Below, piece after piece: positions 1 to 64,000 of a stretch of 64,000 bases of DNA. Origin of the DNA: Candidatus Eiseniibacteriota bacterium (GTDB lineage Bacteria; Eisenbacteria; RBG-16-71-46). The notes under the pieces are model-generated. The model was not told the DNA's origin, searched no databases, and worked only from the letters and a program-made list of their open reading frames with translations. The DNA lies in the NCBI GenBank assembly GCA_046327815.1, contig JAXLXR010000001.1, positions 260,185 through 324,184 on the forward strand. Direction: 5' to 3'. The position numbers were made by a program, and so were the translations under genes. Numbering within the stretch: position 1 is the stretch's first letter; every line of letters starts with the position of its first letter.

Positions 1-44
1 GGCTAGTGTGCCGCGTCCTTCGACTTGGTCCGGGAGGCCAAATC

Positions 45-1331
45 ATGTCGTGCACGATCGTGGTGGGCGCCCAGTGGGGCGACGAAGGCAAAGGCAAGAT
101 CGTCGATGCGCTGAGCGCCGGCGCGGACGTGGTCGCCCGCTGGCAGGGCGGCCCGAACGCGGGCCACAGCGTGGTGCACCGCGGTGAGACGCTCGTGCTG
201 CACCTGGTGCCCTCGGGCATCCTGCACCCGGGGCGGCGCTGCCTGATCGGCAACGGCGTCGTGGTGGACCTGGCCCGGCTCCGCGACGAAGTGGAGATGC
301 TCGAAGCGCACGGCATCGCCGCACGCGAGCAGCTCGGGGTGTCGGCGACCGCGCACCTGATCCTGCCGTACCACCGCGCCGTCGAGGCCTGCGTCGAAAG
401 CGGTGCCGGCGCCATCGGCACGACGGGCCGCGGCATCGGCTTCGCCTACCGCGACAAGATCGCCCGCGGCGGACTGCGCGTGGCCGACCTCTACGACCGC
501 GCCGAGTTCGTGGAGCGCGCCGCCCGCACGCTCGCGCGCCTGCGGCTCGAGTTTCCCGAGGCGGCCGAGGCGTTGGCCGCGCTCGATGCCGAGGGACTGT
601 TCGACTCGCTCGCGCCGTTCGCCGACTGGCTGCGCCCGCGCGTGACCGACGTGTCGGAGGAACTCGACGCGGCGCGCCGCGCCGGACGCCGGATCCTGCT
701 CGAGGGCGCGCAGGGCACGCTGCTCGACGTGGACCACGGCACCTACCCGTACGTCACGTCGTCGAACGCGAGCGCGGCCGGCGCGCCGGCCGGTGTCGGG
801 CTCGGGCCCGTGCACGTGGACGAGGTCGTCGGCATCACCAAGGCCTACACGACGCGAGTGGGGCACGGGCCGTTCCCGACCGAGATGCCGGCCGAGGAGG
901 CCGCACGGCTTCGCGAAGCGGGAGAGGAGTACGGCGCGACCACGGGCCGGCCGCGCCGCTGCGGTTGGCTCGACCTGCCCGCGCTGCGCTACGCCGTGCG
1001 CGTGAACGGCCTCACCCAGCTCGTGGTCACCAAGCTCGACGTGCTCGACGCGTTCGACGAGATCCTCGCATGCGAGGCGTACGCCACGGACGACGGTGCA
1101 CCGGCCCGGTTCCCGGTCACCGTGCGCGAGTTCGAGCGCGTGCGTCCCGTGTGGCGCCGCTTCGCCGGCTGGAAGTGCCCGACCACCGGCGCCCGCACGT
1201 GGGAGCAGCTGCCGCAGCGTGCCCGCGAGTACCTCGAGTGGGTCGAGCGGGAGGCCGGCGTGCCCATCGTGCGCGTGTCCGTGGGAGCGGCCCGCGAGGC
1301 CGAGCTCGGGCGCGGTCCCGCGACCGCCTGA
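45..1331 (+). CDS. purA: adenylosuccinate synthetase
   Basis: N-terminal MSCTIVVGAQWGDEGKGKIVD P-loop typical of PurA; full length ~428 aa; ATG at 45 inside track ORF 6..1331. Confidence 0.93.
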   Translation: MSCTIVVGAQWGDEGKGKIVDALSAGADVVARWQGGPNAGHSVVHRGETLVLHLVPSGILHPGRRCLIGNGVVVDLARLRDEVEMLEAHGIAAREQLGVSATAHLILPYHRAVEACVESGAGAIGTTGRGIGFAYRDKIARGGLRVADLYDRAEFVERAARTLARLRLEFPEAAEALAALDAEGLFDSLAPFADWLRPRVTDVSEELDAARRAGRRILLEGAQGTLLDVDHGTYPYVTSSNASAAGAPAGVGLGPVHVDEVVGITKAYTTRVGHGPFPTEMPAEEAARLREAGEEYGATTGRPRRCGWLDLPALRYAVRVNGLTQLVVTKLDVLDAFDEILACEAYATDDGAPARFPVTVREFERVRPVWRRFAGWKCPTTGARTWEQLPQRAREYLEWVEREAGVPIVRVSVGAAREAELGRGPATA

Positions 1332-1783
1332 GTGCGGTCCGCGCGCGCCGAAACCCTGCGCGGCGAGCCACTTGTGGGCTTGCCCCGGTCCCTCGTGAGA
1401 GCCCGACATCCCGTCACCCGCCTGACGGAGTGACAGGCCTTCGTCAGGAAATCGCTTGCGCCACCCGGCCGACGGCGCGACCCTGCGCGCAGCGACATCT
1501 CGTTGCGCGGCAACTCGCTGGCGTGGGCACCTCGCACCTCGCCTCAGCTCCCGATGCCACTGGCCCGGCAGTTGCCCTTGGAAATGCGGACGCTCGCAAG
1601 CTCTGCCGTCTTCGCATGCCTTGAAAACGTTGTCGGTCGCCCTCCGGCCAGGAAGCCGGGCGGTCGCCGACCTTCTGCATGCCGAGGGCGGCGGTGCGGT
1701 TCCCAGAGAGGACCCATGCGGGCGGATCGCACAGTTCACGCCCGCGGATCCACGGGCCAGTTGCCTCTCGATCGGGAGCCGTC

Positions 1784-3967
1784 ATGAACGCTCAACTCGA
1801 CTCCTTCAAGTACGACGACGCGATCGTCCGGAAGTTCCTGTTCGCGACCGTCCTCTGGGGAGTGGTCGGCATGCTGGTCGGCGTCATCATCGCCCTCCAG
1901 CTGGTGCTGCCCAATCTCAACGTCGCCCCCTGGCTGGCCTTCGGCCGCCTGCGTCCCCTGCACACCAACGCGGTGATCTTCGCGTTCGCCGGGAACGCCA
2001 TCTTCACGGGCGTCTACTACTCCACCCAGCGCCTGCTCAAGACGCGCATGTTCTCCGACGCGCTCAGCGCGGCCCACTTCTGGGGCTGGCAGCTGATCAT
2101 CGTGTGCGCCGCCCTGACGCTTCCGCTCGGACTCACGCAGTCGAAGGAGTACGCCGAACTCGAGTGGCCGATCGACATCATGATCGCCGTGGTCTGGGTG
2201 ATCTTCGCGGTCAACTTCTTCATGACGATCGCGCGCCGTCGTGAGCGTCACCTGTACGTCGCGATCTGGTTCTACATCGCCTCGATCGTCACCGTGGCGA
2301 TCCTGCACATCTTCAACAACCTGTCGCTGCCGGCCGGCCCGCTCAAGAGCTACTCGATCTACTCGGGCGTGCAGGACGCGTTCATGCAGTGGTGGTACGG
2401 CCACAACGCCGTCGCGTTCTTCCTCACGACGCCGTTCCTCGGCCTCATGTACTACTTCATGCCCAAGGCGGCGAATCGCCCCGTCTTCTCGTACCGGCTG
2501 TCCATCCTGCACTTCTGGACGCTGGTGTTCATGTACATCTGGGCCGGTCCGCACCACCTGCACTACACCGCGCTGCCCGAATGGGCGTCCACGCTCGGCA
2601 TGATCTTCTCGGTCATGCTGTGGATGCCGTCGTGGGGCGGCGGCGTCAACGGCCTGCTCACGCTGCGCGGCGCGTGGAACAAGGTCGCCGAGGACCCGAT
2701 CCTCAAGTTCTTCGTGGTCGCGGTCACCGCGTACATGATGAGCACGTTCGAAGGACCGATGCTCTCCGTGAAGTCGGTCAACGCGCTCGCGCACTACACC
2801 GACTGGGTCATCGCGCACGTGCACACGGGCGCGCTCGGCTGGAACGGCTTCCTGACGGCCGGCATGCTCTACTGGCTCGCGCCGCGCCTCTTCCAGACCA
2901 AGCTCCACAGCCAGAAGATGGCCGAAGTGCACTTCTGGATCGGTACGTTCGGCATGATCCTGTACGCAGTGGCGATCTACTCCGCCGGCGTGCAGCAGGG
3001 CCTCATGTGGCGTGCGTTCGACGAGACCGGCCGCCTCGCGTACCCCGACTTCATCGAGACCACGATGAAGCTCATGCCCATGTACTGGATGCGCGTGCTG
3101 GGCGGCACCATGTACCTGCTGGGCACCATCCTCATGGGCGTCAACCTGCTCATGACGTGGGCGAACCGCCCGAAGACGTACGAAGAGCCCGTGATCCAGG
3201 CGCCGGCGCTCGTGAAGCAGGCGGGCGAGTCGGGCCGCAACGTGTTCGCCGGCTTCACCGTCCCCGGTCACCGCAAGTGGGAGGCACTCCCGATCCTCTT
3301 CACGGTGTGGACCGCGGTCGCGGTGATCGTGGCGTCGCTCTTCGAGATCATCCCGACGTTCCTCATCCGCACGAACATCCCCACGATCGCGTCGGTCAAG
3401 CCGTACACGCCGCTCGAACTCGCGGGCCGCGACATCTACCAGCGCGAAGGCTGCTTCAACTGCCACTCGCAGATGGTGCGTCCGTTCCGTTACGAGACCG
3501 AGCGCTTCGGCGAATACAGCAAGCCGGGCGAGTTCGTCTACGACCACCCGTTCCTCTGGGGCTCGCGCCGTACCGGCCCGGATCTCGCGCGTGAGGGCGG
3601 CAAGTACAACAACCTGTGGCACGTGAACCACATGAAGGACCCGCGCGCGGTGACGCCGAAGTCCATCATGCCCGCGTACCCGAGCCTGCTGACGGCCACC
3701 CTCGACTTCGGCACGATCCAGAAGCACGTGGACGCGATGGCGATGCTCGGCGTGCCGTACGGCGAACTCGTGAACAACGGCGCCGCCGATGCCGCCAAGG
3801 CGCAGGCCGCCGAAATCGCCGCCGACATCGAGGCGACGGACCCGAACCTCACCGGGCTCCAGGACAAGGAGATCGTCGCACTGGTCGCCTACCTGCAGCG
3901 GCTGGGCGTGGACATCAAGAAGGCGAATGAAGTGGCGTCGGCGCCGGCGCCCACGGGAGGCCAGTAG
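1784..3967 (+). CDS. ccoNO: cbb3-type cytochrome c oxidase, fused subunits I+II (CcoN-CcoO fusion)
   Basis: N-terminal polytopic heme-copper oxidase region (HTNAVIFAF, WWYGHNAV, HHLHYT); C-terminal CcoO monoheme region CFNCHSQMVRPF...FLWGSRRTGPDL; ATG at 1784 within track ORF 1679..3967. Confidence 0.92.
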   Translation: MNAQLDSFKYDDAIVRKFLFATVLWGVVGMLVGVIIALQLVLPNLNVAPWLAFGRLRPLHTNAVIFAFAGNAIFTGVYYSTQRLLKTRMFSDALSAAHFWGWQLIIVCAALTLPLGLTQSKEYAELEWPIDIMIAVVWVIFAVNFFMTIARRRERHLYVAIWFYIASIVTVAILHIFNNLSLPAGPLKSYSIYSGVQDAFMQWWYGHNAVAFFLTTPFLGLMYYFMPKAANRPVFSYRLSILHFWTLVFMYIWAGPHHLHYTALPEWASTLGMIFSVMLWMPSWGGGVNGLLTLRGAWNKVAEDPILKFFVVAVTAYMMSTFEGPMLSVKSVNALAHYTDWVIAHVHTGALGWNGFLTAGMLYWLAPRLFQTKLHSQKMAEVHFWIGTFGMILYAVAIYSAGVQQGLMWRAFDETGRLAYPDFIETTMKLMPMYWMRVLGGTMYLLGTILMGVNLLMTWANRPKTYEEPVIQAPALVKQAGESGRNVFAGFTVPGHRKWEALPILFTVWTAVAVIVASLFEIIPTFLIRTNIPTIASVKPYTPLELAGRDIYQREGCFNCHSQMVRPFRYETERFGEYSKPGEFVYDHPFLWGSRRTGPDLAREGGKYNNLWHVNHMKDPRAVTPKSIMPAYPSLLTATLDFGTIQKHVDAMAMLGVPYGELVNNGAADAAKAQAAEIAADIEATDPNLTGLQDKEIVALVAYLQRLGVDIKKANEVASAPAPTGGQ

Positions 3968-3969
3968 TC

Positions 3970-4167
3970 ATGCGCCTCACCGACGTGATGAGCCATGCGG
4001 GCCTCGCGGGTTACGCGGAGTTCGCGCTCGTCCTGTTCATGCTCGCCTTTCTCGGCATCGTGTGGGCCGCCTTCCGTCCCGGCAACAAGCCGGCGATGGA
4101 CGCCGCGGCCCGCATGCCCATCGACGACGAATCCACCGGTACGCCGGAGGAGGAGACCCGGTCATGA
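3970..4167 (+). CDS. ccoQ: cbb3 oxidase small subunit CcoQ/FixQ-like
   Basis: 65-aa single-TM protein located between ccoNO and ccoP; hydrophobic core FALVLFMLAFLGIVWAAF. Confidence 0.7.
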   Translation: MRLTDVMSHAGLAGYAEFALVLFMLAFLGIVWAAFRPGNKPAMDAAARMPIDDESTGTPEEETRS

Positions 4168-4796
4168 GCGCACCGCGCGATGAAGATCGCCTGCTCGATC
4201 ACAAGTACGACGACATCCAGGAATACGACAACCCGCTTCCGACGTGGTGGACGGCCCTGTTCGTGGCCACGATCCTCTGGTCGGTCGCGTACTTCGCGAA
4301 CGTGATCCCGGGCGTCGGCAGCGGCAAGGGCAAGGAAGCGAACTACGACGCCGAGATGGCCGTCGCGGCCGAGAAGTTCGGGACCAAGGAGCAGCAGGCG
4401 GAGGCGGCGATCGATCCTGCCGCCGTGCAGGCCGCTCTCGCCGATCCGGCATTGCTCGCGAAGGGCAAGGAGACGTTCACCACCACCTGCGCCGCGTGCC
4501 ACAACGCGGACGGCGGCGGCAACATCGGCCCCAACCTGACCGACGACTACTGGATCCACGGCAACACGCCCGAGGCCATCCTGACCACGATCACAAAGGG
4601 CGTGCCCGACAAGGGCATGCCCACGTGGAGTGCGACGCTCAAGCCCGAGCAGATCAGCTCGGTCGCGGCGTACGTGATCACGCTGCACGGCACGAAGCCC
4701 GCCGTGGCGAAGGAACCGCAGGGCACGTTGATGACGGGGGAAGGGACTCCTGCGGCGGGTGACACCGCCGCGGCGAATCCTCCGGCGGCCAAGTAG
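4164..4796 (+). CDS. ccoP: cbb3 oxidase subunit III CcoP/FixP, short monoheme form
   Basis: FixP N-terminal signature HKYDDIQEYDNPLPTWW; single CAACH heme c motif; ATGA overlap with ccoQ stop. Confidence 0.85.
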   Translation: MSAPRDEDRLLDHKYDDIQEYDNPLPTWWTALFVATILWSVAYFANVIPGVGSGKGKEANYDAEMAVAAEKFGTKEQQAEAAIDPAAVQAALADPALLAKGKETFTTTCAACHNADGGGNIGPNLTDDYWIHGNTPEAILTTITKGVPDKGMPTWSATLKPEQISSVAAYVITLHGTKPAVAKEPQGTLMTGEGTPAAGDTAAANPPAAK

Positions 4797-4855
4797 CTCA
4801 CACGCCGTAGTCCTGTTGCATCGAAGTTTCCCGGGCCGCTCCCAAGGAGACTCAC

Positions 4856-6310
4856 GTGGCTGTCCATCCCCAGCCGGTGCAGGCGCCCGAGCGAGTCCTG
4901 TCGACGTTGAACGCGGACGGATCCAGAAGGTGGATCCGTCCGCGTCCGTCGCCCGGCTCGTGGTGGAATCGCCGCCGCGTACTGGCTTACGTCCTGATGT
5001 TCGTGTTCTTCGTGATCCCGTACCTGAAGATGGCGGGCAAGCCGCTCATCCTCCTGGATCTGCCGAGACGCGAGTTCACGCTGTTCGGGACGACGTTCCT
5101 GCCGACCGACACCCTTCTGTTCATGCTCCTCGGCATCAGCCTGGCCATCCTCATCTTCCTCGTGACGGCCATCTGGGGGCGCGTGTGGTGTGGTTGGGGT
5201 TGTCCGCAGACGGTGTACATGGAGTACCTGTTCCGGCCGATCGAGCAGGCGCTCGAAGGCGGCTTCCGCGGATCGCTTCGGCTCGACAAGGCCGGCGGGA
5301 TTCCCGCGGTGCGCATCCTGAAGCACGTGATCTACTTCGTGCTCGCCATGTTCCTGGCGCACACGTTCCTCGCGTACTTCGTCGGGATCGAGCAGCTCGT
5401 GAAGTGGGTGCAGTCGTCGCCGAAGGAGCACCCCGTCGCGTTCATGGTCATGGCCGGCACGACGATCGCGATCTTCCTCGACTTCTCGTGGTTCCGTGAG
5501 CAGACGTGCCTCGTCGCGTGCCCGTACGGCCGGTTGCAGACCGTGCTGTTCGACCGCGACTCGCTGATCGTGATCTACGATCCCGCGCGCGGTGAACCTC
5601 GCGCCAAGGGCACGGTGGACCGGCCCGAGGGACTGGGCGACTGCATCGACTGCGGCATGTGCTCGCGCACGTGCCCGACCGGCATCGACATCCGTGAAGG
5701 CCTGCAGATGGAGTGCGTGCACTGCACGCAGTGCATCGACGCGTGCGACGAGATCATGACGAACATCGGCAAGCCGACGGGACTCATCCGCTACGGCTCG
5801 AAGTCCGAGCTCGAGGGCCGCAAGCGCCGGTTCCTGCGCACGCGCGTGATGCTGTACCCGATCGCACTGCTGATCGCCGTCAGCCTGTTCGTCTGGAACG
5901 TCGAGAACCGCGCGACGACCGAAGTCACCCTGCTGCGCGGGCTCGGCACGCCGTACCAGCTGCGCGAGGACGGCACGGTGGTCAACCAGGTCCGGCTCAA
6001 ATTCTCGAACCGCAATCGTGACGAGCGTGGCTACACGCTCGCGCTCGCCGGCACCCCCGACGTCCAGCTCATCGCGCCGATCAACCCGTTCCCGGTGCCC
6101 GGTGGGCACACGCTCACCACGACGGTGTTCCTCGTCTCGCCGCGCGAGTCGTTCGAGCACGGCGAGCGTCGCGTGATCTTCCACGTCAGCGAAGGCCGCG
6201 GCTTCAACCGCACGTACCTCTACCGCCTGCCCGGGCCCGCCGACGGCTCGGGTGAGCACGCCCGCGCACGCGAGGGGGCGGTCAGGGGCGAGCACGAGGA
6301 GCACAAGTGA
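4856..6310 (+). CDS. ccoG: cbb3 oxidase accessory 4Fe-4S ferredoxin-type protein CcoG/FixG
   Basis: RVWCGWGCPQT motif plus two ferredoxin cysteine clusters CIDCGMCSRTCP and CVHCTQCIDAC. Confidence 0.9.
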   Translation: MAVHPQPVQAPERVLSTLNADGSRRWIRPRPSPGSWWNRRRVLAYVLMFVFFVIPYLKMAGKPLILLDLPRREFTLFGTTFLPTDTLLFMLLGISLAILIFLVTAIWGRVWCGWGCPQTVYMEYLFRPIEQALEGGFRGSLRLDKAGGIPAVRILKHVIYFVLAMFLAHTFLAYFVGIEQLVKWVQSSPKEHPVAFMVMAGTTIAIFLDFSWFREQTCLVACPYGRLQTVLFDRDSLIVIYDPARGEPRAKGTVDRPEGLGDCIDCGMCSRTCPTGIDIREGLQMECVHCTQCIDACDEIMTNIGKPTGLIRYGSKSELEGRKRRFLRTRVMLYPIALLIAVSLFVWNVENRATTEVTLLRGLGTPYQLREDGTVVNQVRLKFSNRNRDERGYTLALAGTPDVQLIAPINPFPVPGGHTLTTTVFLVSPRESFEHGERRVIFHVSEGRGFNRTYLYRLPGPADGSGEHARAREGAVRGEHEEHK

Positions 6311-6792
6311 AGCCGGGTGCGCTGTGGCCCGTCGCGATCATCGGCGTGCTCGCCGTGACCGTGGGCGCGAACATCTGGTTGTTCTACGAAGCGCGTGACC
6401 CGAACGTGGTGGCGATCGAGCCCGACTACTACCGCAAGGCGGTGGCGTGGGACTCGACCATGGCGCAGGCCGAGCGTGACGTGCAGCTCGGCTGGCGCGC
6501 CGAGGTGACGACCGGTGCGCTGAACGCGGGCGGTACGACCGTCGCGGTCACGCTCGCCGACTCGACGGGGGCGCCGCTCGAAGGGGCGGCGGTGCGCGTG
6601 GAGTGCATTCACAACGCCGACGCCCTGCATCACCGGAACGCCGACCTGCCGGCCGCGGGGGCCGGACGCTACGAGGGCCGGGTGCCGCTGCCGCGCGCGG
6701 GGCTGTGGGAGGTGCGGATCACCGCGCGGCGCGGCACGGACCTCTTCACCTCGTCCCTCCGCACCGACGTGCCGCGAGGCGCGAAGCCGTGA
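6307..6792 (+). CDS. ccoH: cbb3 oxidase assembly protein CcoH/FixH-like
   Basis: 161 aa with N-terminal TM segment; position directly after ccoG; GTGA start/stop overlap. Confidence 0.7.
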   Translation: MKPGALWPVAIIGVLAVTVGANIWLFYEARDPNVVAIEPDYYRKAVAWDSTMAQAERDVQLGWRAEVTTGALNAGGTTVAVTLADSTGAPLEGAAVRVECIHNADALHHRNADLPAAGAGRYEGRVPLPRAGLWEVRITARRGTDLFTSSLRTDVPRGAKP

Positions 6793-7505
6793 TCGCGGTC
6801 GCCGGCTCGGTCCTGCTGGCGAGCCTGCTGGGCAGCCCGCACTGTGCGGGCATGTGCGGCGGGTTCGTCTGCTTCTACGCGGGACAGGGCGGGCGCGGCC
6901 AGTTCTGGGCGCACGTCGCGTACAACCTGGGCCGGCTCGGCTCGTACCTGCTGCTCGGGCTGCTCGCCGGGCTGCTCGGCCGCACGCTCGACCAGGCCGG
7001 CGCCGGCGCGGGGCTGCATCGCACGGCCGCCGTGGCCGCCGGAGCGGTGATGATCGTGTGGGGAGTGACGTCGCTGCTTGCGGCGCTCGGCGTGAAGCTG
7101 CCGCACGGCGGGTCGTTCCCGCTGCTCGGTGGCCGTTTCGCCGCCGTGATGCGCGCCGTGCACGCGCAGCCGCCCGTCGTGCGTGCGCTGACCGTGGGCG
7201 CGGTCACGACGCTGCTGCCGTGCGGCTGGCTGTGGGTCTACGTGGCCACGGCGGCCGGCACGGGTTCGGTGGCCGGCGCGCTGCTGGTCATGGCCGCGTT
7301 CTGGGCCGGCACGGTCCCGATGATGGCGGGCATCGGGCTCGCCGCGCAGTCGGCGCTGGGGCCGTTGCGCCGGCACCTGCCGATCCTCACGGCCGCCACG
7401 CTGGTCGTGCTCGGACTGGCGACGATCGGCGGCCGCTTCCACCTGAGCCCCGTGGGCGCGCGCTGCGAGGAATGCGCGCGGACCGAAGCACATGTCGGTC
7501 ACTGA
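6790..7505 (+). CDS. DsbD_2/TauE-like polytopic membrane protein with HCAGMCGG motif (cbb3 maturation-associated)
   Basis: Multi-TM protein with SPHCAGMCGGF motif and paired Cys (LLPCGW); GTG start overlapping ccoH stop; sits between ccoH and ccoI. Confidence 0.6.
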
Positions 7506-9924
7506 GGCACCCGGGGCTGCGGCCGGCGAACAGGCGCTCTGCACGCACTGCGGCCTGCCCGTGCCTGCGGCGCTCGCCGACGAGACGCCCGCGTTCTGCT
7601 GTTCGGGCTGCCGCATGGCGTTCACCGTGCTGCACGACGCCGGGCTCGAACGCTACTACGACATGCCCGAGCGGCGCGGGCTCGCGGTCGCCGCCAGCGG
7701 CCGCGCATTCGAGGAGTTCGATCACGACGCGTTCCGCCAGCTGTGGGTCAAGCAGCGCGAGGACGGACTGCTCGAGACCGAGCTGTACCTCGAGGGCGTG
7801 CACTGCGCGTCGTGCGTCTGGCTCGTCGAGCGCACGCCGCTCGCCGTGCCGGGCGTGGTGGGCGCCGAGCTCGACCTCACGCGCGGCATCGTGCGCGTGA
7901 CGTGGAGCCCGGAGGCGACCACGCTGTCCGCGGCGGCGCGGTTCCTCGACACGCTCGGGTACCGGCCGCACCCGTTCCGCGGCGCCAAGGCCGACCAGCT
8001 TCGCCGCAAGGAGGACCGCGAGGCGCTCGTCATGATCGGCGTCGCCGGCGCGATCTCCATGAACGTCATGCTCGCGGCCGTGGCGATCTACAGCGGCTGG
8101 GGCCCGGGCGGCATGGACCCCGCGTACATGCGGTACTTCCGCTGGATCTCGATGGTGCTGTCGGTGCCGACCATGGTCTGGCCCGCGCGGCCGTTCTACC
8201 GCGGTGCGTTCTCGTCGTGGCGCGCGAAGGCGTTCCACATGGACGTGCCGATCGCGATCGCGATCACGGGGGCGTTCGTGCACGGCGTGGTGAACACGTT
8301 CCGCGACGCCGGCCCGATCTACTTCGACGGCGTCACGACGCTGGTGTTCCTGCTGCTGTGCGGCCGCTTCCTGCAGACGCGTGCCCAGCGCGCGGCGGTG
8401 GACTCGGCCGAACTCATGCACTCGCTGTCGCCCGCGATCGCCCGCGTCGTCGAGGCGAACGGGGCCGTGCGCGAGGTGCCGGCCGAGGCGCTCGTGCCCG
8501 GCGTGGTGGTCGAGGCCCGGCACGGAGACGCGCTGGCCGGCGACGGCGTGGTGGTCGAGGGCCGGTCGGAGATCGACAAGTCGCTGCTCACCGGCGAGTC
8601 GGTGCCGCAGCTGGTGGGGCCGGGCGACGAGGTGTTCGCGGGCACGATCAATCGCGGCCCCACGCTGCACGTGCGCATCGAGCGCGCCGGCGAGACGAGC
8701 CGGGTGGGGCAGATCCTGCGCGAGGTCGAGCGCAGTGCGTCGCGCCGCGCACCCGTGGTGCGCACCGCCGACGCGCTCGCGGGCCGCTTCGTCGCCGTCG
8801 TGCTCGGACTCGCGGCGCTCACGTTCTGGCGCTGGTTCGCGGTGAACCCGGCCGCCGCGGTGGACAACACCATCGCCCTCATGATCGCGACCTGCCCGTG
8901 CGCGCTCGCGCTCGCGACCCCGCTCGCGATCACGGTGGCGATCGGCCGTGCGGCGCGGCGCGGCATCCTCGTGAAGGGCGGGGACGCGCTCGAAGCGCTG
9001 GCCAAGCCCGGCGTCATGCTGCTCGACAAGACCGGCACGCTGACCGAAGGCCGCAGCTCGCTCGCGGAGTGGGAGGGCGCCGACGACGCGCGTGCCGCCG
9101 TGCTCGCGATCGAGCGCCACTCCTCGCACCCGATCGCGGCCGGGTTCCTCGCCGCATGGCCGGACGCCGCGACGCTCGAGGCGCGCGACGTGCGCAGCAC
9201 GATCGGCGGCGGGCTCGAGGGCACGGTCGACGGCCGTGCCTGGACCGTCGGCGCGCCGGCGTTCGTGCTCGCGCGCGCCGCCGACCCGCGCGGCATCGCC
9301 GCGCGTGCGGCGGGCGGCACGTGCACGCCCGTGCTCGTGGCGTGCGGCGGCGAAGTCGTGGCGCGTGCCGCGTTCGCGGACGCCGTGCGCGCCGACGCTC
9401 CCGAAGCGCTGCGGCGGCTGCGCGAGCAGGGCTGGACCCTGCGACTGCTGTCCGGCGACGACCCGGCCGTGGTCGCGAGCGTGGGGGAGCAGCTGGGATT
9501 CGCGCCCGGCGATTGCCGCGGCGGTGCCTCGCCCGAGGACAAGCTGGCCGAGGTCGAGGCGCTCGGCGGGCGCGGCACCGTGGTGATGGTGGGAGACGGC
9601 GTGAACGACGCCGCCGCGATCGCGCGTGCGACCGTGGGCGTGGGCGTGAAGGGTGGTGCGGAGGCCTGCCTCGCGGCGGCCGACGTGTTCCTCGCCACGC
9701 CGGGCCTGGAGCCGCTCGTGGCGCTCGTGAACGGCGCCACGCGCTCGCTGGGCATCATTCGGCTGGGCCTGGCGGTCTCGATCCTGTACAACGTGCTCGG
9801 TGTGGTGCTCGCGTTCCAGGGGCTCATCAACCCGCTCGTCGCCGCCGTCATGATGCCGACGAGTTCGATCACCGTGGTGTGGATCGCCTGGCGCGGCCGC
9901 ACGTTCGAGGAGAAGCGCACGTGA
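7492..9924 (+). CDS. ccoI: copper-translocating P1B-type ATPase CcoI/FixI
   Basis: N-terminal Cys-rich region and HMA-like GVHCASC motif; CPC transport motif; DKTGTLT phosphorylation motif; GDGVNDA hinge. Confidence 0.92.
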   Translation: MSVTEAPGAAAGEQALCTHCGLPVPAALADETPAFCCSGCRMAFTVLHDAGLERYYDMPERRGLAVAASGRAFEEFDHDAFRQLWVKQREDGLLETELYLEGVHCASCVWLVERTPLAVPGVVGAELDLTRGIVRVTWSPEATTLSAAARFLDTLGYRPHPFRGAKADQLRRKEDREALVMIGVAGAISMNVMLAAVAIYSGWGPGGMDPAYMRYFRWISMVLSVPTMVWPARPFYRGAFSSWRAKAFHMDVPIAIAITGAFVHGVVNTFRDAGPIYFDGVTTLVFLLLCGRFLQTRAQRAAVDSAELMHSLSPAIARVVEANGAVREVPAEALVPGVVVEARHGDALAGDGVVVEGRSEIDKSLLTGESVPQLVGPGDEVFAGTINRGPTLHVRIERAGETSRVGQILREVERSASRRAPVVRTADALAGRFVAVVLGLAALTFWRWFAVNPAAAVDNTIALMIATCPCALALATPLAITVAIGRAARRGILVKGGDALEALAKPGVMLLDKTGTLTEGRSSLAEWEGADDARAAVLAIERHSSHPIAAGFLAAWPDAATLEARDVRSTIGGGLEGTVDGRAWTVGAPAFVLARAADPRGIAARAAGGTCTPVLVACGGEVVARAAFADAVRADAPEALRRLREQGWTLRLLSGDDPAVVASVGEQLGFAPGDCRGGASPEDKLAEVEALGGRGTVVMVGDGVNDAAAIARATVGVGVKGGAEACLAAADVFLATPGLEPLVALVNGATRSLGIIRLGLAVSILYNVLGVVLAFQGLINPLVAAVMMPTSSITVVWIAWRGRTFEEKRT

Positions 9925-10079
9925 CCGTGATCTACATCGTGCTCCCGCTCGCGCTGATCGTGGTCGCCGCCGCGGTCATCGCGTACGTGTGGGCCGCGCG
10001 CAGCGGGCAGTTCGACGACACCACGACGCCCGCCATTCGCCCGCTCATCGACGACGACGAGACCCGGCGCGGCGCCTGA
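9921..10079 (+). CDS. ccoS: cbb3 oxidase maturation protein CcoS/FixS
   Basis: 52-aa protein VTVIYIVLPLALIVVAAAVIAYVWAARSGQFDD matching the CcoS family pattern; GTGA overlap with ccoI stop. Confidence 0.8.
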   Translation: MTVIYIVLPLALIVVAAAVIAYVWAARSGQFDDTTTPAIRPLIDDDETRRGA

Positions 10080-10181
10080 ACGCAGCGGTGCAGGTTGCAC
10101 GGTGAGTCCGCCGCGGGACCATCGGCGCACGGGAAATCGCTTGCCGCCGGCGGCCGTCGCTGGCCACAATCGTCGGCACTC

Positions 10182-11024
10182 ATGCCTGCCGGATCCGCAA
10201 CCGCGGCCCGCCGTGCGCCGACGCGCGCGCGGCTCGCCCTGCTCGTCCTCGCACTCGCGACGGCGATGGTCGTCGCGCGTCCGGCGCGTGCCGCCATCAC
10301 GGTGCAGCTCACGCCCGGCACGCTCAGCGTGGCGCCCAACTCCGACTTCGACGTGAAGCTGCGCATCACGACGGCGGGCTCACCGTTCAATGCGTTCCAT
10401 GCCGTGATCGCCTACGACCCCGGCATGCTCACGCCCGTGCAGATCTCGCCGCTGCGCAACCAGCTCGATTCGCTCGTGACCGGAGTGTGCGGCAGCACCT
10501 TCCACAAGTTCCGGTTCGGGGGCGGGCTCGACACGATCGACGTGGCCCTGCTCTGCAACGGAGTCTCGATCACCGGCCCGGGGGCGCTCTACCGGCTGCG
10601 CTTTCATGCGGGCAACGTGACCGGGCGAACGGGGCTGTCGTTCGGGCCGGGGCTCGAGTTCGCCGACGGCGGCGTGTTCGTGAACCCGGTGCAGTCGTCG
10701 GGTGCCGTGATCGGGATCGGCGTGCCGGTGCTCGATGCGGGCGAGTTCGTCGTGGACGAGTCGCGTGCGCCGGTCGTGTCCCCGAATCCCGCCGCCGGTC
10801 CGCGCCGCATCGCCTTCGGCAGGCGCCTGACGGAATCCGGGACGCTGCGCGTGCTGGACACGCAGGGACGGTGCCGCTTCTCGCGCGTCCTCGCGGCCGG
10901 CGAGAGCGAGTGCGAGTGGAGCGGCCGCGACGCCGCAGGGACACCGCTCGCGCCGGGGCTCTACCTCGCCGAGGTGCGATCGGGAGAGTGGCGCCGCGTC
11001 GCGCGCATCATGCAGCTGCGCTGA
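10182..11024 (+). CDS. secreted cohesin-like domain protein with T9SS/FlgD-Ig-type C-terminal sorting domain
   Basis: Signal peptide (LALLVLALATAMVVARPARA); cohesin-like ITVQLTPGTLSVAPNSDFDVKLRI...IAYDPGML; C-terminal WSGRDAAGTPLAPGLYLAEV CTD motif. Confidence 0.6.
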   Translation: MPAGSATAARRAPTRARLALLVLALATAMVVARPARAAITVQLTPGTLSVAPNSDFDVKLRITTAGSPFNAFHAVIAYDPGMLTPVQISPLRNQLDSLVTGVCGSTFHKFRFGGGLDTIDVALLCNGVSITGPGALYRLRFHAGNVTGRTGLSFGPGLEFADGGVFVNPVQSSGAVIGIGVPVLDAGEFVVDESRAPVVSPNPAAGPRRIAFGRRLTESGTLRVLDTQGRCRFSRVLAAGESECEWSGRDAAGTPLAPGLYLAEVRSGEWRRVARIMQLR

Positions 11025-11122
11025 GCCCGCTCCGATTGCGGCTCCTTTCCGGGCCTCGCAAGTGGTACCGGCGGTCGTGGGCGCGGAATGCACGAAATTC
11101 TCCCTTCCGTGGGAGCTTTTGG

Positions 11123-11159
11123 TTGCGGTGCGCAATGCCGCTCCCGCAGAATCATTGCG
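11123..11159. promoter_or_regulatory. inverted repeats upstream of the giant surface protein gene (TTGCG-N3-CGCAA and CGCAATG-N15-CATTGCG)
   Basis: Perfect palindromes read directly from the sequence in the 410-bp leader of the giant gene. Confidence 0.3.
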
Positions 11160-11434
11160 TTCTGTAACCTCTCGGTCCCCCCTCGGCACCCCCACCATCA
11201 CGGTCGAGCTCGGACCCGTTCGCTCACCGCTCCCGTGAGGGCACCAGCCAGAAGGCTGGCTCGAACTTCGGCGTCGCTTCGCATCGGAGTGTCTGCATCA
11301 TGCCGGCCGCCCGTTCCCCCCGGACTGCTCACGGGGAGTCGCATACTTCGAACATCACTACTCGTCACATCGCTTCATCCCTGACGGCCACTCGCCCAGT
11401 CGCGCGCGGGCCGTTTTTCTTTTGTGGAGGTGTC

Positions 11435-14400
11435 GTGAACGTGCCGCGAAGAGTCTCCCATCCATGGCCGGCGTTCTTCGCCGGCGCACTGGTCGTTCTC
11501 ATGCTCGCGTTGCAGTCCGTGGCGTGGGCTCAGGTGCCGGTCCTCTACTACGACTTCGAGAACAACACGACGCGCACGACGTTCGAAAATGCGGTCGAGC
11601 TGGCCATGAACACGGGCAGTGGCGCACTCGTGAAGACCGGAGGCGGAACGATCGGCGGCGTCAGCGGCGCGGGCACGCAGAACGGGGGCGCCGCGAACGG
11701 ACAGGCACTGACCTGCACGAACTGGGATGCCTCGACCACGGATCCGGGCACGTCGGCGAGCGCCTACCATAGCTTCGTCGTGAACATGTCGGGACTGTCG
11801 GGCCTCGTGCTCACGTTCGCGATGACGTGGCGCCTCGCGGCACGGGGCCGGCCCCGTCCCCCCTCGGCAAGCTGCGTTCGAGTACAGCACGAACGCCACG
11901 AGTCCTTCACCGCACGGTCACCTGGACCGCCGTCGACGAACATCGCACTGCCGCTTCTCCCTGAGCCTCGGTCGCGCGCTTCGACGGTGAGCGGCGCTCG
12001 ACCGCGTTCTTCGGACAACTCGCGCGATCAGCGGCACCATCCGCATCTACGCCTACGCCGGTGATCTGGATACGCTGGAACGCACCGACGGACGGAACGA
12101 TCGGCGGCGCCGGACGACGGGTCGGTGTGGACATTTGCACGCTGACGCCACGGCGCTCGTCGGCAGTACCGCGTCGAACGCGGGACCGGGCCTCGTCGAC
12201 CGCACGCGACCGGCAGGTGTCCAAGACAACACGCTCGAACGGCGCGACGGCGTCCTCGGCGCCGACGCTCAGAGGTTCACGGCACGGCCGGTGATCACGG
12301 TGGCAGCACCGTCCAACCGTGGCGCGTGCGAGCGCCTCGAGCACGGTCACGGTGGGCAGCGGCGCGACGCTCACGACCGGCAGCAACACGCTGAACATCG
12401 TGACCAACGGTGCCGCCGTCGTGAACGGCACGCTCACCCTCGGTTCCGCCTGCACGCTGCCTTCGGGCGCGACGATGACGGTCGGCTCGACCGGCAAGCT
12501 CACCACGACCCAGACGTACACCAGTACGGGCACGACCACGGTCAACGGCACGTTCGAGCTCGGCGAAGGCGGTTGGGCGACGGGAAGCAACTTCACCTAC
12601 GGCTCATCGGGCACGCTGCAGTTCGCCAACACCACCGGCAGCTACGGCGTGAACGGCACCGACGTCTTCTGGCCCACGACCAACGGGCCGGTGAACGTGA
12701 CGGTGTCGGGCAACGGCATGACGCTCAATGCCGCGCGCACGGTGACGGGCACGTTCCAGACGTCTTCGGGCATCACGAACTCCAACAACCTCACGTTCAA
12801 CGGCACGGCCCAGATCAACGCGGGCGGCTACTTCGTGAGCGCGCCGACCTACGGTTCGGGCTCGACGCTCAAGTACAACACCGGCGGCAGCTACGGCCGC
12901 AGCGCGGAGTGGTCGGCCACCAGCGGTGCGGGCTACCCGTACCACGTGCAGCTGAGCAACAACACGACGCTCGACCTCGGCGCGAACTCCGGCGCCGGCA
13001 CCGCGCGCCAGTGCGCCGGCAACCTCACGATCGACGCCGGCTCGACGATGTCGTTGAGCGCGTCCGCGATGACGCAGGTCCTGAACGTGCGCGGCAACCT
13101 GTCGCTCGCGGGCACGCTGGCGCTTTCGGGCTCCGGCGGCGGCGACCTGCGGCTCGGCGGCAACTGGACGCGGACGGGTACGTTCACGCCGAACAACCGC
13201 GCCGTGTTCTTCGACGGCTCGGCGGCGCAGACGGTCACGGGCGCGACCACGTTCGATTACCTCATTCTCGACAACACGGCGGGCCTGTCGCTCGCGAACG
13301 ACGCGACGGTCAACAAGACGCTCACGTTCACGAACGGCAAGATCACGACCGGCGCGAACACGCTCACGCTCGGTTCGGCGGGTTCGATCTCCGGTGCCGG
13401 CGCGGGCAAGTACGTGTACGGCACCCTCGCCCAGTCCGTGGCCACGGGCGCGAGCGCGCCGGCCTTCGCGATCGGTGACGCCTCGACCTACGCCCCGGTG
13501 GAGCTGACGTTCCCCAACGTCACGTCCGCGGGCACGCTCTCGGCGTCCACGACCGCAGCGGCGCAGCCGAACCTCGGGACGTCGTCGCTCAGCAACACGA
13601 AGTACGTGAATCGCTACTGGACGATCACGAACTCCGGTCTCGCGTTCACGACGTACGACGCGGTGTTCCACTACGTCGCGGGTGACGTCGCCGGTGGCGC
13701 CAGCACCTCGGCGCTGCAGGTGGGCAAGTACAGCGGTGGCAGCTGGAGCTATCCGACCGTCGGTACGCGCACGGCGACGACCACGCAGGCGACCGGGTTG
13801 ACGTCGTTCAGCGACTTCGCGCTCGCGGAGTCGGGCAACTGGACGATCACGGCCTCGGCCGGTTCGAACGGCAGGATCTCGCCGAGCGGCGCCGTGTCGG
13901 TCGCGAACGCCGGCAGCCAGTCCTTCACGATCACGCCGGACGCGCACTACCACGTGGCCGACGTGCTCGTGGACGGCGCGTCGGTGGGCGCGGTGACCAG
14001 CTATTCGTTCACGAACGTGACCGCGGACCACACCATCGCGGCCTCGTTCGCCCTGGACACCTACACGATCACGGCCTCGGCCGGCGCGAACGGCAGCATC
14101 TCGCCGAACGGCGCGACGACCGTGAGCTACGGCGGCAGCCAGTCCTACACGATCTCCGCGAACTCGGGCTACCACGTGGCCGACGTGCTCGTGGACGGCG
14201 TGTCGGCCGGAGCCGTGACGAGCTACTCGTTCACCTCGGTCGCGGCGAACCACACCATCGCGGCCAGCTTCGCCGCCGATCCGGCGACGATCAGCGCCGT
14301 GTCGCCGTCGGGCACGATCTCGAGCTCGACGACCTCGCTGAACGTGCCGGTGACGGTCTCGCGCGTGGACAACACCGCGAACCGGCTCTTCCACGTCACG

Positions 14401-17400
14401 TTCCAGCTCGCCGGCGGTCTCACGCTGACGGGCGGCACGTCGGGCATCGTCGAGGGTGACTACCTCAACTCGAGCGGTGCGACGACGAACCTCCAGGTGA
14501 CCGACAACGGTGGTGGTTCGTACACCGTGGACGGCACCATCCTCGGCCTGCCCTGCAACAACGTCGCGACGTCGGGCACGCTGTTCACCATCCCGGTGAG
14601 CAGCAGCTCCGCGAGCGGCACGGGCACGGTCACGCTGACCGAGACGACGCTGCGCGACTGCGACAACGCGACGCTGGCGTCCTCGATCGGCACCGCGGCG
14701 AGCGTGGACATCGACAACCGCGCCGACCGTCTCCGTGACCTCGCCCGACGGTGGTGAGTTCTGGGCGGTGGCGTCGCAGCACGCGATCACCTGGACGGCG
14801 AGCGACAACGCCGCGGTCTCGACCGTGGATCTGGCGTACTCGACCGACGGTGGCGCGACCTTCCCGAACACGATCGCGACCGGCCTGGCCCGCTCGGGCA
14901 CGTACACCTGGACGATTCCGGCGATCGCCTCGACGCAGGTCCGCGTGCGCGCGACGGCGCACGACACCCACGGCAACTCGGCTTCCGACGCCAGCACGAT
15001 CACGGAACGTGGCGGCGCACTACCACATCGCCGACGTGCTGGTGGACGGTGTCTCGGTGGGCGCGGTCGAAGCGTGACCGCGCGATCGATCACGCACACG
15101 ATCACGGCCTCGGCCGGCGCGAACGGCAGCATCACGCCGTCGGGCGCGGTGGGCGTGGACAACGGCGGCAGCCAGTCGTTCACGATCACCCCGGCGGCGC
15201 ACTACCACATCGCCGACGTGCTGGTGGACGGTGTCTCGGTCGGTACGCCGACGCTACACGACGAACGTGGTCGCTGATCACACGATCGAAGCCTCGTTCG
15301 CGATCACGACGCACACGATCGTGGCCTCGGCCGGCGCCAACGGCAGCATCACGCCGAGCGGCTCGGTGACGGTCAACGACGGTGACGACCAGGCGTTCAC
15401 GATCAGCCCGGCGGCGCACTACCACGTGGCCGACGTGCTGGTGGACGGTGTCTCGGTCGGTACGCCGACGAGCTACACGTTCACGAACGTGACCACGGAC
15501 CACACGATCGCGGCGAGCTTCGCGATCACGACGCACACGATCGTGGCCTCGGCCGGCGCCAACGGCAGCATCACGCCGAGCGGCTCGGTGACGGTCAACG
15601 ACGGTGACGACCAGGCGTTCACGATCAGCCCGGCGGCGCACTACCACGTGGCCGACGTGCTGGTGGACGGTGTCTCGGTCGGTACGCCGACGAGCTACAC
15701 GTTCACGAACGTGACCACGGACCACACGATCGCGGCGAGCTTCGACGACCATCACGATCACGACACGACGTGGCCTCGCGCCGGCGCCAACGGACAGCAT
15801 CACGCCGAGCGGTTCGGTGACGGTCAACGACGGTGACGGGCGCGGTTCACGATCAGCCCGGCGGCGCACTACCACGTGGCCCGACGTCACGCCGAACGGC
15901 TGGTGGACTGGTCGGCACGCCGACGAGCTACACGTTCACGAACGTGGTCGCCGATCACACGATCGAAGCCTCGTTCGCGATCACGACGCACACGATCGTG
16001 GCCTCGGCCGGCGCCAACGGCAGCATCACGCCGTCGGGCTCGGTGACGGTCAACGACGGTGACGACCAGGCGTTCACGATCACCCCGGCGGCGCACTACC
16101 ACGTGGCCGACGTGCTGGTGGACGGTGTCTCGGTCGGCACGCCGACGAGCTACACGTTCACGAACGTGGTCGCCGATCACACGATCGAAGCCTCGTTCGC
16201 GATCACGACGCACACGATCGTGGCCTCGGCCGGCGCGAACGGCAGCATCACGCCGTCGGGCTCGGTGACGGTCAACGACGGTGACGCAGGCGTTCACGAT
16301 CACCCCGGCGGCGCACTACCACGTCGCGGACGTGCTGGTGGACGGTGTCTCGGTCGGCACGCCGACGAGCTACACGTTCACGAACGTGACCACGGACCAC
16401 ACGATCGCGGCGAGCTTCGCGATCACGACGCACACGATCGTGGCCTCGGCCGGCGCCAACGGCAGCATCACGCCGTCGGGCTCGGTGACGGTCAACGACG
16501 GTGACGACCAGGCGTTCACGATCACCCGGCGGCGCACTACCACGTGGCCGACGTGCTGGTGGACGGCGTCTCGGTCGGTACGCCGACGAGCTACTCGTTC
16601 ACGAACGTGACGACCGATCACACGATCGCGGCGAGCTTCGCGATCACCACGCACACGATCGATCAGCCCGGCGGGCCTCGGCCGGTTCGAACGGCAGCAT
16701 CACGCCGTCGGGTCTCGGTCACGACGCACACGACGGTCAACGACGGTGACGGTCAACGAGACGCAGGCGTTCACGATCACTCCGGCGGCGCACTACCACG
16801 TGGCCGACGTGCTGGTGGACGGTGTCTCGGTCGGCACGCCGACGAGCTACACGTTCACGAACGTGGTCGCCGATCACACGATCGAAGCCTCGTTCGCGAT
16901 CACGACGCACACGATCGTGGCCTCGGCCGGCGCCAACGGCAGCATCACGCCGAGCGGCTCGGTGACGGTCAACGACGGTGACGACCAGGCGTTCACGATC
17001 ACCCCGGCGGCGCACTACCACGTGGCCGACGTGCTGGTGGACGGCGTCTCGGTCGGTACGCCGACGAGCTACACGTTCACGAACGTGACGACCGATCACA
17101 CGATCGCGGCGAGCTTCGCGATCACGCAGCACACGATCCTGGCCACGGCGGGCTCGAACGGCAGCATCACGCCGAGCGGCTCGGTCGCGGTGGACGACGG
17201 CAACGACCAGGCGTTCACGATCGCCGGTGACGTGAACTATCACGTCGCCGACGTCCTCGTGGACGGCGTCTCGGTGGGCGCGGTCGGTACGTACACGTTC
17301 ACGAACGTGACGACCGATCACACGATCGCGGCCAGCTTCGCGATCAACGCCCACACGATCACGGCCAGCGCGTCCGCCGGTGGCAGCATCACGCCGTCGG

Positions 17401-18866
17401 GTGCCGTCAGCGTGAACCACGGCGACTCGCAGGCCTTCACGATCACCGCCGACGCGGGCCACCACACGGTGGACGTGCTCGTGGACGCGGTGTCGGTGGG
17501 TGCGGTGGCCAGCTACACGTTCACGAACGTCACCGCGGATCACACCATCGCGGCGAGCTTCGTGGTGAACCCGGCGGTGCCGGCGCTCACGCTCACGGCC
17601 TCGCAGGTGAAAACGGGCAACGACACCGACGGCACCACGAAGATCCTGCTGAGCTGGCCGGCCCTGCCGGCGAGCAGCTCGGTGGCGGTCTACCGCGCGC
17701 CGTTCGGCAGCTACCCCGAGTACGACGACCTGGCCGGTGCCGCCCCGACGGCTCCGAGCTTCCCGCCGTCGGGCCCGTGGACGCTGACCTCGGTCACGGC
17801 CTCGAACACGACCGACGAAACCACCGAGCGCGACTTCTACTACTACGTCGCGTTCGTGACGGACACGTTCGGTACGGTCTCGCCGGTCTCGAACGTCGCG
17901 GGTGGGGTCCTGAACTACCACCTGGGTGACGTGACGGACGGCTCGACGCCGGGCCAGGGCAACAACGCGGTGGACATCGCCGACGTGTCGCTGCTGGGCT
18001 CGCACTACGGCCTGACCGGTGCCGCGGTCACGGCGTACGACTACCTCGACGTCGGCCCGACGACGAACGCGAGCGTCAACGCGCGTCCGACGACGGACAA
18101 CCGCATCGACTTCGAGGACCTCATCCTGTTCGCCATCAACTACCAGCTCGTCTCCGCTCCGCAGTCGGCGGCCCGCCCGGTGTTCGAGGCGGCGTCCGCG
18201 GACGAGGTGTCGCTGGACCGCCCGTCGGTCTTCGGCGCCGACGGCCGGATGACGGCGCACCTGAACCTGCGCGGTACGGGCATGGTGCAGGGCCTGTCGC
18301 TCAAGCTGACGTGGGATCCGGCGGTGGTCACGCTCGAGTCCACGGCTCCGGGCCAGATGGCGGACGACCTCGGTGCGCTGGTGCTCACGGGCGCCCCGGG
18401 CACGGTGGACGTGGCCATGCTCGGCGTGAGCAGTGGCCTGCAGGGTGAAGGCACGATCGCGAACGTGACGTTCCGTCGCATCGGCCCCGGCGACCCGGCG
18501 ATCGCGCTGGCGTCCGCCGACGGCCGTGACGCGGGCAACGCCCACGTGACGGTGGCGGTGAAGACGACCGGGGTGCCGATGGCTCCGCTCGTGACCGCCT
18601 TCTCGCGCATCGCTCCGAACCCGTTCCGTGCGAACGCGAACCTGTCGTTCGCGCTCGCGAGGGGTGGCGCGGTGGAACTCGTGCTGTACTCGGTGGACGG
18701 CCGCATGGTCCGTCGCCTCGTGAACGGCACGCGTGAAGCCGGCCAGTACCAGGTCGCGTGGGACGGTCGTGACGAGCATGGTTCGCTCGTCCCGGCGGGT
18801 GTCTACTACGCGCGACTCGTCACGCGGGACGGCACGTTCAACCGCTCGCTGGTGTACCTCAAGTAG
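11435..18866 (+). CDS. giant repetitive surface protein (~2470 aa if contiguous) with tandem Ig-like (divergent InlB B-repeat-like) repeats and C-terminal T9SS/FlgD-Ig sorting domain; reading frame interrupted at least 8 times (pseudogene or assembly error)
   Basis: GGAGG RBS 5 nt before GTG at 11435; signal peptide; Ser/Thr/Gly/Asn-rich beta-strand repeats; track ORFs 11300..12064, 12319..14757, 14735..15277, 15231..15836, 15833..16504, 16281..16610, 16544..16981 and 16746..18866 are consecutive frames of one protein; C-terminal PNPF...WDGRDEHGSLVPAGVYYARLV...LVYLK. Confidence 0.7.
12319..14757 (+). CDS. largest intact N-proximal segment of the giant surface protein
   Basis: 812-aa ORF of T/S/G/N-rich beta-helix-like sequence followed by two copies of the 74-aa repeat. 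Confidence 0.6.
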   Translation: MARASASSTVTVGSGATLTTGSNTLNIVTNGAAVVNGTLTLGSACTLPSGATMTVGSTGKLTTTQTYTSTGTTTVNGTFELGEGGWATGSNFTYGSSGTLQFANTTGSYGVNGTDVFWPTTNGPVNVTVSGNGMTLNAARTVTGTFQTSSGITNSNNLTFNGTAQINAGGYFVSAPTYGSGSTLKYNTGGSYGRSAEWSATSGAGYPYHVQLSNNTTLDLGANSGAGTARQCAGNLTIDAGSTMSLSASAMTQVLNVRGNLSLAGTLALSGSGGGDLRLGGNWTRTGTFTPNNRAVFFDGSAAQTVTGATTFDYLILDNTAGLSLANDATVNKTLTFTNGKITTGANTLTLGSAGSISGAGAGKYVYGTLAQSVATGASAPAFAIGDASTYAPVELTFPNVTSAGTLSASTTAAAQPNLGTSSLSNTKYVNRYWTITNSGLAFTTYDAVFHYVAGDVAGGASTSALQVGKYSGGSWSYPTVGTRTATTTQATGLTSFSDFALAESGNWTITASAGSNGRISPSGAVSVANAGSQSFTITPDAHYHVADVLVDGASVGAVTSYSFTNVTADHTIAASFALDTYTITASAGANGSISPNGATTVSYGGSQSYTISANSGYHVADVLVDGVSAGAVTSYSFTSVAANHTIAASFAADPATISAVSPSGTISSSTTSLNVPVTVSRVDNTANRLFHVTFQLAGGLTLTGGTSGIVEGDYLNSSGATTNLQVTDNGGGSYTVDGTILGLPCNNVATSGTLFTIPVSSSSASGTGTVTLTETTLRDCDNATLASSIGTAASVDIDNRADRLRDLARRW
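13846..17570 (+). repeat. tandem array of at least 12 copies of a 222-bp (74-aa) coding repeat (consensus HTI.ASAGANGSITPSG.V.V.DG..QAFTI.PAAHYHVADVLVDGVSVGTPTSYTFTNVT.DHTIAASFAITT), interrupted 14290-14990 by a unique segment
   Basis: Copies at 15309-15530 and 15531-15752 are base-for-base identical; period 222 bp is visible directly in the sequence. Confidence 0.9.
16746..18866 (+). CDS. C-terminal intact segment of the giant surface protein (tandem repeats plus CTD)
   Basis: 706-aa ORF; repeat copies then unique region ending in the CTD sorting motif. Confidence 0.65.
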   Translation: MTVNETQAFTITPAAHYHVADVLVDGVSVGTPTSYTFTNVVADHTIEASFAITTHTIVASAGANGSITPSGSVTVNDGDDQAFTITPAAHYHVADVLVDGVSVGTPTSYTFTNVTTDHTIAASFAITQHTILATAGSNGSITPSGSVAVDDGNDQAFTIAGDVNYHVADVLVDGVSVGAVGTYTFTNVTTDHTIAASFAINAHTITASASAGGSITPSGAVSVNHGDSQAFTITADAGHHTVDVLVDAVSVGAVASYTFTNVTADHTIAASFVVNPAVPALTLTASQVKTGNDTDGTTKILLSWPALPASSSVAVYRAPFGSYPEYDDLAGAAPTAPSFPPSGPWTLTSVTASNTTDETTERDFYYYVAFVTDTFGTVSPVSNVAGGVLNYHLGDVTDGSTPGQGNNAVDIADVSLLGSHYGLTGAAVTAYDYLDVGPTTNASVNARPTTDNRIDFEDLILFAINYQLVSAPQSAARPVFEAASADEVSLDRPSVFGADGRMTAHLNLRGTGMVQGLSLKLTWDPAVVTLESTAPGQMADDLGALVLTGAPGTVDVAMLGVSSGLQGEGTIANVTFRRIGPGDPAIALASADGRDAGNAHVTVAVKTTGVPMAPLVTAFSRIAPNPFRANANLSFALARGGAVELVLYSVDGRMVRRLVNGTREAGQYQVAWDGRDEHGSLVPAGVYYARLVTRDGTFNRSLVYLK

Positions 18867-18880
18867 GGTTCCGCAGAACG

Positions 18881-18925
18881 AACCGGCGGCGCGACCACTT
18901 CGGTCGCGCCGCCGGTTTCGTTTCG
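18881..18925. terminator. bidirectional rho-independent terminator between the convergent giant gene and the crp/fnr gene
   Basis: Perfect hairpin AACCGGCGGCGCGACC-ACTT-CGGTCGCGCCGCCGGTT flanked by an A-run upstream and TTTCGTTTCGG downstream. Confidence 0.8.
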
Positions 18926-18945
18926 GCCGCGGGGGAGAGCCGCGA

Positions 18946-19656
18946 TCAGCCGTTCTCGCCCTCGGCCACGATGCGCCGCAACGCGTCGCACGACGGCACG
19001 AGGAAGCGCCCGTCCTCGGTGAACACGACCCCTTCGCGGTTCCAGCGCGACAGCGTGCGGATCGCCGTCTCGACCGTGGTGCCGACCGTCTCGGCGATCT
19101 CCTGGCGCGTGAGCGTGAGCGCGATCTCGGTGCCCTCGGGCACGTCGCGGCCCATGCGTTCGGCGAGCGACAGGAAGAAGTGGGCGATGCGCACCTCGAC
19201 CTTCTGCCCGCGCATCTCCTCGAGCCGGCGGCTGAACGACAGGTTGAGTCGCGTGAGGTCGCGGATCAGCGAGTGCGACAGCGCGGGATTGCGCTCGACG
19301 AGCGCGAAGTACTCCGCGGCCGGCACGCAGAGCACCGTGCAGGGTTCGAGCGCGAACGCCGAGGCGGGGTAGGCCATGCGGTTGAACACCGCCACGGCAC
19401 CGACCGCCTCGCCCGCGCCGAACAGCTCGAGCAGCACGTCGCCGTGCGTGCCGTGCTTGACGATCTTGATCCGGCCATCCACGAGCACGAACAGGACGTC
19501 CGCCCGGTCGCCCGCCATCCACAGCGCGTCGCCCTTGCGCAGCACGCGCAGCGTGCAGGCGGGCTCCAGCCGGGTGACGTCCTCGGCCGTGAGCTGGCGG
19601 AACAGTGACAGGGTCCGCAGCGCGGTCCGGACTCGTTCGCGATGGACTTCGTTCAT
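18946..19656 (-). CDS. Crp/Fnr-family transcriptional regulator (FixK-like, no N-terminal Cys cluster)
   Basis: cNMP-binding fold and C-terminal HTH (TRQEIAETVGTTVETAIRTLSRW); true start ATG whose first codon lies at 19656-19654 (MNEVHRERV); the only credible minus-strand gene in the window. Confidence 0.88.
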   Translation of the reverse strand: MNEVHRERVRTALRTLSLFRQLTAEDVTRLEPACTLRVLRKGDALWMAGDRADVLFVLVDGRIKIVKHGTHGDVLLELFGAGEAVGAVAVFNRMAYPASAFALEPCTVLCVPAAEYFALVERNPALSHSLIRDLTRLNLSFSRRLEEMRGQKVEVRIAHFFLSLAERMGRDVPEGTEIALTLTRQEIAETVGTTVETAIRTLSRWNREGVVFTEDGRFLVPSCDALRRIVAEGENG

Positions 19657-19836
19657 GAGGGCCTCGGGCGGGGGGGCGTGACCGGGCGGCAGCATGCCCC
19701 AGCACGCGCGCTGCGGCCAGTACGTGGCCGTCCGCCGCGGGGGCCGAGCGGTCCCTCGGGAGCGGTTGCCAGCGCCACGGCCAGCCGATATAAGGGGCGG
19801 ACCGCGCGGCCTGTCGGGCACGCGGCCTGCGCCGGG

Positions 19837-19912
19837 GACCCGTTAGCTCAGTCGGTAGAGCACCTGACTTTTAATCAGGGTGTCGCTGGTTCGATCCCAG
19901 CACGGGTCACCA
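19837..19912 (+). tRNA. tRNA-Lys (anticodon TTT)
   Basis: Cloverleaf GACCCGT/ACGGGTC acceptor stem, D-arm TAGCTCAGTCGGTAGAGC, anticodon loop CTTTTAA, T-arm GCTGGTTCGATCCCAGC, encoded CCA. Confidence 0.93.
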
Positions 19913-20146
19913 ACATTCGCCGTCCGGCGGGCGCGACCGGCTTGAGCCCGGGGGCCGGAGCGGGCATGTTGCGCACTTTCCCGGGTGGTCAGGGACAGGA
20001 AAAGTCCGAAACTGCCCTGCTGGGAAGGCATCGAAGTCGGGGCTGCGTGACCGGGAGTCGCGCGGGGCACGTGGGACCGCCGGGGTCCCCGCAGAAGCGA
20101 GGATGGATCGGATGATCGAGACAGACCAGCGTCGGGGTGCGGCATC

Positions 20147-20401
20147 GTGAGGAAGCTCACCTGCCAGGAAGTGCTCGACCAGCTCTGGGAGTACCTCGAC
20201 GAGGACGCGCGCGCCGAACTGTGCGCGGAGATCGAAGGCCACCTGACCGGTTGTTGCCATTGCCGCGTCGAGGTGGACAGCATCCGCAAGACCGTCCTGC
20301 TGTTCCGTGCCGGGGACGAGACCTGCACCCCGATCCAGCTTTCCGAGCGGCTGCGTACCGCCCTCGACGTCGCCTACCGCGAGCACGGCGCCGACGATTG
20401 A
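20147..20401 (+). CDS. zf-HC2 putative anti-sigma factor (ChrR/RsrA-like zinc-binding), orphan
   Basis: 84 aa with HLTGCCHC and C...C motifs typical of zinc-finger anti-sigma factors; no ECF sigma gene adjacent. Confidence 0.65.
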   Translation: MRKLTCQEVLDQLWEYLDEDARAELCAEIEGHLTGCCHCRVEVDSIRKTVLLFRAGDETCTPIQLSERLRTALDVAYREHGADD

Positions 20402-20506
20402 CCGGCCCGAGCGGCCCCCGTACAGTTTTGCCGGCCCTGTTCCAGACGCCCGTGGGGTGAGCCCCGCGGGCCGTCTCATGTCCGCCCTCACCCGGGTCGG
20501 GAAATC

Positions 20507-21556
20507 ATGAAGCGCGTCGGCATCATCGGGTTACCGCAGTCCGGCAAGACCACCGTGTTCGAGATCCTGATGCAGGGGGCCGGTGCCGCTGCGCCCGCGG
20601 GCGCCTCCGCCAAGGACCGGGTCGGCGTCGTGAAGGTGCCCGACGCCCGCATCGACCGCCTGAGCGCGATGTTCCAACCCAAGAAGACCACGTACACGAC
20701 GATCCAGTTCGTGGACAGCGCCGCCGCCGGTCACGGCCGCCCGGGCAAGGGGCAGGACCTGTTCGCGGGCGTGCGCCAGTGTGACGCGCTGCTGGCCGTG
20801 GTGCGCGACTTCGAGAACCCGCTCGTGCCGCTCGAGAAGGGCGTGAACGCCGCCCGCGACCTGCGCGACCTCGACGCCGAACTCGTCCTCAACGACCTCG
20901 CCGTGGTGGAGACCCGGCTGGAGCGGATCGAGAAGGAACTGCGCATCGGCAAGAAGGAGGCGGCCGCGGAGGGCGAGGCGCTGCAGAAGTGCCGCACCGC
21001 GCTCGACGCCGAGAAGCCACTCCGCCAGGTCGAGTTCAGCGCCGAGGAGCACCGGCTGCTGCGCGGCTTCCAGTTCCTGACGCTCAAGCCGCTGCTCGTG
21101 CTGTTCAACCAGGACGAGCACTCCAGCGGGCAGCCGTCCGACCCCGGTCCGGGCGCGCTCGCGGTGGTGCTGCGCGCCTCGGCCGAGCGCGAGATCGTCG
21201 CGCTGCCGCTCGAGGAGCGCGAGATGTTCCGCGCCGAGATGGGCGTGACCGAGGACGGGCTGTCGCTCGTGATCCGCTCGTGCTACCAGCTGCTGGGCCT
21301 GATCTCGTTCTTCACCGTGGGCCCGGACGAGGTCCGGGCGTGGGAGATCCAGCGCGGCGACAAGGCCGTGGACGCCGCCGGGGCGATCCATTCCGACCTC
21401 GCGCGCGGCTTCATTCGTGCCGAAGTGGTGGCGTACGAGCAGCTGGTGGAACTGGGTGGGCATGCGAAGGCGAGGGAGAAGGGCGTCCTGAGGCTGGAGG
21501 GCCGCGACTACCTCGTGCACGACGGCGACTGCATGGAAATCCGGCACAACGCGTGA
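20507..21556 (+). CDS. ychF: ribosome-binding ATPase YchF (Obg-family GTPase)
   Basis: N-terminal GIIGLPQSGKTTVF G1 motif; C-terminal TGS domain (YLVHDGDCMEIRHN). Confidence 0.92.
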   Translation: MKRVGIIGLPQSGKTTVFEILMQGAGAAAPAGASAKDRVGVVKVPDARIDRLSAMFQPKKTTYTTIQFVDSAAAGHGRPGKGQDLFAGVRQCDALLAVVRDFENPLVPLEKGVNAARDLRDLDAELVLNDLAVVETRLERIEKELRIGKKEAAAEGEALQKCRTALDAEKPLRQVEFSAEEHRLLRGFQFLTLKPLLVLFNQDEHSSGQPSDPGPGALAVVLRASAEREIVALPLEEREMFRAEMGVTEDGLSLVIRSCYQLLGLISFFTVGPDEVRAWEIQRGDKAVDAAGAIHSDLARGFIRAEVVAYEQLVELGGHAKAREKGVLRLEGRDYLVHDGDCMEIRHNA

Positions 21557-21612
21557 AGTCCGGTGTAGGCGGAGCGGCGCGGAACGTCCCGCGCGACCGC
21601 AAGGAGAAACCG

Positions 21613-22200
21613 ATGTCTCGTGGACGCACCCTCGTCTTCACCCTGTTCGCCGCGATCCTGACGCTCGCCGCGCTCGTGCCCACCGCGCATGCCGGCCTCG
21701 CGCTCGACCGCTGGAAGGGGCACATCGCCTTCGGCTACGGCAAGCTCGTGTCCGACACGCTCGCCCCGGCCGGGTCGCTCTCGGCCGCCGCGGGCATCGA
21801 GTATCCCGTGCGCCCGAACTGGCGCGTCGGCCCGACGCTGTCGTTCCACCTGCTCGGTTCGAGCAACACCAAGCGTGGGAGCGTCACCTGCGGCGTGGAC
21901 TACAGCGTCGTGGACGTGGCGCTCATGGCCACCTGGCTGCCCCAGCGCTCGTGGGTGTCGCGCGTGTCGTTCGGGCCCGGCGTGGCGAGCGCGCACGCCG
22001 ACCTCGCGATCGCGGCGGGCGGCGCGGCGTTCTCCGACCTCGCGGTGCAGCAGGCGAGTCCCGAGTTCGCGCTGGACGTCACGCTGATGCCGCGCCGCAT
22101 GAAGGTGGTGGGCATCGGAGCCGAACTCGGCACGCGCATCTTCCCGACCGACCCGGGTGTCTGGAGCGTCTGGACGGGGCGCGTGGCGATCCACTTCTGA
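21613..22200 (+). CDS. outer-membrane beta-barrel protein (OmpW/OMP_b-brl-like)
   Basis: AAGGAG RBS then ATG; signal peptide (AALVPTAHA); alternating amphipathic strands; C-terminal aromatic residue F. Confidence 0.6.
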   Translation: MSRGRTLVFTLFAAILTLAALVPTAHAGLALDRWKGHIAFGYGKLVSDTLAPAGSLSAAAGIEYPVRPNWRVGPTLSFHLLGSSNTKRGSVTCGVDYSVVDVALMATWLPQRSWVSRVSFGPGVASAHADLAIAAGGAAFSDLAVQQASPEFALDVTLMPRRMKVVGIGAELGTRIFPTDPGVWSVWTGRVAIHF

Positions 22201-22213
22201 GCCCGGCCACCGC

Positions 22214-23956
22214 GTGAGCCTGCGCCGCCACTGGGGCCTCGCCGCCATCCTGGTCGTCGCGCTGATCGTGCGCGTGATCGGGCTGGGCTACGGGCTGCCG
22301 TGGCTGTTCTACTTCCACGACGAGCCGCAGGTCGTGCTGCGTGCGCTCCGCCTCGGCACCGGCGACCTGAACCCGCACTTCTTCGGCTGGCCCGGCATCC
22401 TGCTGTTCTACGTCGCGCTGCTCAGTTTCATCGGGCTGTTCGTGTGGGGGCGGCTGACCGGACTGTGGCGCAACGCCGGCGGGTTCGCGAACGCCTACTT
22501 CAAGGACCCGAGCGCGTTCTACGTGCTCGCCCGGCTGCAGAGCGTGGCGAGCGGCGTGTGGACCGTGTACCTCACGTACGGGCTCGGCTCCACCGCCTAC
22601 TCGACCGCGGTCGGCACCGGCGCGGCGCTCGCCATGGCGGTGTCCGCGCTGCACGCGCACTATTCGCACCTCGCGCACCCGGTGATCGTGCTCACGGCGT
22701 TCGTGTCGCTGGGGCTCTGGGCTTGCGTGCGGCTCGCGGTGGACGGCGGGGCGCACGAGTTCCGCATCCTCGCGATCGCACTGGGACTGGGCACCGCGGC
22801 GCAGTACCACGCCGCGCTGCTCGCCGTGCCGCTCGCGATCGCCATGCTGCTGCGCATCGCCGGCGAGCCGAAGCGCATGTGGCACTGGCTGGGCGCGGCG
22901 TTCCTCACGGGGCTCGCCGGGATCGCGATCCACCTGATCCTGTCGCCGTTCACGGTGCTCGACTACAAGCAGTTCCTGCACGACCTGTCGTACGAGGCGG
23001 CGAAGGCCTCGGGCGGTTCGTCGGGACCACGCGCGCCGGCGCGCGCGATCCTGTCGTTCATCAGCGACGCGCTCGTGCCGTCGCTCAGCATGCCGCTGCT
23101 CGTGCTCGGCGGCGTCGGCGCGCTGGCCGCCTTCATCCGCCGCAAGCCCGCGGATCTCGTGCTGCTGTCGTTCGTGGGCATCTACTTCCTGGTCATGGCG
23201 CGCTCGGGGCTGGTGAACGACCGCTACGGCCTGCCGCTCGTCATGCCGGGGCTGCTGTTCGCGGCACGCCTCGTCGAGGAGTTCGTGTTCCGCATGCCGG
23301 CACGCTGGCGCCGCGGCTGGTACACGCCGGCGATCATGGCGCTGCTGTCGGTGCCGTCGGCGTTCACGCTCGCCGAACAGGACTACACCATGACGCGCGG
23401 CGACACGCGCATCGAGTCGCTGCGCTGGTTCGAGGCGCACGTGCCGTTCGACGACCGCGTCGTGATCGACATGCACCGCTACCGCAACACCGCCAGCCCG
23501 CCGCTCAACGAGAACACCGTGCGGCTCAAGGAGCGCATCGAGGAAGTGCAGAAGGGCGTCGAGGGTTCGGGCAGCAGCCGCGCCTACGAGCCGTTCTTCC
23601 GCTACTGGCTCGAGCACCCGCGCCCGAACGCGTACTACCTGATGAGCACGAACATGGGCTACGACGCCAAGCGGCTCGACCAGTACGTGCGCGAGGGTTA
23701 CCGCTGGGCGGTCGTGAGCGTCGAGGCGCGCGAGATGCACGAGCGCTTCGCGGCGGGCGGCGACAGCTCGCACGTGCGCTACTACCTCGACCTCGACCGC
23801 GACGCGAAGCTCGTGGCCGAGTTCAAGGCGCGCCGCTGGCACACGCTGGGTCCCGAGATCCGCGTCTACCGGCTGCCCGACCACCCGAGCGGCCGGGCCG
23901 ACACCACCACCGCGGCCCCGGCGTCGCCCGCGCCCGAGGCCCCCGGCGAGCCGTAG
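22214..23956 (+). CDS. GT-C fold glycosyltransferase, PMT/ArnT family (GT39/GT83-like)
   Basis: Polytopic membrane protein; N-terminal loop DEPQV in the position of the catalytic DE motif of PMT/ArnT; GTG 22214 after OMP stop. Confidence 0.65.
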   Translation: MSLRRHWGLAAILVVALIVRVIGLGYGLPWLFYFHDEPQVVLRALRLGTGDLNPHFFGWPGILLFYVALLSFIGLFVWGRLTGLWRNAGGFANAYFKDPSAFYVLARLQSVASGVWTVYLTYGLGSTAYSTAVGTGAALAMAVSALHAHYSHLAHPVIVLTAFVSLGLWACVRLAVDGGAHEFRILAIALGLGTAAQYHAALLAVPLAIAMLLRIAGEPKRMWHWLGAAFLTGLAGIAIHLILSPFTVLDYKQFLHDLSYEAAKASGGSSGPRAPARAILSFISDALVPSLSMPLLVLGGVGALAAFIRRKPADLVLLSFVGIYFLVMARSGLVNDRYGLPLVMPGLLFAARLVEEFVFRMPARWRRGWYTPAIMALLSVPSAFTLAEQDYTMTRGDTRIESLRWFEAHVPFDDRVVIDMHRYRNTASPPLNENTVRLKERIEEVQKGVEGSGSSRAYEPFFRYWLEHPRPNAYYLMSTNMGYDAKRLDQYVREGYRWAVVSVEAREMHERFAAGGDSSHVRYYLDLDRDAKLVAEFKARRWHTLGPEIRVYRLPDHPSGRADTTTAAPASPAPEAPGEP

Positions 23957-24019
23957 TCCGGCCGGGGCCTGACCGGGGCGGGACTTTTGACGCCCCTCGG
24001 GGCCGGGCCGTATCTTCAC

Positions 24020-24155
24020 CCGGCTTTTCTCCTTCGGGGCGGGGCGCAAGTCCCCACCGGCGGTACAGCCCGCGAGCCGCGCCGGAAGTCGGCGAGGCAG
24101 ACCCGGTGGAACTCCGGGGCCGACCGTGAAAGTCGGGATGGAAGAAGGGGAGGCC
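24020..24155 (+). ncRNA. FMN riboswitch (RFN element)
   Basis: CTTCGGGGCGGGGCGCAAGTCCCCACCGGCGGTACAGCCCGCGAGCC...GCAGACCCGGTGGAACTCCGGGGCCGACCGTGAAAGTCGGGATGGAAGAAGG matches the RFN consensus; lies directly upstream of ribD. Confidence 0.88.
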
Positions 24156-24233
24156 GAACGATTCCGGCCAGCCGGCGCCCGCGTCACGGGCCCCGGCCGT
24201 CCGGCGTCTTTCGCGACCTCCGGCTTGTTCCGT

Positions 24234-24271
24234 CGACCCCGTGGGAGCGCCCACGGGGTTTCTTCGTTCTT
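24234..24271 (+). terminator. riboswitch expression-platform intrinsic terminator
   Basis: CCCCGTGGG-AGCG-CCCACGGGG hairpin followed by TTTCTTCGTTCTTT, 15 nt before the ribD start. Confidence 0.75.
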
Positions 24272-24286
24272 TGCCAGCGAGGCCAC

Positions 24287-25387
24287 ATGGCTGTCCGTTC
24301 CGCGGATCGAACCCACATGCTGCGCGCCCTGCGCCTGGCCGTGCGCGGGCGTGGGCGGACGGCGCCGAACCCGATGGTGGGCGCGGTCTTGGTGCGGAAC
24401 GGTGAAGTGGTCGGTGAGGGCTGGCACCGGCAGCACGGGAGCGCACACGCCGAAGTCGAGGCGTTGGCCGCCGCCGGCCGCCGCGCCCGTGGCGCGACGC
24501 TCTACGTGACGCTCGAACCCTGCGCGCACCACGGCAAGACGCCGCCGTGCACCGAGGCGCTGGTGGCCGCGGGCGTGCGCCGCTGCGTGGTGGCGCTGCG
24601 CGACCCGCACGACATCGTGAACGGCCGCGGGCTGCGCAAGCTGCGCGCCGCGGGGATCGCGGTCGAGGTCGGGCTCTGCGCCGACGAGGCGCGCGAACTG
24701 CTGGGCGGCTACGTGAGCGCCTGCGAACAGGGGCGACCGCGCGTGACCTGGAAGGTGGCGGCTTCGCTCGACGGCCGCATCGCCGACGCGCGGGGCCGCA
24801 GCAAGTGGATCACCGGCGCGGAGGCCCGCCGCCGTGGTCACGCGCTGCGCGCCGCCGCGGACGCGATCGTGGTGGGCGCCAACACCGCGCGCGCCGACGA
24901 CCCTCGGCTCACCGCGCGGCTCGGGCGTGGTACGCCGCAGCCGCTGCGCGTGGTGTGCGACAGCCGCCTGTCGCTGCCGCTCACGTTGAAGCTGTTCCGC
25001 GCCCCGCTCGCCGAGGGCACCGTGGTCGCGTGCGGCCGTGCCGCCGGCGCCGCGAAGGTGCGGGCGCTCGAAGCGCGCGGCGTGCAGGTCTGGCGCCTGC
25101 CGCTAGTGGGCGGCCGAGTGTCGCCGCGCGCGCTCGCGCAGCGGCTCGCCGTCGCGGGCCGGCACGAAGTGCTGCTCGAGGGCGGGGCCGTGCTCGGGCG
25201 GGCGTGGCTGCGCGCCGGGCTCGTGGATCGCATCGCGTTGTTCGTGGCGCCCTGCCTGCTCGGCGAAGGGCTGAGCTGGCTTGCGGGCGAGGGCTGGCCG
25301 CTGGCGCGGGCGCCGCGGGGCCGCATCGTGTCGCTCGAGCGCGCGGGAGCCGACGCGCTGCTCACCGTGGCCGTGGGAGGGAAGTGA
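24287..25387 (+). CDS. ribD: bifunctional diaminohydroxyphosphoribosylaminopyrimidine deaminase / 5-amino-6-(5-phosphoribosylamino)uracil reductase
   Basis: CMP/dCMP deaminase zinc motifs HAE...PCAHHGKTPPC; C-terminal RibD reductase domain. Confidence 0.92.
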   Translation: MAVRSADRTHMLRALRLAVRGRGRTAPNPMVGAVLVRNGEVVGEGWHRQHGSAHAEVEALAAAGRRARGATLYVTLEPCAHHGKTPPCTEALVAAGVRRCVVALRDPHDIVNGRGLRKLRAAGIAVEVGLCADEARELLGGYVSACEQGRPRVTWKVAASLDGRIADARGRSKWITGAEARRRGHALRAAADAIVVGANTARADDPRLTARLGRGTPQPLRVVCDSRLSLPLTLKLFRAPLAEGTVVACGRAAGAAKVRALEARGVQVWRLPLVGGRVSPRALAQRLAVAGRHEVLLEGGAVLGRAWLRAGLVDRIALFVAPCLLGEGLSWLAGEGWPLARAPRGRIVSLERAGADALLTVAVGGK

Positions 25388-25389
25388 CG

Positions 25390-25997
25390 ATGTTCACCGG
25401 CATCATCGAGGAACTCGGGCGCGTGGCCGCCCGCGAGGACCGGCCCGACGGCCGCCGCTTCTGGATCGAGGCGCCGCTCGTGTCCGAGGGGCTCGCGATC
25501 GGCGATTCGGTCGCGCACGGCGGCTGCTGCCTGACCGTGGTGGCGCGCGAGGGGGCGCGCTACGCCGTCGAGGCGGTGCCCGAGACGCTGCGGCTCACGA
25601 CGCTCGGCGACTGGCGCGAGGGCGACGCCGTCAATCTCGAGCGCTCCGTCGCGATGGGCGCGCGCCTCGGCGGGCACCTCGTGCAGGGGCACGTGGACGG
25701 CGTCGGCGAGGTGGTCGCCGTGACGCCCGAGGGCGACGGCCGGCGCGTGGCGCTGCGCGTGCCCGAGCCGCTGCGCCGATTCGTGGCGCACAAGGGCTCG
25801 CTCGCCGTGGACGGCGTCAGCCTGACCGTGGCCGCGCTCACCGCGGACGGCTGCGAAATCGCCTACATTCCGCACACGCTCGCGGTCACCACGGCCGGTA
25901 CCTACGTGCCGGGGCGACGCGTGCATCTCGAAGTGGACCTGCTGGCGCGCTACCTGGCGCGACTGCTGGAGGAAACCGGCATGCCCGGGAGGAACTC

Positions 25998-26001
<4 letters not shown>
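25390..26001 (+). CDS. ribE: riboflavin synthase alpha subunit
   Basis: MFTGIIEELG start and internal duplicated lumazine-binding halves. Confidence 0.9.
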
Positions 26002-27325
<1,324 letters not shown>

Positions 27326-27329
<4 letters not shown>

Positions 27330-27802
27330 GCCCGATCCACCGGCGTCCCGAAGCGGACGCGAACGGCCTGCGCTTCTGCCTCGTGGCCGCGCAATGGAAC
27401 GAAGCGATCGTGAACCGCCTCGTCGAGGGCGCGCTCGGCGTGCTCGCGGCGCAGGGCGCGCGCGACGAGGACATCGAGGTGCGCTGGGTGCCGGGCAGCT
27501 TCGAGCTGCCGGTCGCGGCGTTCTGGGCGGCGGGCTCGGGCGAGTTCGACGCGGTGCTCGCGTTCGGCTGCGTGATCCGCGGCGAGACCGAGCACTTCCG
27601 CATCGTCGCCGACGCCGCGGCGCAGGGGCTGCTGCGCGTCGCGCTCGACACCGGCGTGCCGGTGCTGAACGGCGTGCTCGCCACCTACGACGCCGCGCAG
27701 GCGGAGTCGCGCGCGGGCGGTGAACACGGCAACACGGGATCGCAGACCGCGCTCGCCGCGATCCGCATGGCGCGCGCCGCGCGGGAAGCGGGGACGCGAT
27801 GA
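27326..27802 (+). CDS. ribH: 6,7-dimethyl-8-ribityllumazine synthase
   Basis: Lumazine synthase fold (RFCLVAAQWNEAIVNRL...GSFELP...GVPVLNGVL). Confidence 0.9.
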
Positions 27803-28227
27803 CCGCCTCCACCACCGGCCGGCGCCGAGCGCGCGAAGTGGCGTTCCGCGTCGCGTTCCAGGCCGACGTCGCCGGCGACACCTACGCGCTCGCGTGGAAG
27901 CTGCGGCGCGAGGAAGAGGCGCTCAGCGACGACCAGACCGAACTGATCGAGGACATCGTGCGGCTACTCGAGGCGCGCGGCCCCGAAGTGGACACCGCGC
28001 TGCGCGAGTCGGCCGAGCACTGGCCTCTGCAGCGGCTCGCCGCCACCGACCGCGCGGTGCTGCGCATCGCGGTGGCCGAGCTGCTCGCGCGCCCGGGTTC
28101 GCCCGCGCGCGTCGTGCTCGACGAGGCGATCGACATGGCCGGCACGTACGGCGGCGACGAATCGGGGCGCTTCGTGAACGGCGTGCTCGACCGCGCCGCG
28201 CGCGCGCTCCGGCCGGGAGAGTTCTGA
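27799..28227 (+). CDS. nusB: transcription antitermination factor NusB
   Basis: 142 aa; AREVAFRVAFQ N-terminus; position after ribH as in many bacteria. Confidence 0.85.
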   Translation: MTASTTGRRRAREVAFRVAFQADVAGDTYALAWKLRREEEALSDDQTELIEDIVRLLEARGPEVDTALRESAEHWPLQRLAATDRAVLRIAVAELLARPGSPARVVLDEAIDMAGTYGGDESGRFVNGVLDRAARALRPGEF

Positions 28228-28952
28228 TGCTCCACGCGCTCGTCTCCGACATCCACGGCAACCTCGACGCGCTCGACACCGTGCTCGCCGACCTCGCGAA
28301 GCGGGGCGTCACGAGCATGGCGTGCCTCGGCGATTTCGTCGGCTACGGCGCCGCGCCCAACGAATGCATCGAGCGCCTGCGTCCGCTGATCGAGACCGCG
28401 GTCGCCGGCAATCACGACATGGCCGCGTCGGGCCGCATCAAGCTCGGCTACTTCAACGACGACGCCGCGCACGCCGCGCGCTGGACCATGGATGCGCTCA
28501 CCGAGGCGCACCTCGAATGGCTGCGTGCGCTGCCGCTGTCGGTGGCGTGGAAGGGCGTGCGACTGGTGCACAGCTCGCCCGCGGAACCCGAGGAGTGGCA
28601 CTACGTGCTCTCGCCCGGGGACGCCGCGTTCGAGATGGAGTCCTGCGAGGAGCGCATCTGCTTCATCGGGCACTCGCACTACCCGGGCACGTTCGTGCTC
28701 GACGGCGACTTCGTGAGCTACACGCGCGACCTCAAGGTCGCGGCGATGCCCGGCAAGCGCTACCTGATCAACGTCGCGAGCGTCGGCCAGCCGCGCGACG
28801 GCGACCCGCGCGCGGGCTACCTGCTGTACGACGACGAGCGCCTCACGTTCGAGCACGTGCGGCTCGACTACGACATCCCGGCCGCGATGAAGCGCATTCG
28901 CGACGCCGGGCTGCCGCCGTTCCTCGCGAACCGGCTGCAGTGGGGCGAGTAG
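28227..28952 (+). CDS. metallophosphoesterase (calcineurin-like phosphodiesterase, YfcE-like)
   Basis: Metal-ligand motifs DIHGN, GDFVGYG, GNHD, GHSH; ATG overlaps nusB stop. Confidence 0.8.
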   Translation: MLHALVSDIHGNLDALDTVLADLAKRGVTSMACLGDFVGYGAAPNECIERLRPLIETAVAGNHDMAASGRIKLGYFNDDAAHAARWTMDALTEAHLEWLRALPLSVAWKGVRLVHSSPAEPEEWHYVLSPGDAAFEMESCEERICFIGHSHYPGTFVLDGDFVSYTRDLKVAAMPGKRYLINVASVGQPRDGDPRAGYLLYDDERLTFEHVRLDYDIPAAMKRIRDAGLPPFLANRLQWGE

Positions 28953-28968
28953 GACTCCGGAGGGACAC

Positions 28969-29745
28969 ATGGCGCGCGCATCCACGCTGGATCACTGGGA
29001 GTCGTACTGGAAGGGCCACGCGACCGACATCGAGGACACGTACTCGACCGGCGGGCGGCTCGTGCGCGAAACGCTCGCGGACGGTCCGGTCGCGGGCAAG
29101 TGGGTGATGGAGATCGGCGCGGGTTCGGGCCGCGACCTGATCGAACTCGCGCGCATGGGCGCGCGGGGCATCGTGCTCGACTACTCGCCGGCCTCGCTCG
29201 CGCTGGTGAAGCGCCAGGCCGAGGCGCAGGGCGTGCCCGTGATGCTCGTGCAGGCCGACGCCACGCGCATGCCGTTCCGCGACCAGTCCATCGACGTGTC
29301 GTTCCACCAGGGCCTGCTCGAGCACTTCCGCGACCCGATGCCGCTGCTGAACGAGAACGCGCGAGTGACCGCGCGCGGCGGCCGCATGATCGTGGACGTG
29401 CCGCAGACGTTCCACCTGTACACGCTCATGAAGAACGTGCTCATCCTGCTGAACAAGTGGTTCGCGGGCTGGGAAACGCAGTTCACTCCGGCGCAGCTCG
29501 AGACGCTCTGCGCGTCCACCGGACTCGAGGTCGTGCGCACGTACGGCGACTGGATGGTGCCCGGGCTCTGGTACCGCGTGACGCGCGAGGTGCTCAAGCG
29601 CGGGCTCGGGATCCGGCTGCCGCTGCACCCGAAGGGCCCGGCGTTCTGGTCGAACGGCTGGGACGCGCTGCGCGCATCGTGGCGCGGGCAGCGCTGGGCG
29701 CTGTGGACGAGCCACGTCATCGGCACGGTGGCCCGCCGCCCATGA
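28969..29745 (+). CDS. class I SAM-dependent methyltransferase
   Basis: SAM-binding motif I VMEIGAGSGRD and acidic motif II VLDYSP. Confidence 0.75.
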   Translation: MARASTLDHWESYWKGHATDIEDTYSTGGRLVRETLADGPVAGKWVMEIGAGSGRDLIELARMGARGIVLDYSPASLALVKRQAEAQGVPVMLVQADATRMPFRDQSIDVSFHQGLLEHFRDPMPLLNENARVTARGGRMIVDVPQTFHLYTLMKNVLILLNKWFAGWETQFTPAQLETLCASTGLEVVRTYGDWMVPGLWYRVTREVLKRGLGIRLPLHPKGPAFWSNGWDALRASWRGQRWALWTSHVIGTVARRP

Positions 29746-30860
29746 ACCGTCCGCGCCACCTGCTCGCCGTGAACTTCCGCGACCCCGCGCATCCCGAGGC
29801 GGGCGGCGCGGAGCTGCACCTCGAGGAGATCCTGCTCGAGGCGGTGCGGCGCGGCTGGCGCGTGACGTGGCTCGCGAGCGGTTTCGTGAACGCTCCCTCC
29901 GAGGCCGAGCACCGCGGCATGCGCATCGTGCGCCGCGGCGACTGGTGGAACTTCAACCTCGTCGTCCCGCGCGTGCTGCATGCGGAGTTCTCGGGCACGA
30001 ACCAGCCCGACCTGGTCGTCGAGGACATCAACAAGGTGCCGTGCTTCTGCGCCCAGTACACGCAGGCGCCCGTCGCCGTGATCGTGCCGCACCTGTTCGG
30101 CACGACCGCGTTCCAGGAAGCGAACGCCGTGGTCGCCGCGTACGTGGTGCTGCTCGAGAAGCTGATCCCGTCCGCGTACCGCGGCTCGCGCTTCCTCGCG
30201 ATCTCCGAAAGCACGCGCGACGACCTCGTCGCGCGCGGCGTGCCCGCGTCGCGCATCGCGGTGGTGCACTGCGGTCTCGACCACGAACGCTACTTCGCCG
30301 ATCCCGGCGTGGCGAAGACGCCCGAGCCGACGCTCGTCTACGTCGGCCGGCTGCGCCGCTACAAGGGGCTCGACTGGGTCATCCGCACGCTGCCGCGGCT
30401 GCGCTCGTGGGTGCCGAAGCTGAAGCTGCACGTGATCGGCGACGGCCCGTGGCAGGGCGAGCTCGTGAAGCAGGCGGCCGCCTGCGGCGTGGCCGACATG
30501 GTCGAGTTCCGAGGCTTCCTGCCCGCGCGCGAGAAGGTGCCGACGATCCAGTCGGCGTGGGCGCTGGTGCAGCCGAGCCCCAAGGAGGGCTGGGGGCTCA
30601 CGGTGGTGGAGGCCGGCGCGTGCGCGACCGCGGTGGTCGCGGCCGACAGCCCGGGCCTGCGCGACTCCGTGCGCCGCGACCAGACCGGGTTGCTCGTGCC
30701 GTTCGGTGACGACGTCGCGCTCGCCGACGCGATCGCGCGCGTGTGCACGGAACCCGCGCTGCGCGACTCGCTCGCGAGTGCGGGCGTGCAGTGGGCGTCG
30801 GGATTCCGCTGGGACGATTGCGCGCGCCGGTCGCTCGACGCGCTGGCGGGGGAGGGCTGA
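29742..30860 (+). CDS. glycosyltransferase family 4
   Basis: GT-B C-terminal domain with EGWGLTVVEAGACATAVVAADSPGLRDSV (E-X7-E). Confidence 0.8.
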   Translation: MNRPRHLLAVNFRDPAHPEAGGAELHLEEILLEAVRRGWRVTWLASGFVNAPSEAEHRGMRIVRRGDWWNFNLVVPRVLHAEFSGTNQPDLVVEDINKVPCFCAQYTQAPVAVIVPHLFGTTAFQEANAVVAAYVVLLEKLIPSAYRGSRFLAISESTRDDLVARGVPASRIAVVHCGLDHERYFADPGVAKTPEPTLVYVGRLRRYKGLDWVIRTLPRLRSWVPKLKLHVIGDGPWQGELVKQAAACGVADMVEFRGFLPAREKVPTIQSAWALVQPSPKEGWGLTVVEAGACATAVVAADSPGLRDSVRRDQTGLLVPFGDDVALADAIARVCTEPALRDSLASAGVQWASGFRWDDCARRSLDALAGEG

Positions 30861-31879
30861 TGGCGCTTCCGGGCGGGCGTTCGCCGAAGACCATGATCCT
30901 GCTCGGGGCGAAGATCGTCGCCTCGTTCGCGCTCTTCTGGTGGCTCTACCACCGCGTGGACTGGGTGAACGCCGAAAACACGATCGCCCACGCGAAGCTC
31001 GAATGGCTCGGCGCCGCGTTCGGCATGCTGTTCCTGAGCAACATCGGCGGTGCCGCGCAGTGGAACCGGCTGCTGCGTGCGGCGGGCATCGAACTGCCGT
31101 TCTGGAAGGTCGTGGCCTACTACCACGTCGGCCTGTTCTTCAACAATTTCCTGCCCGCGAACGTCGGCGGCGACTTCGCGCGCGTGCTCGACGCCTCGCG
31201 CGCGAGCGACGTGTCGCGGACAACCGCGTTCTCGACCGTGCTGCTCGACCGCATGATCGGCACCGTCGCGCTCGGCGCGCTCGCGGTGCTCACGACGTTG
31301 CCCGCGCTCGACGACCAGCACATCCATTTCGAGATGCTGCTCGGGCTGTGGGGGGGCGCCACCGCGTTCTTCTTCGTGACCGTGCTCATGCTCTGGGCGG
31401 TGTTCCATCCCCGCCTGCTCGCGGCGATCGAGGGGCTGCTCGGCCGCGTCGGCCTCGGGCAGCTCAAGCCCGCGCTGGACGAGCTTTCGGAGCGGCTGGC
31501 GCTCTACCGGGGGCAGCGGCGAATGTTCATGGAATTGTTCGCCATCGCGCTCACCGTGCAGGTCCTGCGCATCGGCGTGCACATCCTGGTGGCCCGCGCG
31601 CTCGGCCTGAGCGTCCCGACGGCCTACTTCTTCCTTTTCGTGCCGTTGCTGGCGGTGATAGTTTCGCTGCCCATCTCATTCAATGGCATCGGGGTACGTG
31701 AAGGCGCGGGGATCTTCCTGTTCGGCCTGGTCGGGCTCGGGCAGGCGGCCGCGTTCTCGCTGCAGTTCACGACGTACCTCGTTGCCTTCGCGGTCAGCTT
31801 GATCGGGGGCATCGTGTTCCTGGTCCGCATCCCGCATCGCCGGGCGGAATCCCGGACTCCACGGAGGCCTGAGGAATGA
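30860..31879 (+). CDS. LPG_synthase_TM / flippase-like (UPF0104) membrane protein
   Basis: Polytopic; conserved YYHVGLFFNNFLPANVGGDFAR loop typical of the lysylphosphatidylglycerol-synthase TM-region family. Confidence 0.65.
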   Translation: MALPGGRSPKTMILLGAKIVASFALFWWLYHRVDWVNAENTIAHAKLEWLGAAFGMLFLSNIGGAAQWNRLLRAAGIELPFWKVVAYYHVGLFFNNFLPANVGGDFARVLDASRASDVSRTTAFSTVLLDRMIGTVALGALAVLTTLPALDDQHIHFEMLLGLWGGATAFFFVTVLMLWAVFHPRLLAAIEGLLGRVGLGQLKPALDELSERLALYRGQRRMFMELFAIALTVQVLRIGVHILVARALGLSVPTAYFFLFVPLLAVIVSLPISFNGIGVREGAGIFLFGLVGLGQAAAFSLQFTTYLVAFAVSLIGGIVFLVRIPHRRAESRTPRRPEE

Positions 31880-34518
31880 ACTCGAACACGAGAGTGGCCG
31901 GCCTGGTCGCTCTCCTCGTCTTCCTGATCACCGCGGTGGTGTACTTCCTGACGCTCACCCCCACGGTGCCGTTCTGGGATTCCGGCGAGTTCATCGGTGT
32001 GTCGTGGATCCTCGGCATTCCGCACCCCCCGGGTACGCCGTTCTACGTGCTGGTCGGGCGCATCGCCACGCTGCTGCCGATCGGCAGCGTCGCGCAGCGC
32101 GTCAACGGGCTGTCCGCGGTCGCCGGCGCCCTCTGCGTGTTCCTCACGTACCTGTCCATCCTGCGCATGGCGCGCCTGTCGCAGGGCGGCGAGCGCAAGG
32201 CGTGGCACGAGTGGGCGGCCATCGCGGGCGCGGCCTGCGGCGCGCTCATGCTCGCGTTCAGCGACACGTTCTGGGAGAACTCGACCGAGGCCGAGGTCTA
32301 CCAGATGATGAGCCTGGCCCAGATCCTCGTGTTCTGGCTCGGCCTGAAGTGGTGGGAGGCGCACGAGACCAAGCCCACCGTCGGCCCGCTGCTGCTCGCC
32401 ACGTTCATCATGTGGCTGAGCGTCGGCCTGCACCTCGGCGTCGGCGTCATGGGCGCGCCGCTGCTCGTGCTGGTCATGATGGTGGACTGGAAGGTCGGCA
32501 TGCTGTTCGTGCTGCCGTTCCTCGGGCTGCTGCGCGTGCCCGCGGGCCTCGAGAAGATGGCCGGCGCCGTGCTGCTGTTCTCGGTGGTCCAGAACTTCTG
32601 GTTCGTGTCGCAGAAGAAGCTCGAAGGCTGGCTCGCGACGGTCGCCGCGGCCGGCGCCGCGTTCGGGTTCTACTACGCGTCCTCGGACAAGGACTTCACG
32701 CCGCTCGCCGCGATCGTCGCCACGGCCGCGGTGGTCGTGCCACTCGCGTTCATGGCGGTGAAGCACAAGGAAGGGCGCGTCGGCCTGCTGATCCTGTTCC
32801 TCATGGTCGCGGGCTACTCGACCCACCTGTACCTGCCGATCCGCGCGGCGCAGCACCCCGGCATCAACGAGGGCGCGCCCGCCACGTGGAACTCGCTGCG
32901 CGACCTGCTCGAGCGCAAGCAGTACGGCGAGATGAGCATGACCGACTCGGACCGCGACGGCGTGTTCGACCGGCGCGGCATGACGACGTTCGAGGAAATC
33001 GCCGCGATCCAGCTCGACAAGGAGTTCTGGCGCTACTTCAGCCGCCAGTGGCCGATCATCCCGGGCGGCGCACCGCCCTTCTCGGCGCTGCTCCCGATCC
33101 TGCTCGGCATCGCCGGCGGCGTGTGGGCGTTCGCGAAGGACAAGCGGAGCTTCGCGTACAACTTCGTGTTCCTCGGGTTGAACACGGCCGGGCTCATCGT
33201 GTTCCTCAACTTCAGCAGCCACGAGGTGCGCGAGCGCGACTACTTCTTCCAGTCGGGCTACCACGCCTACGCCATGTGGATCGGCCTCGGCGTGGTGTGG
33301 CTGATCGCCTGGATCCGCGAGTCGTTCGCGGAAGGGCCGGGGCAGAAGTGGGCGACGATCGGCGCCGGCGTGCTGCTCTGCGCCCAGCCGTTCCTGCTCA
33401 TGAAGAACCTGTACTTCACGCACGACCGCAGCGGGAACTACATCGCGCGCGACTACGCCTACAACATGCTCGCGCCGCTCGCGCCGAACTCGTTCATGTT
33501 CACGAACGGCGACAACGACACGTTCCCGCTCTGGTACATCCAGCAGGTCGAGGGCTTCCGCAAGGACGTCCGCATCGTGAACCTGAGCCTGCTGAACACC
33601 GACTGGTACATCCGCCAGCTGCGCGACGAGGACCCGAAGCTCCCGATCACGTTCGACGACCGCATGGTGGACGCGCTCGGCGCCGGCATCGTGCAGGACG
33701 ACAAGGGCAACTACGTCCAGACGAACGAGGTCATGGTCCACCACCTGCTGCAGAACGCGCACAACGCCGACGGGACCTGGAAGCGGCAGCCGTACTTCGC
33801 CGTCACGGTGCCCGAGCACTACGGCTACGAGCGCCAGTTCCTGCTCGAAGGTCTCGTGAACCGCGTGCTGCCCGACACGGTCGGCGCGGGCGTGGACGAG
33901 GCGGCGACGCGCAAGGCGCTGTACGAGACGTTCCAGTACCGCGGCCTGTTCAACCCCGACGGCAGCAAGAACGAGAAGGTCTACAAGGACGAGAACTCGG
34001 AGACCCTGGCGCGCAACTACGCCGCGGCGCATCTCCAGCTCGCGTTCCACTACCGCCGCAAGGGCGACCTTCCGGCCGCGATCTCCGAGATGCAGGCGGT
34101 CGTGCGCGGCTTCCCGGACTTCCCGGAAGTGCAGATGCCGCTGGGCACGTTCTACATGGAAGCCGGCGACACCGCGAAGGCGATGGCGTTCTTCGCGGAC
34201 GTGGCGAAGCACAACCCGAACAACCCCGAGGCGCGCTACTACCACGGCGCCGCGCTCGCGGTCGAAGGCGACGTGAACGGCGCGATGCGCGAGTTCGACG
34301 CGGCGATCGCGCTCGACCCGAGCTACGACCAGCCGTACTTCGGCGCCTACTCGACGCTGCGCACGCTGGGGCAGGAGGAGCGCGCGTTCTCGTACCTGCA
34401 GCAGTGGGCGCAGCGCAACCCGAACGACCCGCGTGCCGCGAGCATCCTCGGCGTCGGCGGCGGTGCGGGCGGTCCTTCTCCGGGCGGCTCGCGTCCGCCC
34501 GTCACGCAGGTTCCGTAA
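31876..34518 (+). CDS. DUF2723 (PMT-like GT-C fold) membrane protein fused to C-terminal TPR repeats
   Basis: N-terminal motif PTVPFWDSGEF.....GIPHPPGTPFY characteristic of DUF2723; ~11 TM helices; C-terminal ~250 aa with TPR-like repeats. Confidence 0.75.
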   Translation: MNSNTRVAGLVALLVFLITAVVYFLTLTPTVPFWDSGEFIGVSWILGIPHPPGTPFYVLVGRIATLLPIGSVAQRVNGLSAVAGALCVFLTYLSILRMARLSQGGERKAWHEWAAIAGAACGALMLAFSDTFWENSTEAEVYQMMSLAQILVFWLGLKWWEAHETKPTVGPLLLATFIMWLSVGLHLGVGVMGAPLLVLVMMVDWKVGMLFVLPFLGLLRVPAGLEKMAGAVLLFSVVQNFWFVSQKKLEGWLATVAAAGAAFGFYYASSDKDFTPLAAIVATAAVVVPLAFMAVKHKEGRVGLLILFLMVAGYSTHLYLPIRAAQHPGINEGAPATWNSLRDLLERKQYGEMSMTDSDRDGVFDRRGMTTFEEIAAIQLDKEFWRYFSRQWPIIPGGAPPFSALLPILLGIAGGVWAFAKDKRSFAYNFVFLGLNTAGLIVFLNFSSHEVRERDYFFQSGYHAYAMWIGLGVVWLIAWIRESFAEGPGQKWATIGAGVLLCAQPFLLMKNLYFTHDRSGNYIARDYAYNMLAPLAPNSFMFTNGDNDTFPLWYIQQVEGFRKDVRIVNLSLLNTDWYIRQLRDEDPKLPITFDDRMVDALGAGIVQDDKGNYVQTNEVMVHHLLQNAHNADGTWKRQPYFAVTVPEHYGYERQFLLEGLVNRVLPDTVGAGVDEAATRKALYETFQYRGLFNPDGSKNEKVYKDENSETLARNYAAAHLQLAFHYRRKGDLPAAISEMQAVVRGFPDFPEVQMPLGTFYMEAGDTAKAMAFFADVAKHNPNNPEARYYHGAALAVEGDVNGAMREFDAAIALDPSYDQPYFGAYSTLRTLGQEERAFSYLQQWAQRNPNDPRAASILGVGGGAGGPSPGGSRPPVTQVP

Positions 34519-34530
34519 GGAGCGCGAACG

Positions 34531-35484
34531 ATGGCCGTGCATGCGCTGGTGACCGGAGCGGCGGGGTTCATCGGGTCCACGCTGTCGGAGCGTCTGCTCG
34601 CCGACGGCGTGACCGTGACCGGCGTGGACTGCTTCACCGACTACTACGACGTGCGCCTCAAGCGGAAGAACCTCGAGAAGGCGCTCGCGCACCCGGGCTT
34701 CACGCTGCTCGAACTCGACCTCGGCGCCGCGGATCTCGCCGCGCTGCCGAAGGTGGACGTGGTATTCCACCAGGCGGCGCAGGCCGGCGTGCGGGCGTCG
34801 TGGGGCAAGGACTTCGCGTCCTACGCGCACCACAACGTGCTCGCCACCCAGCGGCTGCTCGAACGCTACCGCGACGAGACGCTGCAGCGCTTCGTGTACG
34901 CGTCGTCGTCGAGCGTGTACGGCGACGCCGAGCGCTACCCGACCGACGAGCAGCTGTTGCCGCGGCCGTTCTCGCCGTACGGCGTCACGAAGCTGGCGGC
35001 CGAGCACCTCGTGCTGCTCTACGGGCGCAACTTCGGCATCCCGGTCTCGGCGCTGCGCTACTTCACCGTGTACGGGCCGCGCCAGCGTCCCGACATGGCG
35101 TTCCACAAGTTCTGCAAGGCCATGCTGCAGGGTGACGAGATCCCGGTGTACGGCGACGGACGGCAGTCGCGCGACTTCACGTTCATCAGTGACGCGATCG
35201 AGGCGAACGTGCGCGCGTGGCAGCGCAGCGCCCCGCAGGGCGTGTACAACATCGGCGGCGGCTCGCAGGTGGACGTGCTCGAGGCGGTCGCCCTGCTCGA
35301 GGAGGCGCTCGGCGTGAAGGCGAAGCTGCGCTTCGAGCCGCGCCCGCCGGGCGATCCGCTGCGCACGCGCGCCGACGCGACCCGCCTGCGCGCCGACCTC
35401 GACTACGAGACCAAGGTGCCGATCCGCGAGGGCCTGTTCGCGGAAGCCGAGTGGGCGAAGACGCTCTACGGGGCGAAGGCGTGA
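34531..35484 (+). CDS. NAD-dependent nucleotide-sugar epimerase/dehydratase (extended SDR)
   Basis: GAAGFIGS Rossmann motif, catalytic SSSSVYG and YGVTK (YxxxK). Confidence 0.85.
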   Translation: MAVHALVTGAAGFIGSTLSERLLADGVTVTGVDCFTDYYDVRLKRKNLEKALAHPGFTLLELDLGAADLAALPKVDVVFHQAAQAGVRASWGKDFASYAHHNVLATQRLLERYRDETLQRFVYASSSSVYGDAERYPTDEQLLPRPFSPYGVTKLAAEHLVLLYGRNFGIPVSALRYFTVYGPRQRPDMAFHKFCKAMLQGDEIPVYGDGRQSRDFTFISDAIEANVRAWQRSAPQGVYNIGGGSQVDVLEAVALLEEALGVKAKLRFEPRPPGDPLRTRADATRLRADLDYETKVPIREGLFAEAEWAKTLYGAKA

Positions 35485-36422
35485 GCACCGAACCCCGCAT
35501 CTCGGCGGTGATCCCGGCCTACAACGAGGCCGAGAGCCTGCCCGAGCTCCACGGCGAGCTCGTGAAATCGTTCGAGTCGTTGGGGCTCCCGTGGGAAATC
35601 CTCTACGTGGACGACGGCTCGCGCGACGGCACCGCCGAGGTGATCGAGAAGCTGTGCGCGACCGACCCGCGCGTGCGCGGGATCCTGCTGCGCCGCAACT
35701 TCGGCAAGTCCGCCGCGCTCGCGACCGGTTTCAAGGCCGTGCGCGGCGAGTTCGTGGTCACGATGGACGCCGACCTGCAGGACGACCCGGTCGAGATCCC
35801 GCGCCTGCTGGCCGAACTCGACAAGGGGCTCGACCTCGTGTCGGGCTGGAAGGTGAAGCGCCTCGACCCGATCACGAAGACGCTGCCGAGCAAGCTCTTC
35901 AACCTCGTCACGTCGTCGGTCGCGGGGGTGAAGCTCCACGACTTCAACTGCGGCTTCAAGGTCTACCGCCGCGAAGTGGTGGACGCGCTCGAGGTGTACG
36001 GCGAGCTGCACCGCTTCCTGCCCGCGCTCGCGCACTGGCGCGGATTCCGCGTGGGCGAACTGGGCGTGCACCACCGCGCCCGCAAGTTCGGTCACTCGAA
36101 GTTCGGCGCCGCACGGTTCGTGAACGGCTTCCTCGACCTCATGGCCGCGGCGTTCATCTCGACGTCGGCGCTCAAGCCGCTGCACGTGTTCGGCCGCATC
36201 GGCGTCGTGTTCCTGCTCGTCGGGCTCGGGCTCGGCGGCTGGTTCGTGGGCTCGTGGCTGCACGGCGACCCGCAGCGCGTGCGCCCGCTCATGCTGCTCG
36301 GCGTCGGCTGCGTGCTGCTCGCGATCCAGTTCATCCTCATGGGCCTGCTCGGCGAGATGATCGCGCACCAGGCCGCGCGCGCCGACTACCCGGTGCGCCG
36401 GCGCTTCAACCTGGAAGACTGA
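35481..36422 (+). CDS. GT2 polyprenol-phosphate glycosyltransferase (ArnC/GtrB/DPM1-like) with C-terminal TM helices
   Basis: AVIPAYNEAESL, YVDDGSRDGT and MDADLQDDP motifs plus two C-terminal TM segments. Confidence 0.85.
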   Translation: MSTEPRISAVIPAYNEAESLPELHGELVKSFESLGLPWEILYVDDGSRDGTAEVIEKLCATDPRVRGILLRRNFGKSAALATGFKAVRGEFVVTMDADLQDDPVEIPRLLAELDKGLDLVSGWKVKRLDPITKTLPSKLFNLVTSSVAGVKLHDFNCGFKVYRREVVDALEVYGELHRFLPALAHWRGFRVGELGVHHRARKFGHSKFGAARFVNGFLDLMAAAFISTSALKPLHVFGRIGVVFLLVGLGLGGWFVGSWLHGDPQRVRPLMLLGVGCVLLAIQFILMGLLGEMIAHQAARADYPVRRRFNLED

Positions 36423-36424
36423 GC

Positions 36425-37114
36425 GTGAAGGCCTTCGTCCTCGCGGGCGGGCTCGGGACGCGGCTGCGGCCGCGCTTCGGAGACCTGCCCAAGGCGCTCG
36501 CGCCGCTGCAGGGACGGCCGTTCCTCGCGCGCATGCTCGGATGGCTGCGCGACCGCGGGCTGCCGCACGTGGTCGTCTGCGCGGGCTACGGCGCCGACCA
36601 GCTGCGCGACGCGCTCGGCGACGGCTCCGAGTTCGGCGTGACGCTCGAGTGGTCGGTCGAGCCCGAGCCCATGGGCACGGGCGGCGCGCTCAAGCTGGCC
36701 GAACCGTTCGTGGACGGCCCGGTGCTGGTCGTGAACGGCGACACGCTCGGCGACGCCGATCCGTGGACGCTCGAGCGCGACCGCTGGGAGCGGGGCGCGA
36801 TCGGCGCGGTGTCGCTCTACCGCGTGGACGAAGCCGCCGCGCGCGGTCGCGTGGAACACGAAGGCGACCGCATCGTGCGTTTCGTCGAGAAGGACGTGGA
36901 CTACCGCGGACCCGCGTGGGTCAATGGTGGGCAGTACGCGTTCTCGCCCGAGCTCTGGCGGTACCTGCCGGCGGGCGCGAGCTCGCTGGAGCGCGACGTG
37001 CTGCCGAAGCTCGCGGCGGCGGGACGACTGGCCGGCATCGAGAACGCCGGCCGCTTCTGGGACATCGGCACGCCCGAGGACTTCGAGCGGGCGGAGCGGG
37101 AGCTGCACGCATGA
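36425..37114 (+). CDS. sugar-1-phosphate nucleotidyltransferase (HddC/D-glycero-alpha-D-manno-heptose-1-phosphate guanylyltransferase-like)
   Basis: AFVLAGGLGTRLRP nucleotidyltransferase motif; 229 aa; paired with the downstream GHMP kinase. Confidence 0.75.
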   Translation: MKAFVLAGGLGTRLRPRFGDLPKALAPLQGRPFLARMLGWLRDRGLPHVVVCAGYGADQLRDALGDGSEFGVTLEWSVEPEPMGTGGALKLAEPFVDGPVLVVNGDTLGDADPWTLERDRWERGAIGAVSLYRVDEAAARGRVEHEGDRIVRFVEKDVDYRGPAWVNGGQYAFSPELWRYLPAGASSLERDVLPKLAAAGRLAGIENAGRFWDIGTPEDFERAERELHA

Positions 37115-38145
37115 AGCCGAACCTGAACCGCTACATCCGCGCCCGTGCACCGCTGCGGCTGAGCTTCTGCGGCGGCGGCACCGACGTGTCGCCGTACCCG
37201 GAAGAGCACGGCGGCTGCGTGCTGTCGGCCACGATCAATCACTACGCGTACGCGTCGCTGCGCCCGCGCCGCGATTCGCGGCTGACGCTCGCGAGCCTCG
37301 ACTACGACCTCGTGGCGAAGTACGACCACCCGCGGCGGCTCAAGTTCGACGGCACGCTCGACCTGCTCAAGGCGGCCGTGCGCGCGCTCAAGGTGAAGCG
37401 CGGCGCCGACCTCTGGACGCATTCCGACGCGCCTCCCGGCTCGGGTCTCGGTGCGTCGAGCACGCTGATGGTCGCGCTCATCGGTGCGCTGCGCGAGTGG
37501 CTCAAGCTCGACATGACGCCGTACGACGTCGCCGAGCTGGCGTTCAAGATCGAGCGCACCGACCTCAAGCTGGCCGGCGGGCGCCAGGACCAGTACGCCG
37601 CGGCGTTCGGCGGCTTCAACTTCATCGAGTTCCTGCCCGAGGGCACGGTGGTCACGCCGCTCAAGCTGCGCCGCGACACGCTCGAGGAGCTCGAGTACCG
37701 CCTGCTCATGTGCTACATGGGCCAGACGCGCCAGAGCGCGAAGATCATCGAGCGCCAGACGAAGTCCTACCGGCAGGGCAAGGCGTCCACCGTGGCCGCG
37801 CTCGACGCGCTCAAGGCCCAGACCGTGGACATGAAGCGCGCGCTGCTGCTGGGGCAGATCGACGGTTTCGGCGAACTGCTGCACCAGGCGTGGGAGCACA
37901 AGAAGCAGCTCGACGAGGGCATCTCGAACAGCCACGTGGACAAGCTCTACCAGCTCGCGCGCAAGGAAGGCGCGATCGGCGGCAAGATGCCCGGCGCGGG
38001 CGGCGGCGGCTACTTCCTGCTGCTCACGCGCTTCGACCGCCGGCACCGCGTCGCGGCCGCGCTCGAGAAGGCGGGCGGGCAGGTCGTGCCGTTCCAGTTC
38101 GAGGCGCGCGGCGTGCGGTCGTGGTCCGTCGCGCGCGAGCGCTGA
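37111..38145 (+). CDS. GHMP-family sugar kinase (HddA/D-glycero-alpha-D-manno-heptose 7-phosphate kinase-like)
   Basis: IRARAPLRLSFCGGGTD N-terminus and PPGSGLGASS ATP-binding motif. Confidence 0.8.
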   Translation: MKPNLNRYIRARAPLRLSFCGGGTDVSPYPEEHGGCVLSATINHYAYASLRPRRDSRLTLASLDYDLVAKYDHPRRLKFDGTLDLLKAAVRALKVKRGADLWTHSDAPPGSGLGASSTLMVALIGALREWLKLDMTPYDVAELAFKIERTDLKLAGGRQDQYAAAFGGFNFIEFLPEGTVVTPLKLRRDTLEELEYRLLMCYMGQTRQSAKIIERQTKSYRQGKASTVAALDALKAQTVDMKRALLLGQIDGFGELLHQAWEHKKQLDEGISNSHVDKLYQLARKEGAIGGKMPGAGGGGYFLLLTRFDRRHRVAAALEKAGGQVVPFQFEARGVRSWSVARER

Positions 38146-38155
38146 GGGGCATCGC

Positions 38156-39313
38156 GTGAGCGCTCCGGCGCGCCGCATCGGACTCGTCGGCCCGCTGCAT
38201 CCGTGGCGGGGCGGGCTCGCGCAGTACCTCGGGCTGCTCGGCGAGGCGCTGAAGGCCCACGCCGAGGTGCGCGCGGTCACGTTCACGCGCCAGTACCCGG
38301 ACTTCCTGTTCCCGGGCACGAGCCAGTTCGACCCGAACGCGCGCCGTCCGGATTTCCCGACCGAGTCGCTGCTCGACTCGATCGGGCCCTGGTCGTGGAA
38401 GAAGACCGCCGCGCACCTCGAGCGCTTCGCGCCGGCCGCGGTGGTCCTCAAGTGGTGGATGCCGTTCTTCGCGCCGGCGTTCGCGTCGAGCGTGGGGCCG
38501 CTGCGCCGGCGAGGCACGCGCGTGATCCTCGTGTGCGACAACCTCGTGCCGCACGAGCCGAAGTTCTACGACTCGGCATTCACGGACTGGATGCTGCGCA
38601 ACTCCGACGGCTATCTCGTCATGTCGGACTCGGTGAACCGCGACCTCGACCGGCTCAAACCCGGCGCGCCGCGCCGCCGCGTGTCGCACCCGTTCTACGC
38701 CCAGTTCGACCAGAAGCGTTACGACCGCGCGTCGGCGCGCGCGAAGCTGGGGCTCACGGGCGACGTCGCGCTGTTCTTCGGGTACGTGCGGCACTACAAG
38801 GGGCTGGACACGCTGCTCGAGGCATGGCCGCTCGTGCGTGCGAAGCGGCCGGGCGCGACGCTCGTCGTGGCCGGCGAGTTCTACGAGAAGCCCGAGCCGT
38901 ACCGTGCGCTCGTGCAGGCGGCGGGCGAGGGCGCGGTGCGCCTGCTCGACCGCTACATCGCCGACGACGAGGTCGAGGCGCTGTTCCGCGCCGCGGACGT
39001 CACCGTGCTGCCGTACCGCAGCGCCACGCAGAGCGGCGTCACGCACGTCGCGTACGCGCTCGGCTGCCCGGTGATCGCGACGCACGTCGGCGGCATCACC
39101 GAGACCGTGCGCGAGAACGAGACCGGCCTGACCGCGCCGCCCGAAGACCCGCGCGCGCTCGCCGACACCATCGTGCGCTTCTTCGAGCAGGGCATGGCGC
39201 CGGCCATGGCGCCGCACATCGCGCGACTGCAGGCCGAGCATTCGTGGGAGGCGCTCGCGCACTCGACCGTGTCGCTGGTGGACGAACTGAAGCCGGGGAG
39301 GGCCTGGTCGTGA
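38156..39313 (+). CDS. glycosyltransferase family 4
   Basis: GT-B fold with C-terminal sugar-donor domain (LVVAGEFYE...SGVTHVAYALGCPVIATHVGGITETV). Confidence 0.8.
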   Translation: MSAPARRIGLVGPLHPWRGGLAQYLGLLGEALKAHAEVRAVTFTRQYPDFLFPGTSQFDPNARRPDFPTESLLDSIGPWSWKKTAAHLERFAPAAVVLKWWMPFFAPAFASSVGPLRRRGTRVILVCDNLVPHEPKFYDSAFTDWMLRNSDGYLVMSDSVNRDLDRLKPGAPRRRVSHPFYAQFDQKRYDRASARAKLGLTGDVALFFGYVRHYKGLDTLLEAWPLVRAKRPGATLVVAGEFYEKPEPYRALVQAAGEGAVRLLDRYIADDEVEALFRAADVTVLPYRSATQSGVTHVAYALGCPVIATHVGGITETVRENETGLTAPPEDPRALADTIVRFFEQGMAPAMAPHIARLQAEHSWEALAHSTVSLVDELKPGRAWS

Positions 39314-40899
39314 GCGATCCGCGCCGACCCACGCGCCGCGCCGCGCGCATCGTGGCGGTGGCTGCGTTCCTGCTGTTCGCGCTCACCGGCGGCGGGCGAA
39401 TTTCCGGCAGCGACGAAGTCACGATGTTCCAGCTCTCGCGCGCCATGCTGCACGGCGGGATCGCCGTGCCCGAGGGCGCCACGCTCGCCGGCCCCGACGG
39501 GCGGTTCTACAGCAAGAACACCGCGGGGCAGGCGGTGCTCGCGCTGCCGTTCGTGGCGGTGGGCGAGACCGCGGCCAAGGTCGCGGGCTTCCGCGAGTCG
39601 AAGGGCGAACTCGCGTCGCGGTTCGTGGCGTCGTTCCTGAACGCGCTGGTCGCCGCCGTGCTGCTGGGCGCGTTCTACGCGTTCACGCGCCGGCTCGGCG
39701 TGCGGGCGCGCGAAGCGCTCGCGGCCACGGCGCTGCTCGGCTTCACCACGCCGCTGTGGGTGTACGCGAAGAGCTTCATGGCCGAGCCGCTCGAGGCGCT
39801 CGGGCTCACGCTGGCGCTGGGCAACGCCGCGCTCGCGGGCGCGGGCGACGAGCGCTCGCTCGCCGACGAGCCGCGGCGGCTGCGCTACGCGGCCTTGGGC
39901 GCGTTCCTCGCGGTGAGCGCCAAGGCGAGCATGCTGCCGCTGGCGCTGCTCGCGCTGACCGCCATGGGCTTCCGGCGCTGGCAGCGCTGGTGGCTGCCGC
40001 TGTTCGGCGTGGCCGCGGCGATCGGCGGGCACCTGTTCTACAACTTCGCGCGCTTCCACGACCCGCTGCAGAGCGGCTACGGCGCGCAGCAGTCCGCGGC
40101 CGCGTTCTCGACGCCGCTGCTGGTCGGGCTCTACGGCCTGCTGCTGTCGTCGGGCAAGGGGCTGCTGTGGTTCGCGCCCGCGGCGTGGCTCGCGTTCGCG
40201 GGCTGGGCCGGGATGACGCGCTCGCGCCAGCACTCGAACGAGCCGCGTCACGGCCGCCCGGCGGCGCGCGCCGCGCGCGCGACGTGGGCGGTGCTGGCGG
40301 TGGCGCTCGTGCAGTTCGGCACGTTCCAGCACTGGGCGGGTGACGGATCGTGGGGCCCGCGCTACCTGGTGCCGATGCTGCCGCTGGTGTTCTTCGCCGT
40401 CGCGTTCGCGCTGCAGGGCGCGAGCCGCGCGCGCAAGCGCTGGGCGTGGGCGCTCGGGCTCGCGGGGCTGGTCGCCACGCTGGGCGGCGTCGGCATTCAC
40501 TACGGCGCCGAGATGCGCAAGGTCGGCGACTACCCCTACACGCTGCCGCTCGAACACCCGCGCTTCATGGAGTCGAGCCACTTCAACCCGCGCTTCAGCC
40601 CGCTGCTCGTGCACTGGCAGATGATCGGCGAGAACGCCGCGGCGCACGCGCGCGGCGAGATGCCGCGGATTGGGGCGCAGGCGCCCGCGCAGCCGGCGAA
40701 TACCACGTCGCGCCTCGGCATCTCGGAATCCGACCAGGCCGCGCTGCTCGGCGCGTTCGACCTGTGGTGGATGTACGCACGCTACGCCGGCATCCCTGCC
40801 GCGCCGCTCAACGCCGCCGCGCTCGTGCTCGCCGTGGCGTCCTTGTGGGGCTGTGCCGCGGCGTTCGACGCCGCGTCGCGGGACCGTGAGGACGCGTGA
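39310..40899 (+). CDS. polytopic membrane protein, GT-C-like (ArnT/PMT_2-related)
   Basis: ~12 predicted TM segments; N-terminal periplasmic loop with conserved acidic residues (SGSDEV); GTGA overlap. Confidence 0.5.
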   Translation: MSDPRRPTRRAARIVAVAAFLLFALTGGGRISGSDEVTMFQLSRAMLHGGIAVPEGATLAGPDGRFYSKNTAGQAVLALPFVAVGETAAKVAGFRESKGELASRFVASFLNALVAAVLLGAFYAFTRRLGVRAREALAATALLGFTTPLWVYAKSFMAEPLEALGLTLALGNAALAGAGDERSLADEPRRLRYAALGAFLAVSAKASMLPLALLALTAMGFRRWQRWWLPLFGVAAAIGGHLFYNFARFHDPLQSGYGAQQSAAAFSTPLLVGLYGLLLSSGKGLLWFAPAAWLAFAGWAGMTRSRQHSNEPRHGRPAARAARATWAVLAVALVQFGTFQHWAGDGSWGPRYLVPMLPLVFFAVAFALQGASRARKRWAWALGLAGLVATLGGVGIHYGAEMRKVGDYPYTLPLEHPRFMESSHFNPRFSPLLVHWQMIGENAAAHARGEMPRIGAQAPAQPANTTSRLGISESDQAALLGAFDLWWMYARYAGIPAAPLNAAALVLAVASLWGCAAAFDAASRDREDA

Positions 40900-41807
40900 A
40901 GACGCTCGTCACGATCGTGCTGGGCTGGAACGGGCTCGCGCTCACCCGCGCGACGCTCGACTCGCTCGCCGCCTGCCGCGTGCCCGAGGGCTGGGCCGCG
41001 AAGGTGATGGTCGTGGACAACGCGTCGTCCGACGGCTCGCCCGCGGCGATCGCGGCCGAATACCCGTGGGTGGACCTCGTGGCGCTGCCCGGGAACCTGC
41101 GCTTCGCCGGCGGCAACAACGTCGGCATCACGCGCGCGCTCGAATCCGGTGCCGACGCGATCATGCTGCTGAACAACGACGTCGTCGCGGACCCCGGCCT
41201 GTACGAGAAGCTGCTCGCCGCGCTCGCCGAGCGCACGAAAGCCGGCGCCGCCGCCCCGCTCATCTACCACGCACTGCCGAGCCGCGTGATCTGGTACGCG
41301 GGCGGCGTGTGCGATCCGGCGTGGGCGCGCAGCGCGCACGTGGGGATCCGCGAGCACGATCGTGGGCAATACCGTTCGATCGAGACCACCGGCTACCTGA
41401 CCGGCTGCTGCCTGATGGCGACCGCCGAATGCTGGCGCAAGGTGGGGCTGCTCGACGAGGGCTACTTCATCTACGCCGAGGACGCCGACTGGTCGCTGCG
41501 CGCGCGCGAAGCCGGGTACGAGCTGTTGTTCGTGCCGACGGCGCGGCTCTGGCACATGGTGAGCGCGTCGAGCGGGGGAGCGGCGAGCGGCTGGAAGCTG
41601 TACCAGCGCACGCGCGCGAACGCGCGGCTGTGGGCGCGCCACGCCCGCGGCGCGGCGGCGCTCACCTCGCGCGCCAGCTTCTGGGCGCAGCATGCGGCGC
41701 TCTTGTTCGTTCTCGCGCTGCGTGGGAACTTCGCCGGCGCGCGCGGCGTGGCCCGCGCGCTGGCCGACGACATGGCGGGGCGCGACCCCGCGGAGGTGAA
41801 GCTGTGA
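40896..41807 (+). CDS. glycosyltransferase family 2 (soluble, rhamnosyltransferase-like)
   Basis: VVDNASSDGS, LLNNDVVAD and YAEDADWSLR motifs. Confidence 0.85.
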   Translation: MKTLVTIVLGWNGLALTRATLDSLAACRVPEGWAAKVMVVDNASSDGSPAAIAAEYPWVDLVALPGNLRFAGGNNVGITRALESGADAIMLLNNDVVADPGLYEKLLAALAERTKAGAAAPLIYHALPSRVIWYAGGVCDPAWARSAHVGIREHDRGQYRSIETTGYLTGCCLMATAECWRKVGLLDEGYFIYAEDADWSLRAREAGYELLFVPTARLWHMVSASSGGAASGWKLYQRTRANARLWARHARGAAALTSRASFWAQHAALLFVLALRGNFAGARGVARALADDMAGRDPAEVKL

Positions 41808-42682
41808 CCGCCTGGACGCCTTCCAAGCCCGTGCGCGCCCCGCACGAACCGCCGGTGTTCCTGCGCGAGGTGATCGCCGCGCAGCCCATGGGCGCGCGCG
41901 TGCTCGACGCCGGCTGCGGGCCGGGCTCGTGGCCTTACTCCGAGCGGCCGGACCTCACCATCACGGGCTTCGACATCAAGTTCCCGCCCGGGCCGCCGAA
42001 GCGCGAGTACACGACGCGCGTGTTCCGCGGCGACCTCGCGCGGCTGCCGCTGCCCGCGGAGTACTTCGACCTCACGGTGTGCCACTACGTGCTCGAGCAC
42101 GTCACCGAACTGCGCGAGTGCTGCGACGAACTGGTGCGGGTGACGAAGCCGGGCGGCACGCTCTACCTGAGCGTCCCGCGCGCGGCGGCCTTCGACGACC
42201 GGCTCTACCGCTTCGCGGGCTACTTCGCGAAGTACGCGCTCATGAAGTTCAGGAAGCGCATCGAGCACCAGCAGCGCTTCGACCTGCCGGGCGTGCTCGG
42301 CGAGTTCCGCCGCCGCGGCATGACCCTGACGGCGCACGCGTTCGTGCCCGCGGGCTTCTCGTGGATGAACGATCCGCGCACGAAGCCGCTGCAGGGTGCG
42401 TTCACCGACACCTTGTGCGGCATCCACCGCGCGACCGGGCTCGACCTCGCGGCGGACGCGAACTTCGTGCTCACGTTCGTGAAGACGGGGCGCACCGACG
42501 GACCGGACGGTCGCGATCGTTCCGCCCTGCCCGGGAACCGCAGGGTCACGCATGTCTGTCGCGACTGCGGTGAGCATTCCATCGTGGAAAGCTCGGGGCC
42601 TCCGGCCCCGTCCGGACCGTGGCCGAAGCAGTGGGTCTGCCCGTGGTGCGGCAAGCCGAACCCGTTCGGGCGACCGCGGTGA
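41804..42682 (+). CDS. class I SAM-dependent methyltransferase with C-terminal zinc-ribbon
   Basis: VLDAGCGPGS motif I; C-terminal CRDCGEHS...CPWCGKPN four-Cys ribbon. Confidence 0.75.
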   Translation: MTAWTPSKPVRAPHEPPVFLREVIAAQPMGARVLDAGCGPGSWPYSERPDLTITGFDIKFPPGPPKREYTTRVFRGDLARLPLPAEYFDLTVCHYVLEHVTELRECCDELVRVTKPGGTLYLSVPRAAAFDDRLYRFAGYFAKYALMKFRKRIEHQQRFDLPGVLGEFRRRGMTLTAHAFVPAGFSWMNDPRTKPLQGAFTDTLCGIHRATGLDLAADANFVLTFVKTGRTDGPDGRDRSALPGNRRVTHVCRDCGEHSIVESSGPPAPSGPWPKQWVCPWCGKPNPFGRPR

Positions 42683-42701
42683 GCGGCGAGCGGGCGGCGG
42701 C

Positions 42702-43715
42702 ATGAGAGTCCTGCACGCACCGTCGGAGATCGCGGGCCAGACGAGCATCCTCGCGCGCGCGCTGCGCGACCTGGGCGTCGAGGCGTGGTCGCTCGCCACC
42801 AATCCGACGTTCGCGAACTACCGCGTGGACGAGCTCGTGCCGCTCGATCCGCAGCCGCCGCTGCCGCGCTACATGGGCTACGCGGGGCTGCTGGCCAAGC
42901 ACCTGAACAAGTGGGACGTGTTCCACTTCCACTTCGGGCGCACGCTGATCGCGCCGCACAACCTCGACCTGCCGCTCTACCGCGCGATGGGCAAGAAGCT
43001 GGTGTTCCACTTCCACGGCTGCGACATCCGGAACCGAGCGCACATGCTGGCGACGCACGCGCACTCCACGTGCACCGAATGCTCGCCGCCGTTCTGCATT
43101 CCCGCGCGCCAGAAGCGCGTGCTGCGCGAGGCCGGGGCCCACGCCCACGCGCAGATCGTCTCGACGCCCGACCTGCTGGAATCCGCGCCGCTGGCGCGGC
43201 AGATGCACGTGGCCGTGTGGCTGCCGGACTACGAGCCCGCGCCGTTCCGCGAGACGCCGAAGCTCGTGCTGCACGCGCCGACCAACCGGCTCATCAAGGG
43301 CACGCCGTACATCGAGGCGGCGTTCGAGCGCCTGCGCCCGAAGTTCCCCGGCGTCGAGTTCCGCGTGGTCGAGAAGCTCGACTGGGCCGAGCTCAAGCGG
43401 GCGATGCGCGAGTGCGACGTGTTCGTGGACCAGCTGCACATGGGCTGGTACGGCATGGTGAGCGCGGAGGCCATGGCGTACGGCCGGCCGTCGCTCGCGT
43501 ACCTGCGGCCCGACTTCGAGCCGCTCACGCGGGACTGCCCGCTCGTGCGCACGAGCGTCGAGACGCTGGAGCACGATCTCGAGGCGCTGCTCACCGACAC
43601 ACCGCGCCGCCGCGAGCTGGGCGAGCGCTCGCGCGCCTACGTCGAGCGCGAGCACGCCGCGCCGGTGCTCGCGGCGAAGCTGGTTGAGCTGTACCGGAGC
43701 CTCGGCGTCTCGTGA
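42702..43715 (+). CDS. glycosyltransferase (GT-B, GT4-like)
   Basis: C-terminal domain HMGWYGMVSAEAMAYGRPSLAY resembling GT4 donor-binding region. Confidence 0.65.
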   Translation: MRVLHAPSEIAGQTSILARALRDLGVEAWSLATNPTFANYRVDELVPLDPQPPLPRYMGYAGLLAKHLNKWDVFHFHFGRTLIAPHNLDLPLYRAMGKKLVFHFHGCDIRNRAHMLATHAHSTCTECSPPFCIPARQKRVLREAGAHAHAQIVSTPDLLESAPLARQMHVAVWLPDYEPAPFRETPKLVLHAPTNRLIKGTPYIEAAFERLRPKFPGVEFRVVEKLDWAELKRAMRECDVFVDQLHMGWYGMVSAEAMAYGRPSLAYLRPDFEPLTRDCPLVRTSVETLEHDLEALLTDTPRRRELGERSRAYVEREHAAPVLAAKLVELYRSLGVS

Positions 43716-45151
43716 GCGTCCGCGACTCTCTCAAGCGCCTCTCCGGCGACTCGCTCGTCTACGGGCTCGGGCAGGTGCTGGGGAAGGTGGTCAACTTCCT
43801 GCTCGTGCCGGTGCTCACGCGCGTGCTGGTGCCCGAGCAGTTCGGCGTCTCCGAGAACGTCACGCAGTACACCGCGAGCGCGCTGCTCGTGCTCGTGTTC
43901 GGCATGGACGGCGCGCTCGCGCGGTTCTTCTACGAGCAGCCCGACCGCACCGCACGCGTGCGCATGGTGTCGTCGTCGTTCGCGTTCCGCCTGCTCACCG
44001 GCGGCGCGGTCGCGCTGACGCTCGCCGCGTTCGCCACGCCGCTCGCCGGGGCGCTGCTGGGCGGCGAGGTGTACGCGAAGTACCTGCGCATCGGCGCGCT
44101 CACGCTGCCGGCCACGCTCTTCGTGCTGTTCTCGTACGACGTGCTGCGCGTGACGTTCCAACCCTGGAAGTTCATCGCGCTGAACCTCGCGTGGACGCTC
44201 TCCGTGGGCGGGCTCACGCTGTACTTCGTGCTCGGGCGCCACCTCGGCGTGGCGGGCGCGCTCTACGGCAAGCTGATCGGCGACGCGTGCACCGCGGCGT
44301 TCGGGCTCGTGCTGTGCCGCCATCACCTCAAGCCGGTGTTCGACCGCGACCTGCTGCGCCGCATGCTCGGCTACGGGCTGCCGCTCGTGCCGGTCTCCAT
44401 TTCGTACGCGGTGATCGGCGCGGTGGACCGCGCCACGCTCACGCGCACGTTCTCGCCCGAGGCGGCCGGCATCTACGCGGTGGCGATGAAGTTCTTCGCG
44501 GTGATCACCATGGGCGTGTCGGCGTTCAACCTGGCGTTCGGCGCGTTCGCGTACGCGCGCGCCAAGGACCCCGACGCGCCCAAGCTCTACGCGCGCGTCA
44601 TCACCCTGTACGTGGCGTTCGCCTCGCTGGGCGCGCTCGTGGTGGGCGTGTTCGCGCCCGCGCTCGTGGCGCTGCTCGCGCCCGAGAAGTACGCCTCGGC
44701 CGCGACCCCGGCACTGTGGCTGACCTTTGCCGCTGCCGCGCAGGGCGCCTATCCTCTCGCCGTGCTCGGCATCACGCTGGCGCTGCGCACGCGGTTGCTG
44801 GTCGGCATCGCGGCGTTGTCGGCTGCGGTCGCGATCGTCGCGAACGCCCTGCTCGTGCCGCGTTTCGGGGCGACGGGCGCGGCCATGGCCACGTGCCTCG
44901 CGCACGTGGCGTCGGCGGTCGCCGCGTACGTCGTGTCGCAGCGCGTCTACCCGCTGCCGTTCCGCAGCGCGCGGCTCGTGCTGCTGTACGGCGGCGCGCT
45001 CGCGCTCGGCGTGGCCGCGGTGCGGCTCGCGCCCGCCGGCGTGGCGGGAGTGGGAACCAAGCTGGTCGCGGTGCTCGCGTTCGTCGCGCTGGCCGCGGTG
45101 CTCGAAGTCTGGAAGGACCGCGGCGCGGTCCGCCATCGTCCGTCGTCCTGA
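43712..45151 (+). CDS. oligosaccharide/polysaccharide flippase (Wzx-like, MOP superfamily)
   Basis: ~12-14 TM helices; polysaccharide-biosynthesis-protein architecture; GTGA overlap. Confidence 0.75.
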   Translation: MSVRDSLKRLSGDSLVYGLGQVLGKVVNFLLVPVLTRVLVPEQFGVSENVTQYTASALLVLVFGMDGALARFFYEQPDRTARVRMVSSSFAFRLLTGGAVALTLAAFATPLAGALLGGEVYAKYLRIGALTLPATLFVLFSYDVLRVTFQPWKFIALNLAWTLSVGGLTLYFVLGRHLGVAGALYGKLIGDACTAAFGLVLCRHHLKPVFDRDLLRRMLGYGLPLVPVSISYAVIGAVDRATLTRTFSPEAAGIYAVAMKFFAVITMGVSAFNLAFGAFAYARAKDPDAPKLYARVITLYVAFASLGALVVGVFAPALVALLAPEKYASAATPALWLTFAAAAQGAYPLAVLGITLALRTRLLVGIAALSAAVAIVANALLVPRFGATGAAMATCLAHVASAVAAYVVSQRVYPLPFRSARLVLLYGGALALGVAAVRLAPAGVAGVGTKLVAVLAFVALAAVLEVWKDRGAVRHRPSS

Positions 45152-45178
45152 CGGAACATCGCCCGGAGGAAAGCGGAC

Positions 45179-47227
45179 ATGTGCGGCATCGCAGGCATCT
45201 TCGACTCGCGCGCGCGCGCCGACCTCGGCCGGCTCGCGCACATGTCGCGGCTCATGCGCCACCGCGGCCCCGACGACGAGGGGTTCGTGCTCGTGGACGC
45301 CGCGACCGGCGGCTGGCGCACGCACGGCGGCCCCGACACGCCGCTCGAGGCGTATCGCTCCGGCGCGGCGTACGCGCCCGGGCGCTCGTCCGGCGTGGCG
45401 AGCGACGCGGCGTGGCACGTGGCGCTGCTGCACCGCCGCCTCGCGATCGTGGACCTGAGCCCCGGCGGCCACCAGCCCATGAGCGCGGCGTACGGCCGGC
45501 ACTGGCTCACGTTCAACGGCGAGATCTACAACTTCATCGAACTGCGCGACGAACTGCGCGCGCTCGGCCACGAGTTCGTGACCACGTCGGACACCGAAGT
45601 GATCCTCGCCGCGTACCGGCAGTGGAGCGAAGACTGCCTGTCGCACTTCAACGGCATGTTCGCGCTCGCGCTCTGGGACCAGGACCGCGGGGTGCTGTTC
45701 TGCGCGCGCGACCGGCTGGGCGTGAAGCCGTTCTACTACCAGTACGACGGCACGCGCTTCGCGTTCGCCTCCGAGCCCAAGGCGCTCGTGCTCACGCAGG
45801 ACACGCGCCCCGTGCCGCGCCCCGCGGCGATCCGCGACCTGCTCGCGCTCGACTGGGTGGACCACGGCGCGCACACGTTCTTCGAAGGCCTGATGCAGCT
45901 GCCGCCCGCGCACTGCCTGCGGGTGGGCGAGGGCGGGATCGCGATCCGGCGCTGGTGGGGGCTCGACGAACGCGCCTACGCGAGCGGCACGAGCGACGAG
46001 TTCGCCGCGCGCTACGCCGAGCTGTTCACCGACTCCGTGCGGCTGCGCCTGCGCGCCGACGTCGAAGTCGGTTCGTGCCTGTCGGGCGGACTCGATTCCA
46101 GCGCGGTCGTGACCACCGCGGGCCGGCTCGAGAACCGCGGACTGCACGCGTTCTCGTGCGCCTACGACGAAGGCCCGGCGTTCGACGAGCGTCCGCACAT
46201 CCGCGCCGCCGTCGAATCGAGCGGCGCGAAGAGCCACCTCACGATCCCCAACGGCGACGACTTCTGGAGCGTGTTCGACACGCTCGCCACGGCGCAGGAC
46301 GAACCGACCGCGGGGCCGGGCGTGTACTCGCAGTGGAAGGTCATGGAGCTCGCGCACGCGACCGGGCTCAAGGTGCTGCTCGACGGGCAGGGTGGCGACG
46401 AGACGCTGGCGGGCTACTTCCGCTACCTGCCGTCGCGGCTGCGCGACCTCGCGCGCGCCGGCGACGTGGGCGGGTTCCTGCGGCTGTGGGGGCCGGTGTC
46501 CGACAAGCTCGGCGTTTCGACCGCGCTGCTGCACACGTTCGAGCCGTGGCTGCCGTCGGCGCTCGTCGCCGAACTGCGCGGCCGCTTCGGGCAGGGCAAG
46601 GACCGCGTGCTCTCGCACGCGCTGCGCGGCCTGCCGACGGACGTGCCGAAATGGCCGAACGTCGAGCGCTCCGACGTCTGGCGCCATCTCGCGTTCGACA
46701 CGCTCGTGCGCCAGCTGCCGAGCCTGCTGCGCTACGAGGACCGCAACTCGATGGCGTTCTCGATCGAGACGCGGCTGCCGTTCCTCGACTACCGCCTGCT
46801 CGAGTTCGCGTTCTCGCTGCCCGACGAGGAGAAGCTCGCGGGCGCGACGACCAAGGCGATCCTGCGCCGGGCGCTCGGCGACCGGGTGCCGAAGAGCGTG
46901 CTCGCGCGCCGCGACAAGATGGGCTTCGAGACGCCGACCGACCTCTGGTTCCGCACGCGCTTCGCCGACGAGGCGCGGCGCCGGCTCGCGCGGCCCGGCC
47001 CGTTCCAGGACTGGGTGGACGGCGAGTTCGTGCGCGCGCAGCTCGAGGAGTACCTCGTGGGCGGCCGCGCGATCGGCCTGCAGGTGTGGCGCTGGTTGAG
47101 CCTCGAGGCATGGTCGCGTGCGTTCGTGGCGCTCGACCCGCGCGTCGGCGAGCGCGAGGTGCCTCATTCCGAGCGCGCCGGCCTGCACGTGAGCCGCGTC
47201 GAGTTCGACGCCGCGAGGATGCGCTGA
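45179..47227 (+). CDS. asnB: asparagine synthetase (glutamine-hydrolysing) family amidotransferase (AsnB/WbpS-like)
   Basis: N-terminal MCGIAGIF Ntn-glutaminase; SGGLDSS PP-loop. Confidence 0.88.
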   Translation: MCGIAGIFDSRARADLGRLAHMSRLMRHRGPDDEGFVLVDAATGGWRTHGGPDTPLEAYRSGAAYAPGRSSGVASDAAWHVALLHRRLAIVDLSPGGHQPMSAAYGRHWLTFNGEIYNFIELRDELRALGHEFVTTSDTEVILAAYRQWSEDCLSHFNGMFALALWDQDRGVLFCARDRLGVKPFYYQYDGTRFAFASEPKALVLTQDTRPVPRPAAIRDLLALDWVDHGAHTFFEGLMQLPPAHCLRVGEGGIAIRRWWGLDERAYASGTSDEFAARYAELFTDSVRLRLRADVEVGSCLSGGLDSSAVVTTAGRLENRGLHAFSCAYDEGPAFDERPHIRAAVESSGAKSHLTIPNGDDFWSVFDTLATAQDEPTAGPGVYSQWKVMELAHATGLKVLLDGQGGDETLAGYFRYLPSRLRDLARAGDVGGFLRLWGPVSDKLGVSTALLHTFEPWLPSALVAELRGRFGQGKDRVLSHALRGLPTDVPKWPNVERSDVWRHLAFDTLVRQLPSLLRYEDRNSMAFSIETRLPFLDYRLLEFAFSLPDEEKLAGATTKAILRRALGDRVPKSVLARRDKMGFETPTDLWFRTRFADEARRRLARPGPFQDWVDGEFVRAQLEEYLVGGRAIGLQVWRWLSLEAWSRAFVALDPRVGEREVPHSERAGLHVSRVEFDAARMR

Positions 47228-48351
47228 TGGACCTGGTCGTCCTGTCCGAGGTGCGCTGGGGCTACTTCCGCACCCGGAAGCAGTTCCTGCTGTCCCGGTT
47301 CCCCGAGCCGTGGCGCGTGTTCTTCGCGCAGCCGCCCGGCGGGGGGAAGGACGACCCGTGGGAGCCGCGGACCGAGGGCCGGGTCACCTACTTCACGGTC
47401 CCGTTCCTCAAGCCGGGCACGAAATCGCCGCTCTACAACGCCGTCGCCGGCACGGCGCCCGGGCGCTGGGCGATCGAGGCGGTGGCCGAGGCGCACCTGG
47501 GGCGCATGCTGGCGCGGCTCCGGGTGGGCCCCGAGCCGGTGGTGCTGGCCTCGAACATCTACACCGCGGGAGCGCTTTCGCGGCTCCGCAAGAAGCTGCT
47601 ACTGTACGACTTTAACGACAGTCCCTTTCAGTTCTCCGTGAGCCCGCCGTGGGCGCACGGGTACTGGCCACGCACGCTTCGGCAGGCGGACGCCGTGTTC
47701 GTCGTGTCGGAGTTCTATCGTCGGCAGCTCGCCGGGGAGACCGATCGGCCCTTGATCCTGCTCGGGAACGGAGTCGAGATGGCGCACTTCGAGGCGCCAC
47801 GCGACGTCCCCGCGGACCTCGCCTCGCTGCCCCGGCCGCTCATCGGCTACGTGGGACTGCTGAGCCACTTCCTGGATTTCGAGATGCTCGAATCGCTCCG
47901 GCGGAACCGCCGGGGGGGGACGCTGGTATTGGTGGGGCCGGGCACTCCCGCGACCGACGCCGCGGTGGCCGAACTGGGCCGCCGGGAAGGGGTCGCGGTG
48001 CTCGGGCCGAAGCCGTACGAGCAGGTACCGGCCTGCATGCAGGCGCTGGACGTCGGGGTGATCCCGTTCCGCGCGAACGACCCGTTCGTGCAGGGGATCA
48101 ACCCGAACAAGGTGTACCAGTACCTCGCGGCCGGCCTGCCGGTGCTCACGACCCCGCTTCTCGACCTGCAGGAGACCGCTCCCGACCTGCTGTTCGCCCA
48201 CGACGCCCGCACCATGAGCGAGGCCCTCGCGACGGCGCTCGACGCGCCGGCCGATCGCGAGCGCCGCCGCGCGCTCGCCCGTCCGCACGACTGGGACGCG
48301 CTCGCCTCGCGCATGGTCCACGAGATCGAGGCGCGGCTTCCCGCCGCGTGA
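47227..48351 (+). CDS. glycosyltransferase family 4/1 (GT-B)
   Basis: C-terminal domain NPNKVYQYLAAGLPVLTTPL; ATGA overlap with asnB. Confidence 0.7.
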   Translation: MDLVVLSEVRWGYFRTRKQFLLSRFPEPWRVFFAQPPGGGKDDPWEPRTEGRVTYFTVPFLKPGTKSPLYNAVAGTAPGRWAIEAVAEAHLGRMLARLRVGPEPVVLASNIYTAGALSRLRKKLLLYDFNDSPFQFSVSPPWAHGYWPRTLRQADAVFVVSEFYRRQLAGETDRPLILLGNGVEMAHFEAPRDVPADLASLPRPLIGYVGLLSHFLDFEMLESLRRNRRGGTLVLVGPGTPATDAAVAELGRREGVAVLGPKPYEQVPACMQALDVGVIPFRANDPFVQGINPNKVYQYLAAGLPVLTTPLLDLQETAPDLLFAHDARTMSEALATALDAPADRERRRALARPHDWDALASRMVHEIEARLPAA

Positions 48352-48371
48352 CCCGAGGAGTCGCACGCTTC

Positions 48372-50798
48372 ATGGCCCAGACGAAGCCCACCCCGAAGGC
48401 GTCCGGCGCAGCCGGCGGATTCACGCTCACCACGGCGTGGGCCGCGGTCGTGCTCGCGCTGCTCACGCTGCTGTTCTTCCACGAAGTCTCGATCGGCGGG
48501 CGCACGTTCGTCTCGCCCGACGCGACCAACCCGCTGGGCTTCGTGCGCATCGGCGAGCAGTCGCTGACCCAGAACCACGTCTACCCGCTGTGGAACCCGT
48601 TCGTGTTCCTCGGCATGCCGAGCTTCGGGTCGGGCGCGTACAACCCGTGGATCTACCCGCCGGACTGGCCGCTCGCGCTGGTGCAGAAGGTGGTGCCGCT
48701 GCCCGAGCTGACGTGGCTGCTGATCTACTACTTCCTCGGCGCGTACTTCGTGTACCAGCTTGCGCGCGAGTGGGGCGCACGCCCCGAAGGCGCGCTGCTC
48801 GGCGCGGTGGCGTTCGTGTTCCAGCCGAACCTCGTCGCGGTCGGTGCGCACGGGCACGGCAGCCAGCTCGTGAACTCGGCGTACCTGCCGCTCATGGTGT
48901 GGCTGGGCGCGCGCTGGATGCGGCGCGGCTCGCTCGCCGACCTCGGCGCGCTCGCGCTCGCCGGCGGCTTCCAGTTCCTGCGCGGGCACGTGCAGATCTG
49001 CTTCTACTCGTGGATCGCGGTCACGATGTGGGCGGGTGTGTCGCTGCTCTCGGCCGTGCGCACACCGGGCGAACTGCCCGCGCGCGCGCTGCGCGCCGTG
49101 GGCGTGCTCGCGGCTGCCGCGCTCGCGTTCGGCGTGGCGGGCGTCTACAACCTGCCGCTCAAGGACTACGCCCAGTATTCGATCCGCGGCGGTGACGGCG
49201 GCGGCGGCGCGGGCTTCGCGTACGCGACCGGCTGGTCGCTCGCACCGTACGAACTGCCCTCGGCGATCGTGCCGAACTACGTCGGCTTCGGCGGCGCCAC
49301 CTACTGGGGCGGCATGCCGTTCACCGACTACCCGAACGCCTACCTCGGCGTGGTCGCGGTGCTGCTCGCGATTCCGGCGGTGCTCGGCGGCGGCGCGCCG
49401 CGCGTGTTCGCGCTGCTGCTCGGCGCGTTCGCGCTGCTCGTGTCGTTCGGCAGCCACTCGCCGCTGTACGCGTGGATGTACGCGCACGTGCCGCAGTTCA
49501 ACAAGTTCCGCATCCCGGTCATGATCGTGATCCTGCTGCAGCTCGCCATGGCGCTCGCGACGGCGTGGGGCTGGAGCGAGATCATCGCGTCCGACGCGAA
49601 GCGCCGCGCCCTGCTCGAGAAGCTCTGGATGGTCGTCGCGGCGGCGGTCGTGCTCGCCGGGCTCGCGGTGCTCGGCGGGGGCGAAGGCCTGCGTTCGTGG
49701 TACGTGCAGATGGCGCAGGGGCACAAGCCGGAGTTCCCGCTCGAGGCGGCGAACGCGGCGTTCGCCGCGTTCACCAAGGACGCGCAGCAGGTGCTCGTCA
49801 CCGCGGTGTGCGTGGTGGCGCTCGCGTTCCTCGCCATGCGCGGCAAGCTCGCCGCCGGGCTCGCGAGCGTGATCGCACTCGTGCTGCTGCTCGGCAACCT
49901 GTGGCCGGTCTCGAACCAGGTCATGGCGCCCGTGATCGGCGACCCGATCGCGCGCGACGCCGACGCCGGCCGCGACGAGATCACCGACTTCCTCGAGAAG
50001 CAGGGGCCGTGGGGCAGCTTCCGCGTCATGTACCCCGAGCTGCGCGACAACCGGCTCGCGGGCTTCGGCGTCGCGGTGCTCGGCGGCTATCACGCCGCCA
50101 AGCCGCAGCTCTACCAGGACCTCGTCACGCCGGGCAGCTCGGTGATCCTGAGCGCACGGCTGTGGACGCTGTGCAACGTCAGGTACCTCGCGCTCTCGCA
50201 GGCCGTGCCCGCCGAGGCGCTCACGCAGGTGCTGGGACCGCTCGGCGCGTTCTTCCAGCCCGTGTACTCGGGCGCCGCGGGCGGCGTGTACGAGTACGTG
50301 CGCACGCTGCCGCGAGCGACGGTCGTGGACGCGTACGCCGTCCTGCCCGACACCGGCCGCGCGAGCGTGGACTCGGTCACGTCGAGCCCGCGCGATCCCG
50401 CGACATTCACGTTCCTCACGAAGAAGCCGGGCTTCGAATCGGGTTCGGGGCAGCTGCCCGCGGGCACCGCCACGATCTCGAAGTACGGCCTGCACGAAGT
50501 CGAGATCGCGGCCGACGCCGCGGGCCCGGCGCTCGTGCGGCTTTCGGATCTCTGGTACCCGGACTGGAAGGCCACGGTGGACGGCAAGCCCGCCGAGATC
50601 CTGCGCGCGGACCACGCGCTGCGCGCGGTCGAGGTGCCGGCCGGGAAGCACGTCGTGAAGTTCACGTTCGAGAGCGCGTCGTTCCGCAACGGACTCACGC
50701 TCTCGGTGGTGTGTGCGATCGTCTCGCTCGCACTGCTCGTCGCCGGCATCCTGCTCGACCGCCGCGTTCGCCCTTCGACGCCGACCGAGGCCGCCTGA
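48372..50798 (+). CDS. YfhO-family GT-C membrane glycosyltransferase
   Basis: 808 aa; N-terminal YfhO-like segment (FVSPDATNPLGF...LWNPFVFLGMP); many TM helices; C-terminal TM anchor. Confidence 0.75.
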   Translation: MAQTKPTPKASGAAGGFTLTTAWAAVVLALLTLLFFHEVSIGGRTFVSPDATNPLGFVRIGEQSLTQNHVYPLWNPFVFLGMPSFGSGAYNPWIYPPDWPLALVQKVVPLPELTWLLIYYFLGAYFVYQLAREWGARPEGALLGAVAFVFQPNLVAVGAHGHGSQLVNSAYLPLMVWLGARWMRRGSLADLGALALAGGFQFLRGHVQICFYSWIAVTMWAGVSLLSAVRTPGELPARALRAVGVLAAAALAFGVAGVYNLPLKDYAQYSIRGGDGGGGAGFAYATGWSLAPYELPSAIVPNYVGFGGATYWGGMPFTDYPNAYLGVVAVLLAIPAVLGGGAPRVFALLLGAFALLVSFGSHSPLYAWMYAHVPQFNKFRIPVMIVILLQLAMALATAWGWSEIIASDAKRRALLEKLWMVVAAAVVLAGLAVLGGGEGLRSWYVQMAQGHKPEFPLEAANAAFAAFTKDAQQVLVTAVCVVALAFLAMRGKLAAGLASVIALVLLLGNLWPVSNQVMAPVIGDPIARDADAGRDEITDFLEKQGPWGSFRVMYPELRDNRLAGFGVAVLGGYHAAKPQLYQDLVTPGSSVILSARLWTLCNVRYLALSQAVPAEALTQVLGPLGAFFQPVYSGAAGGVYEYVRTLPRATVVDAYAVLPDTGRASVDSVTSSPRDPATFTFLTKKPGFESGSGQLPAGTATISKYGLHEVEIAADAAGPALVRLSDLWYPDWKATVDGKPAEILRADHALRAVEVPAGKHVVKFTFESASFRNGLTLSVVCAIVSLALLVAGILLDRRVRPSTPTEAA

Positions 50799-51514
50799 TG
50801 GAAAAGCTCGTCATCGTCCCGACGTACAACGAGATCGACAACATCCGTCCGTTGCTCGAGAAGGTGCTGGCGCTGCCGTACGGGCTCGACATCCTGATCG
50901 TGGACGACAACTCTCCCGACGGCACCGCCGACGTGGTGAAGGAGTGGCAGCAGAAGTCCGACCGCGTGCACCTGCTGCAGCGCCCCGGCAAGATGGGGCT
51001 CGGCTCGGCCTACCGCGACGGCTTCCGCTACGCGCTCGCGAACGGCGCCGAGTACATCTTCGAGATGGACGCCGACTTCTCGCACGATCCCGAGGCGATC
51101 GGGCAGTTCCTCGAGGAGGCGAAGGACGCCGACATCGTGCTCGGCAGCCGGTACCTGCACGGCGTCACGGTGGTGAACTGGCCGCTCAGCCGGCTGATCC
51201 TGTCGTACTCGGCGAACGTGTACACGCGGATCATCACCGGCCTGCCGCTCGCCGATTCGACCGGCGGATTCAAGTGCTTCCGCCGCCGCGCGCTCGAGGG
51301 CATCAAGCTCGATCGCGTGAAGTCCGAGGGCTATTCGTTCCAGATCGAGATGTCGTTCCGGTGCTGGAAGCGCGGCTTCCGCATCAAGGAGATCCCGATC
51401 ATCTTCGTGGACCGGCGCGCCGGCGTGTCCAAGATGAGCCGCAAGATCATCTGGGAAGCCGCGGGCATGGTCTGGCGCCTGCGCCTGCTCGACCTGTTCG
51501 GCCAGTTGGAGTGA
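50798..51514 (+). CDS. polyprenol-monophosphomannose synthase / dolichol-phosphate mannosyltransferase-like GT2 (soluble Ppm1/DPM1-type)
   Basis: IVPTYNEIDNI, LIVDDNSPDGT and MDADFSHDP motifs; 238 aa without TM. Confidence 0.85.
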   Translation: MEKLVIVPTYNEIDNIRPLLEKVLALPYGLDILIVDDNSPDGTADVVKEWQQKSDRVHLLQRPGKMGLGSAYRDGFRYALANGAEYIFEMDADFSHDPEAIGQFLEEAKDADIVLGSRYLHGVTVVNWPLSRLILSYSANVYTRIITGLPLADSTGGFKCFRRRALEGIKLDRVKSEGYSFQIEMSFRCWKRGFRIKEIPIIFVDRRAGVSKMSRKIIWEAAGMVWRLRLLDLFGQLE

Positions 51515-51521
51515 CCTCGCG

Positions 51522-53765
51522 ATGATCCGCCGCCTGTTCCTTCTCGCGATCTCGCTGTGCGCGTCGTTCGCCGCCGCCGCTCCTGCCGGAGCGACGGGGG
51601 CGTGGACGACCTACCTGCGGATGTTTTCGTGCAACGACCTCGTCGCCTCGCGCGACACGGTGTGGATGGCGTCGGCCGAAGCGGGCCTCGTCTACCAGGT
51701 CCGGAGCACGGGCGCGTTCGGTTCGTTCACCCGCGAGCCGGGCGGGCTCGCGAGCAACACGCTCAGCGCTCTCGCGTTCGACCGGTCCGGCCGGCTGTGG
51801 GCCGCGACGCCCGAAGTCGGCGTGAGCCGGCTTTCCGCGAACCGCGCCACGTGGGATCTGGTGAACGCGTTCGACGGGCTCCCGTCGGACACCGTGCACG
51901 TGCTGCGCGCCGAGGGCGACACACTGTGGATCGGAACCGAGCGCGGCATCGCACTGTGGGACGGTACGCAGATCGCCGGCTCCGTGCCGGACCTGGGCAC
52001 GCCGTCGCCGTTCCGCAGCAACGTGGTCACCGGCATCGTCGTCGTTCATGACTCGTTGTTCGTTTCCACCGCCGACGGCATCTACGTGGCCCGGCTGTCG
52101 CAGCAGCTCGCGACGTGGGCGAACGTGGACGGGGGACTGCTGTCCACGAACGTGCTGGCGCTGGCGTCGGACGGTCGCGAGGTGTTCGCGCTCGCCAACG
52201 GCACCACGTACCGCTGGAGCATGACGGCACACACGTGGGGAGTGGCCGCCGGCCAGGGCTCGGTGCGCAAGCTGCGCGACGGCTTCGGACGCATGTACTC
52301 GATTTCCGCCACCGGTATCTGGAAGTGGGTGACGAACCAGTGGGTGCTGGTGAGCGGGTCCCCGGTCGCGATCGGCAGCGAGGACGGCGGGCAGGAGTTC
52401 TCGGACGATCCGGATGGCGTGATCTTCTCGTTCGGGGCCGGGGTGCTCAAGCGCCAGGCGGCGCCGGACTGGACGACGGTGAAGCCGCCCGGGCCGGTCG
52501 GCAACAGCGTCCAGAACCTTCTCGTGGACGGTTCCCGCGTCTGGGTGAACACGTACGGTGAGGGCGTCGGCCGCTGGGACGGCGTGCAGTGGCGGAACTG
52601 GGATCCCACCGCGTGCGCCGCGACCTCGGACACGACGTTCGCGAACGCCGCGTTCGCGTTCACGCTGCTCCGGGACGCGTCCGGACACATCTGGACTTCG
52701 CACTGGGAGCAGGGCATCGAACGCATCGACGCCTCGGTGAGTCCGCCGCAGTTCGATCACGTGATCTCGACTTGCGGCCTGCCGGTCGGCGACACGCTCT
52801 GCCGCCACACCGACGGCTGGGCGTCCGCCGTGGACGCTTCGGGATTCGTCTACATCGGGGGCGACACCCCGGACCGCGGCTCGCTCGAGCCGATGGGCAT
52901 CGACGTGTACGCACCGAACGGATCGCCGGTGATCAACTGGAAGGCCCTCAATGCCGGGCTCGGCGACAACCAGGTGCGCGCCATCTCCGTGTCGAAGGAC
53001 AGCGTCATCTGGGTCGGCTTCGCGAACAATCGCGGCGTCAGCTGGGCGACGCTCGCCTCGACAGGACCCGGACGCCTCACGCTCCCGGCGTTCACATCGA
53101 TCCCCGAGCTGACGACGACGGACATCTTCGGCGTCGTCGCGCACGGGGATTCGATCTGGGTGCTGACGACGCAGAACCTCCGCCGCATCAGCCGCGTCAC
53201 GCGCACGCTCGTCTCCTCGCAGCTCGAGATTCCCGCGGGACCGGCCCCGCGCGGCGCGGTGCGGCCGCTCGACGTGGGGCCCGACGGTTCGGTGTGGGTG
53301 GGCACGACGGACGGCGTGCGGCACTTCAAGCGCGGTGGAGGCTACGAGGACTTCAAGACCTCGAACTCGCCGCTCGCGAACAACGAACTCCGCGCCGTGT
53401 GCGTGGACCCGGTCACGGGAGTGGTGTGGTTCGGCACGGCGGCGGGCATCAACCGCTTCGACCCGAACTACACGCCGCCCGCGCCGCCCGCGCTGTCGAA
53501 GCTCGAACTGCTGCTGTACCCGAACCCGCTGTCGCTCACGCGCATGGGGCTCGAACTGCGGCTGCGCGGCAACACCACCGCGTACACGGGCGAGATCCTC
53601 GACCTCGGCGGGCGCGTGGTGCGCACGTTCGCGGCGAGTGCGAACGACCGCGTGATCTGGGACGGCCGCGACTCGCGCGGCAAGCTCGTGCAGCCCGGGG
53701 TGTACTTCGTGCACGCGCGCGGCGGTGGCCGTGAGGGCATCGCGCGCGCCGTCGTGCTGCGCTGA
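51522..53765 (+). CDS. secreted beta-propeller protein (two-component-regulator-propeller/Reg_prop repeats) with T9SS/FlgD-Ig C-terminal sorting domain
   Basis: Signal peptide; repeated LWIGTERGIALWDG, VWVGTTDGVRHFK, VWFGTAAGINRFD motifs; C-terminal LYPNPL...IWDGRDSRGKLVQPGVYFVHA CTD. Confidence 0.75.
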   Translation: MIRRLFLLAISLCASFAAAAPAGATGAWTTYLRMFSCNDLVASRDTVWMASAEAGLVYQVRSTGAFGSFTREPGGLASNTLSALAFDRSGRLWAATPEVGVSRLSANRATWDLVNAFDGLPSDTVHVLRAEGDTLWIGTERGIALWDGTQIAGSVPDLGTPSPFRSNVVTGIVVVHDSLFVSTADGIYVARLSQQLATWANVDGGLLSTNVLALASDGREVFALANGTTYRWSMTAHTWGVAAGQGSVRKLRDGFGRMYSISATGIWKWVTNQWVLVSGSPVAIGSEDGGQEFSDDPDGVIFSFGAGVLKRQAAPDWTTVKPPGPVGNSVQNLLVDGSRVWVNTYGEGVGRWDGVQWRNWDPTACAATSDTTFANAAFAFTLLRDASGHIWTSHWEQGIERIDASVSPPQFDHVISTCGLPVGDTLCRHTDGWASAVDASGFVYIGGDTPDRGSLEPMGIDVYAPNGSPVINWKALNAGLGDNQVRAISVSKDSVIWVGFANNRGVSWATLASTGPGRLTLPAFTSIPELTTTDIFGVVAHGDSIWVLTTQNLRRISRVTRTLVSSQLEIPAGPAPRGAVRPLDVGPDGSVWVGTTDGVRHFKRGGGYEDFKTSNSPLANNELRAVCVDPVTGVVWFGTAAGINRFDPNYTPPAPPALSKLELLLYPNPLSLTRMGLELRLRGNTTAYTGEILDLGGRVVRTFAASANDRVIWDGRDSRGKLVQPGVYFVHARGGGREGIARAVVLR

Positions 53766-53782
53766 GCCGGGAGGAACCCGCG

Positions 53783-54823
53783 ATGCAGGCGCCGGCCGCG
53801 CGCGTACTCGACGCCGCGCCCGCGGAGTGGGCCGCGCTGCTCGCGGCCGACCCCGCGGCGGCGCCGTCGCACCGGCCCGAACTCTGGGCGGCCTTCACCG
53901 CGGTGTCGCCCGAACTCGCGCTGCGCGTCGTCGCGGTGGAGCGCGACGGCCGACTGATCGGTGGCGCGCCCGCGCTGCTCGAGCGCCGCGGCGGCCTGCA
54001 CCGCCTGCACGCGCTGCCCATGCTGCTCGCGGCGGCGCCGCTGGCGCTGCCCGGCATGCACGCGGAAGTGGACGCGGCCGTGGCCGGCGCGTTCGCCGCG
54101 CTGGCGCGCGAGCACGACGTCGTGGGCGGGGAGTGGGCGCTGCACCGCGCCACGGGGCCCGCGTTTTCCGCCGAGGCGCTCGCCCTGCTGCCCGGCGAGA
54201 CGCGCTGGCTCGAGGCGTCGGTCGTCACGCTCGAGCAGGGGCTCGACGCGGCCGCGAAGCGCATCGGCCGCAAGCACCGGCAGGCCATGCGCCAGACGCG
54301 CGACGCCGGGCTCGAGTGTTCGGTGGCGCCGCCAGGACCGGAAGCCGACGACGCGCTCGAGGCGGTGTACGCGCTGCACCTCGCGCAGTCGCGGCGCTGG
54401 GGCGGCCACCGTGCCCTGCCGTTGCCGCTTTCGCGCGCGCTGATCGCGCGCGGCGCCGCGCGGCTGTTCGAGGTGCGCCGCGGCGGCGAACGGCTCGCCG
54501 GGGCGCTCGCGCTCGACGGCGACCGCGAGACGTTCGTGTGGTGGAGCGGCACGCACGCCGCCGGCCGCCGGCTCGGCGCGTTCCCGCTGCTGCTGTGGGG
54601 CATCGTCGAATGGGCGGCCGCGGCCGGCCGCGCGCGCGTGAACCTGGGCGCGAGCACCGACCTCGCGAACGTCGCCTCGTTCAAGAGCGCGCTCGGCGCC
54701 GAAGCGCAGCGCTACCCGGTGCGCTGGCTGGCGCCGGTCGCGGCGACGCCCGTGGCCCGGTTGTTCGCGGCGCTGCAGGCGCGTGTGCGACGCGGGCGCG
54801 CGCGGGGCGAGGCCGAAGCATGA
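53783..54823 (+). CDS. FemAB/CelD-like GNAT acyltransferase
   Basis: 346 aa with acyl-CoA N-acyltransferase-type C-terminal half (ETFVWWSGTHAAGRRLGAFPLLLWGIVEWAA). Confidence 0.55.
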   Translation: MQAPAARVLDAAPAEWAALLAADPAAAPSHRPELWAAFTAVSPELALRVVAVERDGRLIGGAPALLERRGGLHRLHALPMLLAAAPLALPGMHAEVDAAVAGAFAALAREHDVVGGEWALHRATGPAFSAEALALLPGETRWLEASVVTLEQGLDAAAKRIGRKHRQAMRQTRDAGLECSVAPPGPEADDALEAVYALHLAQSRRWGGHRALPLPLSRALIARGAARLFEVRRGGERLAGALALDGDRETFVWWSGTHAAGRRLGAFPLLLWGIVEWAAAAGRARVNLGASTDLANVASFKSALGAEAQRYPVRWLAPVAATPVARLFAALQARVRRGRARGEAEA

Positions 54824-55902
54824 GGATCGCGACGCTCTCGAACGCCTCGGTCGTGCACACCGTGCGCTGGGTCGAACACCTGCGCGCGCGCGGGCACGAG
54901 GTGCGCGTGTGGTCGCTCGAGCCCGGGCCCGAGTCGCTCGGTGTGCACCGCCTGCCCGAGCCGCCGCTGCCCGGGTTCGTGCGCTACCCGCTCGCCACGC
55001 TGCCGCTGCTGTGCGAACTGCGCGCGTTCGCGCCGGACGTGGTGGACGCGCACTACGTACCCAACTACGGCGTGATCGGCGCACTGTCGGGATTCCGGCC
55101 GCTGTCGGTGGCCGCGTGGGGGAGCGACCTGCTGGTGGCCGGGCCGCGCGACGTGCTGCAGCGTGCGCGTGCGCGCTTCGTGCTGCGCCGCGCCGACCTC
55201 GTGATCGCGGACAGCGGCAACCTGGCCGCGGCCGCGCTGGCGCTGGGAGCGCCGCGCCGCACGCTGCGCGCGATCCCGTGGGGCGTAGACCGCGAGCGCT
55301 TCGCGCCCGCGCCCGAGCGCGAACGCGGGCTGCTGCTGTCCACGCGCATGCACGAGCACGTCTACGACATTCCCACGCTGCTGCGCGGCGTCGCGCCGGT
55401 CATGGCGAGGCGTCCCGAGACCCGGCTCGTGATCGCCGGCGACGGCTCGCTGCTCGACGCGCACCGCGCGCTCGCGGCCGAACTGCTGCCCGCCGGGCGC
55501 GTCGAATGCACCGGGCGCATCACGCCGGCCACGCTCGCGGGGCTGTTGTCGCGCGCCGAGGTCTACCTGTCGGCTTCGTTGTCCGATTCCACGTCGCTGT
55601 CGCTGCTCGAGGCCATGGCCGCCGGAGCGATTCCCGTGGTGAGCGACATCGAGGGCAACCGCGAGTGGGTCGCCGACGGCGACGGCGCGCGGCTGTTCGC
55701 GTGCGGTGATGCCGCGGGCGTGGAACGTGCGCTCGAAGCGGCGCTCGGCGAGCCGGCGTGGGCCGCCGCGGCGCGCGCGCGCAACGCCGCCGTGATCGCC
55801 GAACGCGGCGACTGGCACGCGAACTTCGCGCGCATCGAGCGCGCGTTCGAGGCGCTCGCGGCGGGACGGCCGCTGCCGCCCGATCCGGGAGCGTTCGCGT
55901 GA
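54820..55902 (+). CDS. glycosyltransferase family 4
   Basis: SLSLLEAMAAGAIPVVSDIEGNREWV donor-binding motif. Confidence 0.8.
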   Translation: MRIATLSNASVVHTVRWVEHLRARGHEVRVWSLEPGPESLGVHRLPEPPLPGFVRYPLATLPLLCELRAFAPDVVDAHYVPNYGVIGALSGFRPLSVAAWGSDLLVAGPRDVLQRARARFVLRRADLVIADSGNLAAAALALGAPRRTLRAIPWGVDRERFAPAPERERGLLLSTRMHEHVYDIPTLLRGVAPVMARRPETRLVIAGDGSLLDAHRALAAELLPAGRVECTGRITPATLAGLLSRAEVYLSASLSDSTSLSLLEAMAAGAIPVVSDIEGNREWVADGDGARLFACGDAAGVERALEAALGEPAWAAAARARNAAVIAERGDWHANFARIERAFEALAAGRPLPPDPGAFA

Positions 55903-57203
55903 ACCGCCGACTGCTCGTGCTCGCGTACTTCTTCCCGCCGCTCGCCGGCGGCGGCGTGCACCGCGCGCTCGCGTTCACGCGCCACCTGCCCGAGCACGGC
56001 TGGGACTGCACGGTGATCTGTGCGGGCGAGGACGACTACTGGGTGCGCGACGAGTCGCTGCGCGCCCGCGTGGATCCGCGCACCGAAGTGATCCGCGTGA
56101 GCGGGGGCAGCGCCCTGTCCGCGTTGCTGCGCGCGCGCGGCGGGACGGCCGCCGCCGGGCGGCGCAGTGGCGGCTGGTTCGCGCCGTTGCGCGCGGCGTC
56201 GGACTGGTGGCTGCTGCCCGACTCCTACGCCGGCTGGGCGAAGCGCGCCGAGCAGGCCGCGGCGGCGCGGCTCGCGGCCGGCGGCGTGGACGCGCTGCTC
56301 ACGACCTCGCCGCCCGACAGCGTGCACCTCGCGGGCGCGTCGCTCGCGCGCCGGTTCCGGGTGCCGTGGATCGTGGACTACCGCGATCCGTGGATCGGGC
56401 TGTACTTCCGGACGCCGCCCACGCCGTGGCACCGCGCACGTCACCGCGCGATGGAGCGCCGCGTGAACGAGGGCGCGAACCTCGTGCTCGCCGCGTCGCA
56501 CACGCACGAGGCGCAGCTGCGCGCGAGCGGCGACCGCCTGCGCGCCCTCGAGTGGCTGCCGAACGGCTTCGAGCCCGCGGCCGGCGTCGCGGCCACGGTG
56601 ACGGCGGATGACGCGGCGAAGTTCCGGCTCGTGTTCACCGGTACGCTTTCGCTGATGCCCGACGCGCTCACGCTGCTCGAGGCGCTGCGCGCGTTCCTCG
56701 CGCGCGTGCCCGACGCGCGTGCGGCGCTCGATGTGGTGCTCGCCGGGCCGTACGACACCACGTACGAGGCGCGTGCCACGGCGCTCGGGCTCGGCGGCGT
56801 GGTGCGGTTCCCGGGCGCGCTCGCGCACGCCGAGGCGCGCGCGTTGCAGCGTTCCGCCGACGCGCTGCTGCTGTGGAAGCCGCCGGGCGAGGGCTACGCC
56901 ACGATGGTGCCGGGCAAGCTCTACGAGTACCTCGACGCCGGGCGGCCGATCGTCGCGCTCGTCCCCGAAGGCGACGAGGCCGGCGACCTCGTGCGCCGCG
57001 CGGGCGGCGCCGTGCTGCCCCCGGGAGACCCCGGCGCACTGGCGCGCGAACTCGAAACGCGGTACATGGCATGGCACCGGACGGGCCGCGCAGCGGACGC
57101 GCGCCCCGGCTGGCTCGACGCGCACGCCCGGCCGGCGCTGGCCGCGCGGCTCGCCGCACTCCTCGATGGGCTCACCGGAGGGAACCCGTGGTCCTCACGC
57201 TGA
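55899..57203 (+). CDS. glycosyltransferase family 4
   Basis: LLVLAYFFPPLAGGGV N-terminus; PGKLYEYLDAGRPIVAL C-terminal motif; GTGA overlap. Confidence 0.75.
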   Translation: MNRRLLVLAYFFPPLAGGGVHRALAFTRHLPEHGWDCTVICAGEDDYWVRDESLRARVDPRTEVIRVSGGSALSALLRARGGTAAAGRRSGGWFAPLRAASDWWLLPDSYAGWAKRAEQAAAARLAAGGVDALLTTSPPDSVHLAGASLARRFRVPWIVDYRDPWIGLYFRTPPTPWHRARHRAMERRVNEGANLVLAASHTHEAQLRASGDRLRALEWLPNGFEPAAGVAATVTADDAAKFRLVFTGTLSLMPDALTLLEALRAFLARVPDARAALDVVLAGPYDTTYEARATALGLGGVVRFPGALAHAEARALQRSADALLLWKPPGEGYATMVPGKLYEYLDAGRPIVALVPEGDEAGDLVRRAGGAVLPPGDPGALARELETRYMAWHRTGRAADARPGWLDAHARPALAARLAALLDGLTGGNPWSSR

Positions 57204-58738
57204 ACGGACCGGTCACGAAGGTCGAACGCGTCGGCCTGGCCGTCGCACTGGTGCTCGCGTTCGCGCTCATGTGGCCCGTGCGCCACTACCTGACGGACGA
57301 CACGTTCATCCACCTGCAGTACGCGAAGCATCTGGCGGCGGGGCAGGGCTTCGTGTTCAACGTGGGCGAGCACGTCTACGGCAGCACGAGTCCGCTGTGG
57401 GTGGCGCTGATCGCCGACGGCATGGCGCTCGGGCTCGACGGCCTCTGGACCGCGCGCGTGCTGGGCGGCATCGCCACGCTGTGGTCGGTGGTGCTGTTCT
57501 TCCAGCTCATGCGGCGCAACCTGCGCATGCCCGAACTGCGCGCGCTCGCCACGATCACGTGGGCCTGCCACGCGTGGATGATCCGCTGGTCGCTCTCCGG
57601 CATGGAGACGCCGCTCGCCGTGGCGCTCGTGCTCGCCGGGTTCGTGGCGTTCACCGAGGGCAAGCAGTGGGGCTCGCGCCCGGTGCGCACCGGCGCGCTG
57701 TGGGCCCTGGCGGCGCTCACCCGGCCCGAGGCGGTGTTCCTGCTCGTGCTGTGGGGCATGTTCCTGGTCGTGGACACCGACTCGCGCGAAGGCGTGCGGC
57801 GGCTGATCGCGGGCGTGATCCCGCCGGCGCTCATCTACGGCGGCTGGCTGCTGTTCTCGCGCCTGTACTTCGGCACCTTCTGGCCGAACACGCTCGCGGC
57901 GAAGACGGCGGGCGGGATCGGGCTCGCGTACTTCCTCGACACGCTGATGCGGCAGGTGAAGATCATCGGCGCCACCGACGCCGCGCTCGCCGGCGCGATG
58001 GTGGCCGCCATGGTGTTCGGCGGGACGCGGCTGTGGCCGCGGCGCATGATCGCGCAGCGCTTCCTGCCGTGGGTCTGGGTCGCGGTGGTGCCGGCGCTGT
58101 ACGTGATGCGCGGTGTGCCGGTGCTGTCGCGCTACCTCGTACCGCTCATGCCCGTGCTCGCGTGGCTCGCGTGGCGCGCCGTCGAACGCTGGTGGGCGGG
58201 CGAGGAGCCCGCGCCCGAACTGCGGCGCGGCGCTGCGCTGCTCGGCATCGGGCTCGCGTCGCTGGCGCTCGTGCAGAACCTGCTCGTCTACAACAACGTC
58301 GTGCTGCCGCAGGTGCGCTCGTTCAGCGCCGGGCTGCGGCAGAGCCTGATTCCGTGGGGCGAGTGGTTCGACCAGCACACGAAGCCCGGGGTGTCGATCG
58401 CGGCGCCGGACATCGGCGCGCTCGGGTTCTACGCGAACCGCCGCGTCGTGGACCTGGCTGGACTGGTGACGCCGGGCATCGTGCCGCTGCTCGAACGCGA
58501 GCAGCCCGAGGATCTCGTCGCCAACTTCTCGTTCGCGAGCGTCGCGCGGCCCGACTTCCTCGTGGATCGCTCGACCCGCGCGTACGACCTGCTCTCGCGC
58601 AGCCGCTGGTCGGCCGCGCTGGTGCCGCTCGGCAACGCCGCGGTGCCGAACCTCGGCGTGGCGCGGCCGGGTTCCGCCGTCTACTCGTTCTACCGGGTGG
58701 ACTGGGCGGCCTACGACTCGCTCGCCGCGACGCGCTGA
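57188..58738 (+). CDS. polytopic membrane protein, probable GT-C glycosyltransferase/polymerase
   Basis: ~11 TM segments; N-terminal loop with conserved DD (YLTDDTF); overlaps preceding GT4 by 16 nt. Confidence 0.45.
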   Translation: MVLTLNGPVTKVERVGLAVALVLAFALMWPVRHYLTDDTFIHLQYAKHLAAGQGFVFNVGEHVYGSTSPLWVALIADGMALGLDGLWTARVLGGIATLWSVVLFFQLMRRNLRMPELRALATITWACHAWMIRWSLSGMETPLAVALVLAGFVAFTEGKQWGSRPVRTGALWALAALTRPEAVFLLVLWGMFLVVDTDSREGVRRLIAGVIPPALIYGGWLLFSRLYFGTFWPNTLAAKTAGGIGLAYFLDTLMRQVKIIGATDAALAGAMVAAMVFGGTRLWPRRMIAQRFLPWVWVAVVPALYVMRGVPVLSRYLVPLMPVLAWLAWRAVERWWAGEEPAPELRRGAALLGIGLASLALVQNLLVYNNVVLPQVRSFSAGLRQSLIPWGEWFDQHTKPGVSIAAPDIGALGFYANRRVVDLAGLVTPGIVPLLEREQPEDLVANFSFASVARPDFLVDRSTRAYDLLSRSRWSAALVPLGNAAVPNLGVARPGSAVYSFYRVDWAAYDSLAATR

Positions 58739-58881
58739 CCCCGGCGGGCGCCACCGCCCGCGACGAAACGGGGGAGCGGGCGAGTGACGCGTGGTGCACG
58801 TGCGTGCACCTATACGATTTCCGTCGCCCAGTCCATTTTTTTCTTTGGTCCTTTCACGCCGCAGGCGTACATTGCGGCGCG

Positions 58882-58926
58882 GTGGTGATTTTTGGGGGAA
58901 CGGGGGGAAACCGGGTGACCGGTGGA
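58882..58926 (+). promoter_or_regulatory. candidate MraZ-binding direct repeats (dcw cluster promoter)
   Basis: GTGGTgatttt-TGGGGgaacg-GGGGGaaacc-GGGTGaccgg-TGGAG: G-rich pentamers at 10-bp periodicity immediately upstream of mraZ. Confidence 0.55.
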
Positions 58927-58945
58927 GCCTCAGGGAGCGAGGACC

Positions 58946-59398
58946 ATGGCGACGTTCTACGGCACCGCGAACTACTCGATCGACGACAAGGGACGACTCG
59001 TCGTTCCGTCGTCGCTGCGAGAGGTGCCCGGCCGCAAGACTCCTCTTTCCTCCTTCGTGCTCGTCGGCGGGCTGGACGGCTGTCTCTGGCTCTACGCCGA
59101 AGAGGACTGGATGCATTTCGAGGAACGCCTTCGGAAGCTTTCGATGGGCACGAAGAAGCAGCGCGACTTCGCGCGTGCGTTCCTCGTCGGAGCCAGCAAG
59201 GTGGCGGTGGACAAGCAGGGACGCATCTCGATTCCATCGTCGCTCATGGGCCGTGCAGGCCTCGGCAAGGAAGCCGTCCTGCACGGCCAGGTTGGACGCA
59301 TCGAAATCTGGTCGCCGGAGAAGTTCGCGGAATCGGTGACCCCCGCGCAGGACCAGCTCGACGCACTCGCCGAAGAAGTGCTTGGGGACCTGAACTGA
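58946..59398 (+). CDS. mraZ: division/cell wall cluster transcriptional regulator MraZ
   Basis: Duplicated MraZ halves with DDKGRLVVPSSLR and DKQGRISIPSSLM motifs. Confidence 0.93.
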   Translation: MATFYGTANYSIDDKGRLVVPSSLREVPGRKTPLSSFVLVGGLDGCLWLYAEEDWMHFEERLRKLSMGTKKQRDFARAFLVGASKVAVDKQGRISIPSSLMGRAGLGKEAVLHGQVGRIEIWSPEKFAESVTPAQDQLDALAEEVLGDLN

Positions 59399-59856
59399 TG
59401 GTCGCTCCGCTCGCCACGCTCGCCGGCACCCGCACGATGGCCGTGAACCTCCAGTTCACGCGCGGTCGTCACGGCGCCGCCGCGCGCATCGAGCTGCACG
59501 ACCGTCCGTCGGGCCGCTTCGCGGTGCTCGCGGTGCGCGGCTGGATCGACCTTTCGGCGGAACGCCGGCTCGAGCAGGCGCTCGACGACCTCGCCGGCCG
59601 CGGCGTCACGCAGCTGCTCGTGGACTGCTCGCAGCTCCGCCACATCGACTACCGCATGGTGCCGCGTCTCGTCGCCGCGCTGCAGCGCTTCGAGTCGCGC
59701 GCCGGTGCCTACGCGCTCTGCGGGCTGAGCCGCTACCTGCGCGACCTGTTCCGCCTCGCCGGCTGCGACGCGCACCTGCGCGCGTGGCCCAGCGCCGCGG
59801 ACGTGCTCGCGGACCGGGCGGGCGTCGCGGGAGTGCACGGTGGAAGTGCGTCATGA
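59398..59856 (+). CDS. STAS-domain (SpoIIAA-like anti-sigma-factor-antagonist fold) protein, non-phosphorylatable variant
   Basis: FAVLAVRGWIDLSAERRLEQALDDL...LLVDCSQLRHIDYRMVPRLV matches the STAS pattern but lacks the DSSG phosphoserine motif; ATG overlaps mraZ stop, 3' end overlaps rsmH start. Confidence 0.6.
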   Translation: MVAPLATLAGTRTMAVNLQFTRGRHGAAARIELHDRPSGRFAVLAVRGWIDLSAERRLEQALDDLAGRGVTQLLVDCSQLRHIDYRMVPRLVAALQRFESRAGAYALCGLSRYLRDLFRLAGCDAHLRAWPSAADVLADRAGVAGVHGGSAS

Positions 59857-60763
59857 GCCGGTCCTGCTGCGTGAGACGCTCGGCTTCCTGCTCGGCGGCG
59901 CGGGGTGGTACCTCGACGCGACGCTCGGCGACGGCGGTCACGCGTCCGCACTGCTCGACGCCGAACCCGGCGCCCGGCTGCTCGGCAACGACCGCGACCT
60001 CGGCTCGCTCGACTTCGCGCGCGCACGGCTGGCGCGCTTCGGTGATCGCGTGACGTTCCGGCACGGCACCTTCGCGACGCTGCCCGAGGCGCACCGCGCC
60101 GCCGGCGGCGAGCTGTTCGCGGGGGCGCTGTTCGACTTCGGGCTCTCGTCGCGCCAGATCGACGATCCGTCGCGCGGCATCAGCTTCATGCACGACGCGC
60201 CGCTCGACCAGCGCCTCGACCGTTCGAACGGCCGGCCGCTGCACGAGTGCCTCGCGACGGCCGACGAGGAGGAAGTGGCGCGGGCACTGCGCGAGTACGG
60301 CGACGTACGCGGCGCGGGGCGGCTCGCGCGCGCGATCGTGGCCGCGGCGCGTGCGGGCGAGCTCGCGACGACGCGCGAACTCGCGGCGCTGGTGGGACGC
60401 GTGACGGGCGAGGCCCGTCCGAAGGCGCTGGCGCCGGTGTTCCAGGCGCTGCGCATCTGGGTGAACGACGAGCTCGGCGACATCGACGCCGCGCTCGCCT
60501 GGCTGCCGTCCGCGATGCGCGACGGCGGTGTGGTCGTGACGCTGTCGTACCACTCCGGCGAGGACCGCCGGGTGAAGCACGCGCTGCGAGGCGAACCGCG
60601 CGTGAGTGTCTCGCGCCGCCTGCCGGTCATGGACGACTCGGCGGCGGCGAGTCCTTGGGAGGAGCTGACACGCAAGGTCGTCATCCCCTCGATCGAAGAG
60701 CAGGAGTCGAACCCGCGCGCACGAAGCGCGCGGCTCAGGGCATTCCGGAGGAAGCCGCGATGA
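59840..60763 (+). CDS. rsmH: 16S rRNA (cytosine1402-N4)-methyltransferase
   Basis: HEPVLLRE N-terminus, DATLGDGGH and FDFGLSSRQIDD motifs; GTG start. Confidence 0.92.
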   Translation: MEVRHEPVLLRETLGFLLGGAGWYLDATLGDGGHASALLDAEPGARLLGNDRDLGSLDFARARLARFGDRVTFRHGTFATLPEAHRAAGGELFAGALFDFGLSSRQIDDPSRGISFMHDAPLDQRLDRSNGRPLHECLATADEEEVARALREYGDVRGAGRLARAIVAAARAGELATTRELAALVGRVTGEARPKALAPVFQALRIWVNDELGDIDAALAWLPSAMRDGGVVVTLSYHSGEDRRVKHALRGEPRVSVSRRLPVMDDSAAASPWEELTRKVVIPSIEEQESNPRARSARLRAFRRKPR

Positions 60764-61200
60764 CCAGGGATTGGCGACGCAACGTTCCGTCGTGGCGGAC
60801 GACCGACCGCCGGCGGTGGCGCCCGGGCAAGGCCGCGCTGCTCGTGGTCTTCGTCATGAGCGTCACGCTGCTCGAGGTCTCCCAGCACGCGACCGTGCAG
60901 GGCCTCAGCGTCGAGCTGGGCAAGGTGAAATCGGACCTCAAGCACGAGACCGACCGCACGGCCTGGTTCAATCGCGAACTCGATCGCGCGAGCAGCCGCT
61001 CCGCGCTGTTGCCGGTGGCGATGAACACGGGCCTGCGTCCGGTGGACCCGGCGCAGATCGTGTCGCTCCCGGAGGACTACCTCGTTCCCGGCGACGCCCG
61101 CATGCGCGAGACGGGCTCGTCCACGCTTCTCGCTTCCGCTGCTCGTGCACTACAGTCGCTCGTGCCGGACGCCGCGGCGCGAGGTCGTCACGTGAACTGA
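60760..61200 (+). CDS. ftsL: cell division protein FtsL-like
   Basis: Small bitopic protein (single TM LLVVFVMSVTLL) followed by a coiled-coil-like region; position between rsmH and ftsI. Confidence 0.65.
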   Translation: MTRDWRRNVPSWRTTDRRRWRPGKAALLVVFVMSVTLLEVSQHATVQGLSVELGKVKSDLKHETDRTAWFNRELDRASSRSALLPVAMNTGLRPVDPAQIVSLPEDYLVPGDARMRETGSSTLLASAARALQSLVPDAAARGRHVN

Positions 61201-61317
61201 TACCCAGGACTTCCTCAAGACGAGGAAGCGACCTGCCGCACCTTGGCCGGCCGCGCCTCAGCACCGCGCAAGTGGGTCCGGCGGTCTGCGTGAACCGTCG
61301 TTCCATGGAGGGAACAG

Positions 61318-63453
61318 TTGGCCCACAGGGAGATGCGCAAGAGTCGGGTGCTGATGGTGGCGGCCGGCCTGTTCCTGGCACTCGCCGTCGTCTGGGTGCG
61401 CGTGATGTGGCTGCAGGTGCCCATGCACGCGCACTACATGGCGAAGGCGGCCGAGCGCCAGGAGAGCCGGGTGAAGCTGATCCCGCGCCGCGGCGACCTG
61501 CTCGACCGCAACGGCCGCGTGCTCGCGCGCGACCTGCAGTCGTTCGAGCTCGCGATCTACCGCCCGCAGGTGCGCAGCGTGCGCGCGCTCGCCGCGAAGA
61601 TGGCGCCCGTGCTGCGCACCGACGCGCGCGCGCTCGCGAAGCGCATCGAGGCGCTGCACGGCTACGCGTGGCTCGAGCACGAGCTGCCGCCCGAGATGGG
61701 GCAGGAGCTGCAGCGCATGCACCTCGAAGGCGTGGTGGTCACGCCGCGCGCGACGCGCGACTACCGGCTCGGTCCGGCGGCGTTCGAGATCCTCGGCCGC
61801 ACCGATCGCGACAACGTCGGCGTGGACGGCGTCGAGTACCAGTACGAATCCGATCTCGGCGGCCGCTCGGGCTGGGTGACGCTCATTCGCGCGGGTGAGA
61901 AGCGCTGGATCCGGCTGCCCGGCTCCGAGACGCACCCGGCGCGCGACGGCGCGTCGCTCACGCTCACGATCGACGCCGACCTGCAGGCGATCGTCGAGCA
62001 CCACCTCGCGCGCACCGTGGACTCGCTCAAGGCGACGCGCGGCTTCGCGATCTTCCTCGACCCGAACACGGGCGAGATCCTCGCCGCCGCGTGCGTGCCG
62101 CACCTCGAGGCCGGCCGCGCGCGCAACTGGACCTTCACGGACCAGTACGAGCCCGGCTCGACGTTCAAGGTGGTCGTCGCGGGCGCGGTGCTCGAGGAAG
62201 GGCTCGCCAAGCCGACCGAGTACTTCGCCGCGGTGCCGCCCGGCGGCGGCAAGGCCGAACTGCTGCCCGGCGTGTACATCGGCGACGCGCACGGCCGGCC
62301 CGGCTACACGTTCTTCGGCGCGATCCAGAACTCGAGCAACATCGTGTGCGGCAAGCTGGGCCTGCGCCTCGGCGCGCAGCGGCTGTACCGCTACGCGGCG
62401 TCGCTCGGCTTCGGCACGCTGACCGGCATCGAGTTCCCGGGCGAGACCTCGGGCCGCCTGCGGCCGCTGTCGCGCTGGCAGCCGCGCTCGACGCCCACCG
62501 TGGCGATCGGGCAGGAGGTGGCGGTGACGCCGCTGCAGCTCGCGCTCGCGTACGCCGCGATCGCGAACGGCGGCGTGCTCATGGAGCCGATGCTCGTGAA
62601 GGAAGTGCGCGCCGCCGACGGTACGCTGCTGCGCCGCAACACCCCGCAGCCGTCGCACCGCGTGTTCAGCGAGGCGACCACCGCCGAGCTGCGCGAGATG
62701 CTGTGCGCCGTCGTGGACAGCGGTACGGCGACGCTCGCGCGCCTGAAGGGCATGCGCATCGCCGGCAAGACCGGCACCGCGCAGAAGGTGGATCCCGCGC
62801 TGCGCCGCTACGGCAGCAAGTTCATGGCGTCGTTCGCCGGCTTCGCGCCGGCCGAGAACCCGCGCATCGTCGGCGTGGTCGTCGTGGACGAGCCGCCGTC
62901 GTACATGCACTACGGCGGCCAGGTCGCCGCGCCCGTGTTCCGCGAAGTCGTGCTCGACCTGATGCGCCAGCCCAACGGCGTGCTCGGCACGACCACGCAG
63001 GCGGTCGCCGCGCGCCCGCCCGCCGTGCCCGCCGTCACCGCACCGGACCTGCGCCTGCTGCCGCGGCGCGAGGCCGAGCTGCGGCTCGCCGATTTCGGCC
63101 TGCACGCCCACTTCGAGGGCGCGGGCTCGCGCGTGTTGTCCCAGTCTCCCGCCGCCGGCCAGCCGGTCGAACGTGGCGGTTCCGTCGTCGCCTGGCTCTC
63201 GCCCCCGCAGGACTCGCTCGGCCGCAGCATGCCGAACCTGTCCGGTCTGCCCATGCGTGAGGCGTTGCGCCGGCTTTCCCAGCGTCAGGTCGTGTCCCAC
63301 GTCGTCGGCAACGGCTTCGTCGTCCGCCAGGAACCCGCACCCGGTACCCCGCTGCCCGTCTCGGGCGGCTGCCGACTGTGGTGCGAGGTGCCCGAGTCGG
63401 GGCCGAACCGCGGCGGCGTGAGCGCGGCCGCGGCGTCGTCGCACCGGCCGTGA
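61318..63453 (+). CDS. ftsI: peptidoglycan D,D-transpeptidase FtsI (PBP3-class) with C-terminal PASTA domains
   Basis: Transpeptidase motifs STFK, SSN, KTGTA; two C-terminal PASTA-like segments; TTG start with GGAGGG RBS. Confidence 0.9.
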   Translation: MAHREMRKSRVLMVAAGLFLALAVVWVRVMWLQVPMHAHYMAKAAERQESRVKLIPRRGDLLDRNGRVLARDLQSFELAIYRPQVRSVRALAAKMAPVLRTDARALAKRIEALHGYAWLEHELPPEMGQELQRMHLEGVVVTPRATRDYRLGPAAFEILGRTDRDNVGVDGVEYQYESDLGGRSGWVTLIRAGEKRWIRLPGSETHPARDGASLTLTIDADLQAIVEHHLARTVDSLKATRGFAIFLDPNTGEILAAACVPHLEAGRARNWTFTDQYEPGSTFKVVVAGAVLEEGLAKPTEYFAAVPPGGGKAELLPGVYIGDAHGRPGYTFFGAIQNSSNIVCGKLGLRLGAQRLYRYAASLGFGTLTGIEFPGETSGRLRPLSRWQPRSTPTVAIGQEVAVTPLQLALAYAAIANGGVLMEPMLVKEVRAADGTLLRRNTPQPSHRVFSEATTAELREMLCAVVDSGTATLARLKGMRIAGKTGTAQKVDPALRRYGSKFMASFAGFAPAENPRIVGVVVVDEPPSYMHYGGQVAAPVFREVVLDLMRQPNGVLGTTTQAVAARPPAVPAVTAPDLRLLPRREAELRLADFGLHAHFEGAGSRVLSQSPAAGQPVERGGSVVAWLSPPQDSLGRSMPNLSGLPMREALRRLSQRQVVSHVVGNGFVVRQEPAPGTPLPVSGGCRLWCEVPESGPNRGGVSAAAASSHRP

Positions 63454-64000
63454 CGCTGCGCGAGCTGTTCGCCGCGCTGCCCGGCGCCACGGCGCACGGG
63501 GACCTCGCCGCCGCCGCGCCGGTGCGCGCGCTGGTGCTCGACTCGCGCCGCGTGCAGCCGGGCGACGTGTTCTTCGCGCTCGCCGGCGTGCACGCCGACG
63601 GCGCGCGCTTCGTGGTGGACGCCGTGCGCGCGGGTGCCGTCGCGGTGGTGGGCGCACGCGGCACGGCGCCGGCCGCCGGCGCGTGCACGATCGAAGTGGA
63701 CGAACCGCGGCTCGCGCTCGCGCAGGCCGCGTGCGCGCTGCACGGCGAGCCGTCGCGGGCGCTGCGCGTGGTGGCGGTGACGGGCACGAACGGCAAGACC
63801 ACGACCACGTACCTGCTCGAGAGCATCTTCGCCGCCGCCGGCTGGAGCGCGGGGCTGATCGGCACGACCGGCATCCGGATCGCGGGGGAGTCGCGGCCGA
63901 GCGCGTTCACCACTCCCGAGGCGCCGCAGCTGCAGGCGCTGCTCGCGGAGATGCGCGAGCGCGGCGTCGCCGCGGTCGCGATGGAGGCGAGCAGCCACGC
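63450..64000 (+). CDS. murE: UDP-N-acetylmuramoyl-L-alanyl-D-glutamate--2,6-diaminopimelate ligase (5' partial, runs off window)
   Basis: VTGTNGKTTT P-loop of Mur ligases following the MurE N-terminal domain; GTGA overlap with ftsI. Confidence 0.85.
   Translation, partial: MTLRELFAALPGATAHGDLAAAAPVRALVLDSRRVQPGDVFFALAGVHADGARFVVDAVRAGAVAVVGARGTAPAAGACTIEVDEPRLALAQAACALHGEPSRALRVVAVTGTNGKTTTTYLLESIFAAAGWSAGLIGTTGIRIAGESRPSAFTTPEAPQLQALLAEMRERGVAAVAMEASSH

Follow-up and report, generated by a model that had tools for sequence, protein, structure and literature searches.

The O-glycosylation cluster of Tannerella forsythia is a 27-kb polycistronic locus that carries wzx, Gtf, Mtf and asnB genes without Wzy or an OTase (PMC6120980). 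In Porphyromonas gingivalis, wzx adjoins asnB, and the A-LPS linking-sugar pathway includes this wzx-asnB(wbpS) pair together with the FemAB-like protein VimA, which matches TIGR03019 (PMC7468200). PorZ delivers A-LPS to PorU (PMC8545088). Among enzymes of the GT-C type, human TMEM260 is a protein O-mannosyltransferase for Ig-like IPT domains (PMC10214176).

A stretch of 64,000 nucleotides from a member of Candidatus Eisenbacteria (the window) contains a glycan-assembly cluster at 28969-58738 that shares features with these systems. The evidence is computational throughout and the organisms are uncultured. Since at about 71% G+C the window is rich in spurious ORFs, genes were called across it by third-codon-position GC. 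The calls give 23 genes in the cluster, all on the + strand, with intergenic distances of -16 to +27 bp (the widest, +27 bp, between Wzx and AsnB) and no terminator-like excess between them. A preliminary description of this DNA had counted about 24 + strand genes with overlaps or gaps of at most 27 bp; its layout stands and the count becomes 23. The tight packing it reported is present in this range but is not confined there, beginning at ribD (24287), which is preceded by an FMN riboswitch (24026-24153). The + strand run itself starts near 20 kb and continues to the window end (38 genes called from 20507 onward) and includes a fifth GT-C (PMT_2, 22214-23956) upstream of the cluster. A calcineurin-like metallophosphoesterase (28227..28952, + strand; Pfam Metallophos_2 55 bits, weak NCBIfam matches only) is possibly the first gene of the unit; every Eisenbacteria locus keeps it beside the cluster (60-85% identity and the same position in L007-L025).

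O-antigen, capsule and exopolysaccharide loci are among the most variable regions of bacterial genomes. The whole Eisenbacteria cluster, however, is colinear in dozens of contigs of the phylum at 42-97% protein identity, with constant flanks (rib-nusB on one side and the dcw cluster, starting with mraZ, on the other). Colinearity was followed in the 5' half over 20 GTDB genome loci, and in the 3' half over 4 contigs and another 21. With one gene order shared by more than 40 independent contigs, the arrangement reflects more than chance. Most cluster enzymes are 53-97% identical, equalling or exceeding the flanking ribD/E/BA/H, nusB, mraZ, rsmH and PBP, and a divergent locus (L073) retains the order at 37-49% identity. 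A search for a homologous locus already assigned in a characterised organism found none, all close relatives being uncultured Eisenbacteria. Because the cluster is colinear and conserved like the riboflavin and dcw genes beside it, it does not appear to be a standard Wzx/Wzy O-antigen locus, which lends independent support to the view taken in the preliminary description.

It is therefore highly improbable that the cluster is an ordinary LPS O-antigen, capsule or exopolysaccharide locus with its Wzy, Wzz, export and priming genes elsewhere in the genome and its GT-C/GT2 pairs acting as Gtr-like serotype-modifying side-branch systems. Loci of that kind typically carry Wzx, many GT4/GT2 enzymes, sugar activation genes, AsnB and methyltransferases, as this one does, and O-antigens are decorated by Gtr-type three-component systems. 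The best NCBIfam models for several GT4s, AsnB and the GNAT are from PEP-CTERM/XrtA EPS systems (stp2, stp3, eps_aminotran_1 and pepcterm_femAB), but all of these matches are far under cut-offs. As the preliminary description had noted for Wzy, Wzz and WbaP/WecA, neither these nor a PCP or Wza was detected in the 38 + strand genes from 20507 to the window end or in the scanned upstream genes, and the window contains no ABC transporter, no priming phosphoglycosyltransferase, no ligase/OTase and no flippase of the known GtrA/GtcA type. Moreover, four GT-C enzymes of different families far exceed the usual single GtrC-type enzyme.

Transcription of the cluster as a single unit and a common product for all 23 genes are plausible, but because the packing extends equally into the unrelated rib-nusB genes, packing alone is no proof of one pathway, and several independent glycosylation modules could merely be co-located. 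Such a conserved "glyco-island" would hold at least two independent pathways with nothing in common but their regulation and location, such as a CsbB/YfhO-type module, a Wzx-dependent oligosaccharide, an Arn-like module that modifies a lipid (lipid A or some other) and, beside dcw, modification of peptidoglycan precursors by AsnB and FemAB-like enzymes. Members of the AsnB and FemAB families are known to modify peptidoglycan, and mraZ adjoins the cluster; one of the GT2 synthases is strongly ArnC-like, and two genes (GT4c and the GNAT) are each dispensable in some lineages. However, GT4s stay between GT-Cs, and the PorZ-like gene between GT2_Dpm and the GNAT, over deep divergence, an interleaving that a co-assembled pathway explains more easily than independent modules. 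The ArnA/B/D genes are absent, and AsnB lies directly 3' of wzx as in Wbp-type loci (PMC7468200). An assortment of pathways with no common product is accordingly improbable.

The cytoplasmic components claimed in the preliminary description were reproduced by profile searches. Six GT4 glycosyltransferases are encoded: GT4a (29742..30860; Glycos_transf_1 125 bits), GT4b (38156..39313; Glyco_trans_1_4 101 bits), GT4c (42702..43715), GT4d (47227..48351; Glyco_trans_1_4 42 bits), GT4e (54820..55902; Glycos_transf_1 70 bits, Glyco_transf_4 59 bits) and GT4f (55899..57203; Glyco_trans_1_4 38 bits, Glyco_trans_4_4 35 bits). GT4c is weak, with GT4 Pfam matches of 18-21 bits that fall under cut-offs, and is accessory, being missing from L003, L004, L017 and L019. 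The soluble, rhamnosyltransferase-like GT2 (40896..41807; Glyco_tranf_2_3 39 bits, TIGR01556 64 bits) shows no TM in the TM scan. Sugar activation is represented by three enzymes. The SDR NAD-dependent sugar epimerase/dehydratase (34531..35484; PF01370 188 bits) scores alike against RmlB, GalE, TviC and heptose epimerase. The ManC/HddC/MurU-like sugar-1-phosphate nucleotidyltransferase (36425..37114; PF00483 86 bits) matches Man-1-P guanylyltransferase (139 bits), MurU (100) and HddC (94) in NCBIfam, all under cut-offs, and the GHMP anomeric sugar kinase (37111..38145; GHMP_kinases_N/C) matches HddA over its full length at 299 bits against a cut-off of 600.

Tailoring functions include two SAM-dependent methyltransferases (28969..29745, Methyltransf_11 71 bits, 69-96% identity in orthologous loci; 41804..42682, Methyltransf_11 53 bits). 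The AsnB-type glutamine amidotransferase (45179..47227; Asn_synthase 249 bits plus GATase_7; TIGR03108 eps_aminotran_1 383 bits, under cut-off) is a candidate for converting a uronic acid to a uronamide, by analogy with WbpS and its position directly 3' of wzx. The FemAB-like GNAT (53783..54823; Acetyltransf_6, PF13480 53.5 bits; TIGR03019 pepcterm_femAB 26 bits, far under cut-off) may transfer an N-acyl or aminoacyl group to an amino sugar, in a role like that of VimA; it is accessory in at least one lineage, being missing in L049. The Wzx-type (MOP/Polysacc_synt) flippase (43712..45151; PF01943 60 bits, PF13440 57 bits) has about 12-14 TMs and an HfsF-like match of 46 bits. A second membrane protein of about 8-9 TMs in the TM scan, the LPG_synthase_TM/flippase-like protein (30860..31879; PF03706 132 bits), contains a TIGR00374 flippase-like domain whose score of 57.6 bits exceeds the cut-off, and is a candidate flippase for a lipid-linked sugar or glycolipid.

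Two GT2 enzymes have polyprenol-phosphate-sugar synthases as their best solved relatives (ArnC, GtrB and DPMS), in agreement with the preliminary description. The first, GT2_ArnC (35481..36422), is of the ArnC/GtrB type with a C-terminal TM hairpin (TMs 231-290). It scores 197 bits against ArnC 9bhc (6-296/9-297), 103 bits against GtrB and 69 bits against DPMS in the PDB, and 191 bits against ArnC and 144 bits against PgfS in NCBIfam. The second, GT2_Dpm (50798..51514), is a short Dpm1/DPMS-type enzyme without TM that matches P. furiosus DPMS 5mlz (106 bits, 3-229/25-247) as well as AglJ (66 bits) and PpgS (61 bits) in NCBIfam.

Profile, sequence and fold searches confirmed four GT-C enzymes: TMEM260-like with TPR, ArnT-like, divergent YfhO and AftB-like. 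A check of whether the membrane proteins are transporters identified them as GT-C glycosyltransferases instead. The DUF2723-TPR protein (31876..34518), already called a GT-C, is TMEM260-like (PF11028 140 bits) with a C-terminal TPR domain (TPR_19/TPR_14), has a WDSGE motif following TM1 and is 54-87% identical across 20 genome loci. The third GT-C (48348..50798), whose roughly 11 N-terminal TMs are followed by a large extracytoplasmic domain and a TM at the C-terminus, reaches 27.9 bits against the PF09586 cut-off of 28.5, yet 28 of its 31 distant relatives match PF09586 (best E 1e-17), which upholds the YfhO call; a few of the 31 match GT-C_AftD or PTPS_related, and its C-terminal part matches PgfM1/PgfM2 in NCBIfam.

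The two enzymes previously called ArnT/PMT-like gave no match in the Pfam search. Both have the GT-C fold; the one at 57188 is nearest to AftB rather than ArnT/PMT. A Wzy/WaaL identity for this Pfam-silent pair was rejected on the same folds. The 529-aa protein at 39310..40899, with an SDE motif following TM1, has NCBIfam matches to LA_3751/3752 (38 bits) and WsfD (18 bits). Its AF2 model (pLDDT 86, pTM 0.91) has an ArnT/ALG9-like fold; Foldseek against the PDB returned only GT-C enzymes, led by ArnT (E 1.6e-5), ALG9 and AglB. The 516-aa protein at 57188..58738 has a DD motif following TM1 and ends in a small periplasmic alpha/beta domain. Its family profile matches AftB 9dlf among PDB sequences (E 8e-5), and its model (pLDDT 89, pTM 0.90) is closest to AftB (E 1.3e-9), followed by ALG12, ArnT, ALG9 and OST, with all 44 of the 44 best matches being GT-C enzymes.

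The AftB likeness of the last enzyme and the DPMS/Ppm1-like synthase speak for a lipoglycan pathway like that of PIM/LM/LAM, in which GT4s would glycosylate a membrane lipid at the cytoplasmic face, the MprF-type LPG_synthase_TM protein and/or Wzx would flip it, and the four GT-Cs, drawing on the two polyprenol-P-sugar donors, would elongate and branch it periplasmically to yield a phylum-specific envelope glycolipid. AftB is mycobacterial, the lack of a polyprenol-PP priming enzyme would be expected with a glycerolipid acceptor, and the conservation and dcw-adjacent position suit a structural envelope component. GT4a, LPG_synthase_TM and TMEM260-TPR form a consecutive trio that is also present in an Ignavibacteriales genome (L026), adjoining rib-nusB; the GT4a homologue there (45%) lies beside TMEM260-TPR and LPG_synthase_TM. 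However, no lipid-specific enzyme was identified in the cluster (no PimA/PgsA-type signature and no acyltransferase), the GT4s match N-acetylglucosaminyl-PG synthase only weakly (32-40 bits), the DPA-type donor pathway is absent, and polyprenol-PP-oligosaccharides are the normal substrate of Wzx-type MOP flippases. A lipoglycan product is thus unlikely.

The TMEM260-like enzyme would suit a general protein O-glycosylation locus, as in the S. mutans Pgf system and the Bacteroidota LFG or Tannerella cluster, with a Wzx-flipped oligosaccharide and/or single polyprenol-P sugars passed to Ser/Thr of many periplasmic or surface proteins. O-glycosyl (mannosyl-type) transfer to protein would fall to the TMEM260-like TPR enzyme, and lengthening of the glycan to the remaining GT-Cs. 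Consistent with this, its TPR domain is of the substrate-binding type, human TMEM260 O-mannosylates proteins (PMC10214176), the composition mirrors that of the T. forsythia cluster (PMC6120980), GT2_ArnC and the YfhO-like protein have the PgfS and PgfM1/M2 matches given above, and phylum-wide conservation suits a general glycosylation system. Nevertheless, no bacterial DUF2723 enzyme is known to have a demonstrated acceptor, and a literature search found none. PMT/TMEM260-type GT-Cs move single polyprenol-P sugars and not oligosaccharides en bloc, so the Wzx line would still be without an OTase, and the embedded PorZ-like protein is left unexplained. General O-glycosylation as the main role is somewhat unlikely, although it is compatible with a core envelope glycan.

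The PorZ-like protein (51522..53765) is predicted to be secreted, having a signal peptide, two Reg_prop beta-propellers and a T9SS type-A-like CTD of about 87 residues. Its gene lies directly 3' of GT2_Dpm in every contig with a full-length relative. The protein scores 76 bits against T9SS_PorZ in NCBIfam (far under the equivalog cut-off of 260), and T9SS_PorZ is matched by all 38 family members and TIGR04183 by 33 of the 38. The family profile is colinear with P. gingivalis PorZ 5m11 (174-441/157-436, 420-504/524-612 and 603-728/621-742; 91 bits), but the propellers match Bacteroides HTCS sugar sensors better (142 bits) than PorZ (76-91 bits). Two more CTD-bearing proteins are encoded in the window. 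A literature search found no reports of T9SS core genes (PorK-N, Sov, PorU/V/Q) in Eisenbacteria, and the cluster contains no WbpA/B/D/E or VimE. The embedded PorZ-like protein gives circumstantial support to the link with CTD/T9SS cargo raised in the preliminary description, the kind of acceptor being presumptive. That the product is an anchor glycan for T9SS cargo is a tentative proposal, possible rather than probable.

Taken together, the cytoplasmic oligosaccharide line, four extracytoplasmic GT-Cs, PorZ-like protein and phylum-wide order indicate that the product is probably a core envelope glycan and not an ordinary variable O-antigen. We give about even chances to the full reading, in which the cluster serves Candidatus Eisenbacteria as an operon for a core cell-envelope glycan and works as a hybrid assembly line, its glycan possibly anchoring secreted surface proteins. 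Judging from the enzyme families, the GHMP kinase, nucleotidyltransferase and SDR would activate a sugar, and the six GT4s and the GT2, working at the cytoplasmic face, would assemble a lipid-carried oligosaccharide that is defined and not polymerised. Tailoring would be by the two methyltransferases, AsnB (uronic acid to uronamide) and the FemAB-like acyl/aminoacyl transferase. Wzx would then carry the oligosaccharide to the periplasmic face. The ArnC-like and DPMS-like synthases would charge polyprenol phosphate with sugars, the LPG_synthase_TM-like protein is the candidate for flipping these, and the TMEM260-TPR, ArnT-like, YfhO-like and AftB-like GT-Cs would attach them periplasmically. 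In the last and most speculative step, the PorZ-like double-propeller protein may handle the finished glycoconjugate at the cell surface, which would make surface display or anchoring of CTD (T9SS-type) proteins its most likely destination. Against this reading stands the absence from the window of a priming phosphoglycosyltransferase, a ligase/OTase and a flippase of the known GtrA/GtcA type, which bears on the carrier lipid and the final transfer. The order of steps and the single product are part of this proposal, and the acceptor would be a protein, a lipoglycan or an LPS-like anchor.

Parts of this assembly line resemble known systems. The cluster is like the T. forsythia O-glycosylation cluster in having wzx, Gtfs, Mtfs and asnB with no Wzy and no recognised OTase. 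The proposed periplasmic attachment of polyprenol-phosphate-linked sugars resembles the Gtr, CsbB/YfhO and Arn three-component systems. Finally, the cluster is like the A-LPS linking-sugar pathway in that it too combines wzx-asnB adjacency with a FemAB-like GNAT.

The window is about 71% G+C and mechanical ORF lists were swamped by spurious frames; genes were therefore called from the third-codon-position GC signal together with stop-to-stop frames. Between 28969 and 58738 this gives 23 genes, all on the + strand, with intergenic distances of -16 to +27 bp, the widest (27 bp) separating Wzx from AsnB. The tightly packed, same-strand run of glycan genes noticed in the preliminary description is thus real; on its downstream side a 207-bp gap precedes mraZ and the dcw genes. 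The left edge is not one of packing. Upstream of the cluster ribD (24287), ribE, ribBA, ribH, nusB and a metallophosphoesterase gene (28227-28952) are packed equally tightly, with overlaps or gaps of at most 16 bp, and the run from ribD to 58738 comprises 29 genes over 34.5 kb with all intergenic gaps at most 27 bp. Since the tight packing continues into rib-nusB, the left edge of the cluster is set by gene content. An FMN riboswitch (RF00050, 107.7 bits) at 24026-24153, ahead of ribD, stands at the start of the tight run, with a promoter-like site before it (23987-24016) and a terminator-like hairpin after it (24235-24260). Because no gap exceeds 27 bp between ribD and 58738, it is conceivable that the glycan operon receives read-through from this riboflavin-controlled leader. 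Further upstream, a tRNA-Lys gene (anticodon TTT, 19837-19912) lies just before a zf-HC2 (anti-sigma-like) gene and ychF, at the start of a long + strand run. Downstream of purA, a cbb3-type cytochrome oxidase cluster (1625-9924; fused ccoN-ccoO, ccoP, fixG, fixH, a DsbD_2-like protein and a FixI-type Cu-ATPase) indicates a predicted capacity for microaerobic respiration.

The cluster is colinear in more than 40 contigs at 42-97% identity. In a tblastn search with all window proteins the 5' half, with ychF and rib-nusB at one end and Wzx at the other, is colinear, the identities being 53-97%. The 3' half keeps the order GT2, methyltransferase, (GT4), Wzx, AsnB, GT4, YfhO, GT2, PorZ-like, GNAT, GT4, GT4, GT-C in contigs with homologues of 42-56% identity, and the same contigs continue with mraZ, STAS, rsmH, ftsL, PBP and murE. 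A metagenome profile scan added 20 further contigs of at least 7 kb with a full-length PorZ-like relative, the neighbouring genes being the same in all; in a divergent contig (L073) the order is also intact, at 37-49% identity of the cluster proteins. A GTDB scan with the TMEM260-like protein as query returned 20 Eisenbacteria loci, a small number of which bear other labels. Occasional absences are limited to GT4c (42702-43715) and the FemAB-like GNAT (53783-54823). In conservation the cluster enzymes equal ribBA, nusB, rsmH and the PBP of the same loci. O-antigen and capsule genes behave in the opposite way, and the pattern argues for a core envelope function. Part of the arrangement is older than the phylum. 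In an Ignavibacteriales MAG (L026, 9971-19791), rib-nusB is followed by TMEM260-TPR, a homologue of GT4a (29742-30860 in the window; 45% identity) and LPG_synthase_TM, and then by a PMT_2 GT-C, a GFO_IDH_MocA oxidoreductase (WbpB-type), a hexapeptide acetyltransferase (WbpD-type) and a GT2. Because it also adjoins rib-nusB there, the trio predates the Eisenbacteria, and in L026 it is linked to Wbp-type genes.

Eisenbacteria-type clusters were also found under L018, L022, P0039, P0160, P0193 and P0356, homologous loci and proteins whose public labels are Verrucomicrobiia, Acidiferrales/Acidoferrales, Udaeobacter or Sulfotelmatobacter; mis-binning or mislabelling of MAG contigs is the probable cause. 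The neighbouring dcw cluster carries a STAS-domain (anti-sigma-antagonist-like) gene at 59398-59856, between mraZ and rsmH, with counterparts at the same place in further Eisenbacteria, among them L001, L003, L004 and many metagenome loci. Its FtsI-type PBP (61333-63453) ends in two stretches of PASTA domains (55.9 bits), an unusual feature in an organism of the FCB group that is presumed to be a diderm.

A Wzx flippase (PF01943 and PF13440) would be at home in an ordinary O-antigen, capsule or EPS locus. Such a reading is unlikely here: it is contradicted by phylum-wide conservation, with colinear genes in place of the variable content expected of an O-antigen or capsule locus, and by the lack of polymerisation and export genes in the window. 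In no window gene was a Wzy, Wzz/PCP, Wza/OPX or priming PGT (WbaP/WecA) family detected, although such genes may lie elsewhere in the genome, and the window likewise holds no WbpA/B/E/D or VimE deacetylase. The absence of Wzy, Wzz and WbaP/WecA noted in the preliminary description is thereby borne out across all window genes, as is its view that this is not a standard Wzx/Wzy O-antigen locus.

The presence of four GT-C membrane enzymes was confirmed by Pfam and profile searches, by distant relatives and by fold searches. TMEM260-TPR (31876-34518, + strand) scores 140 bits against PF11028, above the cut-off, and at this score its assignment from sequence as TMEM260-like plus TPR is secure. The YfhO-like enzyme (48348-50798, +) has a marginal match of its own to PF09586 (27.9 bits, cut-off 28.5) that is restricted to the C-terminus; in a full HMMER scan of 1.8 billion representatives its relatives number more than 36,000, and among 31 distant ones that were sampled, 28 match PF09586. 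The ArnT-like (529 aa; 39310-40899, +) and AftB-like (516 aa; 57188-58738, +) enzymes are silent in Pfam and were modelled from alignments of Eisenbacteria homologues, with pLDDT 86 and pTM 0.91 for the former and pLDDT 89 and pTM 0.90 for the latter. In Foldseek searches the ArnT-like model matches ArnT (E 1.6e-5), ALG9 and AglB. The AftB-like model matches AftB (E 1.3e-9), ALG12, ArnT, ALG9 and OST subunits, the top 44 matches all being GT-C, and AftB is found by sequence profile as well (E 8e-5). By fold, both proteins are GT-C enzymes and not transporters, an alternative that had been raised, and the same fold excludes a Wzy or WaaL identity. PDB sequence-profile searches gave no significant match for the 529-aa and YfhO-like families, and hhalign comparisons of each with the AftB-like family were uninformative, the alignments being low in diversity. 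A fifth GT-C, of the PMT_2 type (22214-23956, +; 29.7 bits), lies upstream of the cluster, between ychF and an unknown gene on one side and the rib operon on the other; it is kept only in the two closest relatives (L007 and L015) and is missing from other Eisenbacteria loci. All five window GT-Cs have 8-11 predicted TMs and an acidic motif directly after TM1, namely WDSGE in TMEM260-TPR, SDE in the ArnT-like, SPD in the YfhO-like, DD in the AftB-like and HDE in the PMT_2 enzyme.

Two GT2s were described as polyprenol-phosphate sugar synthases, and their best solved relatives, ArnC and DPMS, are of this type. The first (35481-36422) aligns with ArnC over its full length (197 bits over 6-296), scores 103 bits with GtrB and 69 bits with DPMS, and carries a C-terminal TM hairpin. 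The second (50798-51514) matches Pyrococcus DPMS (5mlz) with 106 bits over 3-229 and GtrB with 34 bits. Because neither reaches an NCBIfam equivalog cut-off (ArnC 191 bits vs 529 and PgfS 144 vs 500 for the first; PpgS 61 vs 370 and AglJ 66 vs 325 for the second), no sugar specificity is assigned to them. Extracytoplasmic transfer from polyprenol-phosphate donors by the GT-Cs is predicted from these co-encoded synthases. The GHMP kinase scores 299 bits against HddA (cut-off 600) and the nucleotidyltransferase 94 bits against HddC (cut-off 300), and the cluster holds no SIS (GmhA) or HAD (GmhB) gene; the GDP-D-glycero-D-manno-heptose pathway (GmhA, HddA, GmhB, HddC) was downgraded accordingly. 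From sequence, the pair is best taken as a predicted anomeric kinase and nucleotidyltransferase, with the sugar left unspecified. All family assignments of the preliminary description were reproduced by Pfam, NCBIfam and PDB searches, and its interpretation, multi-step periplasmic decoration, is supported at the level of enzyme families.

From the observed enzyme families, gene order and conservation we infer an order of steps, one common product and an acceptor. Module (a), at 30860-38145, consists of the flippase-like protein, TMEM260-TPR, an SDR, the ArnC-like GT2, the nucleotidyltransferase and the HddA-like kinase, and could lead from sugar activation to a polyprenol-phosphate sugar, its flipping and its transfer by a GT-C. 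Module (b), at 48348-51514, would be a CsbB/YfhO-type pair made up of the YfhO-like enzyme and the DPMS-like GT2 (cf. PMC5836110, PMC8035078). Module (c) would be a Wzx-dependent line with six GT4s, one GT2, two methyltransferases, AsnB directly after wzx, and the FemAB-like GNAT. The ArnT-like and AftB-like GT-Cs would stand beside these modules. The most economical reading is that a defined oligosaccharide may be exported by Wzx and then elaborated in the periplasm by the GT-Cs using two lipid-phosphate donors. A candidate glycan-binding protein, the PorZ-like protein, would point to surface attachment of CTD proteins as the destination.

PorZ of Porphyromonas gingivalis consists of two seven-fold propellers and an 85-residue CTD, with a structure like that of BT4663 (PMC5121618), and delivers A-LPS to the PorU sortase (PMC8545088). 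The protein encoded at 51522-53765 has the same architecture: a Sec signal peptide (MIRRLFLLAISLCASFAAAAPAGA), two Reg_prop propellers and, at the C-terminus, a domain of some 87 residues that closes with a G-x-Y-type ending as in T9SS type-A CTDs, without TM or kinase. A homology search found it to be 100% identical to a protein of a "Candidatus Eisenbacteria bacterium" MAG, after an exact-sequence look-up had given no match. T9SS_PorZ is its sole specific NCBIfam match (76 bits), and all 38 sampled family members match this model (33 of 38 also match TIGR04183). The best E-value within the family, 2.5e-31, is still under the equivalog cut-off of 260 bits, and because scores fall well below it the protein is named PorZ-like, not PorZ. 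Against 5m11, the sequence of the PorZ crystal structure, the family profile gives three blocks of colinear alignment that together span the greater part of the protein (91 bits, E 3.5e-25). HTCS sensor domains of Bacteroides score higher against the propellers (142 bits), but these are repeat-on-repeat matches and not colinear. Weak propeller matches from the metagenome scan (L076-L104, 23-30%) are generic Reg_prop proteins in unrelated contexts with no bearing on the cluster. A 742-aa ORF after the trio in L026, considered as a possible PorZ homologue, is the PMT_2 GT-C. FlgD_ig-type CTDs like that of the PorZ-like protein occur in two more window proteins (10095-11024 and 16746-18866). Three CTD proteins within 64 kb suggest heavy use of a CTD-dependent surface display route. 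Literature searches for a T9SS in the Eisenbacteria and in further candidate phyla of the FCB group gave nothing usable.

From about 11300 to 18866 there is a giant repeat-rich surface-protein region that ends in a FlgD_ig/T9SS-like CTD at 18866. A 222-bp (74-aa) tandem repeat, like a divergent InlB B-repeat (Flg_new_2), is present 11 times at 15092-17562 and 1.9 times at 13843-14265. The frame is not kept from one copy to the next (5% indels), which may reflect assembly frameshifts or a pseudogene. A minus-strand ORF at 12604-15189 was rejected as a gene, its Arg-rich translation being an antisense artefact of the + strand repeat protein; other long minus-strand ORFs of the region are antisense artefacts as well.

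We tentatively propose, as a possible explanation well short of a probable one, that the cluster is an operon for a T9SS-cargo anchor glycan outside the Bacteroidota. It would build an A-LPS-like anchor, or C-terminal linking glycan, partly by GT-C enzymes and would co-encode in the same transcription unit a PorZ-like shuttle that presents the glycan to a sortase, by which CTD proteins would be covalently attached; TMEM260-TPR may O-glycosylate Ig-like domains of the cargo too. The Eisenbacteria, widespread in soil and groundwater, are uncultured, and their envelope has hardly been studied. Because the operon is as conserved as cell-division genes, its product is probably an envelope component that defines the phylum. 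The operon unites four GT-C families and two lipid-phosphate sugar donors in an unusually dense natural combination, of use in assigning functions to bacterial DUF2723/TMEM260-like enzymes, divergent YfhO enzymes and AftB-like enzymes outside the Actinobacteria. If the PorZ link is true, a second phylum would show a genetic tie between glycan synthesis and surface attachment of the T9SS type, and the operon would be a compact, clonable gene set for studying CTD cargo anchoring.

In three-component systems, such as GtrA/GtrB/GtrC, CsbB/GtcA/YfhO (LTA/WTA) and ArnC/ArnEF/ArnT, a GT2 makes a polyprenol-phosphate sugar, which is moved by a flippase and serves as donor for a GT-C acting outside the cytoplasm (PMC5836110, PMC8035078). 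The cluster is similar in that one GT2 adjoins the YfhO-like GT-C (48348-51514) and the other shares a block (30860-36422) with TMEM260-TPR and a flippase-like protein. It differs in that two donor synthases are shared by four GT-Cs of four families, and in place of a small flippase of the GtrA/GtcA family the candidate is the MprF-type LPG_synthase_TM protein (30860-31879). Unlike accessory or serotype-converting systems, these modules sit inside the Wzx/GT4 line and are conserved phylum-wide. A reading of the cluster as several independent modules that share a location is regarded as improbable. The Pgf system of Streptococcus mutans (PgfS, PgfM1, PgfE, PgfM2) likewise combines in one locus a GT2, matched here by a PgfS-like GT2 (144 bits), and a 4-epimerase-type SDR, and the YfhO-family GT-C has C-terminal PgfM1/M2 matches. 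The cluster scores are all far under the equivalog cut-offs, and Pgf, a Gram-positive system, has four genes and acts on adhesins, whereas the equivalents here are parts of a 23-gene operon.

The mycobacterial and corynebacterial machinery for LM, LAM and arabinogalactan (Ppm1, PimE, AftA-D, Emb) also has many GT-Cs fed by polyprenol-phosphate sugars and combines them with cytoplasmic GT4 steps (PimA/B-like), and AftB is nearest to the fourth GT-C in sequence and fold, though at only about 20% identity. Unlike this machinery, the cluster lacks DPA pathway genes (UbiA-type, DprE1/2), belongs to a host of FCB lineage and includes Wzx and a PorZ-like protein. A PIM/LM/LAM-like lipoglycan pathway is an unlikely reading of the cluster. 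TMEM260-TPR shares the membrane domain family PF11028 with eukaryotic TMEM260, which modifies Ig-like (IPT) beta-sandwich domains (PMC10214176), and resembles TMTC1-4 in joining a GT-C to a soluble TPR domain. Unlike in TMTC, the bacterial TPR is fused C-terminally to a TMEM260-type and not a PMT_2-type module, and the likeness is one of sequence only. A protein O-glycosylation cluster of 27 kb in Tannerella forsythia is polycistronic and contains wzx, Gtf, Mtf and asnB genes without Wzy, a priming enzyme or an OTase (PMC6120980). This cluster and the Bacteroides LFG clusters are similar to the predicted operon in size (about 27-30 kb), in possessing wzx, Gtfs, methyltransferases, asnB and sugar-nucleotide genes, in lacking Wzy, any priming transferase and a recognisable OTase, and in their FCB superphylum hosts. 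The likeness is one of composition (wzx, Gtfs, Mtfs and asnB in one cluster without Wzy). The Tannerella and Bacteroides clusters lack the GT-C enzymes, polyprenol-phosphate sugar synthases and PorZ-like gene that are all present here, and their outer glycan part is species-specific whereas the Eisenbacteria cluster is kept across the phylum. A general system of protein O-glycosylation, in which TMEM260-TPR would be the protein transferase, is a doubtful but serious candidate. It, the lipoglycan pathway and the independent modules are rival to, or overlap with, the reading as a Wzx-exported oligosaccharide elaborated in the periplasm.

For the proposed anchor glycan operon the comparison is with A-LPS of P. 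gingivalis, the linking sugar of which involves the wzx-asnB (porS-wbpS) order and FemAB-like VimA (PMC7468200). Here too an AsnB-type amidotransferase directly follows wzx, with a 27-bp gap, and the FemAB-like GNAT recalls VimA, though its match to TIGR03019 is weak (26 bits vs a cut-off of 260). The PorZ-type architecture is colinear with 5m11, and CTD-bearing proteins are abundant in the MAG genome. In contrast to P. gingivalis, the window lacks WbpA/B/D/E, VimE, WbaP, Wzy and WaaL, the PorZ-like protein scores well under the equivalog cut-off, and A-LPS synthesis has no known GT-C role. To our knowledge, P. gingivalis porZ has not been reported within the A-LPS biosynthesis gene cluster. 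The Eisenbacteria operon is a combination of known parts, three-component periplasmic glycosylation and an LFG-like Wzx line; what is notable against these systems is the gathering of four GT-C families in one operon, its phylum-wide fixation beside dcw and the embedded PorZ-like gene.

Follow-up and report, generated by a model that had tools for sequence, protein, structure and literature searches.

In the ER, human TMEM260 has been proven to O-mannosylate proteins with Dol-P-Man as donor (PMC10214176), and its substrates are the IPT domains of plexins, cMET and RON. Its cryo-EM structures (PDB 9RQL/9RQM/9RQN; bioRxiv 10.64898/2026.03.17.711096) comprise a GT-C membrane core, a luminal Rossmann-like domain and then TPR repeats. 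Mutagenesis demonstrates that full activity depends on each of D52, H67, R264, Y267, R355 and D441. Among these residues, D52, H67, Y267 and R355 contact the mannose, and D441, in the Rossmann-like domain, is the catalytic base. The enzyme also needs an Asn ladder in its TPR (N602, N638, N642 and N680). The Pfam family PF11028, formerly DUF2723, now bears the name "Protein O-mannosyl-transferase TMEM260-like". No characterised bacterial family member was found in the literature searched. Here, we describe a TMEM260-like gene in a 64,000-nucleotide stretch of Candidatus Eiseniibacteriota DNA (hereafter the window).

Family membership and domain architecture

The gene and its features are as follows.

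31876..34518, + strand: TMEM260-like GT-C gene (GT117/PF11028), 880 aa, ATG to TAA
31876..33423, + strand: membrane GT-C core, aa 1-516 (AF2 helices, hydropathy, loop K/R counts, phmmer/hmmsearch alignment)
31960..32034, + strand: predicted first periplasmic loop PTVPFWDSGEF...GIPHPPG, sugar-recognition motif (9RQL alignment, domain E=5e-15)
32914..32928, + strand: predicted flexible periplasmic loop R347-K-Q-Y350-G351, counterpart of R264 and Y267 of the human donor-loading loop
33223..33249, + strand: EVRERDYFF, aa 450-458, with R454 (human R355) at the start of TMH10 (hmmsearch domain E=5e-11)
33424..33975, + strand: predicted periplasmic alpha/beta (Rossmann-like) 'palm' domain, aa 517-700 (AF2 strands, 9RQL alignment)
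33991..34458, + strand: TPR 'finger' domain, aa 706-861, ten helices (Pfam, AF2, Foldseek)

The open reading frame, which an earlier note on this DNA had delimited identically, is real. A third-codon-position GC of 0.97, in a window of about 70% GC, clearly marks it as coding. Its ATG shares bases with the stop codon of the preceding gene (ATGA) and has a GGAGG 9 nt before it. In a Pfam search reporting models at E<=0.01, PF11028 matched aa 35-203 (E=7e-41; 140.4 bits against a cut-off of 24.2 bits), which bears out the DUF2723 assignment of the earlier note. The model was also matched by 24/24 distant homologues (~30% identity). PF28495 (TMEM260_2) is precomputed on the identical database protein, recorded as 'DUF2723 domain-containing protein [Candidatus Eisenbacteria bacterium]', and on orthologues. 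Human TMEM260 was the only non-TPR PDB sequence match (E=1.3e-23 for a single-sequence query, 2.9e-39 for a profile), and PMT chains were absent from the PDB sequence matches. Judged from its sequence, the protein is a typical bacterial representative of the TMEM260 family (PF11028, CAZy GT117). We are highly confident of this membership and of a donor in the polyprenyl-phosphate-sugar class. The substrate had been called unknown, a description outdated by the mannosylation of proteins by human TMEM260 (PMC10214176) and the corresponding renaming of PF11028.

In the AF2 model (pLDDT 83, pTM 0.81), a membrane core made of helices is followed by an alpha/beta domain and then by the TPR helices. 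The model's best non-TPR Foldseek matches were the GT-C enzymes PglB, AglB and STT3, in keeping with the GT-C fold proposed earlier. About 13 TM helices, rather than ~11, are predicted in aa 1-516 (AF2, hydropathy), with the N-terminus in the cytoplasm, and this core aligns to human residues 29-306 and 328-406 (phmmer, hmmsearch). In the palm, which aligns to 9RQL residues 406-535, helices flank strands at aa 540-543, 566-569, 605-607, 613-615, 639-642, 655-657 and 661-664. This Rossmann-like domain, which separates the membrane core from the TPR, had been missed in the earlier note. The TPR itself is limited to ~155 aa of helices (4-5 repeats), not ~250 aa; TPR_19, TPR_14, TPR_2 and TPR_16 match aa 729-822, and Foldseek returned consensus TPR proteins and the OGT TPR region for this domain. 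The loops of the core alternate between K/R-rich and acidic, the acidic ones bearing the conserved residues. Given the positions of the mapped residues and the positive-inside rule, the TPR was placed in the periplasm, as the earlier note had supposed, and this predicted orientation is very probably correct.

A C-terminal TPR is present in 120/120 closest homologues, in 16/24 homologues at ~30% identity and in human TMEM260. The TPR tail is thus the canonical architecture of the family and not a special fusion, and TMEM260, a homologue, is the right comparator in place of TMTC, an analogue without a sequence-family match. This distribution refutes the reading of the gene as an unusual new DUF2723-TPR fusion of unknown substrate that converged with TMTC, although the domain order (GT-C then TPR) is TMTC-like. 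Beyond PF11028 and the TPR models, the Pfam search (E<=0.01) gave no match to DUF1736, PMT (PF02366), PMT_2, MIR or PMT_4TMC. As the activity of the family is also known (PMC10214176), we consider that reading extremely improbable. The architecture of the enzyme is of an already known kind; the novelty lies in the conserved partner genes that surround it.

Residues mapped from human TMEM260

Human D52, H67, R264, Y267, R355 and D441 correspond to D35, H50, R347, Y350, R454 and D546. All six are invariant in 44 homologues at ~60% identity and in 24 at ~30%. D35, H50 and R454 were mapped by significant alignments. The first periplasmic loop, whose PTVPFWDSGEF motif (aa 29-39) had drawn attention to the gene, carries D35, E38 and H50, invariant in three homologue alignments. 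The alignment placing R347 and Y350 is locally non-significant, yet the R-x-x-Y-G spacing is identical to that of the human protein. At 30% identity R347, Q349 and Y350 do not vary, whereas the invariance of G351 is limited to the ~60% set, and pLDDT is below 50 across aa 347-360. In the ~30% set, R452, R454 and Y456 are also invariant. The palm motif FTNGDNDTFPLW (aa 542-553) bears D546, with N544-G545-D546 aligned to human R439-G440-D441, and G545, D546, N547 and D548 are invariant in the ~30% set. From this alignment, D546 is the presumed catalytic base.

The Asn ladder, one Asn per repeat, is absent; Q721, P755 and Y789 occupy its positions, and the only conserved Asn residues are N707 and N714 of the first TPR helix (19/24 sequences). 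The ladder is a feature of acceptor recruitment and no criterion of family membership. In addition, the palm motifs FTNGDNDTFPLW and VNLSLLNT are invariant among bacteria, unlike in human TMEM260, which could reflect one shared non-protein acceptor. An IPT-type sequon was found in no frame of the window.

Neighbouring genes and the donor sugar

The neighbouring genes are as follows.

22157-23956: separate PMT_2-type GT-C protein
28969..29745, + strand: class I SAM-dependent methyltransferase, conserved partner
29727..30860, + strand: cytoplasmic GT4 glycosyltransferase
30860..31879, + strand: UPF0104/PplT (LPG_synthase_TM) flippase-like membrane protein (PF03706, TIGR00374)
34531..35484, + strand: SDR epimerase, UDP-GlcA 4-epimerase-like (PDB matches)
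35496..36422, + strand: ArnC/GtrB-type polyprenyl-phosphate GT2 with C-terminal TM helices (PDB, NCBIfam)
36425..37114, + strand: HddC-like sugar-1-phosphate nucleotidyltransferase
37111..38145, + strand: HddA/WcbL-like GHMP sugar kinase

The + strand genes from 28.9 to 38.1 kb have ATGA and TGATG start/stop overlaps, with no terminator-like site between them. The UPF0104/PplT gene (PF03706, E=5.5e-38; TIGR00374 'flippase-like domain') probably starts with the ATG at 30860, which overlaps the stop codon of the GT4 gene, and it ends in a stop codon that overlaps the GT-C start; it and the GT-C gene are translationally coupled. The epimerase matches PDB 6ZL6/6ZLD (E=9e-78) and MoeE5 (9e-59) better than GalE (5e-43), and 6ZLD is a UDP-GlcA 4-epimerase (PMC11519531). 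The GT2 matches ArnC over its full length (PDB, E=1e-56), GtrB (3e-28) and the Dol-P-Man synthase DPMS (1e-17), as well as the NCBIfam models ArnC, PgfS and AglJ.

The gene order is maintained in Eisenbacteria down to 35% identity. Orthologues of the methyltransferase, GT4, UPF0104 or ArnC-like genes lie within 3 kb of TMEM260-like genes, in shuffled order, in eight lineages outside Eisenbacteria: KSB1, Cytophagia, Chitinophagaceae, Ignavibacteriales, Zixibacteria, Chlorobiaceae, Latescibacterota and Fibrobacterota. All eight belong to the FCB group, taken here as Fibrobacterota-Chlorobiota-Bacteroidota and allied phyla. Among partner matches within 10 kb, those within 3 kb numbered 22/22 for GT4, 16/16 for the methyltransferase, 13/14 for UPF0104, 12/13 for the epimerase and 12/17 for the ArnC-like GT2. 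GT4, methyltransferase and UPF0104 are the most widely conserved partners, and the adjacent GT4 orthologues scored 210-372 bits compared with <=45 bits for unrelated GT4s.

From sequence and gene order, the most likely reaction is the transfer of a sugar, carried by flipped undecaprenyl phosphate, onto the hydroxyl of a periplasmic acceptor. The enzyme would be an inverting GT-C with a polyprenyl-phosphate-linked donor held by the ~13 TM helices, and D35 and H50 of the first loop, R347 and Y350 of the flexible loop and R454 would position the sugar-phosphate. The nucleotide sugar could come from the UDP-GlcA 4-epimerase-like enzyme (UDP-GalA) or from the HddA/HddC-like pair (GDP-heptose or GDP-mannose type). 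The ArnC-like GT2 would load it onto undecaprenyl phosphate at the cytoplasmic face, the coupled UPF0104/PplT protein would flip the lipid-linked sugar and the GT-C would transfer it in the periplasm. That this GT2 and the flippase-like protein supply the donor is somewhat favoured. The GT2 could instead serve the PMT_2-type GT-C 12 kb upstream, and the link of UPF0104 proteins to phospholipids and glycolipids (MprF, GpgF) is better established than one to polyprenyl-phosphate sugars. Based on the neighbouring genes, the donor sugar may be a uronic acid or a heptose rather than mannose; we rate a sugar other than mannose at even chances.

The enzyme might also be a literal O-mannosyltransferase. 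Its undecaprenyl-phosphate-mannose would then come from genes elsewhere in the genome, and the GT2 and epimerase beside it would serve other glycosyltransferases of the locus. All four mannose-contacting residues of human TMEM260 are conserved, the HddC-like nucleotidyltransferase also resembles mannose-1-phosphate guanylyltransferases (E=2e-40), and four further putative GT-C-type proteins encoded in the window might consume the ArnC-like product. However, the GT2 is co-oriented in the GT-C operon, travels with the GT-C gene in Latescibacterota, Fibrobacterota and divergent Eisenbacteria, and is far nearer ArnC than Dol-P-Man synthase. The gene separating it from the GT-C is, moreover, of UDP-GlcA 4-epimerase type. 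We therefore regard a literal O-mannosyltransferase as unlikely.

The acceptor and comparison with known systems

Homology with human TMEM260 makes Ser/Thr the most likely acceptor. A five-repeat TPR finger would lie beyond the palm in the periplasm, and extended segments of exported, not-yet-folded proteins would present Ser/Thr in the TPR/palm groove. The protein acceptor supposed in the earlier note is a reasonable proposal, although the odds on it are about level. The cytoplasmic GT4 and the methyltransferase have no role in a simple scheme from lipid-monosaccharide to protein, and the conserved GT4, methyltransferase and UPF0104 neighbours fit a lipid-anchored acceptor about equally well.

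In the latter case, the GT4 (with the methyltransferase) would build a glycolipid, UPF0104/PplT would flip it, and the GT-C would decorate the glycolipid, LPS core or lipid A with an undecaprenyl-phosphate-sugar. These three genes are the most constant neighbours, and such flipping has been proposed for GpgS/GpgF. A GT4-plus-UPF0104 operon produces GlcN-phosphatidylglycerol (PMC12713373), and the lipid translocator of MprF is a UPF0104 domain. The epimerase and ArnC-like GT2 parallel the rhizobial bactoprenyl-P-GalA route to lipid A/core (PMC7663294); RgtE with RgtA-D, ArnC with ArnT, and mycobacterial PimA/B to PPM to GT-C enzymes offer further parallels. In 8 loci, assigned to Ignavibacteria from ORF sizes and not by a per-locus scan, the neighbouring gene downstream encodes a GT9 heptosyltransferase, which hints at LPS. 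The invariant bacterial palm motifs and the TPR without an Asn ladder point the same way. On the other hand, the sole characterised family member glycosylates polypeptides, with its base and donor residues all conserved here, and ArnT and the Rgt GT-C enzymes belong to other families. To our knowledge, these lipid-acceptor enzymes have no TPR module. In 3/4 loci with tandem paralogues, the core is 61-62% identical and the TPR tail 30-42%; the TPR diverges about twice as fast, as for a specificity module with diverse macromolecular clients. Signal peptidase I lies two genes upstream in 7/75 loci, and this proximity, with the TPR divergence, hints at a protein acceptor. Weighing these points, a lipid-anchored glycan acceptor is a tentative possibility.

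A third scheme would give every conserved partner a role. The ArnC/AglJ-like GT2, GT4 and methyltransferase would build a short methylated oligosaccharide on undecaprenyl monophosphate, UPF0104 would flip it and the GT-C would transfer it en bloc. The haloarchaeal Dol-P-oligosaccharide route would thus have a counterpart in bacteria. AglJ is matched by the GT2 (E=4e-23) and AglF by the nucleotidyltransferase (E=3e-25), but every score lies below its model cut-off, and the likeness is only that of a shared family. Archaeal AglD is a UPF0104 domain fused to a Dol-P-sugar GT2 (PMC5898192), and in other phyla generic GT2s directly adjoin the GT-C gene. Human TMEM260, however, transfers a single, non-extended mannose, and oligosaccharide donors are known for no family member. 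En bloc transfer thus appears improbable.

The best explanation overall, which we hold with about half of our confidence, is a TMEM260-type GT-C with a neighbour-supplied lipid-linked sugar and a Ser/Thr acceptor. A bolder and rather doubtful proposal is that the FCB module (SAM-methyltransferase, GT4, UPF0104/PplT, ArnC-like GT2 and TMEM260-like GT-C) is an undescribed periplasmic glycosylation pathway, ancestral to metazoan TMEM260 O-mannosylation, that O-glycosylates exported proteins with a non-mannose sugar. If true, it would modify unfolded proteins leaving the Sec translocon, possibly including CTD-bearing surface proteins of these phyla, with a uronic acid or heptose as the sugar and the PplT-family protein as the polyprenyl-phosphate-sugar flippase.

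Human TMEM260 shares with the bacterial protein PF11028 and PF28495, the order of GT-C core, Rossmann-like domain and TPR, the six validated residues, and catalytic domains that face, by prediction in the bacterial protein, away from the cytoplasm. The bacterial protein differs in length (880 aa vs 707 aa), in TM helices (~13 vs 11, with an insertion around aa 205-300), in its different and more strongly conserved palm motifs and in lacking the TPR Asn ladder. It must use undecaprenyl phosphate instead of dolichyl phosphate, and its operon context suggests a uronic acid or heptose donor. TMTC1-4 (GT105) and PMT/POMT (GT39) likewise have a GT-C fold, polyprenyl-phosphate-sugar donors (mannose in TMTC/PMT) and an acidic residue in the first extracytoplasmic loop, and the TMTCs have C-terminal TPRs. 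The TMTC likeness is architectural only; neither group shows a sequence-family match, so both are analogues rather than family-level homologues, and, unlike in TMTC/PMT, it is a separate soluble domain that carries the presumed base in the present protein. ArnC/ArnT and RgtE/RgtA-D follow the same logic, in which an ArnC-type GT2 loads a UDP-GlcA-derived sugar that is flipped and transferred by a periplasmic GT-C, and the epimerase next to the GT-C gene belongs to the type that provides UDP-GalA, the source of the sugar loaded by RgtE. ArnT and Rgt are GT83 enzymes, whereas the present protein is a GT117 with palm and TPR domains and without a PMT_2 match; its flippase candidate is UPF0104/PplT, compared with ArnE/F in the Arn system. 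Finally, in AglD (a GT2-UPF0104 fusion) and P. aeruginosa GpgSDF (GT4, deacetylase and UPF0104 flippase candidate), UPF0104/PplT is genetically coupled to a lipid-linked-sugar glycosyltransferase, as at this locus. Both are without a TMEM260-type GT-C, and in all of them UPF0104 is a candidate flippase.

Family membership and domain anatomy of the GT-C protein

The open reading frame at 31876-34518 (+) runs exactly from ATG to TAA and encodes 880 aa. The GC content of the window is about 70%, and therefore spurious ORFs are abundant. In this frame, GC is 0.97 at the third codon position and 0.43 at the second, which is the signature of a genuine coding sequence. The databases contain an identical protein, encoded on a 521-kb contig of a Candidatus Eisenbacteria metagenome-assembled genome. 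In a Pfam scan, PF11028, now named "Protein O-mannosyl-transferase TMEM260-like" and formerly DUF2723, matched aa 35-203 (E=7e-41), and several TPR models matched aa 729-822. The PTVPFWDSGEF motif lies at aa 29-39. These results confirmed the earlier note in describing this ORF as a DUF2723 protein with C-terminal TPR. The note had further likened it to the TMTC enzymes. Because no model of the TMTC, PMT or ArnT families matched, the protein does not belong to any of them and shares no more than fold class and logic with them; its family is TMEM260/GT117.

The TPR region had been regarded as a fusion to a family of unknown substrate, a premise superseded by the architecture of the TMEM260 family. 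TPR models, PF11028 and a second family model, PF28495 (TMEM260_2), were present in all of the best 120 homologues (57-100% identity, 859-916 aa). Among distant homologues at 29-39% identity, PF11028 was found in 24/24 and TPR_19 in 16/24. With the first 700 aa alone as the query, the family comprised 15,989 clusters at 50% identity (E<=1e-3). Human TMEM260, discovered via the DUF2723 model, was shown in 2023 to be a protein O-mannosyltransferase for IPT domains, and its GT-C core plus TPR was described in the same paper (PMC10214176). In a 2026 cryo-EM preprint, 11 TM helices are resolved along with a Rossmann-like "palm" in the lumen (aa 416-564) and a "finger" made of TPRs (aa 565-706) (bioRxiv 10.64898/2026.03.17.711096). 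Since work on the human protein established the family's activity, structure and mechanism from 2023 to 2026, the TPR fusion as first stated is not new.

An AlphaFold2 model built on 44 homologues (pLDDT 83.3, pTM 0.81) comprised three parts: a helical region up to about aa 516, a domain of alpha/beta structure (aa 523-700; strands 540-543, 566-569, 605-607, 613-615, 639-642, 655-657 and 661-664) and a set of ten helices of TPR type (aa 706-861). The span of the repeats is therefore about 155 aa rather than the 250 aa first estimated, and the intervening alpha/beta domain had been missed. Plain sliding-window hydropathy alone did not fix the number of TM helices. The AlphaFold2 helices and loop charges together predicted about 13, in place of the 11 or so claimed. 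K/R-rich loops at aa 97-108, 158-169, 246-250, 295-301, 421-424 and 481-491 share one side, which was taken as cytoplasmic. On the opposite side of the model are aa 26-71, 128-141, 327-401 and 445-454, which carry conserved acidic and aromatic residues, together with the C-terminal domains. Given the positions of the conserved catalytic residues, the palm and TPR are predicted to lie on the same membrane side as loop 1, in the periplasm; together with the loop charges, this agrees with the periplasmic TPR that the earlier note required. Segments with pLDDT below 50 (aa 48-52, 327-332 and 347-360) coincide with the regions that correspond to the sugar-recognition loop and the mobile donor-loading loop of the human enzyme. 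In a fold library without the solved TMEM260 entries, the best non-TPR matches were the GT-C oligosaccharyltransferases PglB, AglB and STT3.

Human TMEM260 loses its activity when D52, H67, R264, Y267 or D441 is replaced by alanine and keeps about 20% in R355A; D441, in the palm, is the proposed general base. The counterparts were as follows.

Human D52, window D35 (domain E=5e-15, profile E=2.5e-26)
Human H67, window H50 (same alignments, domain E=5e-15, profile E=2.5e-26)
Human R264-E-E-Y267-G, window R347-K-Q-Y350-G (locally weak alignment, identical spacing)
Human E354-R355, window E453-R454 (hmmsearch alignment)
Human R439-G440-D441, window N544-G545-D546 (sequence and profile alignments)

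All six bacterial counterparts were invariant in the set at about 60% identity and in both sets at about 30%. From this alignment and conservation, we infer the same chemistry, an inverting reaction in which a polyprenyl-phosphate sugar donates its sugar to a hydroxyl.

The operon and the surrounding glycan locus

The GT-C gene lies within a long run of plus-strand genes, and no terminator-like sites were seen between them. Its start codon and the stop of the preceding gene overlap as ATGA, GGAGG lies 9 nt before that start, and the next gene begins 12 nt past its own stop. The GT-C gene belongs to a translationally coupled operon that also encodes a complete candidate line of donor supply.

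28227-28952 (+), metallophosphoesterase, upstream
28969-29745 (+), SAM methyltransferase, upstream
29727-30860 (+), GT4, upstream
30860-31879 (+), UPF0104/PplT "flippase-like" protein (PF03706), upstream
31876-34518 (+), TMEM260-like GT-C gene
directly downstream, SDR epimerase, nearest to UDP-glucuronic acid 4-epimerases
downstream, ArnC-like GT2
36425-38145 (+), HddC-like nucleotidyltransferase and HddA/WcbL-like kinase, downstream

The epimerase matched 6ZL6/6ZLD at E=9e-78, MoeE5 at 9e-59 and GalE only at 5e-43. The GT2 matched ArnC over its full length (1e-56), and its matches to GtrB (3e-28) and Dol-P-Man synthase (1e-17) were weaker. For the GT4 and the methyltransferase, PDB and NCBIfam gave generic matches only (sucrose-phosphate synthase, 6e-16; assorted methyltransferases, about 1e-9). 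We considered the metallophosphoesterase as LpxH-like and rejected this, as NCBIfam gave only weak generic phosphodiesterase matches. The HddC/HddA-like pair is of the GDP-heptose pathway type; among the ORFs of the window that were run against Pfam, there was neither a GmhA isomerase nor a GmhB phosphatase.

Out to a position of about 57 kb, the wider locus holds additional genes for GT4 and GT2 enzymes and for a Wzx-like flippase, an AsnB-like amidotransferase and three more putative glycosyltransferases with multiple TM helices. Four putative multi-TM GT-C-type proteins besides the target were recorded in the window, with, in the order listed below, PMT_2/ArnT-like, LA_3751/3752-family, YfhO-like (C-terminus) and AftB-like (N-terminus) features. 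Five such putative enzymes in 64 kb, the target included, is unusually dense.

22157-23956 (+), putative GT-C-type protein
39310-40899 (+), putative GT-C-type protein
48372-50798 (+), putative GT-C-type protein
57200-58738 (+), putative GT-C-type protein
48372-51514 (+), YfhO-like gene followed by a 238-aa AglJ/PpgS/DPM-like GT2 whose ATG shares one base with the YfhO-like stop codon
43712-45151 (+), Wzx-like flippase
45179-47227 (+), adjoining AsnB-type glutamine amidotransferase of 682 aa, midway through the glycan locus
10095-11024, 16746-18866 and 51522-53765 (all +), proteins with a FlgD_ig-type C-terminal domain
12604-15189 (-, 861 aa) and 15186-15890 (-, 234 aa), neighbouring ORFs with coding-type GC3 and no Pfam match at E<=1e-3
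1679-9924, 24287-28227 and 58922-63453 (all +), housekeeping flanks: cbb3 oxidase with ccoG/FixH and a copper ATPase; a riboflavin operon with nusB; the start of a cell-division cluster (mraZ, rsmH, ftsI)

The YfhO-like gene and the short GT2 look like a second polyprenyl-phosphate-sugar synthase/GT-C pair, and the amidotransferase could amidate uronic acids. The protein at 51522-53765, which lies within the glycan locus, carries Reg_prop beta-propeller repeats, and its C-terminus resembles the type IX secretion protein PorZ (E=2e-21, below the model cut-off). This hints at type IX secretion and anionic-LPS style surface attachment in this Eisenbacteria genome.

Partner genes across the FCB group

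Within Eisenbacteria, the order phosphoesterase, methyltransferase, GT4, UPF0104, GT-C, epimerase, ArnC-like GT2 was kept at both about 60% and about 35% GT-C protein identity, followed in most loci by the nucleotidyltransferase and kinase. A scan of species-representative genomes gave 80 loci from the FCB group (Fibrobacterota-Chlorobiota-Bacteroidota and allied phyla), including Latescibacterota, KSB1, Zixibacteria, Marinimicrobia, Ignavibacteria, Chlorobi, Bacteroidota, Rhodothermales, Balneolales, Gemmatimonadota, Cloacimonadota, Calditrichota, Fibrobacterota, WOR-3 and Krumholzibacteriota. The window neighbours were used as queries against the six-frame ORFs of these loci. Orthologues scored 210-372 bits for the GT4 (unrelated GT4s, <=45), 187-278 for the methyltransferase, 92-237 for UPF0104 and 325-366 for the ArnC-like GT2. 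They adjoin the GT-C gene, in varying order, in KSB1, Cytophagia, Chitinophagaceae, Ignavibacteriales, Zixibacteria, Chlorobiaceae, Latescibacterota and Fibrobacterota; specific partner genes thus recur in at least eight FCB-group lineages. As an internal enrichment control, we counted how many partner matches within 10 kb fell within 3 kb: GT4 22/22, methyltransferase 16/16, UPF0104 13/14, epimerase 12/13 and ArnC-like GT2 12/17. About half of the loci shared none of the partner genes.

Among same-strand neighbours in the 75 non-Eisenbacteria loci, Pfam identified GT4 (13 downstream, 3 upstream), GT2 (12), GT9 (8) and PF03706 (7), as well as the housekeeping RecG, HemN-like, YbeY and signal peptidase I. 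The GT2s adjoining the GT-C gene in Marinimicrobia-type loci were rejected as polyprenyl-phosphate synthases, being generic MftF/rhamnosyltransferase-like and not ArnC-type. Signal peptidase I, located by a relaxed sequence pattern, lies two genes upstream of the TMEM260-like gene in seven loci (Bacteroidota, Chlorobi, Ignavibacteria), about 2 kb from the match with one ORF of about 380 aa intervening. The hosts are Ignavibacteriales, Chitinophagaceae, Chlorobiaceae and related MAGs. The methyltransferase and GT4 directly follow the TMEM260-like gene in 5/7 (L019, L033, L037, L040, L061), and a GT4 only in L046 and L064. The TMEM260-like gene is tandemly duplicated in four loci (L017 9965-15388, L018 527-5987, L020 9648-15079 and L035 6695-12427) from Cytophagia, KSB1, Latescibacterota and one unclassified MAG. 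In 3/4 of these, the paralogues share 61-62% identity in the core and only 30-42% in the TPR tail.

Acceptor, donor and comparison with known systems

Alongside the observed family membership, catalytic-residue conservation and operon structure, we propose a pathway. The ArnC-like GT2 would make an undecaprenyl-phosphate sugar, UPF0104/PplT would flip it, and the TMEM260-like enzyme would pass the sugar to the acceptor in the periplasm, D546 acting as the base. Homology to human TMEM260, which grips an unfolded peptide along its TPR and palm groove, makes Ser/Thr of an extended polypeptide the most likely acceptor. The faster TPR divergence in tandem paralogues and the nearby signal peptidase I lend weak support to a protein acceptor.

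Five points speak against it and make a lipid-anchored acceptor, be it a glycolipid, LPS core or lipid A, a serious rival of lower probability. The most widely conserved partners, the GT4 and methyltransferase, are cytoplasmic and have no place after a periplasmic step. In Pseudomonas, an operon that pairs a GT4 with a UPF0104 protein produces a glycosyl-phospholipid and probably also flips it (PMC12713373). GT9 heptosyltransferases lie downstream in 8 loci, which were assigned to Ignavibacteria by ORF sizes and not by per-locus scan. The OGT/TMEM260-style Asn ladder was not found in the bacterial TPR. Finally, the palm motifs FTNGDNDTFPLW and VNLSLLNTxWY are invariant among bacteria and differ from human. 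Regular expressions over all six frames of the window returned neither the human TMEM260 sequon nor looser IPT/TIG starts. Transfer en bloc of a short methylated glycan carried on Und-P, in the manner of the Agl systems, would be a minor rival, and an improbable one.

In our literature search on DUF2723, PF11028, bacterial TMEM260 homologues and Bacteroidota O-oligosaccharyltransferases with TPR, no characterised bacterial member turned up, and the 2023 paper goes no further than "distant homologs in bacteria" (PMC10214176). Beyond current annotation, we infer only the conserved partner module and the hint of a non-mannose donor. The family is very large (~16,000 clusters at 50% identity), and this locus offers a concrete, testable system for what bacterial TMEM260-like enzymes glycosylate. 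It could also settle whether UPF0104/PplT proteins flip polyprenyl-phosphate sugars, and could trace the origin of the metazoan IPT-domain O-mannosylation pathway.

For flipping in the proposed pathway, the UPF0104 precedents are a domain fused to the Dol-P-sugar GT2 AglD (PMC5898192), MprF and GpgF (PMC12713373). The sugar part of the "O-mannosyltransferase" label may be wrong. The HddA/HddC-like pair could supply a nucleotide-sugar of the GDP-heptose or GDP-mannose type, or the adjacent epimerase could supply UDP-GalA. The latter supply would parallel that of rhizobia, in which RgtE makes bactoprenyl-P-GalA for GT-C enzymes (PMC7663294).
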